From positions 496,001 to 560,000 of the forward strand of contig JAYWIR010000050.1 in the NCBI GenBank assembly GCA_036172245.1: 64,000 nt of DNA, in the 5' to 3' direction. The notes beneath the pieces were generated by a model. It searched no databases and had not been told where the DNA came from. It saw only the letters and a program-made list of their open reading frames with translations. The stretch comes from Raillietiella orientalis (Eukaryota). Both the position numbers and the translations under genes were made by a program. Of this stretch, positions 1-64,000 are shown piece by piece. Position 1 is the stretch's first letter, and each line of letters opens with the position of its first letter.

Positions 1-3000
1 AGCTAAAAAACGGCTTACCCGACCCGCCTTTACGCGAGCAGCACCACAGCGCCGGGAGTCGGTGTGTCGTCGTAGACACCGAAAATAAAAAGTACCGTGA
101 CGGAAGACAACGCAATCAAACTGCTTCGGTACTCGTCGGTAATTCGTTCCGGAACTCGTGACGAATGCTGAAACCGACCAGTGCTGAACAAGTTCCTTTC
201 TGGACTTCGTAGTAATATTCTTAAGCATTTTTAAGACACAAAATTGACACTTGAAACGCACAGAAATCACAAAAAAGGAACGATTCGGGAGGCACTCTAT
301 CGAAGTGTTCGGCACTGTCCGCAAACTACCATAAGGCGAAAGAGTGTTTCATGTTCAACTTGCTTCATCATGAGAGTGGCGCGTCGAGTTCGAGCATGCG
401 CCGAGTATCGAAGCATTTTTTTCTCATCGAAATGACACGAGTACTGAGTTTGACGAGTTCTGAGACCGTCGAGTACCGAGGTACCACTGGAACGCCCGCC
501 AGCGTATGGGAGAGTCTCATTTCCAGGATAAATGAAGCCGAAATCTTACAGGGAGAGAATCAGACTGCATCCTTTTGTTAAGGAGCTACTCTCAAGCCAA
601 ACAACGAGTATCCACTGATAATTCCAGCAGATCCAGTTTTCAAGAATTATTTAAATTTTCGAATAATTCGTGTTTTTTGTTTTTTTAAATTACATTTAGT
701 ATTTTTCGAGACTCGAAAGTTAGCACGTTTGTAAATTTTCGAATTCAATGACATACATGTACACAAATTTCGTTTTTGATTTGCCGTTTTGAAGGAAATG
801 AGTGGCACGATTAGAAAAGCAGACGTCTTCAAATGGCATCAAAAAACCTACCTAACTACTTTCCAGATGATTTTTAGGAAGCACTAGCTTCTTCGTCCTT
901 ACAGAAATGAGCAAACCATTTATCACTTCAGCTGGAAGAAACAAATCATTCTTCTAATTTATTACTTACTAGGTTTAGAATGTTGATTGTACAAAAGAGG
1001 GGACCGGCCTTTCTTGAATATCAACACTGAGAACTCTGAGCTCTGAATCGTTAAGCTAATTGATGATTCTTGGTAGAGTACTTTCTTGTTAAAGAAGACA
1101 CGAATCCAACGGACACTTGGAAATGTTCTTTTATTCACATTATAGAAAGATATTACGGGTATTCTCGGTGTCTGCCGGTAAACAATTTTAATCAATCCAA
1201 AATCTGATTTTCCATGCCGAGCAAGGGGTAGGCACTGTGGGCGAGAGATCCACTGCGGAGCGCTAACGAGTTTCGGCGGCAAGAAAAACCTTTTTGAGTT
1301 GGAGTGACGAATGCTGTAAGTGGGATCCTCCTTGGTTGCATGTTGCCGTAATTATTAGTGGAATGGAATTCTCGGTTTGATCTCACGGAATCCAGAGTGT
1401 ATCTGACGTTTATGTAGCAAATCCGCGAATAGAGTTTAACCTGCTTTTTACACGCAGCGGCGCAAATTCGGTTATTGTTCTTTGTTTAAATGCAGTTTTT
1501 GTGGGAGCACATGTAAATATGTTTGAATGGCGTAAGTGGAAATTCGTATACGTGCACTTTTATTCGTGTAAGGTATCTTGAATACTGCTTTAAGTTGCTT
1601 AAACCCGTTGTAATTTTTTAAAGTTGAACCGAGGTTATTGGACTAATTTTCGTTGCATTAGTTTCAGTACTGTACCCATCCACAATTACCAGGCAAATCA
1701 GCTCCATGTTAGTGAACAGTGAAAGGATTTTAATCTTGTGATTAACGAATCGCAAAGTATAATTGCAAAGGCTTTTTAGAATAGTAAAATTGTAGGATTT
1801 GTAATCAACTGGATCAGTAAACCAACATTATGGGCAAGCATTTCTGGATTGCAACGTCCCAGTATCCCCATGGTGAATTCTTCATTGAGGTTGAATTTTG
1901 TGTATTTGTTATTTTGCAGGAGTTGTAAATTAGAATATTGCTTTGCAGGTTCAATGAAATATCTTCACAAGATGAAAATAAGGAACCCATCTAAGAGAGT
2001 GACTGCTCACACCGAGGCAGGTGGTGTACTGCATCCAATGATTGCATCTTTCAGACATGAAGGCAGGTGGTTTCGTGCATTTTGCGGAAATTCAAGGAAA
2101 AATTATTTTAGCCAATGGTATTTTAAGGAATTTAAGAAACCAGCTGAGTGGATTCGTAACTGATATTGACAACCTCGTACAGAGTGAAATTTCTGTAATT
2201 CCTGATGATGATCTTCAGCTTACAGCTGAAGAGTGGTGCAAGAAGGTGCTATATATTTGCATATCAGTCTCCTTTCATTATGAATCTTAGTATCATGGGA
2301 CTAGTGATTCTTCTGCTGCCATCAAGCAAACAAGATCCTGGCGGTTGTGTGATAGCATCAGCCAGAGAGTGCAACATACGTGTGTCCATAATGGGAAATG
2401 TCACATTCCAGAATCCCATCATAAAAAAGTAGGTTCTTTTTTCATTCAGATTGATAACTTGCCCAGCAGACAGAGAAGGCAGAAAGGCAAGTATTTACTC
2501 CATATATCAGACCACTGGCTTTAATAGCACCAAAATTCGATGTGGGCAAACCAATTCCTGCAAGCAAGGTTCGCACAGCCAAACCTGATGAGCTGCTGGT
2601 ATCCTTGTCAGGTAGCCCTGTTCAGCCCTATTTAGTGAGTGAAACAGTACGAGCTTGCCAGCTGATTACTTTAAATCCAGGCTTGTTTAGCTCCTTTGGA
2701 AGATTTGGCGCAAAATGTGCATCATGCTGCACATAGTCTGAAGCATATCAAAAGGAATCTTCTCATCCCCTCAGAAGAAAGCCATTTTATTTGAACATCC
2801 CTGAGTTCCATGTGAAAATGGATATGTGCTTCAGGGGACTCAAGACTTGCAGACCTTTGATATTTTCACGTACACATACTTGTGGCTATTGATGCCAATT
2901 TGGAACATTAGTGTGTGTTGCAGTTGAGATTGTATTCTGAAGTCTATGAGCACTTCTTGGGTGCTTTTTTCAAGCTGTAAAATTCATGCTTTGCGCATAG

Positions 3001-5939
3001 CAATGTAAACTTGGTGCTAATGTCTTTAATCTGGATCCAGATTCACTGTGATAACGTGTTTAAGGAAAATAGCAATCCAGTTAAGCGAGTGAGCCATTTA
3101 TTCAATTGCAGTCATCATCATTGTGACCCTCATCAATTTGCATGCAACAGCCTGACCTTTTTTTAACCATTAACTTTGGATGTATTTTGGATTTGATTGG
3201 AAGCTCTAGCCATTTTAATCCTACTTGAGTCCCTTTGTCTTTGAGATTTCAGAGGTGTGAAAGTGCCTGTATCTTGCAGCTCTTGATTTGGTTGAAAAGC
3301 TAACCATGCAGAAGGAAGCTTGTGTGTGGGTTAGTCAAATGAGAATTTGAGTCAGTTCATGACCCACCAGAAGCATTGCTGCAGCAAGTCTTCCACATAT
3401 GGCAACAAGCTGTAGCCATTATTTGTGTGAATTTTGCTTTATGATCCCCATTATGCAGCACATTATGCAACATTCAGTCTTCTGATTTCACTCCTCGTCC
3501 TTATTTCATTGTGGTACATTTTTCCATTTCATTGTCTTTTTTTTCATGACTTGCAAGTGCCTTGATATCAAATAATATAAGCAAATGTGCTATGCTAAAG
3601 ATTAACGTTTGTCTCATCGCAAGTTTCTCCGAAATGTGTTCTAGTCCCCTGAGCTTGATGTCATTTAATTAATGCAGGAACTCTGTACGTTCGTTTGTTT
3701 GCTTTTTAGCGGCTTTGGTAGCGATGTTATCGCTTGAAGCCCATCGTTGCTTCCACAGTGGTTTATCAATTCATGCTACATATTGTAATCTTGATCCTGC
3801 GGGATGCTTTTCCTTGGATGACCCATATGGTCTCCTTGGGCGTGAGAATTCCAAAAGCCTCCTGAAGGTGCTCGTCAGTTGCCTAGAAACAAACAGTAAT
3901 CTGAGGCATGTCAGTAGTTTCCAGACACAGTGAGTGGTGCCACCCCATTGCTTTCTCTGCAAATGAAGAAGCGCTCATTTTCAAAATCAAGTTTTCTGAT
4001 TTCATATCCTCTTTTCAGTTATTTCAGCCATGCGAATTACTTATCTGTTCATATTCCCGAAAGGCTGCTGCTGCCATTTCGGGAATCGTTATTCGATTTT
4101 TGGATGTGGCCGAGGCGACCAGATCTAACTTTCTATACATAGAAGTGCGGCAGCGCGCGAGCTGATGCTAAAAGACACGCACGTTCGGTAATTGGTGCTC
4201 ATGTCGAAGTCGTTACTGCACGTTCCTGGGAGGGTGCCTTGTTCAAAACGGGCAACTTGTGACCTGTATCCCGGTGCCCGCGGGACTTCAAATTGGGATT
4301 TCTTCTCTTGCCATGAGGCCAGCGTATGCATATCTAGCGGTTCACACATTTGGAAGTAAGGTGCGAAAAAAACATCGCGAGTGACTTGTTATGCAAGAAC
4401 TTCTGGCCACGCAGAAGGGTTTGCCGATGTTGGCTTTCGGGGGGGTCGAAAGTAGAAAAGATCTACAAGGAGATGCCGGAGTGCGTGAACTTTGTGTGAG
4501 GAATTCGTGAACCTTTTTCCTTCTGGGATTTATAACGAGGCGAAGTGCTCCGACACTTTCAGGAAGCAGCGAAGGTTCGGTTATGCTCAGCAATTTTTCT
4601 CCATAACGGCACTTTGGCAAGCCGTTTGCTTGGTGTTCTCCGAATCCGTTGCAGCTACGGAGAACAAACCAAAAAAAAGTGCAAAATGGTGAGGCATTCT
4701 GCCGCAAGCAGTTCCAAAATGTTGCTGGTGAAGTTCGAGGCGTGTGCTTCTCCAGAACTGCCACCTTGAGGGTCACGGCGCCATGTATGCAAGCACCGAG
4801 CCACTTGCTCAACATCTCGAGCCAACTAAGCTCGAAGTGAGGGGGGGGGGGGGGTTGAAGAGAAAAAATGCCTTGCACGAGCCGTTCAGACCGTGAACCC
4901 AGGAAAAGTTGATTTGCTCGGAACTTGGTTTGTCCTTCAAAGCTGCATCCTGAGGGTTTGACCGGATGGCGCCTGATTGGCTCGACTCTCAGAAGCACAG
5001 GTATTTCGTCTTCTTCGGCACTTGATGAGAAAAGGGAAATCACAGCGCAGGCCCAGTGGGCCGCTTTTATTCGACGAGTGGAATAAGTGTTTTTGACAAT
5101 TCACTTCAGAGACTGAGGACACTACAAAGGGAGAGGACTTGTTCGAAGAAATGGAATTGGTACCGCAGCTTCAGGTGTTGGGATCTTGGAAGTCGCTGTT
5201 GATCGGATTCGTGAGTTTCGACTTTTCCTACAGCAGCTCTTCCCGGGCAGCACGCTGTTTCCATCGCCCACGACCTTTGAATGAAATGGAAGACCTTTGA
5301 ATTTAAGCTACGCTGCTGTGGCTCCCAAGCCATGCGCTTGGTAGAAATGGAAAAGGCCAAGTTAATTTTTCTACTCCAAGGTAAGTGTTTTTGTTAAACT
5401 GATAGGTTAGGAGTCGGAAGCTTTTTAGGAAATAGTAGTAACGGAAGTGCTAGTCATTTAAAGTAAGGATTAGTAGGAGATTAAGTTGTCCTCTACGGTG
5501 TCGAAGCGCGACGCATGCCCCCCATCTGTACCATTAGCGAGTGACGCAGCCGTGCATTCCAAGGTTAAGGTTAACGTTGTGCTTCGCTTAGGACGGAACC
5601 GCCCATCCACCTGGGAGGGCAGCTAGCGCGCGCGTCTTTCCCCATCTTCCTCCGAAAGCAGTCTCCGAGTGAGTAACGCTTCCTCCGTACCCAACCCAAA
5701 GCGCTCCAACGGGGAAGTGGGGCCAGAAATCTCTTCCGGTCACGCTGGAACGTTTGCTTAATGCAAAAGAGAAACCGGTTGGGAACTGGGGAAAAAGACG
5801 AAGACAAAGGAAGCTACAGGGGAGGGTCCACTGACACGCAGGGCGGGACACCTGCAAGTTGGGAACGGAAGGGAGGGGACAGGAAGTGAAGAACAGAATA
5901 GGAACGGTGGGAGGCGAGTCTGGTTAGTCCCGCTCCTTC

Positions 5940-7050
5940 TAAAATGGAAGAAACTAGAAAATGTCCGGGACGAGTGAAAGAGAACAATAAACGAATAAAT
6001 AAATAAGGGGAAGGTGGGGACAGGGGTTACCAGTCTCGGCCTTTCCTTCCTGACGTGAAGACGGCTGCCATACGGGTGACCTCCCTTCACTGCGCCTGCG
6101 TCTCCAGCGCGTGGCGGGCCGGGACGACGGCGTGGACGCAACGCATCGTCGCTATCGCTACGCCAGTCAAAGAGTCCGCCGCGAGCGAGGAACAGCAGCA
6201 GCAGGTCACGGTGGGGTGCAGGAGCGCTGATGCCAGCCTCCGCCACAGCTCTCGAAGGTCACCGCGGTCTGAAAGACGGCGCAGTTCGGTGCAGTAGATC
6301 CCGCCGCACCTGGCGCAGTTCCGGAATGCAATCTCCCCCGGAGACGATACGCCAACTCTGATTGCACCGACGTGCTGCCAGCGCAGAAACGGCACCACCT
6401 CATGCTGCCGCTTTAGCGGAAACACAGGTGCTCCAGCGCAAGGGAGGGACCACGAGTTAACCGGGGGACGCACTCAACAGCTGGCTCCACTCGAAGGAGT
6501 GCTTTCGCTCGCTGACGGAGGAGTGGCGGCATCCTCCACATCGCGGGTCTTCCAGCAGCTCAGGGGGTTCCCCCTCCCGCAATGGCGCGAGAGAGCTCCT
6601 GTCCCGCAGGCAGGCAACGGAATTGCGGCTAGAGATGTGGCGGCCAAAATCCTCGTCCATTCCCAACTTCTTCAGGTCCCGCAGCATCTCTCCAGCAGGG
6701 GACGCTGGGCGCATTCCTTGGCACGCAGCCTGGGACATGGCAGCATCCTGCCTCGAAGCAGTGGTGTTCAGAGAGCGACAAGAGATCCACGGATGGGTTT
6801 CCAGGGGGCAGACGAGTTGCTCCAAAGGAAAGCCAAGTCTCCGCTTTCGGTACCAGAAGCGCGGCAGCAGAGATAGGAGTTCTTCGCTGCCGGCGCAGCG
6901 CCGAGGGATGAAACGTGCTGTCGCACAAAACGGAAAAGTCCAAGCTTGGAGTCTGCAGCCCGACTGCCTCCAGTGTCGGGATGACGGCTTAGGCGTCCCG
7001 ACGTAGAGCCACCAAGAGTGTTCGAGGCGAATCCTGGACCTCGCAGGTCC
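5940..7050 (-). mobile_element. Decayed Tx1/L1-like non-LTR retrotransposon, ORF2 3' fragment
   Basis: HPWISCR motif, RWQ..NCARCGG zinc-finger remnant and pyrimidine-rich tail, all shared with other copies in the window. Confidence 0.6.
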
Positions 7051-7224
7051 TCAGGGGGGATTCCTCAGCAGGCATGAAACCCACGGCATCGCTTTCGGAC
7101 GAAGAAAATCCTTCTTCGCTGTTATTCCTTTCAGCTTTTTTTTTTTTTTGGATTCGCTGAGTACTTCAAGAACCAGAGGCCCACGCAGCTCTTTGAGGCT
7201 GTTCCCCACCCCACCCGATGGTAC

Positions 7225-7810
7225 GTGTTAATTCTTCAAGATAACGGGGGGGACCGCGTCTCACGCCTGGAGAGGGATCCCGAAGGGAACCTCCCAACCC
7301 TGGTTGTCTCCGAAGGGAACCCGGAAGATAATCCTCCTTCGTTACTCTCTCTGGAGGGACCCCCAAAGGGGTGCGCTCCATGTCTTATTCTCCGCAAAGA
7401 ACCTGCAAGGGAACCGCTCCTGTTTACTCCTCTGAAGGGAACCCCGAAGGGACGCTTCCGAAATTCAGAAGGGCACTCCCCGAGCAGCACTCTTCTCTGG
7501 AACTCTAGAGATGTGGCGACACACCTACTCTACGGAGGGGTCCTTCCCCCCGAAGAGTGGGTCTGTTCCTTTGCACAATTGGAGGGGAACCCCCACTCCT
7601 TGATTCCTGGAAGGACCCAGAGGTCGACTCCCATTGTTTGGCACCTCGTTGGGGGCATTCATTTTGAACCACTACTGGGCGCCGCCACCGGAAGTAGGCC
7701 GAGCAGCGTCATCTCGCGGGTGGGACTGGAACCCACGACTCGCACAAATTCTTTGCATCTTACCGAGTATTCGAACCCGCAACGCCAGGTGGCACATGCG
7801 GAGACCATAA
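7225..7810 (+). repeat. Diverged repeat with an inverted copy at ~41335-42025; contains short periodic GAAGGGAACC-like units
   Basis: Shared blocks ATTCTTCAAGATA, ACCCTGGTTGTCTCC, TTGATTCCTGGAAGGACCC..GGTCGACTCCCATTGT and TATTCGAA.CCGC.ACGC. Confidence 0.65.
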
Positions 7811-10800
7811 CCACATGGTCTCCGACGCGGGCCAAAGGAAAAAAGAGGTGGACAAAGAAAAAACCGGGTCGGGGGAAGAAGGGAGCCACGAAGTTCTCCA
7901 TTGCAATCCGTTCCAGCAAGTTGAATTTGGCCTTGGGGGAATGGGCTGAGAGCCCAACTCAGCCCTCTGAAGGCAGTCCGGCCACTCGGCAGAGCCGAAC
8001 CAACGGAACAAGGCAACCTGAAATGACCCCCCCAGGCTGATTTAGTCGGACCTCCCGGGGATCGCGAGGGCTGCGCACCCGCACTACTCGAATGACCACG
8101 CTCTCGAGTCCTGTTGATGCTCCCGCCCGCTCTCCGGCAGATCAGCTCGAAAAAGTTCTCGAGCCTGGCCGCTGGGGTAAGCAGGGGCAACAGAGGAAGT
8201 GTCCCGTTCGCTGTTCGATGATGGGGATTTACCCCGAGGGCGAGGCGCGAGCTGGTGTGATCCCTTCGGGGTGAGGGATCCGGTGCCACTTCCTTCATCC
8301 GGGCCAGCGCTTCCGACGAGCGCGCAGAGGTGATGCACTCTACGCCCAGTCGTTCCTCTCCCACTTCCAGAATCCCCCCCGGGCCGCCTGGTTCTCTTCA
8401 ACAAATTCCTCGAGCCGCCGGACAGTCTCGCTCGCTCCGCTTTCATGACGTGCTGGTTCGAGATGGGGGCGGCACCTCACTGAGCGAGAACGTGCGAGGG
8501 AGCAGCAGTGCAGCTCGTCTCCTCCCGCGCCGTGCATGCGCGACAAATCCCGCGGCCAAGCTGTCCGCCGGAATCGCAAAAATGGCGGTGGGCTGCACGC
8601 ACCCGGAAGAAAAGAAAGCAGCGCGCATCCGAGGACAGCGAGTGGGGTTTACACCCGAGGGCGCGGACGGCGGCGATGCGGAATCGCTTCTCTCCCTGCA
8701 CCCATGGCGACGAGGACGCCCGGACGGCTTCCCCCGCGGGAACGGGACGATGGGAGAGCTCGCAGGCATTTACAACCAGGTGCGCCTGCGACCCTCCCCC
8801 CCCTCCCACCATCGCAGTGCTGCCTTTTTGTTCCCTGTTTGCTCGTCGGCCCGCTCCCGGTGCCAAGCCGCTGGGACTTGCGAGCCGGAATCTTGCCGCG
8901 CGTCACCGACTGTGGTCCTACGTGACCCGGGGCCTCCTTACGACGTATCTTTGCCACGCGCGCTTTTCAACGAGCGCCCCCTCGGGGCGACCGGCTGCAT
9001 GGCTTTGCACGCGCAACTCTCGAATTTGCACCGCTCGCGCACAAGGGGGAGGGAGTGAGGGAATTTGACTGTCCCACGGTAGTAAGTGACGCCGGACCGA
9101 CCTCCTCGCCTTTCGTTGGCTCCATAGGGGGAGAGACGTGGACACCCCCGTGTTTTTCTGGCTTCAGAGGCTGTGGCGCCTTCCCGTGAGCAGTGGACAC
9201 TCGCCCGCCGCGCTCTCGGGTCGCACCTCCCTCGAAGTCGCTCTGCCGACCGCCGCGCCGTGTGGCGGGCGCCAGGACAGGAGTCGCGAGAGCCGCGACA
9301 CCTCGACGCGGGGGAGGGAAACGCGCGGAGCCTCTTCCCGACATCCGGGACCTCCCCGACGGCTTCTTCCTCTCCCGAAGACGCTTAGGGTCACGTGTCC
9401 AAGGACCCTTACGGGACAAGACGGTACGCATTCGACGGGGCGCCGGTAACGCCCCACGGCGACATTCTTGCAGCACCGGCGGGTCCCCGGAACTGCGATC
9501 GAAGATCAGCGGCGCCGGAGGATGGTGGTCCGGTCTTGCCAGCGCCATCGCGCCGCATCGGTCCCACCTGCCGGGTGCCCGGCCGCAAGCCGGGAACGCT
9601 TGAAGGCGTCCAAGCGGCGCAGTCCTCGAGACATGATGCTGAGAAAGGGAGGGGGGAGGGCGTCACCCGCCCGCGCGAAAGACACGCGGCAGGAGATCAG
9701 GCAGTTTCGGAGCCACGCTGCCCGCGTTGGCGGCCGCGTGGCGCTCAAAACACTGCAGGTTCGAATCCCCATCGGAGGGGGGGAGGAGGCGAAGCTGAGA
9801 AAAGGAGTGCGTCAGTTACCCCCCTTCCCTTCCACCCTGCAGGACGACGCTGGTTGACCACGGGTGGCTTCGGGTGAAGCACTTGCGGGACCTGGAATGC
9901 CCCTGTTGGCTGGGGCCGGGATCGCCTCTCCGGGGTCCATCCAGGACATCAGGGAGCCCCTGTGAGGGCGTAGCCGGTTGACTCCTCTCCGGAGCGCTGG
10001 AGCCGCTCCCTTCGGGGTTCCCTGGGAGAAAGCTCCGGGAGCCTCTCCCTCGCGGGTACCTTCCGGGATTTCCCCACTGAGCGCCAAAGAGGAACGGACC
10101 CTCCTTCCTCCAAAGATTCCCTAGGTCTATCTCCCACCCCCCACCCTTAAAAACAGGGAGAAGAGGAAGAACAAGGGCGTGTTCGCTGTTCGGCGGTGCC
10201 CCGCATTTCCGACTCTCCCGCCGAGGCCGTCCGCTCTGAGGTCGGTCGGTCGGCAAACCCCGCCCTGCCCGCCCGTGACATCACCTCGCGCGCTGACGGG
10301 CTCATTAAAAATGAAAGATGATGCATGCGAAATCGGATGCAAATGGATTCGCGGGGCATCGTGGTCGCTCCTGGCGGCAGTTGCGGGGGGTCCACGCACC
10401 AGAATCCACCCCTTCCGCGAAAACTCGTCTCGTCGGCGCGGCGCAAGGGGTGTTGGGATGGGGGGTGGGGTGGGAGGGGCAGAGACACCTCCGGGCTGCT
10501 TCCCCGCTCGATCCACAGAGGCGTGGAGAGGACTACACAATCACTGCGCTCTCATCCAGCCTCCGAGGAGCCTCAGCTGCAGCAGTTTGCCCCACGGCAA
10601 GCCAGACATGTGCTCCGCTCCCCCTCGAAATGCGTGGGAGGGGGCACTGCCTCCGCAGTCGCAAGGAGGGAGACCTTCCAGTCCTCCAATAGGAGGCCAG
10701 GGATCCGGGCGTTCCCGGGTCGGAAAACAACCAGCGCGACATTTGACGTTGGCAACGCGTCCCCCCCTCTTCCCCCCCTTCATTGATTCCAGGGCTCCCC

Positions 10801-10968
10801 GAAGGTGAAGGAGGGAAGGGAACGCGCGCACGTGACCTTCCCGGAGTGGCTGATTTGCACACTCAACACGAAAAGGGAGTCCGTGTCTTTTGCGGAGGAG
10901 AGCGCAGGAGCGACCCCGGGGCTCGGGGGGGATGCAGCGCCACAGCCTGCAGGACCGCCGACCTGCGG

Positions 10969-10977
10969 TATTTATAA
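10969..10977 (+). promoter_or_regulatory. TATA-like box of gene A (TATTTATAA)
   Basis: The only AT-rich patch in a GC-rich context, ~70 nt upstream of the ATG; conserved at the same place in B and C. Confidence 0.65.
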
Positions 10978-11041
10978 CGCGCCTCCTCCGCCGATCGTCG
11001 GTCTCTTTCGCTCGTTGTGTCTCCCCGGTCGCGCACTGACG

Positions 11042-14000
11042 ATGCCGTCCTGCAGCCTCCCGTTGCGGTGGACCATTTTGCTGCTCGCCGCCGGCGCCAC
11101 GTAAGAGGGTTTGCCGCGCGCATCGCTTCCTTCTTGTACCTTCTGGCTGCCCTGCTGTCCGGCACGCCTGCGGGATCGCGCCTTCGTATCTTCCTCTCTC
11201 TCTCCCTCCCTCTCTCTCTCGCGCGCCTTCGTCCGCTGTGCCTTTCCGCAGAGGTTGCAGTGGGCAACGGGTGCTTCCCCGCTCTTGCCGATTCGCGGGC
11301 ACTGAAGCGCATGCGAGACGGACTGATCCTCGTGTGAGCAGGATCGGCGTCAGCCCGGCACAGGACAGCGAAAGGAACGTTCAGGCAGAACAACGCTTCC
11401 TGGACTGGTTGTTCTGTCCCATCAAAAAGTGGTGGTCTGGAGCAGTGACTACAATTCACCTGGAATATGAGGTACGATGCGAAATCTCTGTCGCTCTCCA
11501 CTGCTCTCGATCAAGGGAATCTGGACAAGCACGGTGTCCATAGGAACTCCTCGCAGGACATTTAGGGTCTCGTTCGATAGCACGATAGCAGCCATCTTGG
11601 TTCCTTCCAGCGCATGTGAAACTCCTCAGTGTGGTATGTACGTGCGCTGCACGCACGGAATGAGCCATCTTTCCTTGCCATCCCAGAGACGAAGGAGAGG
11701 TACTCCTCGAGCAATTCCACAACGTCCAAGTTCAATAAGACCCGAATGTTCACGGAAATATTTATGAAAAAAAAATTCTGGGGCTTCGAAGGATCGGATG
11801 ACGTCGAGGTTTGCTGTTTTCTCCTTTCTGTACAGGCTAAGCGCTCACCGAGGCGATGGCACAGTGGGCAACCAGTGCGATGACCTCTTTCAGCCGCCAT
11901 GCGCTCTCACAGGGAGGAGCAAAGTCCTCCTCGCTGGCTGCCGCCGTGTTTGGTCCACGTTGGACGGCAGATCCCCCCTTCCCCTTCCTGCTATGTCGCC
12001 CCCTCCGGATGCAGCCACGCCGGCGAAGAAGCGAACCGCTCAGGACGGCAAGCTGCGACATCTGCATCCAGGGCGCTGCCACGCTCTCGGGACGCAGGAC
12101 GCAGCCCTGGGCAGCCTCCCACGCGGCTTCATCTGCTCATCATCCTGCCTTTGGCAGGCGGTCCTTCCGCCCGCGCCTTCGTAGTGCCTCCAAGCAAGGC
12201 CGTCGCCCGCGTCCGTACGACCTGGCAGCTGCGTTTCTCTCGATCGCCAGCCGTGGCAGCTCCCTGCTGGCGCTGCGGCGACCGCTCCGTTCCGCCTCCA
12301 CAAACGCCATCGCGGAAGGAAGCGCCTGCTCGTTGCACGGCTACCGTCCACAGAAAGGGAATTTCGTTTTCCCGGAGATAGGCTGACGAGCGGAGGGCGC
12401 GCCACCCGTGGTCGCGGACGCGAAGATTGCGACCTCGAAAGTCGGCAGCGACCGCGAAGTCCAATCTCTTCGACGACGCGGGAGTCCACCTCCGGCAGTT
12501 GCAGTCCACCTCTCGGTGGCTCCTTCTCTCGCGGCGCCCCTCTGGAGGTCTCTGATTGGCTCCGTTGCAGTTCGGCAACTGCGGCGCAAAGACGGAAGGT
12601 GCCCTGCTCCATCCCTACCAGCAAGGGGAGCTTCCTCCGTGGTTCCGTGCAGACGGTGTATTCGGGATCGCCATGGTGCCCGGGCGCCACTCTTGGAGCT
12701 CGGCCATCCCCGCCTTCATGGAGCAGCGGCACGCCAACCAGTCGGCGTATCTGACGCTTTTGTTCGACAGGTTGTCGGATCGCTCAGGCGTCTTCTCATA
12801 ACCACCTCCAAAATGCTCTTCCAGGAAAGCAGAATCGGGGACCATGGTTCTAGGGACTCTCCCGCCGAACAGCCAAAGTTCCGTTACGCTCAAAAACCAG
12901 GATGAATTAAAACTGACTTGGGTGGTCACCATCGACAGGTAACGTGTCGCTTCCCTCGACACAGGTCACCCGGTGGCCCCAGGCTCTGCACACGCGAATT
13001 CGACCACCGTTCGGATTTCGGGAATTCCCCGCATCAGTCCTGACGGTGGACACAACGAGATGCACGAGCGCTCCGCCGACAGCCAGCCTGTGACTTCGAC
13101 TCTCTGTGTTCCTTCAAGGGATGGATTGCAGGTGTTTGGGGCGCAGCGGTCGAACGGCGACGACTCTCTTCGGACGAGCGAGCGATCGCTTCGTCCGCTC
13201 AGAGACGCCCACCCCGCAGCGAGCGCCGGCTGCAGGACTCCTCCGCGGCTGTGGTTATGCATCCACACACAAACTGATTGCACCACTCCCTCTCTCAACA
13301 GCGAGAAAAAAACACTCGAGAGTGAGCTGAGAGGACGGGGAGAGCGAAACATCTCATGGACTAAATCGCAGGAACGGGAAGGCGAACAGCCTGAGTGAAG
13401 GAAGGCGGAAGAAATTTCGATTGCGCATGTGCGCTCAGCGGACGAACGCAATGCTCCGAGAAGCGCTGTCCCGCACAGTCTGCTCTCCCTTCACCGCAAG
13501 AGAACCGCCCCTTCCTGGCAAACCAAGCAGGAAGCGGCGCGCCACTGTCCGCTCGATTCCTCAACGGGGAGGCGCATCCCAGGGGGGAGGAACACTCCCG
13601 CCTTCGGAACGCGAGATCCCTCCGCACGGTGAAGGACGAGCAGGGATGACGCTCCAGGAAAAATCCCGAACGTTCCCTTCAATTCCAGCCTGAAGGTCGG
13701 AGAAGAAGAATTTTGCAACAAGGGCTGCAGTGCCCTCGTGGACACCGGCCTGCCAGTCTCAAAGGCCACAACCCAGATGATGAAAAGCTTCATTGGCATC
13801 CGGGCGTACAAGGACGACGACGCGTACCAGAGCTCCCGCTACGAGGTAAGGCCCCAGGATGCAGTAGACCGTTGCTCTGAAACGGCCTCTGAAGGTTGAC
13901 TGCAAGAAGGAAAACCTGCCCACAGTGACCTACAAGATTGGCGGCTTGACCTTACAGGTCACCCCGGAGGAATACCTTTTACAGGCAAGAGGCCACAAGG

Positions 14001-14186
14001 CGCGCCGTTCGAGAGTGCCAACAAGAATTCCAGGATCCCATCCAGAAATCCTGCTCCCTGGCTTATTCCAATCACGTCCGGAGTCGAAAGAAGCACTCCC
14101 ACAGTCTATCCACAACTGTCCTGGAAAAGCTACAGACGACGCTCGACTTCCAGAACAACAGCATCATTTTCGCTCTCCGAGAGTGA
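11042..14186 (+). CDS. Secreted pepsin-fold (peptidase A1-like) protein, paralogue A; probably catalytically inactive; 9 exons, 380 aa
   Basis: Exons 11042-11100, 11342-11471, 11516-11633, 11687-11808, 12571-12770, 12825-12938, 13689-13845, 13895-13984, 14034-14186 splice into one open frame (1143 nt); all introns GT-AG except intron 8 (GC-AG). Signal peptide MPSCSLPLRWTILLLAAGA. Pepsin-like motifs: SIGTPRRTFRVSFDSTIAAILVPSSAC, DGVFGIA, FCNKGCSALVDTGL, VDC..LPTVTYKIGG..EEYLLQ, TTLDFQNNSIIFA. Confidence 0.88.
11828..12585 (+). repeat. Inverted repeat IR2, left copy (~0.76 kb; almost all of intron 4 of gene A)
   Basis: Reverse complement of ~37606-38363 (sum 50191), with a handful of substitutions. 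Confidence 0.93.
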
Positions 14187-14249
14187 CGTCACGATCGAAG
14201 CACGCACGGGCATTAAAGCGATGGCAGAGCATCGTGGCCGATGCGAGTG

Positions 14250-15300
14250 TCGTTTCCTTGCTGCCCCTCAGCGGGAGGGCCGCGGGTCTCCCCTTTCCAG
14301 GAATCGAGGGGAAGAAGCGGAGCGACCGCCTCCCCCCCCCCCTCCCGCCGGACGAAGGGAACGCCCGGAGAGCTCACACGGAGGCAGGCGAGCCACCGCA
14401 GCGCCTACTTCCGGGCGATTGCCTTCACGCCGGCACCGAGCAGGAGGGAACCAACGCGCGTCTGCGGGACATCGCCCGTCCCTCTCGAGGAACGGACCGG
14501 CATGCGTCTGACGGGAGCCAGAGGGCGACGGCACGGGCCGCAGGATCGGCGCTGCAGACAGCTGCTGCAGGGTCCGCAAGCGCCACGGCGCCAGCCGGAG
14601 CCGCGCATCGTTCCTTGGGCTCGGGGTGCCGAACTGGCACGCCCGCGACCTCTCCTCGGCAGGCGACTACAGGCTGCGGACGAAGCTCACACTTCCCATC
14701 GGCACGTTGCCTGGGAGATGGCAACCGGCATCCGAGAGGCAGGAGCCGAGTCGCCGCTCGGCTCGGTCGGACCGGGAAGCAGTGGGTGGACACGACGAGT
14801 CCGGGGGGCGAGGGGCTCGGCACCGATGCGCTCGGCTCCCTTCTTGCCCTTCTCCGCGCACGGAGCGCGCTCCGACGGGCCTCTGCAGCCCGGAAGGCGG
14901 GGGGCAGCGGAAGGCAGGGCGGCGCCCTCCGCCAGGCGGTGCGCGCGCGGAAAGAGGCGCCAACCCCACCACCTCTGCGTGTGCGCTCGCCCTGCCCGCG
15001 CCGTCCGCACCCGCCGGCCGGCCGCTCAGCCAGCCGCCCGGGCACGCCTCCCGCCGCCGGGGGTGGTCCCCGCAGCCGCGCTTGCGCGCCGCCGCCTAGG
15101 GCGCCCGTTGCTCGGCAACGAGCGCCGAGCGGGCGCGTGCGCAAGGCGAGCGGCGCGACGGCGCGGTCGGTCGGGCGAGCACTTGGAGCCGAGCGGCAGC
15201 CGCTGGCGAGATTCCCCCTACCGCCGTTCCCCCCTTGCCTCCCGTCGGAAAAGTGCACTTCCAGTGTTCTTCCGTTCGTGCACGTGCACGTGGTGAGTGC
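14250..15300 (+). promoter_or_regulatory. GC/CpG-rich putative ASZ1 promoter and 5'UTR exon (mirrored at ~34900-35950)
   Basis: Very CpG-dense stretch ending in donor GTGAGT at 15293, with acceptor TTCCCGTTGCAG ending at 15472 just before the ATG, suggesting a 5'UTR intron. Confidence 0.45.
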
Positions 15301-15477
15301 TTGGTGTGTGTGTTCAGCCCGCAGGCGGCGGCTTGCCGCAAGCAGCGTGCGCAAGTGCAGGCAGGCCACGACGGCTGGCCGCCTTCCCTGCTCTGAAGCA
15401 AGCAGTAACGCAAAAGTGGTCTTCCCAGGTCCCTATCGAATTCTGCCGATTCCTTGCGGCTTCCCGTTGCAGAAATC

Positions 15478-17756
15478 ATGCCGTCGAGAATCCGGCACGA
15501 GTCGGATTTCCACACGGATGAATCGGATGATTCGTTCGATGGAATGGTGATGGAGACTTCGGTTTCATCGCGCAAACGTAGGCAGGAGCCCTTGCTGAAA
15601 CGTTTCATGGAAGTAAGGATTTCAGGGGATTTGCTGGATGCGAGCACGTTGGGCGTGATTTTAATGCGTGCGGTTGAAAACGTGTGCTAGGAATGAGTGA
15701 CTTTTGCGTTTCACTTCCTCTGGAATGCCCCAGCTGCTTGCTGCCTGATTTCTGCAAGGTTTGTGTGACGGGCTTTGCATGATCGTGAGAATGTGCCGCT
15801 GCAAATGCGATGGAGTTCCTAACTGCGACCAAGCTGAAGGCTCGTTGTGCACTGTTCTCCTTCCTCACTGCTGGCAGTGCAGCCAAACCATCAGGCATTT
15901 TCATCCAGCATGGTAAGCCCCGTTTGCAGGCAGTGGAAATGTCTCTCTGCCCATCCTGGTTGGGAAGCACAGCCTTTCTGGCCTGCCAAGCAAGCATGTG
16001 CCCATTCGGCTCCTTTGTTGTGTATAAGCTGTTCTGGTTGGTGGCATGTGTGGGAACAAAGGTGTTTTGCCATGCAAATTGCTCGTTCCGTGAAAGAGTT
16101 GCTTCTTTGTGAACGGTGGCACTGAATTTAGGAACGCAGCTGGGAATGCCATTCGGTTCCATGCAAGGCATCAGTGCAGGCATTGCAGCCGAGGGCCACT
16201 TGTGGGAAGGCCAACCTTGCAGATGATCTCAAGAATGCAGTTTTGTCGAACGATGTGGATGCTGTGGAGAGAATTTTGAATTCAGGTGAAGTTGTGCCGC
16301 AGCATTTGCACCATTTTGTGAATCTGATGTAGAGGAGGGTAGCGCCAACTTGGTGCTGAAGGACGGGTGGTCTGGACTGATGTATGCATGCAGGAATGGC
16401 GTGCCGCTGCTGGTGGACAAGTTTCTGGCCAAAGGGGCGCACGTGAATTTTTCTGCAAGTAATCCGTGAAGTTGTTCTGTGTGGGACCCAAAGGAACTTG
16501 GAGTTCTCTTGCAGATGGGTTCACGCCTTTGATGGCCTGCTGCGCTGCTTCCCGATGCAGGGAAGAAACGTTGGTGTTGATTGTTTCTCGGTTGCTGGAA
16601 GCAGGTGCTGATCCTAATTGTCGAGACCAGTTTCTGGTCACTGCCCTCATGATGGCTGCTAAACAAGGCTACAGCTTAGTGATTGATGAGTTGGTTAGCA
16701 AAGGAGCAGACGTGAATGGCTGCGACAGCCAAGGCTTAACGGTGAGTGTGTAATGCTAGGGAGTGTGTGCATGGGACAGTTGGTTGGTAGGCTCTGTGCT
16801 GGGCAGCAAAATTCGGGCAAGGACAAGCCAGCCGCATGCTGTTGGATCTGGGAGCAGACCCGAACAAGATTAGCAAATTGGGACAGAAAGCTGCTGATCT
16901 TGCCATGGAAGGAGGACATGATACGGTAGGGGGAGGTGGCTGTGCTTGTTTGCTAAGATGCGCCTCAGCTTGCCTCAGTGATTGCAGGTTTGTCAGGATC
17001 TTCCACGGTGGCTTTGTGTGGTGGTGCAGATGGTTGCCAGAGCAAGTGAGAGTTTTCCAGCACGCCTTGCTGCCAATGCATGTTTTGCCTTCAGGTATTC
17101 GGAAATGGATATGGTGCTGTGCGGTCTGGGACTGCAGGAGCTGATGCCCAAGTTTGCCCATCACCAAGTCACTCTGGAGCAGTTCCTTACGCTGACAGAG
17201 GCGGACTTGGAGAAGGTGGGCGTTGCTAAAGTTGGGAACAGAAAGCAGCTGCTGGAAACGATCAAGACCATGCACAAGAAGGAGTGGGAAAGATCGAGCC
17301 TGTCAGATTTGCATCAGAGCGATTCGATCAGGTAGGTGGTGGGCAGCTGGTGGAGTGGGGGATATGGCTGGTGTTGGCAGCTGTCCTGAAGCTGTTGCTA
17401 TGATGGCGAACATTGCCAGGCATCTCCAGTTCATCATGACTACCATCAGCTACTTGCGAGTGCAGGTGGCTCAAAACCCGCAGATCTTGGAACGTGGCCA
17501 AGAGATGGCTCACATGAAGACACTCATGCAGCAGACAGATGCTGCCATCCAGAACAACCGGGACCTGCTGTCGGAACTGAGTCTGTTTTACAAGGATCTG
17601 AAAGACAGGGAGGACGACGTCCAATTCGAAGTAGCGGATGCCATCAGGCCTGCTGCGATTTCCTCGAGGTGGAAGCCTTTTTTCCTGAAGATCACGAGTC
17701 TGGGAATAGTGATCTTTGTGGCGCTAAGCGTAGGGCAGCGCGTTCGACAGACTTGA
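15478..17756 (+). CDS. ASZ1: Ankyrin repeat, SAM and bZIP-like domain protein (GASZ), copy 1; ~488 aa, 8 coding exons
   Basis: Exons 15478-15612 (donor least certain), 16132-16285, 16333-16458, 16515-16741, 16791-16925, 16969-17045, 17095-17331, 17381-17756 give one open frame. Order: acidic N-terminus (DESDDSFDG), ankyrin repeats (GWSGLMYAC, GFTPLMACC, VTALMMAAKQG, TALCWAAKFG), SAM (LCGLGLQELMPKF..VTLEQFLTLTEADLEKVGV..GNRKQLL), helical region, C-terminal hydrophobic tail anchor (FFLKITSLGIVIFVALSVG). This domain order is characteristic of ASZ1/GASZ. Confidence 0.88.
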
Positions 17757-19857
17757 AAGGGCACAACAGGCAGTTGTGGCGTGCATTAAAGACGGCGGGA
17801 GCTGTTCCGACTTGGAAGCAGCGAAGTTGTCGCGTGTGGCGTCGTCACGGGATCATCAAGCCGGGAGTGGACGCGGTGCATATTGGAAGGATCTCGGTGT
17901 GCACCATGGGGGCAAGGTGCACGCTCTGGGGAAGGGCGAAGGAACGGAGCTGTCGAGAAGGAAGAGCGAGCGAGGTGGTGGATGTAGCAGGCCAGGGGTG
18001 GCTGCCGAAGGGGCTTCGTTCCGTGCCCGTCCGCAAGCTGTTTGATGCGTTCCTCCTCCTGTAGGGGCGGGGTGCGTGGACGCCTGCGCACGTATCGGTA
18101 TGGTGTGCCGCCGGGTAAGAAGTGTTCTTCCTGTCCGAGTGGCAGGTCAAGTCAAGTGGGGCGGGTACGGAGACGCGTGCTTCTCCGTAGCAAACGTCGG
18201 GTCGCTGCTGCCGCGGTTTCGGCTCTATGGTGAAGGGAACGCGAATCGTACTTGTCGAATACCGTGTGTGGTGAAGTGTTTGCGCTGGTGTTGGCGTGGG
18301 CCTGCATGGGGTGCAGTGGAAGCACGTCAGTGTCACACGACGTCCTGGGTGTGCAGAAGAGCGAAAAATTAAAGGGTATAGAAGTGTCGCGGCACGAGTG
18401 CTTGAGTGGCGAAAAATGGGCTCCGCTCTCAGGGGAGCGTGGCTCCCTCCCGTCAATTGCAGTGTGCCGGTCGCTTGCATCGCTGGGAACCAACGACTTA
18501 CGAGTATGGTGATGGCTTCGTTTGAGGCAGGTGGTATCCTGCGTTCGTGCCCGCTGAATTGTGGGGAGGTTTTGGCCGAATTGGCGCTGGCGGCGACCCG
18601 TTTCGTGCTTGTCGCACTCCTGCCCCGTGTGGAAACCCAGGTTCGTCCAGGACACGGTAGCGTGGTGTTTGGTGTTTCAAACCTGCCGTGTCTGCACACG
18701 AATCTCAGTGGTTTCTGCTGGCTGGAGCGTTCGTGTTCCTCATGCGTCAATCCTGTTTCCTAACCTCGGGGCAAAGTTTCACATTGCATTGCGTCTTGAC
18801 GACGCCAGCTCTTGTCTGAGGGAGCGTCCTTGCTCAAGCGCAGTTCTCTTGCGCGTTCAGAGGTTTCGATGCCAACGTGGGTGCGCTGCCGGAAGCGGTG
18901 GCGCCCGGCACGCGCCTATTCCCTTGGTGTGCTGTGCGCGCTCTGGGATCGGCTGCGGAAATGTGCCTGGGCGTCACGCCTTCTGACCAGCGAGGTCCGC
19001 AGCGGTCCACCGAATGGCGTGTGCGTACGCGGGGCTCTTCTGTTTTGAATGCCTCCGAACACGTCTTCGTGAAGCGACCAACTGTTCGAGTGCCCTCCGT
19101 CACGTTTTGGTTCGTGACTTCGGAGGAGGAAGCGGGTGGGCAGGGTGGCTGTTGGCAGACCGTCTCATTTTTCGACTGGATGTCCGAATCTCAAATCATC
19201 TGTTTTCACTCTTGCACTCTGCTGCAAAGCTCCGCTGCCGACTTTTGAACTCAGTTGCATATCCTCGGTAACGACTGCTGCACTCAATTCCAATTCCTTA
19301 ACTTATGTTGAAGTCCATCGGGTTTCCAAAATGCCAGCAGGGTGGGGCATTTTGGGTTCCGTCTTCTTGCCATGGAAACCAATGTTTGAAATATAAAGTT
19401 TTCATTTATCTGAGATTCTTCATGTGGTCCTCCTAGGTATTGTTAGTATTGGATTCAAGACTGAATCGTAACAAATGGGGATGACGGTTATCTTTGGGTT
19501 AGGATTGGGAAGATGTTGTACGAACAAGGGACATATTTTGAGAATTACATTGAGGTTAGAGTTGATGATGTTGGGGAGGTTGGTGTCTTTTTTTTTTTTT
19601 TTTTGGTGGATTCAAGTGCGAGACTTAGCGAATATGAATTTTGATTATGATGGTGGTTAGCATTGGTGAAATGACTATAGGATGGTTAGGCGAGGTTATG
19701 GTAATGATTATTGTCGGTCTGTAAGTGCCATTGCTTGTTAAGATTAATGGTATTCTTATTGTTAAGGATGGTAGGTGTCAACAACGACGTAGGTCTTGCT
19801 CATGCCTTCTGGGAACCCAGGGACGCAGACTCTTTCTCGACGGATAACCGTTTACTA

Positions 19858-20300
19858 GTTTATCACCTGGTCAAGCTGGGACGTTAATTATAAAAAATAA
19901 ACATGCATGTGTAGGGCCATCAGCCCTACATTGTCCGAAAATGTTCGGAACCCGCTGAGTAACCGGCACGCGGGCCTACGAGGTTCGTCTGGGCAGCGAA
20001 AGGGAAGGAGCAAATAAAAATAAAAACAAATACAAGTCGAGAATAAAAAAGAAAACTCTGGGGGGCACGGGAGGGGATCATTGTTCGCTGGGGGGGCGTT
20101 CTCTGCATCCTTTCCAGGATGCTGGCAAATTCCATTCGAGTATGTCCCAGGTGGGACCATCTTGCTGCCGTCCTCAGGAAGCGCAGGGCGAAGCAAATGG
20201 AGTCCCTATCGCGCCGTCCTCTTCTCGCGTAGCTCCAGACCGTCAGAATCCAACGTAGGCAGCACAGGGCTGGTTCCATCTGGGAGCTATGACGAGGGAC
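19858..20300 (-). mobile_element. Non-LTR retrotransposon 3' end
   Basis: ALCCLRWIL..FLRTAARWSHL..FASILERMQR, T-rich 3'UTR and terminal hairpin motif at 19861-19890. Confidence 0.7.
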
Positions 20301-20562
20301 CTCGAGGGCATCCTGGAAAGGATGGTCTCTTCCTCCAGCGGACTGTGATCCCTTCCCGGCCCCCCAAATAGTTTCTTTTTTTGTTTGTTTCATATATTTT
20401 TCTTTTTGTTTTACCCCCTATCCCTTCCGCTGTCGAGGAGAGTCAAGCCGGTCTGCGAACCGGCTTCCTGGCAGGTCCTATGAACTATTAGCCGTAGCAG
20501 GGCCTAGTACCGCAAATGTAAAGTGTTTATTAATAAACGCCCCGGCGTGACCGGGTGAGAAC
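20301..20562 (+). mobile_element. Very short non-LTR 3' end (GILERM + 3'UTR + terminal hairpin)
   Basis: Homologous to 23205-23464, including CCGGTCTGCGAACCGG and AATAAACGCCCCGG..CCGGGTGA. Confidence 0.7.
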
Positions 20563-21735
20563 TTCCCCTCATCCAGTGGAAGCGGCGTGGGTTGCAGGGT
20601 AGACCCCAATGCAACAGCAGCAGCGCCGACTCCTGCCACTTGAGGGGGAGAATCCTTGATCCTGTTAATACCGGAGGCCATTTCGTCTCATCCATCGGGA
20701 TGCCGAGCAGCTCGCCCCATCTTGTCAGTCCACGCGGAAGGATGCTCGGGATCGTGGCGTCCGCCAGCTCTCTTATGGTCCAACCGCTCAAATTCTCTCT
20801 GCCGTGATTCGACAGGAGACTTGCCACTTCGGCATTCGGCCACTGACGAGGGCCCTCCGTCGGAAGGACAGCGCCGTAGCTAAAGGGGTCGTCTCCGCCC
20901 ACATGTTCCTGACGGGACATTCCAGAATGGACTGCAGGGAACAGGGGGCGTAGTTCGAAACACGCAGGCAATTCCAGTTGTTACTTCCAGAGCTATTCAA
21001 CTTAGCCCACGTGCCAGTAGTCTTCTCCAGCCAGACGGAGGAGTGGGCGGGGCTACAAACCATCCAGCCGTTTTGCCAGGGACACCATGCATCCAAGGAG
21101 CAGGCCGCATCTTCGAATCTTCCGGCCGCCGCACAGAAGAAAACACGCGTGTCCTTGGGTCCTGGATACACGGCTGGCAAGGAGGCGGGCCAGAACGCAT
21201 CAATAGGTGCTTCACAGATTCACTGCGATGGCCATGGTATGCCATCGCAGCTGGATTTCCATCCGCTCCAGAGTCAGGAGGCTAAGACCGCCGTCCCGAC
21301 GCGGAGCGCATAAGTTCGACAAAGGGGCTCGGAGCCTCCCCTTGCCCCAAAGGGCGACGCGTGGGAGGTCCTTTGTCCTCTTTTTAACTTGAACGGGGAT
21401 GGGGCAAACAAAAAGTACGGGTGGAAAAGGAGGGCCACAAATGGGTTCCACACCGCAACCCGTTCCTGCAAGAGAAACTTGCCATCCTGGAACGGACCGA
21501 TCGTCGACTCTGTCTTCTGAAGGCAGCTCAACCACGCCTCCGCCAGAGAATAGTCCCCCAATGGTACACCGAGGTAGTTAAAGTACCGAAACGTGGAGAT
21601 CCTTAAGCGGATCCAGTCTAGCGGCAGAAGATCACCCGCATACGCCGACACGTCCGGTGTACCTGGGTTCCAGGTCCCCGCCTTTGAGAGGAGCAGCACT
21701 TTCCCCGTGTTCCCAATCGAATTTTCCCACGTCAC
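20563..21735 (-). mobile_element. Tx1/L1-like ORF2 fragment (RT thumb to C-terminal region), frameshifted
   Basis: FNYLGVPLG..W (RT YLG motif) and LPLKWQESALLLLHWGLPCNPRRFHW. Confidence 0.75.
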
Positions 21736-22189
21736 TTCCGGTCTGTTTCAGTTTCCACTCTCAAATGAGACATAGAAAAAAAACTGAATTTCCGCAGATG
21801 TTAAACGGAGGCTACAAACAGCATATGTGAGCTGAAGACCTCACATGTGATGTGACGAAAGCATTTTCCACGAAACCATCATCCGCAGAGTGCACTCATT
21901 TTATTTTATTTTCCAACAGCAGACGCTGATTCACACACCTTTATCCTCATCAGAATGTTCTGGAGAACCCCACTAAGCGTTCGGTGGAAAGGAGCCAGCA
22001 AAAGATGCTGATTGGTGTTTTGGTTAATATAATTCGTTCACTGAATAAATAGCGGAGGTGAACGTTGGATGGACTTTCAGTACCTGTACACCTCGCGGGC
22101 AACAACATGCACTCTTTTCCCCAAGTCCCACAAGGGGTGGGGTAGATTTATTTTCTTTCATCATTCACTCTACATATTCATGCTTCCGT

Positions 22190-23464
22190 CGAGGCAGGTA
22201 CGCTGTCCAGCCCCTGCGGGAGATCGTTTCCAACCCACGGAAACTTCTGTGGGCTTCCTTCACCCCCCTTGCCCCCGTGCTGCCCTCCCTCAGGAAGGTC
22301 ATGGACAGCCAACAGGAGGCATCGTGGGAAGTGTCCTGCCTCATCGGAGGCTGGAAAAAACTGATGAAGGCGTGGACGTCCCGGGAGCTAGTGGACGCTG
22401 GTACCCCGACTGTCCCGCCGAATGGATTTGTACGCCCAAACAGGAACTACGGTTCGTTTTTGGGTGCTACAGAAGTTGCACGCTCCGAGAGATCCTGGAG
22501 GATCCGAAGAAGGAAGAAGCGGGCGTGGTCAGGAAGAACCCCCCTCGCTGCTGCGCTGACCTCCCTAGTGAAAGATCAGGGCAGCGATGGTGCGGCGAAG
22601 TGGGAGGTTACATTAACTATCTCCGGGAAGGAGAAGAAGCAGGGAGAGTGGAAGACGGGCCAGTTAACAGACGCTGCCACCCCGAGTACGCCTCCCAATG
22701 GACTTCTGCGCTGGGGAGTGCTGCTCGATGTTCCTATTGAACATCTGAAGTGGCCCCCGGTGCTCATGAACACTTCCACCCTCCCTTTAAAATGGCAGGA
22801 GTCGGCTCTACTGTTGCAGCATTGGGGACTCCCCTGCAAGGCCCGCCGACATCATTGGACCTGGGGAGCGGTGGATCCCAATTGTGTTAGGTGTGGGGAA
22901 CGGGACTCCCTCCCCCATCTGCTTGTGGATTGTGTTGCCCTTCGGCCCCTTTGGTTCCGCTTTGCCGCGGCCATCGGAATCCCCTGCGGCAACCCCAGGG
23001 ACGTTCTGAAAGCCCTCTTCGTTGCCGACGCCCTTCGGCCAGCGGCCTCGTTAGCAGCCCTGTGCTGCCTACGCGGGATCGTCGCCGCCTGGAGCAAGGC
23101 TACGGGAGGACCACACGACCAGGGTGCCATCCAGCCAGCCTCCCAGTTCCTGAGGAGGGCGTCGCGATGGCCCCACCTGGATCCAAGCATGCAGCAAGAG
23201 CTTGCCGGCATCCTGCAAAGGATGCAACGGCCCCACCAGCAACTGTGATCCCTTCCCGTACCCTCCCACTCTTTTTTTCTTTTTGTTTAGTTTTTTGTTT
23301 TTCCCCCTTCCCCTGCTGCCTTGGTGTACCGTACCGGTCTGCGAACCGGTGACCTGGCAGGCTCCGTGGTTCTTCGTGCTTGGCTGCAGCATTACTGCAG
23401 CCACTGACATTTTTATTGTTAAGTTTATTTTTGAATAAACGACCCGGAGAAATCCGGGTGAAAA
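22190..23464 (+). mobile_element. Best-preserved Tx1/L1-like 3' fragment: ORF2 C-terminal zinc finger plus complete 3'UTR
   Basis: Open frame to 23248 containing CVRCGERDSLPHLLVDC..W (CxxC-x7-H-x4-C, zf-RVT-like); T-rich UTR; terminal hairpin 23434-23464. Confidence 0.8.
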
Positions 23465-24545
23465 TCTTTATCTGCATGTTTTCCGCTGGCTGGGTCGCGC
23501 GGGGCTTATTCTCAGGAGGGCGGAGCGGCCGCTTGCCCTTCTGCGCGGGTTTTCGGGGTTCTTTGCCCGCTGAAACGTCCGCGCGATCTTTCGTGGGCGT
23601 ACCACGTTTTGAGTTGGCGGCGTTCACACCGGAGTATTCTCTCCCGACGACTGGGCCGGAGTATTCGGCGTGGACGGCGTAGATTCGGGGCGATTTCGGA
23701 CTCGTCGCTTCCGCATCAGCTCGGAGCACTCATTAATTGAGTGACCGAGAATTTTGCAGTAGCGGCAACTGCGGATGGGGCACTTCCGCGGACGGTGGCT
23801 CTTCTTGCCGCAGTTGCCGCAAGCCGGTTTCATCCCGGGAAGCCTTGAAAACACGACCGCGTCGCCAAGCTGGAGCTGCGAAGGCAACAGCCTCCGGTTT
23901 TCCATGGTGACCGCGCCGTGGCGAGTCCGCAAGGGAGGCACGGAACCTTTTTTTACGGGGTTCGCGCGCCTCCACAACGCGTGCACGGTGGTGAATGCTT
24001 CCAGTGCGCAACTCAAATCGCAGTCGGAGATTCCCGGACGAATGGCCGAGAGTTGGACCACGAACGAAAGCTCCCCGGCCTAGGGACGTTCGGAGCAGGC
24101 GCTGGACGAAAGCTGCATCCTTGCAGTGCACCTCCCAATGCCCTAGCGCGCTCACAGGCATTTACGCCGGCAGGTCGTCCTCGCGGACCCCGACGCGTTC
24201 CAGCTCGTTCCAGAGCTGGTCACCCATCCCGTCAGAGTACAAGGCCTTTGTAGGAGAGTGCAGGCTTGTAGCCTTGGGCTACTTATGTCCGGAGCTCTGC
24301 CTCGTCCGGGGGCGCTCCGTTAGCCGCCGCTGCCTTAGCAACGGTGGCAAAACTTCTCTCCAAAGAGGGAAGAACAGTGGAGGCTCCATTCTCCGAAGAG
24401 GGACCTGCAGTTCAGGGTGCTTCCTCCACCTCCATACTGGTGGTCATTCCCTTCATTTTCACTGAGAAAACGTTGCACAACGCACAAAAGCAGCCGGAAG
24501 AAAATTCTCAAGACGGAGCGCAAGAATGCACGTTCGAACAGTAAG
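23465..24545 (-). mobile_element. 5' part/ORF1 (gag-like) of a Tx1-like element, disrupted
   Basis: Two tandem CX2CX4HX4C knuckles (CGNCGKKSHRPRKC, CRYCKILGHSINEC) preceded by an RRM-like region, with a stop and frameshift. Confidence 0.75.
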
Positions 24546-24555
24546 AGGGGGGTGG

Positions 24556-24950
24556 CTGCTTTTCACCCGGGTGTGCCGGGACATTTATTGCTAAACTATC
24601 TGGGAACCATGCTACCAGACAAAATGTACAGAAGAACGAAAGAAAGGAACCTCGTCACGCAGGTCGGTAAAACCGAAAGTCCGGAACGAGAGGGAGGGAT
24701 TCACTAATAAATATATGGAAAAATATGGATAAAAACATGGTAGGGACTGGGGACAGCGATCTTTGGCTTCGTCCGTTCCATCCTCTCAGAACCGGCGTTG
24801 GATGCCGGAGATCTCCTTCCCAAAAGACTTGTGCACTTCTCGTCGCGGAGGAGGACTTGGGCTCTCGACGTTGGAGCGCATGGAAGTGCAAGACTGACCT
24901 TCGTGACACAGAAGTAGGCCACCCATTGGTACGCCCCTGCATGTTTGCTC
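24556..24950 (-). mobile_element. Non-LTR 3' end, second subfamily (..GIQRRF*)
   Basis: KEISGIQRRF stop, UTR motif GGACTTTCGG..ACCGACC and terminal hairpin 24560-24589; homologous to 53970-54340 and 61470-61740. Confidence 0.7.
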
Positions 24951-25049
24951 TCCCGGCTGGCGGTCAGTGGCGGACTCGCAACCCTGTTTGCGTGTCACCA
25001 CCGCCCGCTCCCATCTTGCGGCTTCCCTCTCCGGTATGTCGCTGCCCTG

Positions 25050-26150
25050 GTGAGAGCGAACACGTGGATTTGCTGCCGCCCTGCTAACACTCTGGCCTGG
25101 CAGCAAGAGAAAGTGAGAACGTGGGCCCAGCTCACCCGGGCCTCTCCAGAAGTTACCCGCTGCCGAGAGTTTCAGAAGAACAGCGGAAGAACACTGGAGG
25201 CGGTGGGTAGTGAGCTGACCAGGTGGGTCTACCCGCCCACCCCCTTTACCGCAGCTGTATTCTTTGCTGTCGGGGTACATGGCACCTGCCTACCGGAGAA
25301 TTGGGAGGTTTCCTGCGAGATCTCGGTCCGCAGGAAGCCTGGTGGCTGGACTCCGCTTCAGCTGGCTGACAGCGGCAACAGCAGGAAGTGTCTCCAAAGG
25401 ACTGGAACGTTGGGGTGAACTCTTCTCCATTCAGCCCGAAGAGTTGGAAGTATCCCCTTTATTTATGGACTGCTTCCCCTCAAGTGGCAGAAATTGGCGC
25501 TGCTGGTGCTGCACTGGGGTCTCACGTGCAATGCGCGCCGGCACCACTGGACGAGGGGAAGCGCATCGCCGAGCTGTGCCAGGTGTGGAGAGAAGGAGAC
25601 CTTACCCCACTTCATAGTGCAGTGCGTTGCCTCCGGCACTTGTGGGAACGTCTCTCTGTTTCCCTTCCACACCCCATGGACGATCTGAGACTCTTTGAGG
25701 CCCCTCTTTGTGCGGGACGCCATGACGCCCGCAGTGCTGTGCTTCGTGCGCGGTGTCGTCGCGGCGAAGTGTGGCGTCGAGAGAGTCCGGAGAGATGGGG
25801 GGTTGCCCTGCACGGCATCTGCTTCTTGAAGATAGGTTTGAGGTGGCCTCACCTGGAAAGGGAGGAGAAGGAGCTCGTCGGCATCCTTCAAGTGATTCAG
25901 AGGCCTCACCTATCACGAAATGTGATCCTTTCCCTTCCCCCCAACTAATTTTTGTTTTTTTTAGTTTTTATTGTTTGTTATAGTCTGTTTCTTTTTTTCC
26001 TAGTTTTGTTTTATTCGTCTTCTCCTTCGTGAACGTGATGGACCTCTCTGGTCTCCTAGTTTCAGTGCAATAATTGGAATCGGTGAGCCTTTTGGCTCCA
26101 TCGATCCCTCTAAGAGAAATAAACTTCCCGGTGCACCCGAATGTGAAATC
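25050..26150 (+). mobile_element. Tx1/L1-like ORF2 3' fragment with 3'UTR
   Basis: WEVSC, LHWGLTCNARRHHWTRG..CARCGEKETLPHFIVQC, RWPHLE..LVGIL; terminal motif 26118-26148. Confidence 0.75.
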
Positions 26151-26949
26151 ACGGCTCCTTCTGTAAGTCCTCTGTTCGTGAAGAAACGCCGCAGCAAGTC
26201 CGTTGCGGTGTCTGCCGGCTTGTGGAGTGCCAAAGACAGCCGCCTCCAAAGTTCCTCGAGGGCATTGCAGTCCATCAAGAGGTTGAGCGCACGTTGAGCA
26301 GTTTGGGATGCAGCTTCAGCGGAAACCAGGTACCTGAGTTAATTGCACCGGAATGCCCAGAACAAAAACAGCAGAACTTCCTGTTTCCATCGCAACGGTA
26401 GCATCGTAGTGTCTGTGCACACGGGTGGGACTACGACTCCGTGCTCCGAAAAAATGGAATGTGCGGGTTACTCCAGTAAAGGAGTCCTTTTGCTCGGGAA
26501 CGAGGAGTGGCGTCCTCCACCAAGTTGCTCGTCTTCCATCCCTCAAGGAGTTCCTTGACCCCTGCAATTTTGCAGAGCTCCCATTCCGCTGGTTGGCTGC
26601 TCTCATTGTTTTCCCTCAGGACAGACAGTGCGTCGGCTATCCGCGACCATTCTGCGGGATATCTCCTATGGGTTTGCAACCAGCTGCGCAACTTGTTAGG
26701 TGTTCGAGATGGTAGACAGCTTCGTCCATGTCTTCCTTGACGACGACCTGTGATCATAGTCGGCGAAGTCAGGATAGCATCAACATCGTTTGACCACTAG
26801 CGGATAGGACCGAAAACTTGCTCGCTCGGGTTTGCATTCGAAAGCGTGGTGTAACTCAGGGTCAGGCTAAGTCTCGCTCGAGCGATGTCCACGGGTTCCT
26901 GCGTGCTTTCACCTTGCAGACGCTCATGGAATGGGATCGTTGCAAGCGG

Positions 26950-29780
26950 TAACTCTGAGATCAATCTGCGGGCAGTTCCACATGGACTTTGTTCCCTCGG
27001 ATTCCGTCAAAGGTGTCCGAAACGGGAGGTCCTACCTCTGGACCCACCATTCCTGCAGGGAGCTCCACGTGCGAAGACTGCCAGAGTATCGGGCCAGAGC
27101 CGAGCGCCAAGTCTGGCAGTGCGAGTTGGTCAGCTTGCTGGACGACCAGGGTCATGAACCCTCGCATTTGGAGCAGCTTTTGTTTCACCCGGGTTTGCCA
27201 GGGTATTTACTATGAAAATAACAAGGGGTTTGAAGTTTTGCATCCTGCGCAAGTAAGACCCCTAGTGCGAGAACTCTATTCCTCTACTCAAGAGAGGGAT
27301 TTCTCTCAGTCATTGCTCCCGATAAACCCTTCGCACTGGAAAGGAGATGATACAGAGCGTCGACGAGCCCTTCACAATGGATGGGTTAATCACCGCCATT
27401 GGAAAGCTCAAGAGATGGAAGGCACCAGCGAAAGTTTGCCTGCCCGCGGAGCTTTTTCGATGCTTCGAGGCAGAGCTGACCCTACTAGTACAGAAGTTGG
27501 CGACGCTGATCTGCGAAACAGGCGATGTTCCCGCCTCGTTCCAGTGAGCAAGAGTACACCTTTTTCCTAAGGGAAAGGGACCTGAGTAAAATCATCACTG
27601 TGTTGAACACGGACGCCAAATTGCTGTCAAAACTGTGGGCTGAGTGAATGGGACGGGTGGAAGAATCCGCAATTAGCCTAGAGCGGACTTGTGCTGTTCC
27701 CGAACAAAGTATGGATGTCAACCTGCTCTTCGTCAGCGCATGGCTAGAGTTCCAGAAGAGAAGGAACCCAGTCGGCATCCCGAAATTCGGGTCACCCGTT
27801 AGTGAGGGGCGGGAAGGTCGTGCGCGAATATGAGTCCTTGCAGATGCAGCCCACCTGTGTGAGGCTTTCGACTGCGCCCACCAGGAGCAGCTTCTGGAGC
27901 TCCTGGGAAGCATGGGCTTCCCGACCAGTCTACAGGCCTACCAGAGTTCCAGCTTGCACGGCACGCCGATAGATAATTCTCTCAGTAGTCAAACGTGCAC
28001 AGTGTGCCGATGCGGTGCGGGATATGGCAAGGAGACAGCCTGAGCCACTCGCTCCTCAGCACCAACTTCTCGTTGGGCCTGAGGTCTACAGGTTCTAAGG
28101 ACATAGCTTACCTGCCACGCGCATGCCCCTGTTTTCCGGCCGTGTCTGCGTATGCAGACGGTTTTCTGCTACTGTTGACAATGCATACTCCGGCGGACGT
28201 CTTCGATGCTTTCTTAGAGTTGACCCCTCAGAAAACAGGCATGATAGTTGATAGGGTCAACAGGGATGTCCCACTGGTGCAGCACGGAGGTTCACATATC
28301 TGGATCAGAGCCTCTTAGGGATCCACAAGGTACTTGAAGTACCACGGCTCCCTGTTGGGGGACTCCTCCTATCGGAATTGTGGTCCAACCGTCTCCAGTA
28401 AGCATACTGTACTCTCGGATCGTTCCAAAAATGCAAGTTCCTCATTCCGGAACGGTGTGAGGAACATTTATGGCTTCCCTAATCCGTCCCTTGCTTTTCC
28501 ACGGTCCTGCACCCAGAGAGGCCAAAAAGCAAACCGAGGACCTACTACAGGAACCTATATTGGTCACAAGAAGGTTCCGTATGCTCTTGAAAGACTCAAC
28601 TGCCTTGCATCGGGGTGATTTAGTGGGACTCCTGACTAGGGAGCGAATGGAGCGACAGCGGTGATTGAAAAACTCCGAACCGCAGCACCCATTGGTGCGA
28701 TACCGCTCGCCTCCTCGTCAGCCGTGCAGTCGGAGGCAAAGGAATTAGGTTCTTCCCGATGTGCCAATTTCAAAAGGTGACCGATGGTGGGGTCCGGCAC
28801 GGACGGTTGGCACCACTGGCGAAGACCCCTGCATGTCCCGCAGCCTCGCAAGCTGTAGCAACTTGTTATAGGAGACAGTGTTTGCACGTGGGCGCAGATG
28901 AACGAGCCGATCTCTGAGAGATGGAGCCGCCTACGGCATTCGAACTGCGCTCGAAAGATACTGGAGAACCTCAGAGTGGACAAGTGAGCGGAGCGCCCCT
29001 TTCCCAGCGCTGTTCTCCCAAAGGAAAAAGAATAGCAGCACCCTACTGGTTGCCGGGTGGGGAGTCTCCTGTCGAATGGCGTGCAGGAAAAAACCTCCTG
29101 GATCCCGAGCAATTGGGATCACTGACACCGCTGCGACCCCAAGTGCCCTACCACGTGGACCTCTCCGTTAGGTCCAGTTCCTGGAGATTCTTTCTCAAGA
29201 TCTGCTGCAGTCAGCAGTGCTCCTCGACAATCGCACCCTCTCCCTCGAGTGTCAGGAGTCGGCACACTGAAACCTCCCATGAAACGCCTGCGGACATCAT
29301 CGGACCTGGAGGATAATGCGGACACGAACTGTGGGAGGTGCGGAGAAAGGGAAACTACCCCACGCCTGCGTGTGGATTGTGTTGCCCTCCGGCTTCTATG
29401 GGAACGTTGAACAGCGGACCTTCGGATCTCGGTAGGCAACCGTTTTGAAACGCTTCTTTGCGCGAGATGCCCTGTAGCTATCCGCACTTTTAGCAGCTAT
29501 TTGCCTCATTCATGGGAATGTGGCAGCCCAGATCGCCGAAAGGAAAGGTCAAAACAACAGATTGTCCCATCTCTCCATCTGCTTCCTGCGGATGGCAGGA
29601 AGATGGACGCACTTGGAAACTACGCACGAAGAGCTTGCTGGCATCCTGGATGGGACGAAGAGGACGCCCCATAACGGAGAGAGACACTTTTCCAAACCCC
29701 TCACCATGAATTTTTTACATTCATTTCCTCATTTTCATTTTCTTTCTTTTCTGTGTCCTCTCTCCCTTTTCTTCTGTTTC
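26950..29780 (+). mobile_element. Long decayed ORF2 (reverse transcriptase through C-terminus) of a Tx1/L1-like element
   Basis: Collinear RT motifs with stops and frameshifts: KAPAKVCLPAELF, ITVLNTDAKLLSK, AFDCAHQ..MGFP, GIWQGDSLS, AYADG, KYHG; then NCGRCGERE and RWTHLE..LAGIL. Confidence 0.8.
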
Positions 29781-30199
29781 CAAAGTGGACCCCTCCGTTC
29801 CGCACACCGGCATCTTTGAAAGTTACAAGTCCTTGTAGGCGTGGCAGAACCCCGAATCCTGCCCCTACGTTGTTGCGATCCATTGCAACTTTTTGTATGT
29901 TCCTTGTTTACGCAAACCCACGGTGCAGGAGGGCGAAAACCTCCCACGGGAGATTCCTCAGCTTCCATACTTCCAAGGGATTTCTCAACGGATTCGATAC
30001 TCGGATAGAGTCTACCTAACCCGGCCTGCAACTTTCCTTCCCTGTCACCGCTTACCTATCATCCAAATAAGGCGAATCGACATTCAGACGGTGATATTCA
30101 AGTAACCTCACGTAATCCGAGTGCCTTTGGGAAGACTCAAAAGAAAGTTCCATTAAGGTTTCAGCAGCAGCCCTTCTCCCATAGGAAGGAGGAGGAGGT

Positions 30200-30880
30200 A
30201 GGGCAGGAAACCGCTAAGATCTCGGTCTCCAATGGTCGAAGTTGGTGAAGGATGTTGGCGAAGGGGTGGCCTGGGATAGATACGATCGCTGACGCGGGAA
30301 GGGACTGGCAGGCAAGAAGCTGTTGTTGATGAGATGGGTATGCGCTCTCAAGGAGACAGGCGTGCCAGCTGGCGCGCAGCGTTTCAGGAGGGCGTCGCCA
30401 ATCAGGCAAGCGGACCCCGTGGTCATCCAGTTTCTGGTGTGACGATTCTTCCGAGGCCCGTGGATTCTTCTGTGCACATTCCACGAAAAGAGAAGGAAGC
30501 CACGGAGGGTCCTTTCCTTTCTGTCCAACACGTGGATGCCAAAGTGGGAGTTGGGAAGCAAACAACCGTTTCCCTGACGGAGGAGCAAGAGGAATGCAGA
30601 TAGGCAGGGTGTGCGTCTGGCGCGCGCTGAAGACCGTTTCCGGAGTACCTTCGAGCTCTGCTTGCCAGTCAGGACGTGCGCCAGTGGTGAGACTCCAGAG
30701 AAAGCGCCAAACACTTGCGGGTGCGTGGGCACATTTCGATGGGGGACTCCAAGAGGCAGAAGACGAGCTGGTGAATCTCCAGAGAGGAACCCGACGGCAT
30801 GCGGCGGATCGAGCGTGCTTCTGGTGCACTAAGCACTCCAGGGACAGTCTACCTACACGAAGAGCACTCGAGCCGCTGCA
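30200..30880 (+). mobile_element. Possible endonuclease-RT linker fragment of a non-LTR ORF2
   Basis: VWRALK..LQEAEDELVNL..RACFW resembles the L1/Tx1 linker; weak. Confidence 0.35.
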
Positions 30881-31151
30881 ATGAGTACACAAAGTTTTTT
30901 TTTTTTTTTTTTTACAGTCACCAGCACATGTACAGCCGTCAGCGGGAAGACAGGGAGAGCGAAACACAAGAGTTCCCTGCTTTCAGCACCTCAGGTTCCT
31001 GCTGAGACCATACAGAGGCAATCTGGCGACCTCAACGACCTCGTGCTCGGTACGTCTGCTGTGCCGGCCTACGACGACGATCTTCTGCTTGCGTTGTTCG
31101 CATCCACTCAGAGACATTGCTTGAGGGCTTTTCGAGTGGATCAGGCAAAGA

Positions 31152-32000
31152 ATTTTCACCCGGTCACACCAGGCCGTTTATTGTAAAAAGAAATCCCAAA
31201 GAACTATATTATTATATATGAAAATGTCTTCCTTCGCGGTGGCGGTTTGAAATCTCCTCCACGAAATGTAATGTCTCGGAGGCTCTGCTTTTTGTGAGCA
31301 GCCCTCCTGAACAAGAGAGTTGGGGGAAGGGGTGAACAAAAAGAAAAAACACACACGCATAAGTTTACCCTAAAAATGTGTTGGGACGGAAGGGATCGCA
31401 GATTTCTTCCTGGCACGCTCGGAATCTTCTGGAGGATGTGGGTAACTTCCTCCTTTTTTTTTTTTTTTTTCCTCCTTTAGTTGGCAGAGATTTGTCCATC
31501 TTGTCGTCTTCCTCATGAAGGAGCAGGTCAATTGGGATGAACTCGCGTCTAACTCAGAGTTCGACTGACCTCTTTCGGCGTGGCTTCTCGGCAGCACAAT
31601 CGCAAGGCAGCGCGGAGGTGCCCGCGACATCGAGTCGAGGCGAAGAAACGCCGCTCATCAGCAGTGAGAGTGCCGCATAGCAGCGTTCCCGGACACTCGC
31701 ACCAATCCAACAACAGGTACGCCATGGTTTCCCGTTCCCTGTACCCAGCGCATTCTGGAGCCGCACTCCCCCTCGTCCAAGGGTGGACTCGCGCGTTGTA
31801 TACGATAGTGCAACAACAGCAATGCAATAACTGCAAAACCAAGTCGGTGGGGAAGGAAGACGGACTTCAACAGCGCGTGGCTGCGCTCCATCACCTTTGT
31901 TGCGGCGTTCTGAGAACAATAGGACGAGATCCCTTTAGGAATCCCTAAGGAAGTGACACGAAGTACCTTGGCGATCAGCTCATCCGGGATTACTTCAAAA
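31152..32000 (-). mobile_element. Decayed non-LTR 3' fragment
   Basis: HPWTRGSAAPECAGYRERETMAYLLLDW and terminal hairpin 31153-31182. Confidence 0.65.
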
Positions 32001-32130
32001 CAGATCCCTCTGTGAGAACACCAATGCATCTCCTGCCTTCTCGCAAACAAGAACTCGTGACTCCTAGGTGGAGTAGCCACGGAAACGTGCGCAAGCGTCC
32101 ACGCATGCACGCGTCTCACGCAACGCCACA

Positions 32131-35100
32131 GCACCCCGCCCCTACAGGAGGAGGAACGCATCAAACAGCTTGCGGACGGGCACGGAACGAAGCCCCTTCG
32201 GCAGCCACCCCTGGCCTGCTACATCCACCACCTCGCTCGCTCTTCCTTCTCGACAGCTCCGTTCCTTCGCCCTTCCCCAGAGCGTGCACCTTGCCCCCAT
32301 GGTGCACACCGAGATCCTTCCAATATGCACCGCGTCCACTCCCGGCTTGATGATCCCGTGACGACGCCACACGCGACAACTTCGCTGCTTCCAAGTCGGA
32401 ACAGCTCCCGCCGTCTTTAATGCACGCCACAACTGCCTGTTGTGCCCTTTCAAGTCTGTCGAACGCGCTGCCCTACGCTTAGCGCCACAAAGATCACTAT
32501 TCCCAGACTCGTGATCTTCAGGAAAAAAGGCTTCCACCTCGAGGAAATCGCAGCAGGCCTGATGGCATCCGCTACTTCGAATTGGACGTCGTCCTCCCTG
32601 TCTTTCAGATCCTTGTAAAACAGACTCAGTTCCGACAGCAGGTCCCGGTTGTTCTGGATGGCAGCATCTGTCTGCTGCATGAGTGTCTTCATGTGAGCCA
32701 TCTCTTGGCCACGTTCCAAGATCTGCGGGTTTTGAGCCACCTGCACTCGCAAGTAGCTGATGGTAGTCATGATGAACTGGAGATGCCTGGCAATGTTCGC
32801 CATCATAGCAACAGCTTCAGGACAGCTGCCAACACCAGCCATATCCCCCACTCCACCAGCTGCCCACCACCTACCTGATCGAATCGCTCTGATGCAAATC
32901 TGACAGGCTCGATCTTTCCCACTCCTTCTTGTGCATGGTCTTGATCGTTTCCAGCAGCTGCTTTCTGTTCCCAACTTTAGCAACGCCCACCTTCTCCAAG
33001 TCCGCCTCTGTCAGCGTAAGGAACTGCTCCAGAGTGACTTGGTGATGGGCAAACTTGGGCATCAGCTCCTGCAGTCCCAGACCGCACAGCACCATATCCA
33101 TTTCCGAATACCTGAAGGCAAAACATGCATTGGCAGCAAGGCGTGCTGGAAAACTCTCACTTGCTCTGGCAACCATCTGCACCACCACACAAAGCCACCG
33201 TGGAAGATCCTGACAAACCTGCAATCACTGAGGCAAGCTGAGGCGCATCTTAGCAAACAAGCACAGCCACCTCCCCCTACCGTATCATGTCCTCCTTCCA
33301 TGGCAAGATCAGCAGCTTTCTGTCCCAATTTGCTAATCTTGTTCGGGTCTGCTCCCAGATCCAACAGCATGCGGCTGGCTTGTCCTTGCCCGAATTTTGC
33401 TGCCCAGCACAGAGCCTACCAACCAACTGTCCCATGCACACACTCCCTAGCATTACACACTCACCGTTAAGCCTTGGCTGTCGCAGCCATTCACGTCTGC
33501 TCCTTTGCTAACCAACTCATCAATCACTAAGCTGTAGCCTTGTTTAGCAGCCATCATGAGGGCAGTGACCAGAAACTGGTCTCGACAATTAGGATCAGCA
33601 CCTGCTTCCAGCAACCGAGAAACAATCAACACCAACGTTTCTTCCCTGCATCGGGAAGCAGCGCAGCAGGCCATCAAAGGCGTGAACCCATCTGCAAGAG
33701 AACTCCAAGTTCCTTTGGGTCCCACACAGAACAACTTCACGGATTACTTGCAGAAAAATTCACGTGCGCCCCTTTGGCCAGAAACTTGTCCACCAGCAGC
33801 GGCACGCCATTCCTGCATGCATACATCAGTCCAGACCACCCGTCCTTCAGCACCAAGTTGGCGCTACCCTCCTCTACATCAGATTCACAAAATGGTGCAA
33901 ATGCTGCGGCACAACTTCACCTGAATTCAAAATTCTCTCCACAGCATCCACATCGTTCGACAAAACTGCATTCTTGAGATCATCTGCAAGGTTGGCCTTC
34001 CCACAAGTGGCCCTCGGCTGCAATGCCTGCACTGATGCCTTGCATGGAACCGAATGGCATTCCCAGCTGCGTTCCTAAATTCAGTGCCACCGTTCACAAA
34101 GAAGCAACTCTTTCACGGAACGAGCAATTTGCATGGCAAAACACCTTTGTTCCCACACATGCCACCAACCAGAACAGCTTATACACAACAAAGGAGCCGA
34201 ATGGGCACATGCTTGCTTGGCAGGCCAGAAAGGCTGTGCTTCCCAACCAGGATGGGCAGAGAGACATTTCCACTGCCTGCAAACGGGGCTTACCATGCTG
34301 GATGAAAATGCCTGATGGTTTGGCTGCACTGCCAGCAGTGAGGAAGGAGAACAGTGCACAACGAGCCTTCAGCTTGGTCGCAGTTAGGAACTCCATCGCA
34401 TTTGCAGCGGCACATTCTCACGATCATGCAAAGCCCGTCACACAAACCTTGCAGAAATCAGGCAGCAAGCAGCTGGGGCATTCCAGAGGAAGTGAAACGC
34501 AAAAGTCACTCATTCCTAGCACACGTTTTCAACCGCACGCATTAAAATCACGCCCAACGTGCTCGCATCCAGCAAATCCCCTGAAATCCTTACTTCCATG
34601 AAACGTTTCAGCAAGGGCTCCTGCCTACGTTTGCGCGATGAAACCGAAGTCTCCATCACCATTCCATCGAACGAATCATCCGATTCATCCGTGTGGAAAT
34701 CCGACTCGTGCCGGATTCTCGACGGCATGATTTCTGCAACGGGAAGCCGCAAGGAATCGGCAGAATTCGATAGGGACCTGGGAAGACCACTTTTGCGTTA
34801 CTGCTTGCTTCAGAGCAGGGAAGGCGGCCAGCCGTCGTGACCTGCCTGCACTTGCGCACGCTGCTTGCGGCAAGCCGCCGCCTGCGGGCTGAACACACAC
34901 ACCAAGCACTCACCACGTGCACGTGCACGAACGGAAGAACACTGGAAGTGCACTTTTCCGACGGGAGGCAAGGGGGGAACGGCGGGAGGGGGAATCTCGC
35001 CAGCGGCTGCCGCTCGGCTCCAAGTGCTCGCCCGACCGACCGCGCCGTCGCGCCGCTCGCCTTGCGCACGCGCCCGCTCGGCGCTCGTTGCCGAGCAACG

Positions 35101-36026
35101 GGCGCCCTAGGCGGCGGCGCGCAAGCGCGGCTGCGGGGACCACCCCCGGCGGCGGGAGGCGTGCCCGGGCGGCTGGCTGAGCGGCCGGCCGGCGGGTGCG
35201 GACGGCGCGGGCAGGGCGAGCGCACACGCAGAGGTGGTGGGGTTGGCGCCTCTTTCCGCGCGCGCACCGCCTGGCGGAGGGCGCCGCCCTGCCTTCCGCT
35301 GCCCCCCGCCTTCCGGGCTGCAGAGGCCCGTCGGAGCGCGCTCCGTGCGCGGAGAAGGGCAAGAAGGGAGCCGAGCGCATCGGTGCCGAGCCCCTCGCCC
35401 CCCGGACTCGTCGTGTCCACCCACTGCTTCCCGGTCCGACCGAGCCGAGCGGCGACTCGGCTCCTGCCTCTCGGATGCCGGTTGCCATCTCCCAGGCAAC
35501 GTGCCGATGGGAAGTGTGAGCTTCGTCCGCAGCCTGTAGTCGCCTGCCGAGGAGAGGTCGCGGGCGTGCCAGTTCGGCACCCCGAGCCCAAGGAACGATG
35601 CGCGGCTCCGGCTGGCGCCGTGGCGCTTGCGGACCCTGCAGCAGCTGTCTGCAGCGCCGATCCTGCGGCCCGTGCCGTCGCCCTCTGGCTCCCGTCAGAC
35701 GCATGCCGGTCCGTTCCTCGAGAGGGACGGGCGATGTCCCGCAGACGCGCGTTGGTTCCCTCCTGCTCGGTGCCGGCGTGAAGGCAATCGCCCGGAAGTA
35801 GGCGCTGCGGTGGCTCGCCTGCCTCCGTGTGAGCTCTCCGGGCGTTCCCTTCGTCCGGCGGGAGGGGGGGGGGGAGGCGGTCGCTCCGCTTCTTCCCCTC
35901 GATTCCTGGAAAGGGGAGACCCGCGGCCCTCCCGCTGAGGGGCAGCAAGGAAACGACACTCGCATCGGCCACGATGCTCTGCCATCGCTTTAATGCCCGT
36001 GCGTGCTTCGATCGTGACGTCACTCT
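32131..36026 (-). repeat. Inverted repeat IR1, right arm
   Basis: Reverse complement of 14180-18075; mirrored ORF pairs in the ORF track. Confidence 0.95.
32450..34728 (-). CDS. ASZ1: GASZ copy 2, inverted duplicate of copy 1
   Basis: Position p maps to 50206-p; the ORF-track translations over the coding region are the same as copy 1 (e.g. 32450-32983, 32871-33224, 33453-33740). Confidence 0.88.
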
Positions 36027-39000
36027 TCGAAAGCGAAGATTATGCTGTTGTTCTGGTAGTCGAGCGTCGTCGTCTGCAGCTTCTCCAGGAAGGTCGTGGG
36101 TAGGCTGTGAAGGAACTGGAACTCGTTTCGAACTTGGTTCGAGTAGGCCAGTAGGCAGCGGTTGTGTTCGACACCCTAGAATGGGACATCCGAGGGTTCT
36201 GTGCTGACGTCTGCTCTGTGTCCTCTCACCTCAAGGAGATAGTCAGCCTGGTTGAGTTCAACCCTCAGGTTGCCGATCTGGTAGGCGATTGTGGGCAGGT
36301 CTTGCGTGTCGCAATCGATCTTGGAAACGCATGAAAATGGCAGCCAGCGGCGCTTTCTGAGAAATCTACCTCGAATGCGTGGTCCACGTTCTTCTGTGTG
36401 CCTTTGTAGTTCCTGAGGATGGCGTTTATCGCGGCGCTCGTGGTTTTTGCGATGGGCAATCCGGTGTCCACGACTGCGGGGCAGCCGTTTCTGCAATGTT
36501 CGACGCCTCCGATTTGCAGGCTGGAATGGGAGACAGGTCCTGAGGCGGTCCCCTGCTCTTCCTCCGACTTTCGTGACTGATAGAAGGAACGCCTTGAAGT
36601 CGACGGTGCTTCGGGTGGAATGGGGGCGGAATGCGCGCGCGCTTTCTGTTCATGAATTCCCATCGTCGGACGGAAGGTGGGCGATCCCTGGTTTTCCTCA
36701 GTTTGCAGAGGGAAGAATTTTCGGGATTGCCACGAACAAATGGCTGACGCGGGCAAAATGGTTTCGATCGACTTATTCTGCCCTGTTAGCGCGAATGGCC
36801 AAGGGCGACGGTTTCTCCCGGTTCAACAGGAAGACGCTGCCGACGCCATCTTGGGAAACTCAGTGCGGAGCGAGAGGCTGTTCCACACATAATAAAAACC
36901 GTACATGGAGGGGCGCTGTGAGATCGCAAGTGCGTCAAAGGAGGCTGCTGTCGTTTGCAACCTGCAGTCCGAGTGCAGCAATGACCTCGACATTGGCGGA
37001 CTGAGCCTCCAACGTGCGTGGAGAAAAAGGTCGCCTGTGATTTTGTTTCCGAGGAGATCGATGCTTCTTATGCATCGAAGGGCAAGAGAACACCCTGCGA
37101 CGCCTGGGAACCCCAGTTCACCGCCGGACTCATGGATGTCGGGAGATGCAGGAAGATGGGAGCGCGATCCTGTCAGCTGATTTCACCGGCATTCCCTTTC
37201 GTCGCTTTACTCGAGCGGCCACGTTCGACGGATCGATGGGAGAATATGTTACCTTGACAACCAAACGACCCAGAATGTGGAATCCTTGAACCTGTTCTGG
37301 ATCGTCACGGCATTCCCGCTCTGAGGAGGAGATCGGGACACAAGCACTTCCCCTGATTTGCTTTGCCTGAAAGATCAGTTGACAGTCTAATGGAGGTTAA
37401 GAACAAGATATTTGCAGGACCTTTGGAACGAGAAGGTCAGGTAAGTAGGTTTGCCGAGATGCTTCTCCATCAGGAAACTAAAGATGGGTGAAGAAAGGTT
37501 GTACTTTTTGTCCACCATGGCGATCCCGAGAACTCCATCTGCGTGGAACCAGGAAGGGAAATTTCCATAATGGAAGGCATGGATCAGGGCGCTTTCCGTC
37601 TTTGAACCGCAGTTGCCGAACTGCAACGGAGTCAATCAGAGACCCCCAGGGGGGCGCCGCGAGAGAAGGAGCCACCGAGAGGTGGACTGCAACTGCCGGA
37701 TGTGGACTCCCGCGTCGTCGAAGAGATTGGACTTCGCGGTCGCTGCCGACTTTCGAGGTCGCAATCTTCGCGTCCGCGACCACGGGTGGCGCGCCCTCCG
37801 CTCGTCAGCCTATCTCCGGGAAAACGAAATTCCCTTTCTGTGGACGGTAGCCGTGCAACGAGCAGGCGCTTCCTTCCGCGATGGCGTTTGTGGAGGCGGA
37901 ACGGAGCGGTCGCCGCAGCGCCAGCAGGGAGCTGCCACGGCTGGCGATCGAGAGAAACGCAGCTGCCAGGTCGTACGGACGCGGGCGACGGCCTTGCTTG
38001 GAGGCGCTACGAAGGCGCGGGCGGAAGGACCGCCTGCCAAAGGCAGGATGATGAGCAGATGAAGCCGCGTGGGAGGCTGCCCAGGGCTGCGTCCTGCGTC
38101 CCGAGAGCGTGGCAGCGCCCTGGATGCAGATGTCGCAGCTTGCCGTCCTGAGCGGTTCGCTTCTTCGCCGGCGTAGCTGCATCCGGAGGGGGCGACATAG
38201 CAGGAAGGGGAAGGGGGGATCTGCCGTCCAACGTGGACCAAACACGGCGGCAGCCAGCGAGGAGGACTTTGCTCCTCCCTGTGAGAGCGCATGGCGGCTG
38301 AAAGAGGTCATCGCACTGGTTGCCCACTGTGCCATCGCCTCGGTAAGCGCTTAGCCTGTACAGAAGGGTGGCATGGAGACAAACCTGCAGATCCGTCAGC
38401 CGTTCCACTCCCTGAAAGTTTTCGTAAAACAGCGAACGCTGACAGAATTTGCGATCGATCACCAGCTGGTCGCATTCCTCTTCAGCATATCTTTTGCTTT
38501 TCTCTTGAGAGCAGAGGGTTCGATTTGGCAGTAGATACGCGCATACCTACCACAGAAAGTACTGTAGCAGTAGATGGAGGGAACAACAATTGTCCCAAGG
38601 GTACTGTCCAAGGTGAGATGAAATTCTTCTTTGTTCGTTCCCAAGGATGCGACGGTGTAGTAAACTCCCTTGGAGAAGACGCATGAGAGTCTCTAGCAGT
38701 CTGCATTTTACCTCGTAGCGAAGCGGAATCTGGACGAGCGTTCCTGCCGACCGAACTCTCCAGGAACAGGAAGACCAACCGAACGCACGCTCGCTGATCT
38801 CATACAGCCACGAGTTCTCCTTTTCCAGGCTAACGCCGACCCTGCCCACACGAGGATCAGTTCCTCCCGCGCGAGCCCGAGCGCACGGGAATCGGCAGGA
38901 GCGGGCAAGCGCCCGTTGCCCACAGCAACCGCTGCGGAAAGGCACCAGCGGACGAGCGCGCGCACGCGTGCGAAAGAGAGAGAAGAAGATACGCACGGGA

Positions 39001-39147
39001 CACGCGCGAGCCTGCAGGCGCCGGGCAGCTGAGCGGCCGGATGACACAAGAAGGAAGCGATGTGGGCGTGCGCGGCGAACCCTCTTACGTGGCGCCGGCG
39101 GCGAGCAGCAAAATGATCCACCGCAACGGGAGGCTGCAGGACGGCAT
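36020..39147 (-). CDS. Secreted pepsin-fold protein, paralogue B; probably inactive; 9 exons, 378 aa
   Basis: Exons (minus) 39147-39089, 38841-38712, 38668-38551, 38503-38385, 37620-37421, 37366-37253, 36520-36370, 36319-36230, 36175-36020, all GT-AG, open frame of 1137 nt. Motifs YYTVASLGTNKEEFHLTLDSTLG, DGVLGIA, CRNGCPAVVDTGLP, IDC..LPTIAYQIG, TTLDYQNNSIIFA. Confidence 0.88.
37606..38363 (-). repeat. Inverted repeat IR2, right copy (intron 4 of gene B)
   Basis: Mirror of 11828-12585 (ORFs 11856-12386 and 37805-38335 differ by one residue). Confidence 0.93.
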
Positions 39148-40871
39148 CGTCAGCGCGCGACAGGGGAGGCACAACGAGCGAAAGAGACCGCCGGTGGCGG
39201 AGAAGGCGCGCTATAAATACCGCGGACCGGTGGCCCTGCAGGCAGCGCTGCAGCTTCCTAGACCCCCGAGCGCGCCTCCACGGAAGGCCGGGACTCTTCG
39301 TGCGAACCAGCCATTTCGGGAGAGCCGTGCGTGCGCGCCACCTTCCCCCCGCACCGGAGAGGGCGCGCCGGTGCCGGGATGTCGTTGCCGGGACGCGGGG
39401 AGGGCTGGCAGATGGAGACATCCGTGTCACGAGCCCTCCGACCCGCCACCTGCGCCAGGAACGCTCCAAGGACACCGCCAAGCTGCAGGGAAGACTCTGA
39501 GGAGGCGGGGTGCAGCGCGGAGGCTGCGGAGGTGCCCCCCCCCCCTGAGGTGCAGAAGAGGCGGTCGAGCCGATTGGCTCCTGCTCGCGCAGGCACCGCG
39601 GACGACCTAGGGAGCGGAGTGGCGCCCCGCTCGAGGCGCCACCCACCAGGGGCGGGGTCGGGTCGCGACCCGAAGCAGGACAGGTGTGGCTGTGCGGGGG
39701 GGGGGGAAGGGGGGACGTCCTTCCTTCCTTCTCGGATGGGAAAGTGGAGATGAAAGGAAAAGGAACAGGCCCCCTATCGCCCCAGCCGGCCTCCCCGAGG
39801 AAAAGCCCTCCTGGGGAACTCTCCCGTCGACCCCCGTCCGCCGTCTGCCTCCCCACCTGCGTACGGAGGGGGTGCGGACGAGCCGATCGCCTCCTCCTCT
39901 CCCGCTGCTTCTCTCTCCGGAGCAGGCGCGCCCGGGAGCCTCACCGAGGGACCGCCTGCTCGAGCCACGCCTGCGGCCATTCCGCCGCCTCGACCTCCAC
40001 TCCCCGGCGAGTAACGGACCGCCTTTCTCCAGGCGTCATCCGCTTCCAGGGATAGGCGCGCGCCTCCTCCGGCCCCTCCTCTTCCCAGCTCGAGAGCGGG
40101 TGGTGGCGCTGCGGAAGCGTGGCCAGGGCGCTCCGCGCCCCTCCGCCCGTTCCGGGTGAGGAGCGGAGTGACCGCGGCCGACGGCCGTCTCCGGCGGGAG
40201 AGGGGGCGGTGCTCTCTGAGTCGTCGACGGACGCCCTCGAGCTCGAGGGCGACTATTGGTCCTGCGCCCCGGCAACAGCTGCATCCCCACGCGTCCTCCT
40301 TCCGAGCGACTGCTCCCGGGAATGGGCGCGCGTGCCGTCGCACGCGACGCAACCAACTCGAGTGCGGGGCGCCGCCTCCGGCGGGCTACCACTCGCGTGC
40401 GCCAAACGCCTTGGCATGACACGCGCCCGAGTCGGGGGAGTCGACGCGCGTGGTGGCACCGCCATCGACACGAAACGGGGGAGGGGGCACTCTTGGCCAG
40501 CCGGGCTTCTCGGCTGCCGATGGCGTTGCCTGCGGCACCTGCCGGGGTCGACCCGCGTCCAGCGGAAGTTCTTTCAGGGAGAAGGTCTGGGACATTCTTG
40601 AGCGCGCCCGCTCGAGGGCCCCGGGTCTCGTCGGCGGAATGGGCAGGCATCGCTCTCTGGCCGGCAGGAGGGCATCGCCTCTCCGCCTGCCTGACGAAGC
40701 TCCGTGTAAGCGAGCAGAGAGCCTCGAGCGGACGATCGCCGCGCCCACCGTCCTCGTCGTCGGTCGTCCCCTTCGGAATGGGCGGCGAGGGAGAGCACGG
40801 TGGACCTCGTGGCGAGCGGCGTGCGGAGCTTCGCAGGGAGGCGCCACTTTCAACCGCTGCTGGACCTGCAG
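38841..40871 (-). repeat. Inverted repeat IR3, left arm (~2.0 kb): upstream region, exon 1 and intron 1 of gene B
   Basis: Reverse complement of 45629-47660 (sum 86500/86501); about three differences seen, including a G-run length change. Confidence 0.95.
39212..39219 (-). promoter_or_regulatory. TATA-like box of gene B (TATTTATA)
   Basis: Homologous position upstream of ATG 39147. Confidence 0.65.
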
Positions 40872-43289
40872 GGCAGTCTGCACGTCCCAGGTGTCAGGAA
40901 GCTGCGCGCGTGGCACCTGCGGCCCCGGGGACATGCTGCCCTGGAGGAGGGAGGCCGCCTGACGGAAGTGCCCACGCCCGTCCTGGACGTGCCCTGTCCG
41001 GAAACGGCAGCACTGCTCTGTGGAAGGGGCTGAAAGAGAAGCGGCAGACACCGGCGGGGGGTTCCCATGGTGATCCTTTGAAAATTCTATCGACGGCGGC
41101 ATTCATCATCATCCTTGGTGGAAGCCTTCGGGCGTGCAATCAGTCGCTCGTTTCCCGCTATTTCTTCCAAGGTTTCTCCTCTCGCTTTCTCTCTTTCTTG
41201 AATGGCTTCGCTCTCTTTTCTGAGAGGGCGCTCGCTGGTGTGCGCAAGTTGGTGGGGGCGGGGGAGGAAAGGACGGGTCGGTCCGGTCATCTGCGCGAGA
41301 TGAGAATTCTGCGTCAGAGGTCCTGTGGATGCTGAGGTCTCCGCCCGTGGCACCACCAAGCGTCGCGGATTCGAATACCCCGGACTGTATCGACGCACTG
41401 AGTCTTGGGTTTGAGTTACTCCCGCGAGATAACGCTGGCTGGCCTCCATTAATCCGCGTGCGGCGCCATCGGTAGCGGTTGACACTGGATGCTCCCAATG
41501 AGGGCCGGGACAATGGGAGTCGACCCTCCGGGTCCTTCCAGGAATCAAGTAGAGGAAGTTCTTCCCCTCCGGTTTTGCAAAGGAGAGCGGACCCCATTCC
41601 CGGGGAATCCTCCGCGTCGTACTGGTGGAGTCGGTGTGTCGTCACCTCTCCAGAAAGTGTACAGGAGCGAGCCGCTCCCTTCGAGGAAGCAGCGCTCTTC
41701 CTAATTTCGGAAGCGTCCCTTGGGGTTCTCTTCAGAGGAGGAGAAGACAGGGAGCGGTTCCCTTCCCGAAGGTGTCTTCGGAGAAGAAATTCCTAATAGG
41801 GGATCCTTTCAGGGTTCCCTCCGGCGAAGAAAAAAAAAGGACCATGGGAGGACCCCCATGGAGTCCCTCTGGAGAGAAAAAGGAAGGAGATTCTCTTCGG
41901 AATTCCCCTCTGGAGACAACCAGGGTGGAGGTGATCTCCTTTAGCGGGGATTCCTCCCCAGGTGTGAGAGGAGCGGACTCCGAGCCTTCAAGGATTCATA
42001 GGTGTATTCTATCTTGAAGAATTCAAGATGCTGGAGGATGAGGGATGCTGGAGCAAAAGTGGAGGTATCTTCCCCTTTTCGTTTCCTACTCTGCTCCGCA
42101 CCCCATCAAATGCCGGGGGAACATCCTAAAATGTTGATTGGACGAGGAAACGGGATCAAGGACAAGAGGCAAGACCATTCGGGAAAACGTTTAGGGAATG
42201 AGGAAAGGAAGATTTCGTCGGAAAGGCGTTGGAAACGGTTGAAGGATGACTTTTGAGGGAGCACACCAGTAAGGGAGGAATGGCAGAGATTCGGGAAGAA
42301 CAGAGAGCTGAGTGGGACTGAAGGCACTTGACTTATCGCAGCTGCTCGTGGTCTCTTTCCAGAGGAGGGCAAGGCGTCCTCGCCTGGGGAACCGTGTAGG
42401 GATCGCAGCAAGAATGGACCCAAACCGGGCCATCAGTTGCCGACAGACCACTCCATCCTATTCCTAAGGGGTCACCGTCTGTTCTTTCTTGCCTGCCAGA
42501 GGTGGATTGCAGATTGGGACGTGATGGAACTCTCCGGGAGACCTTTTGGCTCCAACCAATTGCCTCAAGTATCCTTGAGAATTCACGTTCGGAGAGGGGA
42601 ATCCGGAGCCTCTACTTGCAGTAGGGATGAGCGCCACGGGAGGACCACGGGTGCAGGACTCGAGGACTCGTTCTGCTTTGGAGCTCCTCCCGTCGCAGCT
42701 GGCATTACCGAGAGGGAAACTGCATCGTTCCTGGAATACAAGGTCGCGCAGCTCGTCGTCCTTAATGGGAAGATCGGTCTGGGACTTTCCGGTGTGGACG
42801 GCGGAGTTCTGGAAAGTCGGAAGATACGCCTGCACGCGCCAGCAACGCGAGCGTCTCCCTCTCGATGAGACCTGACGCAGCGCCACCAGCCGCTCGCTGT
42901 CGATCGGGCGAGAGAGACCGCTTCGCGACCGCGTCTGGAAGGAACGGGGATGATGAAGATGCGGGAGCGGGAAGATGCAGCCATCAGCACGTCCTCGTCA
43001 GCAGAGGTGCGGACGAGCAGGCAGGCGAACGGTGCGTGAGTAAGCGTGCGTATGCTTTTCAGGGTGACGCCGAGTCGTCCACTTGAGAGGAGCAAACAGG
43101 CGAATCGGGAGAGGCTGCCCCCAAAACGACAAGGACCCCACGAAAAAGCAAAGGAACCCCAAAGGGAGGTTGCACTTTCACGCAGTTTGGCTGAAAGTCT
43201 CCAGAGGGGGCAAGCGGACAAGGAATGAATCGATAAACCTGAAGGGTGGGGGCGAGGGTCCCTGAGTTGTCCTGTTCCTTCTTGAGAAA

Positions 43290-44240
43290 GTAGGGAAAGT
43301 CCGGTACGAGCAGAAGAGGGAAAATCTCATAATAAATGGATAAATAAACGGAAAGTGAGGGTAAGTGTCATCGGTGATGACCGTTCCTTCTTTCTCGATC
43401 CGGCGCAGGATGCCGGCAATCCCCCATTCGACTTCTTCCTTCAGGGAAGGTCACCTCTCAATCTCGATCATGCAGGTTCCAGGCAGGTGCCCTCACTTCG
43501 CTGCGCCCGGAACTCCAGCAAATGGAGCGCATGCCACACGACGTCACAAATCACGGCGTCTGCAGTAACGCCACCTCTCGCGAAGGGTCGTTGCAGCAAG
43601 TCGTTGGCGGTGTCCTCGAGATCCGGGGGTGCTGAGAGAGACCTCCGACAAGCTGCAACAAGAGGTGCAGGAACGATCCAATCGCCCCACAACTTAAGCG
43701 GTTTGGGGAAGCAACTCACCCAAGGAACAAAGTTCCCACGCCGGTGGCACTGTAGACCCCCGTGAGAGACAGCAGCCCATCCTCCTTTTACTTCAAGGGG
43801 AGAGCTGGGTGTTCCCGCGCAGGAGAGGGGCAGCAAGGGGCGCGCCCTATAGCCCGCCGCCCCGCCGAAGTGTAGTCCCTCCGCTCTCTGAGGCCGGGCA
43901 ACGGGATCCCATCGGCTGATGGGCCCATGAGTTCCGCAACTCTTGTGCTAGTAGCACAGGAGGTCTCCCGCCCCACCGATAGGCAACTGCCTCTTTTTGC
44001 TCTGAGGGCAGACTGGCGGCGGGGGATTCGCGGATGGACTTCCGGGATCGAGGCTGCTTGCCGGAGAGGGAAGCCGGAGCCCCTCTTCCCGCGCCGGCAG
44101 TGACAAGACCTTCTCTTCCGGAGCAGCGCCGGGCAGGACGAGACGTAGGCAAGCCCACAAGTTGGCACGAGGAGCCAGCACTCGGGGCTGCGCCAGCAGT
44201 CCGATTCCTTCCGAGCTCCCGGTCGGGCGGACAACGGCTA
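43290..44240 (-). mobile_element. Decayed non-LTR 3' fragment within the IR3 spacer
   Basis: HGGLQCHRR remnant, terminal GILRR and pyrimidine-rich tail like 5940-6050. Confidence 0.55.
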
Positions 44241-45628
44241 CGTGAGGCGGCACCTCCTCGACTCGGCCCCTCAGGACGCGCCGAAGTTGGTCAGGAAAGA
44301 AATCGCTCGATTCCGACCGCCCGACCAGAAGTCTGTGGGCAGCTCGATTTTCCTCGCCGGGTCACAGCACGACACCTCTTCCGCGTGCCACGTGAGTGGG
44401 CGGAACTTTTCACCCGGCAACCCAGAGCTCCTTCGGCTGTAAGAAAGGAAACAAGGAAGGCGGTTCCCTTGGAAATGAAAAAGACGAAAAGAATCACAAG
44501 TCCAGTTTGGAGGGTTCGCAGACTCAAGAATCAAGTGTGGTACACCTGATCGTTTCTGCGGTCGGCTAGGGAGAATCGATGAATCAATAGGTGGAGGGCA
44601 GGGAGAGAGGACACGTGAAGAGCCGTGTCCTCATTCGCCGACTTCCTTGCTCCAACGCAGCGCCACCTGCGTGCGTTGCTCGCGAAAAGGCCGGCGGTGC
44701 GGGCGAATCCCCGGTGTTAGGGTTGCTGCAACCGAAGGGGCAGAATGAAGGCCCTCATCTCGTCGCGGGTGCGGCAGGATGCTGCAGCCACGACGGCGGA
44801 TGAGGAGCCTCTCCGCGAGAAATAGCAGCTAAACCAGCAAGTTTCGATGCAGGAAGAGCACCAGAACCAGTCGCCACAGCAATCTGTGGAGCAATAACGC
44901 AGCAGCTCAGTAAGAGGTGGGTCCTTCCGGTGGCCCCTTCCGGAGAACCGCGGCGGAAGATCTGCGGCACCGCAACCCGCGCCTTCTCTGCATCTTCCCC
45001 AGAAGGAGGCGGTTCCGGGATTGGAGAAAAAAAATCCCCGGATGGCCTTCTTGGAGCATTCGGTGCTACATGCGCGACGGCGCGCGGGCGCAGGGTCGAC
45101 GATCACGGTCGAGGGACCCAGCAGGAGCACGAAGAGCCCTGCAGGATGATAAGAAGACCCTTCCAGGGGACACGGCAAGACCCACCTTCAGTAGGGAGAG
45201 GTGGCACACCACGTCCCACTCCGGCATCTGCCACTGGATGCTCACGGCCGCCCTTTGGAACAAGGAAGCGGAGGCTGCGGTGGGCGACAGGGGTCAACTT
45301 CAAGGCGGCTGGTTCTCCCGTGACGTCACCAAGGAAGGGCGGAGAACCATGACAGAGACGGCCGGTCTGGGCAAGGGCTCCCTGATGTCACGGAAGGACC
45401 CGGTGGAGTCGCTCACTTCCAGCCCCGGCCAGTCAGCGAGAAGCATCCAGAGGTTTTTACCAGGGCAGCCACGGCACAACCTCCCCCCTTCCTCGGGGCG
45501 TCCATCTTTCCACTCTCCCCCTTACGACGTCCATCTCTCCACTCCCACTTTCGTGGCGTCCATCTCCCCTCCTCTCTCTCTCGAGCACGGTTCAAACCCG
45601 CCCCCCTCTTAGCAACGCGTTCGCCGTT

Positions 45629-47660
45629 CTGCAGGTCCAGCAGCGGTTGAAAGTGGCGCCTCCCTGCGAAGCTCCGCACGCCGCTCGCCACGAGGTCCAC
45701 CGTGCTCTCCCTCGCCGCCCATTCCGAAGGGGACGACCGACGACGAGGACGGTGGGCGCGGCGATCGTCCGCTCGAGGCTCTCTGCTCGCTTACACGGAG
45801 CTTCGTCAGGCAGGCGGAGAGGCGATGCCCTCCTGCCGGCCAGAGAGCGATGCCTGCCCATTCCGCCGACGAGACCCGGGGCCCTCGAGCGGGCGCGCTC
45901 AAGAATGTCCCAGACCTTCTCCCTGAAAGAACTTCCGCTGGACGCGGGTCGACCCCGGCAGGTGCCGCAGGCAACGCCATCGGCAGCCGAGAAGCCCGGC
46001 TGGCCAAGAGTGCCCCCTCCCCCGTTTCGTGTCGATGGCGGTGCCACCACGCGCGTCGACTCCCCCGACTCGGGCGCGTGTCATGCCAAGGCGTTTGGCG
46101 CACGCGAGTGGTAGCCCGCCGGAGGCGGCGCCCCGCACTCGAGTTGGTTGCGTCGCGTGCGACGGCACGCGCGCCCATTCCCGGGAGCAGTCGCTCGGAA
46201 GGAGGACGCGTGGGGATGCAGCTGTTGCCGGGGCGCAGGACCAATAGTCGCCCTCGAGCTCGAGGGCGTCCGTCGACGACTCAGAGAGCACCGCCCCCTC
46301 TCCCGCCGGAGACGGCCGTCGGCCGCGGTCACTCCGCTCCTCACCCGGAACGGGCGGAGGGGCGCGGAGCGCCCTGGCCACGCTTCCGCAGCGCCACCAC
46401 CCGCTCTCGAGCTGGGAAGAGGAGGGGCCGGAGAAGGCGCGCGCCTATCCCTGGAAGCGGATGACGCCTGGAGAAAGGCGGTCCGTTACTCGCCGGGGAG
46501 TGGAGGTCGAGGCGGCGGAATGGCCGCAGGCGTGGCTCGAGCAGGCGGTCCCTCGGTGAGGCTCCCGGGCGCGCCTGCTCCGGAGAGAGAAGCAGCGGGA
46601 GAGGAGGAGGCGATCGGCTCGTCCGCACCCCCTCCGTACGCAGGTGGGGAGGCAGACGGCGGACGGGGGTCGACGGGAGAGTTCCCCAGGAGGGCTTTTC
46701 CTCGGGGAGGCCGGCTGGGGCGATAGGGGGCCTGTTCCTTTTCCTTTCATCTCCACTTTCCCATCCGAGAAGGAAGGAAGGACGTCCCCCCTTCCCCCCC
46801 CCCCGCACAGCCACACCTGTCCTGCTTCGGGTCGCGACCCGACCCCGCCCCTGGTGGGTGGCGCCTCGAGCGGGGCGCCACTCCGCTCCCTAGGTCGTCC
46901 GCGGTGCCTGCGCGAGCAGGAGCCAATCGGCTCGACCGCCTCTTCTGCACCTCAGGGGGGGGGGGGCACCTCCGCAGCCTCCGCGCTGCACCCCGCCTCC
47001 TCAGAGTCTTCCCTGCAGCTTGGCGGTGTCCTTGGAGCGTTCCTGGCGCAGGTGGCGGGTCGGAGGGCTCGTGACACGGATGTCTCCATCTGCCAGCCCT
47101 CCCCGCGTCCCGGCAACGACATCCCGGCACCGGCGCGCCCTCTCCGGTGCGGGGGGAAGGTGGCGCGCACGCACGGCTCTCCCGAAATGGCTGGTTCGCA
47201 CGAAGAGTCCCGGCCTTCCGTGGAGGCGCGCTCGGGGGTCTAGGAAGCTGCAGCGCTGCCTGCAGGGCCACCGGTCCGCGGTATTTATAGCGCGCCTTCT
47301 CCGCCACCGGCGGTCTCTTTCGCTCGTTGTGCCTCCCCTGTCGCGCGCTGACGATGCCGTCCTGCAGCCTCCCGTTGCGGTGGATCATTTTGCTGCTCGC
47401 CGCCGGCGCCACGTAAGAGGGTTCGCCGCGCACGCCCACATCGCTTCCTTCTTGTGTCATCCGGCCGCTCAGCTGCCCGGCGCCTGCAGGCTCGCGCGTG
47501 TCCCGTGCGTATCTTCTTCTCTCTCTTTCGCACGCGTGCGCGCGCTCGTCCGCTGGTGCCTTTTCGCAGCGGTTGCTGTGGGCAACGGGCGCTTGCCCGC
47601 TCCTGCCGATTCCCGTGCGCTCGGGCTCGCGCGGGAGGAACTGATCCTCGTGTGGGCAGG
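45629..47660 (+). repeat. Inverted repeat IR3, right arm: upstream region, exon 1 and intron 1 of gene C
   Basis: Mirror of 38841-40871. Confidence 0.95.
47282..47289 (+). promoter_or_regulatory. TATA-like box of gene C (TATTTATA)
   Basis: Homologous position upstream of ATG 47354. Confidence 0.65.
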
Positions 47661-50600
47661 ATGAAGACATGCATGGCTGAGGAGGGCAGCTGGTACAGCG
47701 ATATCTGCGAAACCATTATGGATATTTTTTCCTGTTCTACGAGGGCTCGCTTTTCCGGAAAGCTCTTGAATGTTCCCCTCAGTTACGAGGTGAGGCGCGG
47801 GATCCTTGGGGGTGTGTCACTCTTCCCGCTAAAGCTGGCGTGGATCACCCCGGTGTACTTAGGCGCCGATGATAGTTTATTCTACCTCATCATCGACAGC
47901 ACAACTGGGAACACCGCGGTGCTGTCGGACGAATGCTACAGCTCCAGCTGCAGTGGGTGTTGCTTGAGCGCAGCTGGAGGTGTTGCTCGTGTGTCTTGCA
48001 GAGAACACGGCGAGCTACCAACTCAGCGGATTCGAGCAGGTCCTGAGCTACACGAATGACAGTGATAGGAAGAGCAGCTCGTCTGACCGATTGGTGTCGA
48101 TTGGCTTGAAGGTTTGTTGCGTACGGCAGTCCTTGGGCTGTGCCGAGCGAGCAGAGCGTGGTTCCTCAGTTTCCAGCTCCCACCTCCTCCGCGATGCAGC
48201 GAAGGGATCCTCGTAACTGCTTTCGGATCTCTCGCAGCAAGATCAGTAGTAGCTGATGCAGGATACTCGCGGATTCGTCGCTGATGGTTTCTCAGTGCTG
48301 GTATTCAGTGCGTTGATCTCATGAGCTCCGATGCGGTCCCCCGGGCAAAGTTGGACCCTGGTGGTTCCGATTCAGCTCGGAGGGGTTGGTTCGAGCGGGA
48401 GACGAAAGGCAAAGTGGTTTTCGGCTTTCGAACCGGAGGGTTTGATGGTGGCCGTTAGGGCGTCGGTCCAGTGTTTCAACCTCTTGCAGATAGCATCAGG
48501 TCTTCCTGCCGGAGCCATGGTAGCCTGTCGGGGGCTTGGCTTGTGTCGCTGAAGGAACGCCCGTGCTTTCCTTCAGTCTTTGCAAACTCCTGGCCGCTGG
48601 CCCTGGCCAGAGGTTCCCAGAGTGACCAGCTTTCGCATGGGAAAGTCCGTGCCGGGAGTCGTTTTCGATTCGCACGCCCTGACGCCACTATGCGCGCGGA
48701 CGCGCGCGCCATGAGTGTCCGCATGTCTTTGAGGACGGCGACGACAACCAGGGAGCCTCGCAGCGTGTGTGCCACGTGATCGTGCGTGGACCGAGTCGAC
48801 TGCAGTTTGGCACCCATTCCTCTGTCCCATGACGAGAAGAGGTGATTCAGAGAAGACTCGGCGCGCATCAGAAACGATTCAGGATGACGACGGTTAGTTG
48901 CTGACCGCGGTCGCTCTTTTCGGAGGTCTCCTGCGTGGTCATGCGGGAGTTGCTCGTCCTCGCTCGCCTTCGCCGAGGAGTCTCCTCGCCACTTCCTCGG
49001 TTCGAAGTCGCCTGCTGGCGTTCTCAAAGAGCTTGAAAAATCAGCCTGGAGGCTGATTTTTCATTGGTGCCGGCTCGGTCACCCCTGGCGCGCGCGACCC
49101 CCGCGGAACGATCCCCACAGGAAAACTGCGTTCGTTTCTTGGGGTTCGGTTCGAGAAACCTCTGCCGCGCTTGCCCGGGTTCCCGGTCGAACGCCTTTGC
49201 TCGGAAGGTGCGCCCTTTCGCGCGGCTGTCCGCCTCGGACTTGCTCGGTTCGCGGAAAATGGCGTCGTCCCTCCAACCGCGGCTGCGCCCGCGTGCGCTC
49301 CGGGGATTTCCCCTGTCGCGCACGGCGACGGCTTTCGCTGGAGCTCACTGCTTTCTTTGCAGTTTGGTGACTGCGCCAAGGTGGACAAGACCGCCGTCCT
49401 TGTCTTGGAGAAAGGTAACGAGCCCAGGCCCAAAGCGTCAGGAATCTTTGGGATTGCTCCGGTGGACGCCATCACCGGAGTGAAGTCGGCAGTCCGTTCC
49501 TTCCTGGACGAGAAATACTGCGGGAAACAGGCGTACATGACCTTGAAGCTCGACAGGTGGCTGCGGCGCGCACGTGGCCCTCCAATGCACTCCAGAACGC
49601 TCTTTCAGAAAGAGGAAGGAGGGGCAACTGATCCTGAAAAACACTCCTCCGAAAGCCAAGGACGCCTTCGTCGTTCCGAATAGGGACTTAACGAGGAGGT
49701 ATTGGAGGGTTGTCATCGACAGGTAACGCACTGCTGTGGTCCGTGGCGGATATCGCATGTCCAGGGGCGCAGGCTGGGATCTCACAGATCCGTTTCTCAG
49801 GAGCCGTAGGCAGATGCAATTGTTCCCTAGCAACGCGATGCTGTGGTCGTGAGGGGAAGCACTCGCGGGATGTCGATGATGTCCCGGGAGTTTCTCTTTA
49901 TTTTTTTCCTTTCGCGGATGGGATTTCGGTGGAAACGCCTGAAAAAAGAGGAAAAGGGGGGGGGGTCAAAAGTGATGTATAGGCCGGAAGGGAACCAACC
50001 CTGGTTGCGCAACGTCGGAAGAGGGATGAATTGCACGAACGTTGCACTGCTGGTGTCGGAAGTGCCGCCGCATTGCCGGCTGCCACAGAAAACAGGCACT
50101 CGGAGACTTTGCCCCGCAGGCAGTAAAGATGGTTTTTGGTCACACTTTCGAGAGAACGGAGCACCTGGTGTCCAGAGCAGGAGTCTTCAAGGGCGAAGAC
50201 AGAGCTCTCCCAATCCCGCCCCGCTCGCCTTCTGGTTCCCGTGGACACAAAACCCTGCTTCTGCAACAGGCACTAAAGCGCTCCGAAATGGACACTGTTC
50301 CCCCCCTCCGTTGATAGGCAGTCCCTCAGGGAACAAGGCCGATGCCGCGAGCGGAGGTGCGGCGTCCTCCAAGCAAGTGGCTTCGTCGCGCTCCCTGCGC
50401 GCGCATCTGGACCGTACCCTTCGCGGCCCTCGTTTTGGGCGGCTGCGACGGATCTCCGAGCAGGACCCACTCAGCAGTTCCGTTCCATTCCAGTCTGCTC
50501 GTTGGCAACGAAGAAATCTGCCCGCAAACTTGCATCGCTGAACTGGACACAGGAACTCCGATCTCCAAAGCCTTTACTCCGAAGATGAAAGTGCTGTTCA

Positions 50601-50982
50601 ATTCTGGGATACTAATTCATGGCGAAATCTACAAGGTAATCCTTCCTGGCAGATGGTCCGATGCTGCTTTTCCTTCAAAGGTCGACTGCAATATTGCGCC
50701 AGAGCTACCGGCAATTACCTACAGAATCGGGAACCTTACATTCGTGGTCGACTCGACGGATTACGTCATTCCGGTGAGATAACTCTAGACGCGACAGGAG
50801 AGAGGGGTCGGCTGCACGGCGGATTCCAGACTCCTGAAGAGCGGCATTGCTTCCTGGCATATTCGGATAAGTTCCGAAAGGCACTCCCCTCGGCTCACAC
50901 GCTGTCCTCAACGGTCCTGGAGAAGCTGACGACAACGTTCGACTTCTACAACAACAGAATGACCTTCTCCCCTCGACGATGA
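47354..50982 (+). CDS. Secreted pepsin-fold protein, paralogue C; probably inactive; 9 exons, 370 aa
   Basis: Exons 47354-47412, 47660-47789, 47835-47952, 48002-48111, 49363-49556, 49609-49722, 50494-50635, 50681-50773, 50830-50982, all GT-AG, open frame of 1113 nt. Motifs YLIIDSTTG, SGIFGIA, CPQTCIAELDTGTP, VDCNIAPELPAITYRIG, TTFDFYNNRMTF. Confidence 0.87.
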
Positions 50983-51899
50983 TTCCAGCATGAGCGCAGG
51001 CATGGGCGGAATCACGCCGTGTTGCTGTGGATGATGTCGCTTCAGACGTTCTTTCTCTGCTGCAGCTGGAAATAAGAACTCGTATATGTATGAATCGCAT
51101 TCACGTTCTCTCAGCACATACTACACGAGTAACGTGTGTATCTCCATGGGAGACATGGGACGAATGGGACGCATCGGCACATCCCGTGTGCTCCACAATC
51201 CTTCTTTCGTCAAGCGGCTGCTCTTGCTTCTGGGACTTTCCTTTCGGGATCCGGAACTCAGAGCGAGGCTCCCGCGCCCCTTCCGATGGACAGCCAACGC
51301 CGATTTCCCGGATCACGCGTCCACCTCAGTCCACCACCGCACCTCCATTTCCGTGGCAGCCGTTGGCCGCTGCGTTTTCGAGTTGCCGCTTCCGTCTGGA
51401 ACTGTGGCTCGCACCACGCCTTTTCGCCAATGAAGAAGAAAGCGGCTGGACACGAAAGATCCAGTCCACCCAGGGGGGGAGGCAGGAAGGTAGCGCTCTT
51501 TACAAGAGCGGCCGAGCGCGAGGGGAAATGTCCGGCACGATCCGATGGCACGATGCTGGAAACGGTGACACGAAAGCACCCTCTGAGATGAGCGCTGCAC
51601 GCCCTCGCGCAGCGTCCTTCAGTTCACTCCCGCGCCTTTGGATCCAGCGACATATGCAGCCGGAAGTCTGTCACGGGCGGTGTCCCCTTCGGTCGTGCGG
51701 CGGCTATGGAAACGGTGGGATCCCATTACGCGAGCGACGGGAAGGGAGCTGCTTTCAAACTTGGGATTGATCTACGGCTGCCATCCATATGCACCGAGGC
51801 CTTCGATAAATAAGGAGGAAGCACGAAAGTGGGTAAGAAGGATGCCCGGTCCTCGAGAAGATTCAAGCAGGGCAACGCCCCCCTTGAGGCTGCTCTCGC

Positions 51900-53493
51900 G
51901 GAAGGACGAATGGCCAGAACGTCCACTTTGCCGCTGGGGCGGTAGGGTTGCTAAGGAGCTCGAGGCATCAGGTGACCAAGCACCCATCGCGGTCGCGCCA
52001 GGGGGAATTCCCCAAGTGCAAGCGGCGCGGCGCGGCTGGTGGGACGCTGTCATTTTCCGTTGAGCCAGAGGAACCCACTGCAGCGCGGACGAGCTGCGCC
52101 CACTCGGTGCACCCGTCCCTTGCCGGAGAAGATTCCGCCATGGAGCTTGGGTGTCTGTAAACCACACGTTTCGCGGACGCTCGTTTCCGTCGAGGCCTGT
52201 GTCACGGGAATGGGGAGGGAAACCTTCCGTCTGCCGATGGGTGACCGTCTCCTCGGGCCACGGGCGCTCCGGAAGACCCGCTTCTGCCACGCGCCGTCAC
52301 CTTTGCAAGGAGGGACCGTTCCTGGGTGACGAACAGAGCGCGGTTCCTCCTCCCGACTAGCAGTGGGGTGGATCCTCTGATCCCGAAGCAGCAATACAAA
52401 CCATCGAGCTGACAGTTTGCCCTTGCCGCAGGTGGCGTCAGACGGCCTCCACTGAATGTTTTTGCTGCCGAAGAGACGCCGAACCTGTGGAGTGGGCGTT
52501 CAGTCGGTGGGGCTGGTAAAGGTCCAGGGAATGGGGAAGGGAGGCAGCTTTTCTTTGGAATGCCTGTAGGGTGCAGAGGATGCTGGGATCCCACCGCAGC
52601 TTCTGATCCCGATTTCTCCTTTCCTTCCTATCGAATGAACCCTTCGGGATGTTCTGCACTCTCCGGTGGCAAAGGCCTCCGGGGATTGGTCCTCCCGATG
52701 TGGATGCTCCACGTGAAGAAGGCAAGAACTGTCTTCGACGTGCAGCTGCGCAGAGGGACGATCCCTTGTCCCACTGGAAAGTTTCCACAGGATATCTATC
52801 TTGGGGTGGATCATCTTCTCAATGTACATCCACTTCACTGGTCGATACCCTGCAGGTGCAGAGAGAAGCGCGTCCTTTTCCACTGTAGGTGCGGAACGGG
52901 ACGTGAGTCCTTTACCACGTGTCCGTGCTCAGGAAAACGAAAATCCGGGATGCATGGCACGCAGGAAACCAGAGGACAATGCTCCACCGACGAGAATGAA
53001 TACCGCCCGAGCCTGTTCATCAGTTCGTCGTCCATGTCTCTGCAGAGGACCGTCGAGGGATCGACCAAGTGGGCTCGCGCATGTGCCACGCTCTAGGCTG
53101 CTGCGCTGCCTTCCCTACGGGGAAGAGGCTTTTCCCAGCGGGGGTTGGTAGCCGGCGAGACGTCGACGGGTCATCTCGCACAATCCCGGAAGTGAGGAAA
53201 TACCTGGACGAGTGTGCTCCGGAAGATCCGGCTACCGCGGCCGCTATCTGCCTCCGGGCGAAGGGACTCCGCCTGCAGGCCGAAACTTCGAGTGCACTAC
53301 CGGAAAAACTCTCTGCTCCTCTCCCATGTCTGCAGACTCCCGTACTCCTCCCTGGTGAAAGTAGCACGACCACTGGTGCTCCTCTTGCACCGAGGTCCCC
53401 CTTGCGAGGTGTGCTTGCGCCACGTGACAAGGGGGAGATGTCTCCGGAATGTTCCGGGTGCGGAACGGTGGGATCGCTCCCGCACCCGTTGGA
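51900..53493 (+). mobile_element. Decayed Tx1/L1-like ORF2 fragment
   Basis: ELGCL (YLG remnant) and PECSGCGTVGSLPH zinc-finger remnant, truncated by an oppositely oriented terminus. Confidence 0.6.
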
Positions 53494-53900
53494 TTTCACC
53501 CCAGGATCTCCGGGGCGTTGGTTGCAAACAATAAACATGACAAGACGGTAGGGTCGTTGACCCTATCGAGTCCTGACTAGGGAACAGCTTGCCGAGAGTC
53601 CGGCGCAGACTGAGGAAAACGGTCGCGACAGCAGAGGAAATGGAAGAAGAGAAAAAACAAAAGCAAGAATATGCATAACTCTGGGGGCCGTCCTCTGCAT
53701 CCTCTCGAGGATGCCAAAAAGTTCTTTACTGGTTTTTCTCAGTTGGAGCCATCTCGTCTCCCTGCGCAAAGAAACGGCAGAGTAGATGGCGACTTCGGAG
53801 CAGTCTCCTCCTCTGGAGTCTTTTCAGACCACCACAATCCTGCCTGGACAACAAAGGGATGCTGGGGATGAGACCGACGGCAATGCGTCGTGCAGAAAGA
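53494..53900 (-). mobile_element. Non-LTR 3' end
   Basis: RWLQL..KELFGILERMQR and terminal hairpin 53494-53525. Confidence 0.65.
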
Positions 53901-53969
53901 GAGGATTCAGTGCGTACCTGGGTTGCCACGTGGGGTCCGGAGGGTCGTCGTTGCAAAACATCCCTGCAA

Positions 53970-55680
53970 CGGTCGCGGGCAACTCAGCCTACGGACGTTC
54001 ATCTCATAAAAAGGGACTAGTTCGGAACACGCTGGTTCCCGACCGAAGACAAAAGTTCGAGAGGGGATCCGACGACACGCAGGTCGGGATAACGGAAAGT
54101 CCGGAACGGGAAAAGGGACCGAGGGCCAGCACAAATAAAATAAAATAGGCGAAAGATGCAGAAAGATGGGATGGGGTTGGGATCTTTGATTTGGATCCGT
54201 GAGTTTTGGAACAGTTGAGGAAAGAAAGGGAGTAGGGAATGAGAAAAAGGGAAAGAGAGGCAGAAGACAGGGGTCACCGGTGTCCGCCGTTCCTAGCTCT
54301 CCTTAAACCGGTGCTGGATGCCGGAGAAATACTCCTTGAATTCTTGTTCCAGGTGAGACCACCTTGAGGCCATCTTTATGCAGGAGGCTACCATCCCGGT
54401 GACCTCTCTTCGCTGCTTTGCAGTCATCTCAAGCACATAGCAGACCGCGACGATGGCATAGATGCAACCATCTCGTCCTTGCAGCCACCCCACCCGTCGA
54501 GAGTCCTTTCGGCGCGAAGAACCGCCGCAGCACTTCTCGGACGGTGTCCTCCTGGCTGCAGGAGCGCTGCTGCCAGCTTCTTCTGCCACAGTTTTTGGAG
54601 TCCAGACCGCAGTCCAAAACTCAGTTGCGGCGGGATTGACTCCGCCGACACGTGCCTGGCACAGTTCGGGGGCGCAGCCCCTGCAAGGTGCCGCCGCTCG
54701 TTGCACTGGAGTCCCCAGTGGAAGAAGAGCAGCACAGTCTGTTTGCAGGAGAGGGGAACACTAAATTGTACAGGCAATGGGCAACGAATACATTGCCTGG
54801 ATACTCTTGTGAGAGAGACCACATGTTCTTCGGGAGCAACACTCAAATGTTTGCTCCATCGAAAAAGTCCCGTCGCCAAAGAACGCGCAGCGGTAGCAAC
54901 TACCAACTCGCACGTCTCCCAACCATCAAGGAGTTTGCTTTTTTCCGCGATGGTGCAGGAAAATTCCCACCTCTCCTGTTGTCTACTGTCATGTCTTGCT
55001 CTGAGGGCAGATAGCGCTGCGGCGAGGGGTTTGGCGACCAGAGTCGAAGACTTCACGGCATCCTGCATCACCGCTTCCAGAGGTTGGGACAGCAGGTGTT
55101 GCAGGCGGTGGAGTTCTTGAGGGAGCATTCCTTGGAATGCACACCAGGATTCAACAGCCTCCTGCCACCAGGCGCTGAAGATCGTTGAGCGGCAGGAAAT
55201 CCACGGTTCGCTACTACCACTAGGAAGGGCGAGTTGACTGAGGGGGAAGCCGAATCCCAGCATCCTGTTGTGAGTGCTCGGCAATAGCGCGAGCAGTCCT
55301 TCGCTGCCAACGCATCTATGGAGATCTTCACATCGGGATGCCGTCTTGGGCATCCTGACGACGGAAAAAATCGATCTGAAAGGTGTATTTCCGGATGCTG
55401 CCACTCTGTGCCAAGCGGTGGGCTTCCTCGCGGTGTACGCCTGAGCACCTCATCCTGCGTCGTTGCGTTGGCAGCGGAGGACTCTTGTCGCTGCTTCCAC
55501 GCTGGAGACACCGATGCAGGGATTTGGTTTTCTGCTGATGCAAAGTGCCTCGCTGCTGAAATCCCACCCTTGGATCTCCTGCCGCCCAATGAACTCGAAT
55601 GCGTGGCGACAGGGGCTGTGTCCCTCCTGGATAACGTCAATGTGAACCGGATCAGAAGATCTGTAAGCAAAGCACTTTGA
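53970..55680 (-). mobile_element. Non-LTR ORF2 3' fragments (GIQHRF subfamily), with a second PWISCR fragment stacked upstream
   Basis: PWISCR..WWQE, WEFSC, FHWGLQCNERRH..NCAR, RWSHLE..SGIQHRF. Confidence 0.75.
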
Positions 55681-55789
55681 AGATTTAATGGACCGAGTGG
55701 GCATATCCATCAACCCGGCAAAATGCTCTCCTTACAATACGGTGAGAAACCCTCAAAAAGACCAAAAGAAATAAAGATAGAGGTGAGGA

Positions 55790-56690
55790 AAAGGAGAATC
55801 TCTTGTATTGCTTCATCAAAGGCACACAAAAACTTGGGAAAACCCTTTGAGGTCGAGGTGTTCGACTCGCTGGAAGAGGAAATCTGTCAGAAGGCGAATA
55901 CCATCCTAGATAGTGGGTTATCGAGATGGCAAGAAATTGACGCCATAGAGACTTTCTTTCCCAGCCTCGTTCACTACGAGAGACTGGCAACTCATCAGGA
56001 GGAAGAATGGCAGGACATCGATGAAGAAGTTGGACGGAGAGTAAAGAAAGCTCAGCATCTCCCTCCCTGGACCACCAACGAATACCTGCATGAAGGAAGA
56101 AGGAAAGGTTTTCTGGACCGATGAAGCTGACCACGTTCACCATTAACAGCTACTTCAAATAACTCACCTCCTCAGACTATGCGGTGAAGACTTTGACCCA
56201 TGAAACGTTTAAGGAAGTGGTCCAGAAAAGAATCCTCGAATCAGCAGCTGTTGGAAATCTCGGGGATTTCACGACGGGGAGTTCCTCCTGAAAATTCTCA
56301 CAGCACAGCAGGGATATCGAGAGCCTTTGGTCAAAAAGAAGAAGAGCCTCGGGAAGAACAAAGGCCCGCTGGAAGTTTAATAATGGAGAGCCCAATGTAA
56401 CGGTCGACGGCGTCTTCTTCAGCAGCAGCGTGAGGAGTTAGTTTGCCTCCGGAGTGAGAGCACTGCATAGGACAGCACGCGAGTCAATCTCCAGTCCATA
56501 AGCCACAACAGTCAAAAGAAAGCCATGCAGTATGTAGACATGAAGCACTCCTCAAGTTTCTTCCTCACCAATAGAGAATAATCGAGGTTCTAGGACTACA
56601 GATTCATCCACGCAGCCCGACTAAATGTGCTATCCGTTAGGGCTGGACCCAGGATGAAACCAGAGAAACGCGCATGTCAGCTCTGCCAGA
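55790..56690 (+). mobile_element. NeSL/Utopia-like (RLE-class) non-LTR retrotransposon fragment, pseudogenised
   Basis: SGLSRWQEIDAIETFFPSL..LP..EYL and SRF*DYRFIHAARLNVL..CQLC match my recollection of the post-RT and RFADWRFIHRARLN-CxxC motifs of this clade. Confidence 0.6.
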
Positions 56691-57099
56691 TGGATAGGCA
56701 CCCCAGTTAGACAGATGAGGAATCCCGGAAGGAAGTGGAGAGCTCTCTTTGAAATGCGAATGTAAAATTGTAAATCCAAGCAATGGAGAAAATCGACTCG
56801 TAGATCTCACATGTGGTTCCGGGCTAACTCCCACTGTAGAAGCCCAGGAGGGAAACACTTGCCGCCACCCAACCGAGTTCCTTGGGCGGCAGGATATCCA
56901 AGGGTGGACTTCCAGCGCCGGAGGATGAGGAGCGCAGGCGTACACCACGGAGAAGCCCACAGCTTAGCACAGGATGGCAGCATGCGGGGCTGCACCTGCA
57001 GTTCGATTTTTTCAGTCATCAGGTGGACTAAACCAGCATTCCGAAACAGCGCCGCCAAGTCTTTCAGGCGGATTCGGGACCTTGCAGCACCCCACAGGA

Positions 57100-58660
57100 C
57101 TTTTCATGAGAGGTGCTGCTCCCGGATCTTCAGCGTGTATGGGGGCGGACAAACAAAAAACAAGGAGCAGAGAAGGGGGCAACGAGAGTGTTCCAAATGG
57201 AGGCCCGGCAGCCGCAACTTGCTGTCGAGGAACGGGCCGGGAGCCATCTCTGCCTTCCGAAGAAGACTCCTGGACCATTGGGAGGCAGGTTCTGCCTGCC
57301 GGAGCGGGCCTCGATCTAGAACTCTTTTGTGGCTCTCCTCCTCCGACTGCTTCTTTTTGCCTGTTCCCCTCCAGCTGAGGCGAGACAGAAAGGTTGATGG
57401 TCTATTGCGCTTTGCTGTCCCGATTTTGCCTCGAGGACATTGCTGCGCCTCGGATGGATGCCGGGCTCGGCATCCTGAAGTAGGAAAGGCTGGAACTGAA
57501 GTTCCACTTTCAAAGACTCGCCCTGATGAAGAGGGCACGGAACCAGTAGTGGAATCTGCCCGCTCGCCACATTTTGCGGCGAGCATCCGGTTGAGCGTCC
57601 CTGTTTTTCCTCACTGGAAATGGACGAAGTATCCTGGGGTTTCCCTTGAGACTGGTCGTCTGCCTGCTGGAATCCAATGAGTGCATCTCCCACCGCCCTG
57701 TGAATTTCAATGCCTGGCGGCAGGAATCCGCGGGTACTTGGGCTCGGCTCACCAGCACTAGCCGGGAAGATCTCGTTCCGGTTCAGCGGTCTGGCAGGAT
57801 GCCACCTGCAGAGAATCATCGACGGGCCGACCAAGTGAGCCCGTGCATCCGCCAAGCCTTTGGCCGCAGCTGTCTTCCCTATGGGGAAGCAATGACAGTG
57901 GATTACCGGCTAGGTGGGAGTCCTCCTGCCACATCGATGGAGTGGAAAAACTCCCAGGCAGGTGTCCACGAAAGTGCTGGACGATGCGGCTACGCCCTGT
58001 TTGCATGCGAAGGGACTTCGCCGGTGGCCCGATACCTTGTCTGTGTTTCCGGAAGAACTCTGTGCTGCTCCCTTGTGTCTGAACACTGCTGTCCTGCCTC
58101 TCCGGTGGCAACACGAATGGTGCCGTTCTTGCATTGGGGTCTTTCCTGCAATGAGCGCATGCATCACGTAACGAGAGGAGAGTTCCTGCAGAGTGTGCCA
58201 AATGCGGGGAAATCGAATCGCTCCCCCACCTGCTGATGAGCCGCAGCGGCATCCGTCCTCTGTGGAGGTGGCTGGCATCGGCTGTTCACCACACGGAAAA
58301 TGCTCCAGATGATCTGCTGCGTCGCATCTTTAGCCGAGACGGGCTCTCGTCTGCTGCCGTAATCGCGACTTTGTGTTGAGTCCACGGCATCGTCATGCTA
58401 TTCGTTGGAGCTGCGCGAGGGCAACGAGAGGCTGCCTGCATAGGATCAGAGCGTCCTTCTGAAGAAAGCAAACAGGTGGTCTCGTCTAAAACGGAAAGTC
58501 AACAGGGAGATCAGAGACATTGCAAGAAGAATTCAGAAGGGGCAGCAATCGCGGTATCCCCTTCCCCGCCCATCAAATATTTGTTTGTTCCCCTCATTTC
58601 CTCAGTGCTGAAAACTATTTCCTTTTCTTTTACTCTTTTCCTCTCAGTCTTTTCGAACAA
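57100..58660 (+). mobile_element. Decayed Tx1/L1-like ORF2 3' fragment
   Basis: CISHRPVNFNAWRQES, WESSC, LHWGLSCNERMHH, CAKCG; T-rich tail. Confidence 0.65.
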
Positions 58661-59099
58661 AGAATAACTTCGATAGAAATCTACAGCACGGAACTCTCAA
58701 TAATCATTCCTTGCACTAGAGTGCAGCAAGTGACACCAAAACCTTCCTTGATTCTGGAACAGCAACAACGTTTCTTCTGATGCATGATGTCTCCTCTTAC
58801 ACTCGAGGATACCATCCTTCAAATATGTGGTCTTTTACTTTTCAAAGAACATCTACCGGAGACATTGATGTTGATGCTGAAGAAGATGCAGAAGTAAAGA
58901 AAGGAATAAGAAGGAAGTGCTTCATTTCAGAAAAGATTCTTTCCCTTGTCTGCTGGTTAAACACTTTCCCAGCATTATTAGGAAGATAGGGGTGCTTCAA
59001 GAAACAGAGAAATGAGGGAACCATTGGGAAGTACTTAATTCAGGGATCTTTGGTTGGAACTGCGGATGGAGCTCGATAGTCATCTAAAAACAGTTCCTT

Positions 59100-59720
59100 C
59101 TTCAATTCAGTTGAAATCCCTACACTTTCTGTAAGGCACTGCGGGCCGCGGCGTCTATCAGCTGGCCCGTAGTCTACCCAATGAGCGTCCTGACGTGACC
59201 TCAGTGGAGACCCCCCATTTCGCCGGTGGATTGGTCGCTGCTGCCAATCTGCTCCCTCGCAGTGGGCAGCACTGCGACAAGGGAGGTTCCTTCTGCCCAC
59301 GCGCACTTGGTGGAAACTCCTGCAGCGGAGGAGCAGCTGCTGCGAAAGAAGTGCGGCAGTCGCTGCCGCAACTCCGGGTGCGGCTCAGCGGGACACGTTG
59401 TGGCTGGTGGAGTACGCCGGGAAGGAAGGGAGTCCTCCGCAGCCGTTGCCTCGTCTGGACAGAGGTACGCCGACTCGAAGCAGCTGGTGCTCTGGTGCTT
59501 CACCACGAGAACCAAAGTTCTCTACGAAGCGGCCTCTTGGGCTGTTCCAGCGTCAGGGGACCGAGATCATCAACCCGACGCAGAGCGCGCAAGTTTTCCT
59601 GGCAGACTGGGAACGTCCCACTTGCTTCTCACGAAGAGATTCGAAGGAGTTCCTTTGTCCGTTTCTTTTCAGAGGTAGGTGTGCAGCGAACCAAAAGCAG
59701 GAGGTGAAAGACGGAGGTCA
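59100..59720 (+). mobile_element. Decayed non-LTR C-terminal fragment
   Basis: CGSRCRNSG remnant and WERPT/EEI end, resembling other copies. Confidence 0.4.
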
Positions 59721-60799
59721 CGTGCGTGCTCCACACCGCGGCTCGTTCCGGCAAGAGGGACGGGTCTCCTTGGGGCGGGTCGAGCGCCGACTCTGCTTTA
59801 CCAAAAGCCGCAAGTATTACCCGTTGGCTCTGTCAAAGAGACAGTTCTTTTTTCTTCGAGTCGGTGACCTGGACGAGCTCCGCTCGGAAGGGTGGTTGAC
59901 TTGCAAGTGCGTTGCATCTTTCAGGTGCATTTTCGAGGGTTTCTTTTCCATAGTGAGGTTGTGTGGTGGATAGTATGGTTTGTCGACATGGGCAAAAAGC
60001 CAACGTCGGCCAAGGACCTGCCTGCCACCGCACCGGAGGCGAAGCAGGTCGCTCCGCAAAAGGGAAGCCACGAAGGCTCCAGTAAGAAGAACGGGGAAGT
60101 CTCCTTTCCCACTCGCTTCTGAAGCGAGGCCAGCAAGGGACCTTTAAAGGATGTGGAAATGCGGCCTTACCTAGCCCAAGGTTATAACGGATGTGCTCTC
60201 AACGGATGTGGAAACCCGCAATCCGCTATAAGGTAACCTATAAGGAAAGCAATTTGTGAGCTCTACGCTAGGGCTCTAGAGTGGTGTTTGCAAAGGTGAC
60301 CTCGGTTCTCTCATCCTGCTGACGGAAATCAAGGCTCAGGAGGGACCTGCAAAAGTGCTGAACTCGCCCAACGTCTTTTTTGCACGCAGCTGAGCATCAA
60401 AGGTCGAAGGGTTTTCCCTTTCACGGTGGCTTGGTCTTTCGTCATTTAACATGAAAATCCCACTCGGTGTGTCCGACCGCTATGTCATTGTAGTGCTAGC
60501 GGATCATGCCTCCAGGCACGCCCTTTGAAAGAAAACTCTTAAAAAGGTTTCCTTTCCGAAAAGGAAAGGAAACCTTTTCAAGAGTTTCCCCTCTTCGCAC
60601 AGTGAGCTGGATGCATTTTCGCCGAAAGGACGAAAATTCCCCATAAACTGCAGATCGGCGGAAGAAAAGTCGAACTCTGGTGTGTGGGAAGTGCGAGCGC
60701 AGCGAAGCGGGACATCTCAAGAGAAGGCGCCTGAGGAGCAAGTGCCGCGGCTGCAAGCTACTCAGGCGGGCATGCCCTAGACTCACAGCAGAGACTTCT

Positions 60800-61738
60800 A
60801 GTCCCAACCCCAAGCCCCGCCCCTCGCCGCGGCGCTGTCTGCTTTAAGGGCAAGAGAAGACAGTTGCCTACCGGCAAGGTGGGAGGTCGCCTGCACCATC
60901 GCAGGAGCAACCTCACCCATGGACGGCTGGAGGACTAGCGAGCTGGCAGACGTCGCCACGCCTCGCAACATTTCGAAGGGACTCCTTCGGACGAGCGAAT
61001 TCCTGAGTGTACCCCCCCAAGAACTTGTGGTCCTTTTCTCGTGAGTAGACACTCCTGTTTCCCCTTCCATGGAAGCAGGACCTGATCCTGCTGGTGCATT
61101 TAGGCTTCCATTGCAGCCGGGTAGCAAGGTTGTTTCCGGGGGAGTTGCTTCCCCGAACTGTTGACGGTGCGGAGCAAGAGAAGCGCTCCCGCACCTACTT
61201 TTCGACTACGGTGTTCTCCAAGGACTGTGGAGGAAGTTGGCCTCAGCTATCTTGCATCAGGAGGACACCGCAAGGATGTATGTATTTAAATACACCGTTT
61301 CTTCTCGTTAGGTGGCCTGTCGTCAGGTGCGGTTGCGGAAACGGTCGGTTGCATCCGCGTCATCGTCACGGCCCGCCGGCGGCTGCAGTCGCAGGCGATT
61401 TTACGAGAGGTCACCAGTTTAGCCGACGAGAACATGACTCCCACTTCCAGGTGCCTCCAGAAGACGCGAGGTAGGAGATCTCCGGCATCCAACGCCGGTT
61501 CTGAAAGGAAGGAACTGCCGAAGCCAAAGATCCCTGTCCCCAATCCCTCCCCCTCTTACATCTTTTTTTCTATTTTTCATACATTTATTGGTGGTCCCCT
61601 CCTCCCCGTTACGGACTTTCGGTTATACCGACCGGCGTGTCGGGGATCCCTCCCACCGTATTTCTGTACCCTTCGTCTGGGAACCTTTGATCCCGGATAG
61701 TTTAGCAAGAAACGCCCCGGCGCACCCGGGTGTAAAGC
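60800..61738 (+). mobile_element. Non-LTR 3' fragment (GIQRRF subfamily) with complete 3'UTR
   Basis: WEVAC, HLGFHC, ISGIQRRF*, and UTR and terminal hairpin 61707-61737 matching 24556-24950. Confidence 0.7.
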
Positions 61739-62329
61739 AACTCATGTCTGCTGCCATGACGAACGTTTTTGAGAGCGTCCGACCCGGCAGGCAGGTCGAC
61801 ACGACATGGCCAGTAGTTTTTTCTTTTGTGGACTGTGGGAAACTTGGTAGCGGCAACTGACGTTTACGTCTCCGAAAGGCATAGAAGGCACGAGATGTTT
61901 GCATCCTCTTCTTCCTATTTCCCAGCAATGCGTTCTCGAAGTCAGGAGGGACGTCGGCGTGCTTGCTAGGTAGTCCTCGGCAGGATGGCAAACATTGAGA
62001 ATCTGCTTGGAGGTTAAAGCAATGCGGTTGACTGAAAGCGTAAGTTGCGATGCACAAATTCCATCGCCTCGGTGCTGCTCCGAGTTCTTGAACCTTCGAA
62101 GAGCTGGAGTGCTTCCCGCACCTGTCGACTCTTCTACGGGTTTCCATTGCTTCCCGTAGACGCGTGGTAAACCTGTTGGCAATCGGAACGACGCTCTGGA
62201 GGAGCGACTTGCCACCGGACACACAGGATAACCTCCTGATGTTTTATCATGGAGGAATCCTGTGCGGGACGGTAGCTTCGTGCACGGTATCACGTGACGC
62301 GGAATCTGCACAGAGATGGATGCGAATGC

Positions 62330-62420
62330 CAGATAAAATAAATCTGTGCTGCTGGAACGTTAACCGTCTGTCGTGCTCTGAAGACTCCAAGTGCGGGGAG
62401 GTAATTTGCATCACCCGGGT
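62330..62420 (+). mobile_element. Possible start of an APE endonuclease domain (ORF2 N-terminus)
   Basis: KINLCCWNVNRL resembles the hxhxTWNVNGL start of LINE endonucleases; truncated straight after. Confidence 0.35.
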
Positions 62421-64000
62421 GGTAACCCTTGGACGCTTGCTGCCGCGTTCCGGATGAGCCCCCTTTGGTCGAGGTCCTCTTGACCTTAAAGTTTCACGTC
62501 ATACTTGATGAGCTCGCACTAGAAGCCGAAAGGCACCTTCCTTGTGGCAGGCAGCACAGTGCTGGAAGCAGTGAGGTGGGAGCTTCTGGAAGCAGTAGCG
62601 AGGAAGCATCCATTTGAGCTGTACTAGGGCTCACCTCTGGAAATAGCGGATTCCTCTAGCGTTGCTTTAGTTTGCTCCCTCGACTTCATTTCAATTGCAT
62701 GATTTTTTCCTTCTCTAAAGTCATTACTTCTGCGCTGTTGCTTGCATAGGCATCCAATAGTTCGCGTTGTCTTTTCGCTGCAACAGGAACCGCCCTGGTG
62801 ACGAGAATTCCTCCTTTCGAAAGAAGCAGATTCCGCCACGATGCATGGAGGAGGCACGACGCAAGCTCCAAACTTGACTTCTTTACTGGCTTACCTTTCA
62901 GACCATCAGCGTAGTCCTCATGCAAAGGATCCACTGGCGAATGGCAACACCGATTTTCGTTCCACGTGAACCACCACACCAGCCCAGGAATCCACCAAGC
63001 ATCCTGCCACATTCTCCACCGCCCCGCAGACGTGGAGCTCTGCTGGATGCATTGCCAGCCACAGCTGCAGTTCCATGTGTTTAAGCAGTGACTCCGACAT
63101 CGGCAGCTCTACACATAGCTTGCTGAGTCTTTGGTGCCCTCACTACGTCACCTGGAATTCATGCTCCATCAGCTAAATTGATTCCATATTGCTAATTCGA
63201 TGATGAGTGCGCAGGGAATCAGCACACAAGCACGAAGCACATTACATGGAAAGTCGCATCTCTTGAGAAGGATCCTGTTGCTTTCTATTTGAACAAATGG
63301 AAACATTTTACCCTTCTTTTTACTTCTCACGAATCCTTTCCTTCGTGCATGGCAGTTTCCATTATCGCTGTCTTCTGCCAAGTTTTCTGAAGCAATGCCG
63401 ACTTCAGCATCTCCATTTTTCCTTACTGCTCACACTCCATCTTCATGATTAAAAGATGAAAAGTCACTCCCTCCATAGTTCCTTTTTTTTTTTTTTTCCG
63501 ATCAAATAAAACGTCGGATCACAGCGCCTTCGTGGGACCAAGCTCCCATCGGATGCCAATGCTCGCAGAGTGTTTACCGTGGGGACAGAAAGCCGCAGGA
63601 AGTGCGCGAGCCTCCGAGCCATTGCCGACGTAGAGGAAACAAGGGCATTGGGGGAGGATACGCTCGCATCAGTTTTCCGTAACCTAGGTAACGAAGTTGT
63701 ACTACAAACCAGGCAGAGCTTTCGTTCTTTTCCTATTTTTTTTCTGACTCTGAGATTTGTGCACATCGCATAAGATCGCTGCAACATGCCACTCCCGACC
63801 GACGGCAAAAGACAACCACCACGCCAGCCTTCACAGCCCCCACACAGGTCTAAGATCCCGGTCCCCGTCCCAGCCCCAATCGCGGAAAAAGAAGAGGCTG
63901 AGGAATCCCTTCCAGGAGCTGAAGCCTCCAGAGCACCTCGGATTCCAGTCCGCACACCCCCCCGGGATGCATCCGCGGTACCACTCCGCACTCCCCTCCA

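Follow-up and report, generated by a model that had tools for sequence, protein, structure and literature searches.

Gene conversion between linked paralogues has been described for the primate red and green opsins, in which divergence peaks at selected exon sites (Teshima & Innan 2008, reviewed in the accessible part of PMC3924837). In mammalian sex-chromosome palindromes (human Y P1-P8, and those of the X), the accessible parts of PMC8600007 and PMC3723533 attribute the identity of the arms to arm-to-arm conversion, and the available portion of 10.1101/800185 defines large sex-chromosome palindromes by a length of >10 kb. Escape from concerted evolution has been described, in excerpts of the respective papers, for a ruminant CEACAM1 paralogue (PMC7042247) and for the Tigriopus GOT1 paralogues (PMC3728101). 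Here we describe a locus from Raillietiella orientalis, lying in a 64-kb stretch of DNA that was analysed as a whole (the window), in which highly diverged, inverted paralogues share three near-identical tracts, denoted T1, T2 and T3.

Layout of the locus and its genes

Two arms (10921-18079 and 32126-39271) are mirror images of each other and flank a unique spacer (Table 1). Each arm holds an intact pepsin-like gene, A or B, followed by an intact ASZ1-like gene. A third pepsin-like gene, C, lies head-to-head with B, and the three proteases alternate in orientation. ASZ1-like genes lie downstream of A and of B; none follows C, and no ASZ1 remnant was found elsewhere in the window. The arms are joined by three inverted repeats, all far above chance expectation: 14100-18079 vs 36109-32126 (3,984 nt, 99.5% identity, E = 0), 11823-12678 vs 38368-37513 (856 nt, 96.4% identity by BLAST, a figure that takes in the diverged start of exon 5) and 10921-11365 vs 39271-38818 (80% identity). 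The initial annotation of this DNA had placed the arms about a single axis, and this is borne out by the coordinate sums of the ATGs (11042 + 39147 = 50189), of intron 4 (11823 + 38368 = 50191) and of the repeat IR1 (14135 + 36071 = 50206). It had overlooked gene C, as well as a second palindrome that pairs 38841-40871 with 47660-45629 over 2,032 nt at 99.85% identity. Within the spacer, no arm-to-arm similarity was detected past the tract ends (18080-32125; local score 13 vs a shuffled mean of 13.3), and an ORF at 22049-23245 (399 aa) gave a weak match to a reverse-transcriptase zinc finger. The CpG observed/expected ratio is 0.90, and introns are typically ~50 nt long, a combination that looks neither mammalian nor, more broadly, vertebrate.

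Table 1. Coordinates of the features of the locus, as positions within the window.
Feature	Position	Strand	Remarks
Pepsin-like (A1 family) gene A	11042..14186	+	predicted; 9 exons, 380-aa intact ORF, first motif DST
Pepsin-like gene B	36020..39147	-	predicted; 9 exons, 378-aa intact ORF, first motif DST
Pepsin-like gene C	47354..50982	+	predicted; 9 exons, 370-aa intact ORF, first motif DST
ASZ1-like gene, left copy	15478..17756	+	exon model; 7 exons, 479 aa, all splice sites GT-AG
ASZ1-like gene, right copy	about 32450-34728	-	within right copy of T1; mirrored, sum 50206
Tract T1, left copy	14180..18072	+	2 mismatches in 3,893 nt
Tract T1, right copy	32134..36026	-	holds right ASZ1-like gene; mirrored coordinates, sum 50206
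Tract T2, left copy	11826..12584	+	7 mismatches in 759 nt vs gene B copy
Tract T2, right copy	37607..38365	-	intron 4 of gene B
Tract T3, B-side copy	38841..40871	-	pairs with 45629..47660
Tract T3, C-side copy	45629..47660	+	2,032 nt; 2 substitutions and one 1-nt indel vs B side
Spacer of palindrome P1	18080..32125	.	unique, 14 kb; many repeat copies
Old diverged inverted homology	7259..7806	.	upstream of A, vs 41336-41969 upstream of B; 70-76% identity

Models of the protease genes were built from a three-way alignment of the paralogues together with splice sites. All five genes of the locus have intact ORFs with canonical splice sites (intron 8 of gene A has a GC donor), which argues that the copies are real genes and not debris. 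PF00026 was matched at E <= 1 by five of the 24 exon translations, in an order collinear with that of the profile; these matches fall on exons 3, 7 and 8, and only exon 3 of gene A reached the curated cut-off alone (21.0 vs 19.9 bits). When an exon-3 profile was searched against the PDB, 75 sequences were returned at E <= 1, and the 60 listed are all A1 peptidases, the best match listed being cathepsin D (4.3e-7). An exon-7 profile gave 31 PDB matches, 30 of them A1, with cathepsin E the best (0.001); the exon-5 profile search found no A1 protein. The second catalytic motif is D-T-G in all three genes. A1 peptidases have two catalytic Asp-Thr/Ser-Gly motifs, and the first motif of A, B and C is D-S-T (invariant D21 S22 T23), not DTG, which puts their catalytic competence in doubt. 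Inactive A1 members with altered motifs include cockroach Bla g 2 and some pregnancy-associated glycoproteins. Judged from sequence, A, B and C are A1 homologues (MEROPS A1, Pfam PF00026) whose activity is doubtful.

The predicted product of the ASZ1-like gene combines ankyrin repeats with a SAM domain that follows them and a hydrophobic tail or anchor at the C-terminus, the hydrophobic stretch being present in the translation of 17196-17753. Pfam Ank (PF00023, E = 1.6e-13) and SAM_1 (PF00536, E = 2.7e-11) matched successive same-strand ORFs. A tblastn comparison with P0142 aligned residues 124-505 of 553 in five collinear pieces at 40-58.5% identity. The nearest named clusters of P0142 are ASZ1 (score 0.98), and it is indirectly, through P0142, that we assign the gene as putatively ASZ1/GASZ-like. 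Its N-terminus is poorly conserved, and for the C-terminal exon no word-sharing relative was found. ASZ1/GASZ, or ankyrin repeat, SAM and basic leucine zipper domain-containing protein 1, belongs to a family that functions in the germline piRNA pathway at the mitochondrial surface. What sets this locus apart from ASZ1/GASZ is the presence of two copies in inverted orientation, whose coding sequences do not differ at all.

Near-identical tracts in a saturated background

The protease paralogues are highly diverged. Their amino-acid identities are 44% for A/B, 38% for B/C and 37% for A/C (over 373, 362 and 360 codons, respectively), and synonymous sites are near saturation across the pairs (pS 0.55-0.59). 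Nei-Gojobori dN/dS, which is unreliable at such saturation, is 0.52-0.57; it is clearly above 1 in no exon, the highest being exon 7 of A/B (pN 0.41, pS 0.41). Nucleotide identity in exons 2-9 is 56-76%, against 99.1-99.95% in T1-T3. Introns 2, 3, 5, 6, 7 and 8 are near shuffled controls in all three pairs, and the A/B comparison leaves just two similar introns, intron 4 (98.3%) and intron 1 (82%). In C, intron 4 bears no relation to its counterparts in A and B, at 41% identity per column, the shuffled value. Intron 4 is one of two long introns, most of the others being 43-56 nt; intron 6 is of the same size, yet it was not homogenised. The initial annotation had called exons 2-9 strongly diverged and intron 6 barely alignable, and both descriptions are accurate (A vs B, 60-76% nucleotide identity in the exons; 51.7% identity per alignment column in intron 6 vs 47.6% shuffled). 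Its description of the non-coding DNA as homogenised, however, overstated a patchy pattern, with six of the eight A/B introns as diverged as shuffled sequence. A and B are evidently ancient paralogues.

The tracts stand against this background. T1 and T2 pair A with B, while T3 pairs B with C. T1 starts with the final amino-acid codon of gene A, takes in a GC-rich intergenic region and the entire ASZ1-like gene, and reaches about 265 nt beyond the AATAAA of the latter. Its copies differ only at 15220 and 15366 (99.95% identity, 0.05% divergence), exactly the two mismatches counted earlier from the stop codon through ASZ1. Apart from the initial 17 nt, T2 takes in the whole of intron 4 of gene A, and it continues 14 nt into exon 5. 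The earlier figure of ~99% identity for intron 4 is true of T2 itself (0.9% divergence). Four of the seven mismatches fall within the final 95 nt before exon 5, a clustering that fits erosion of the tract edges. T3 covers ~1.7 kb upstream of gene B, the signal-peptide exon 1 and the whole of intron 1, and stops where exon 2 begins, at its first base. It has only 3 differences (0.15% divergence), and at either end a single base separates 99.85% identity from unrelated sequence. The 5' module of A diverges from those of B and C by about 18%. GC content, 0.65 in intron 4 vs 0.56-0.61 in intron 6, is only slightly raised in the tracts; we found no clear signature of GC-biased conversion, and GC is confounded here by promoter-like sequence.

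All four intragenic tract ends are close to an exon edge, at distances of 0, 6, 13 and 18 nt. The A/B ends, at 6, 18 and 13 nt, agree with the earlier statement that identity stops within ~20 nt of coding boundaries. Of all positions in gene A, only 19-22% are as near as 17-20 nt to an exon edge, and rough arithmetic that takes ~0.2 per end and assumes independence puts the chance of four such ends at about 0.002. The high-divergence segments coincide with coding sequence at all four ends; six introns have diverged too.

Origin of the tracts

Because the tracts are near-identical between paralogues whose neutral sites are saturated, they point to recent non-reciprocal transfer, by conversion or an equivalent process, and not to the age of the duplication; on this ground we retain the arm-to-arm transfer proposed in the initial annotation. 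The tracts pair different genes and intron 4 of C is unrelated, so no single duplication date fits, and the history is better described as a mosaic of transfers. Divergences of 0.05%, 0.15%, 0.9% and ~18% suggest events at different times. From this one sequence we infer that the pattern probably, though far from certainly, reflects episodic non-allelic gene conversion between inverted paralogues, limited to homology islands that are bounded by hyper-diverged exons. The starting point would be three pepsin-like paralogues, long clustered and highly diverged, in alternating orientation, with an ASZ1-like gene after A and after B. Recent non-allelic conversion between inverted copies would then have overwritten three discrete tracts: between A and B at T1 (the protease 3' end, intergenic region and ASZ1) and at T2 (intron 4), and between B and C at T3 (the promoter, signal-peptide exon and intron 1). 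Conversion would start and travel only where the copies remain alike, which would maintain the identity islands, and the islands would stop sharply at long-diverged exon blocks, perhaps driven apart at first by selection in favour of distinct proteins. Recombination would no longer reach the exons, the short introns that separate them or intron 6, and these would continue to diverge.

The initial annotation had instead proposed that conversion acts along whole arms and that purifying or diversifying selection removes every conversion that enters an exon. This would account for the match of tract ends to exon edges, four of four, and the differences between proteins that are 37-44% identical and encoded by three intact ORFs probably have a functional role; for the opsins such reasoning is established, according to the accessible part of PMC3924837. 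We nonetheless consider it rather unlikely, since saturation also extends to synonymous sites and to the short introns that separate the exons, whereas in the opsins only a few selected sites differ, and since dN/dS, at about 0.5, clearly exceeds 1 in no exon. Moreover, exon blocks at 56-76% identity are no substrate for homologous recombination, which leaves selection nothing to remove. Because these blocks are too dissimilar to recombine, a mechanical homology barrier would explain the sharp ends without ongoing selection, which becomes possible but unneeded. The homology barrier and selection against exon conversion predict an identical static pattern, and chance is the only explanation offered for why intron 4 was kept homogenised but the equal-sized intron 6 was not. 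T1 and T3 could also each stem from one recent duplicative transfer, and pre-existing copies would then not have been converted. Taken further, there would have been no long-term conversion: T1 and T3 would be single recent inverted segmental duplications, made for instance by template switching at microhomology, that gave B a new ASZ1 copy and B or C a new 5' module, with only those insertions surviving that left the protease ORFs intact. The knife-sharp ends of T1 and T3 suit such a history, as do the lack of homology past the inner end of T1 and of any ASZ1 gene or remnant in the window besides the two copies. It is quite improbable all the same, as it needs three independent events, each at a homologous position (same intron, exon edge, pre-stop codon), which homology-guided conversion explains more simply; T2, as an internal 759-nt island, leaves no space for a duplicative insertion, and the gradation of the divergences, from 0.05% to 18%, is in keeping with recurrent exchange.

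Inverted repeats of >99.9% identity are a classic trouble spot for assemblers, and the tracts might have been collapsed or homogenised during assembly or polishing, with the true copies differing more. We regard this as very unlikely: a fold-back is ruled out for the whole arms by their saturated, independently intact genes and the 14-kb unique spacer, the tracts retain private differences (2, 7 and 3 in T1, T2 and T3), and their ends fall at exon edges, which a polishing error need not respect. It is scarcely credible that T2 owes its similarity to a transposon that entered both A and B, or to strong constraint on a functional element (a non-coding RNA or an enhancer, for example). The length of intron 4 among mostly short introns speaks for an element, but T2 has no terminal inverted repeats at its ends and no further copy in the 64-kb window, which argues against a transposon, and Rfam returned 0 matches. 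T2 also has the same position and orientation in A and B and crosses the acceptor site into exon 5, and constraint does not yield 99% identity over 759 nt amid saturated neutral sites. A further reading, likewise quite unlikely, is that the patches are not recombination accidents but cassettes held identical between saturated paralogues over the very long term by selection for shared regulation. The B/C cassette would be the promoter, signal-peptide exon and intron 1, and the A/B cassette would comprise the 3' end, including the poly(A) signal, as well as the CpG-rich promoter downstream of it and ASZ1; the mature-protein exons of the DST-type, probably non-catalytic, pepsin homologues would diversify meanwhile. 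If this were true, the locus would represent a modular family with a constant frame and a variable body, physically coupled to a duplicated germline gene.

Comparison with described systems

Confined conversion, the reading we prefer, is a known kind of process, that of opsin-type divergence islands, of which the locus is a clean example; it reveals no new mechanism. With three tracts and four intragenic ends, all <=18 nt from an exon edge, it would be an unusually clean natural case of conversion confinement, and, given orthologous loci or population data, it could help to separate selection against conversion from a homology barrier, which are usually confounded. The locus also documents a germline-pathway (ASZ1-like) gene as two identical inverted copies, and a small family of pepsin homologues with DST as first catalytic motif.

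Like the Y and X palindromes, the locus has inverted repeats around a unique spacer, T1 arms that are >99.9% identical (99.95% over 3,893 nt) and a germline-family gene, ASZ1, within the arms. Unlike them, its near-identical part is only 3.9 kb, against >10 kb; the arm in full measures 7.2 kb, and the rest of it, about half, is saturated. The resemblance to Y palindromes drawn in the initial annotation thus holds for the 3.9-kb ASZ1 tract and not otherwise. As in the CEACAM1 and GOT1 families, divergence islands persist beside converted segments, although those families are far less diverged overall, as far as the excerpts of PMC7042247 and PMC3728101 describe them.

The opsins offer a close parallel. 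In both cases linked paralogues swap sequence, and segments of very low divergence lie beside segments of high divergence (here T1-T3 beside exons 2-9 and the shuffled-level introns); in the opsins, by the accessible account in PMC3924837, introns are alike while exon differences persist, with sharp divergence peaks over coding sequence. The opsin copies, however, are tandem, young and near-identical overall, and few exon sites resist conversion, whereas the copies described here are inverted, and three islands of identity lie in a saturated background. At this locus synonymous sites and most introns escaped as well, for which a homology barrier would be enough.

Three pepsin-like genes and two ASZ1-like copies

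The locus contains three pepsin-like paralogues in alternating orientation, which we call A, B and C, with ASZ1-like copies following A and B. Gene C was overlooked in the initial annotation and lies outside the coordinates considered there. Intron phases are the same in the three genes, and splice junctions are GT-AG throughout apart from intron 8 of A, whose donor is GC (CAG followed by GCAAGA) and not GT as in B and C. Judged by sequence, A, B and C are divergent homologues of the pepsin family (A1). A Pfam search at E ≤ 1 matched 5 of their 24 exon translations to PF00026, in the order of the profile, with exon 3 of A alone passing the curated cut-off by itself. A profile built from the exon-3 translations of A, B and C matched 75 sequences in PDB (E ≤ 1), with a cathepsin D as the best (4.3e-7), and all of the best 60 of these 75 were A1 peptidases. 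The exon-7 profile gave 31 PDB matches, 30 of them A1 and the best of them cathepsin E (0.001), and the exon-5 profile had no A1 protein among its PDB matches. No further protease fragment was found by tblastn in the 64-kb window; one weak protease-like candidate near the palindrome centre (25008-25520; 21% identity, E = 0.011) was dismissed as noise on inspection of its alignment.

All three genes retain the second catalytic D-T-G. Because the first motif reads D-S-T in each of them, where the family has D-T-G, catalytic activity appears doubtful, and the products may be non-catalytic binding proteins. A literature search on the altered motif of the cockroach protein Bla g 2 yielded a single review, on an unrelated subject.

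The ASZ1-like gene is a predicted model, with the exon 5-6 junction picked from several in-frame options. Pfam identifies ankyrin repeats in its product (PF00023, 1.6e-13) along with a SAM domain (PF00536, 2.7e-11), and the C-terminal tail is hydrophobic. The ORF of the SAM exon has 239 relatives at E ≤ 0.001 in a representative protein library, and the gene was named by aligning 12 of the 150 listed relatives back to the window with tblastn. The best of those 12, P0142, is collinear with the gene over residues 124-505 of 553 (40-58.5% identity), and the protein-atlas clusters nearest to it, with a score of 0.98 and 717 members that are mostly Chordata, carry the name ASZ1. Word-index protein searches returned only generic ankyrin proteins and nothing specific for the ankyrin exon, and no match at E ≤ 10 for the C-terminal ORF. 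No further ASZ1 fragment was found in the 64-kb window by tblastn. The + strand has a strong excess of G over C at 16001-20000 (skew of 0.25 and 0.16 in 2-kb bins), coinciding with the body of the ASZ1-like gene, and 32001-34000 mirrors this with a skew of -0.24.

The window as a whole has a CpG observed/expected ratio of 0.90 and a GC content of 56.6%, and introns are mostly 43-62 nt long (6 of 8 in each protease gene, 5 of 6 in ASZ1). The CpG ratio and short introns look like those of an unmethylated, short-intron genome, unlike vertebrates, yet the ASZ1 relatives found sit in chordate-dominated clusters.

Features of the window, with the two members of each repeat separated by a slash
Feature	Positions	Strand	Description
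Gene A	11042-14186	+	9 exons, intact, 380 aa; three-way alignment and splice-site checks
Gene B	39147-36020	-	9 exons, intact, 378 aa; same evidence
Gene C	47354-50982	+	9 exons, intact, 370 aa; same evidence
GC donor, intron 8 of A	13985-13990		
D-S-T motif, exon 3 (approximate)	A 11576-11584; B 38600-38608; C 47895-47903		
ASZ1-like gene, left copy	15478-17756	+	7 exons, 479 aa, all junctions GT-AG; downstream of A, same strand
T1	14180-18072 / 32134-36026		A/B tract; protease 3' end, intergenic DNA, ASZ1
T2	11826-12584 / 37607-38365		A/B tract; intron 4
T3	38841-40871 / 47660-45629		B/C tract; 2,032 nt, 99.85%
Self-comparison match	14100-18079 / 36109-32126	inverted	3,984 nt, 99.5%
Self-comparison match	11823-12678 / 38368-37513	inverted	856 nt, 96.4%, gapless
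Self-comparison match	10921-11365 / 39271-38818	inverted	80%
Older match	7259-7806 / 41969-41336	inverted	70-76%
Tandem repeat	45493-45566		29-nt unit, 2.5 copies
Spacer ORF	22049-23245	+	399 aa, weak zf-RVT (PF13966) match
Spacer repeat-family copies	19946-21613; 22525-23366; 25399-25981; 28308-29769	inverted	diverged, 58-68%
Near-axis match	20799-21613 / 28308-29086	inverted	58%, sum 49885
Near-axis match	19999-20191 / 29572-29769	inverted	65%, sum 49768
Repeat pair	24557-24820 / 61470-61739	inverted	79%
Borealin-like ORF	2458-2733	+	weak CDCA8 (PF10512) match, E = 8.4e-4

Near-identical tracts on a diverged background

The feature is real, and the initial annotation described its sequence accurately. 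Self-comparison of the window reproduced the mirrored arrangement of A and ASZ1 against ASZ1 and B, and the axis sums reported there are exact (50189 for the ATGs at 11042 and 39147, 50191 for the intron-4 patch and 50206 for the large repeat). Compared base by base, the arms of T1 differ solely at 15220 and 15366, in agreement with the two mismatches that had been noted from the protease stop codon through ASZ1; both lie upstream of the ASZ1 start codon, and the two copies therefore encode the same protein. The intron-4 tract T2, which had been put at ~99% identity, has 7 mismatches in 759 nt, and BLAST gives it a lower value because the match extends ~95 nt into the diverged exon 5. The third tract, T3, joins B and C, which are arranged head to head. 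It spans ~1.7 kb of upstream sequence, the signal-peptide exon and intron 1 in full, and its arms differ by 2 substitutions and one 1-nt indel. A tandem repeat lies ~60 nt beyond the distal T3 end on the C side.

We aligned the segments globally for the pairs A/B, B/C and A/C, and compared the identities with shuffled controls. Nucleotide identity in exons 2-9 is 60-76% for A/B, 56-68% for B/C and 58-72% for A/C. Introns 2, 3, 5, 6, 7 and 8 are near the shuffled level in all three pairs; intron 6, previously called barely alignable, has 51.7% identity per column between A and B, against 47.6% when shuffled. The intron-4 copies of A and B share 98.3% identity, but each is at the shuffled level against that of C (40.9% vs 40.9%). 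It is only in three patches that non-coding DNA has been homogenised, and not in general as had been claimed. Codon alignments of A/B (373 codons), B/C (362) and A/C (360) gave amino acid identities of 44%, 38% and 37%, with pS of 0.55, 0.59 and 0.59 and pN of 0.37, 0.42 and 0.44, respectively; dN/dS is 0.52-0.57 across the pairs, a value that is unreliable at such saturation. This saturation indicates that the genes are ancient paralogues, with the near-identical tracts as recent overlays.

The earlier observation that the identical tracts stop near coding boundaries also holds, since all four intragenic ends lie 0-18 nt from an exon edge. In both A (stop codon at 14184-14186) and B, T1 starts one codon ahead of the stop; T2 starts 18 nt past the exon-4 donor and ends 13-14 nt inside exon 5, in a stretch that is conserved in C too; and the end of T3 coincides with the first base of exon 2, with B and C unrelated from there on. 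Of the positions in gene A, only 19-22% are within 17-20 nt of an exon edge, and by rough arithmetic that treats the ends as independent, the chance of four such ends in four is ~0.002. The other end of T1 is intergenic, ~265 nt beyond an AATAAA that follows the ASZ1 stop codon, with a 28-nt indel and ~25 nt of fading similarity; beyond the inner T1 ends we found no arm-to-arm similarity (local score 13, shuffled mean 13.3). The other end of T3 is likewise intergenic and gives way to unique sequence (40871/45629). Because an ATTAAA lies inside T1, 26 nt past the protease stop codon, A and B probably share 3' ends, as B and C share a promoter and signal peptide.

Between A and either B or C, the 5' module has 80-84% identity, with exon 1 at 98.3%. 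The older match between 7259-7806 and 41969-41336 indicates that the old inverted duplication exceeded the present arms.

The spacer and flanks

Much of the spacer between the T1 arms is filled by diverged inverted copies of a repeat family. Its 399-aa ORF, for which a word-index protein search found no relatives, is probably a retroelement remnant. Two inverted spacer matches have sums near that of the axis. We considered them as remnants of a larger old palindrome but set that reading aside, because matching several spacer sites is the behaviour of repeat-family copies, and the left-hand region also matches 22525-23366 and 25399-25981; they could still be relics of an older, larger palindrome instead of transposon copies. 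A further dispersed repeat probably accounts for the inverted pair that has one member in the spacer and the other at the right end of the window. The Borealin-like ORF, barely over the curated cut-off, is in the AT-richer left end (40% GC). Apart from this exon and the weak zf-RVT match, scanning long flanking ORFs against Pfam gave no match.

Origin of the tracts and known systems

A is paired with B in two tracts (T1 and T2) and B with C in one, and divergence is 0.05% in T1, 0.9% in T2 and 0.15% in T3, with ~18% in the 5' module of A. With such mixed pairings and unequal divergences, set against saturation elsewhere, one duplication date cannot account for the tracts. The simplest explanation is non-allelic gene conversion, acting repeatedly and non-reciprocally between the inverted paralogues. 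Conversion depends on homology, such that islands still alike can keep converting, while segments that have drifted too far are beyond its reach and go on drifting. A homology limit alone would then produce sharp ends at the borders of diverged exon blocks. Two observations agree with it: saturation extends to synonymous sites and to the short introns that separate the exons, and T2 mismatches cluster at the exon-5 edge (4 of 7 in the final 95 nt). Selection that purges conversions entering exons, as proposed in the initial annotation, may explain how the exons first diverged, but the present data do not require it. That interpretation was partly right, and the structure is larger and patchier than the ~28-kb palindrome it described.

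Alternatively, T1 and T3 could each reflect one recent duplicative transfer. That would make it harder to explain why every transfer arrived at the corresponding position in a paralogue, and it does not fit T2. Nor is there support for intron 4 as a transposon or constrained element: T2 is without terminal inverted repeats and has no other copy in the window, and a search of the whole window at Rfam gathering thresholds gave 0 matches. The structure as a whole is unlikely to be an artefact of assembly, with the tract identities being those read from this one assembly.

The likeness to Y-chromosome palindromes that had been suggested stands for the 3.9-kb ASZ1 tract and not otherwise. As to Y and X palindromes, large ones are defined by lengths of >10 kb in 10.1101/800185, and the tract falls below this. 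In a limited library, none of the 15 papers listed out of 591 hits linked ASZ1 to a palindrome. The pattern itself falls within interlocus gene conversion with islands of divergence, a class already known from the opsins (PMC3924837), RHD/RHCE, protocadherin and CEACAM. The difference is one of degree: in the usual cases a few sites resist in copies that are otherwise alike, whereas A, B and C are saturated copies with a few converted islands.
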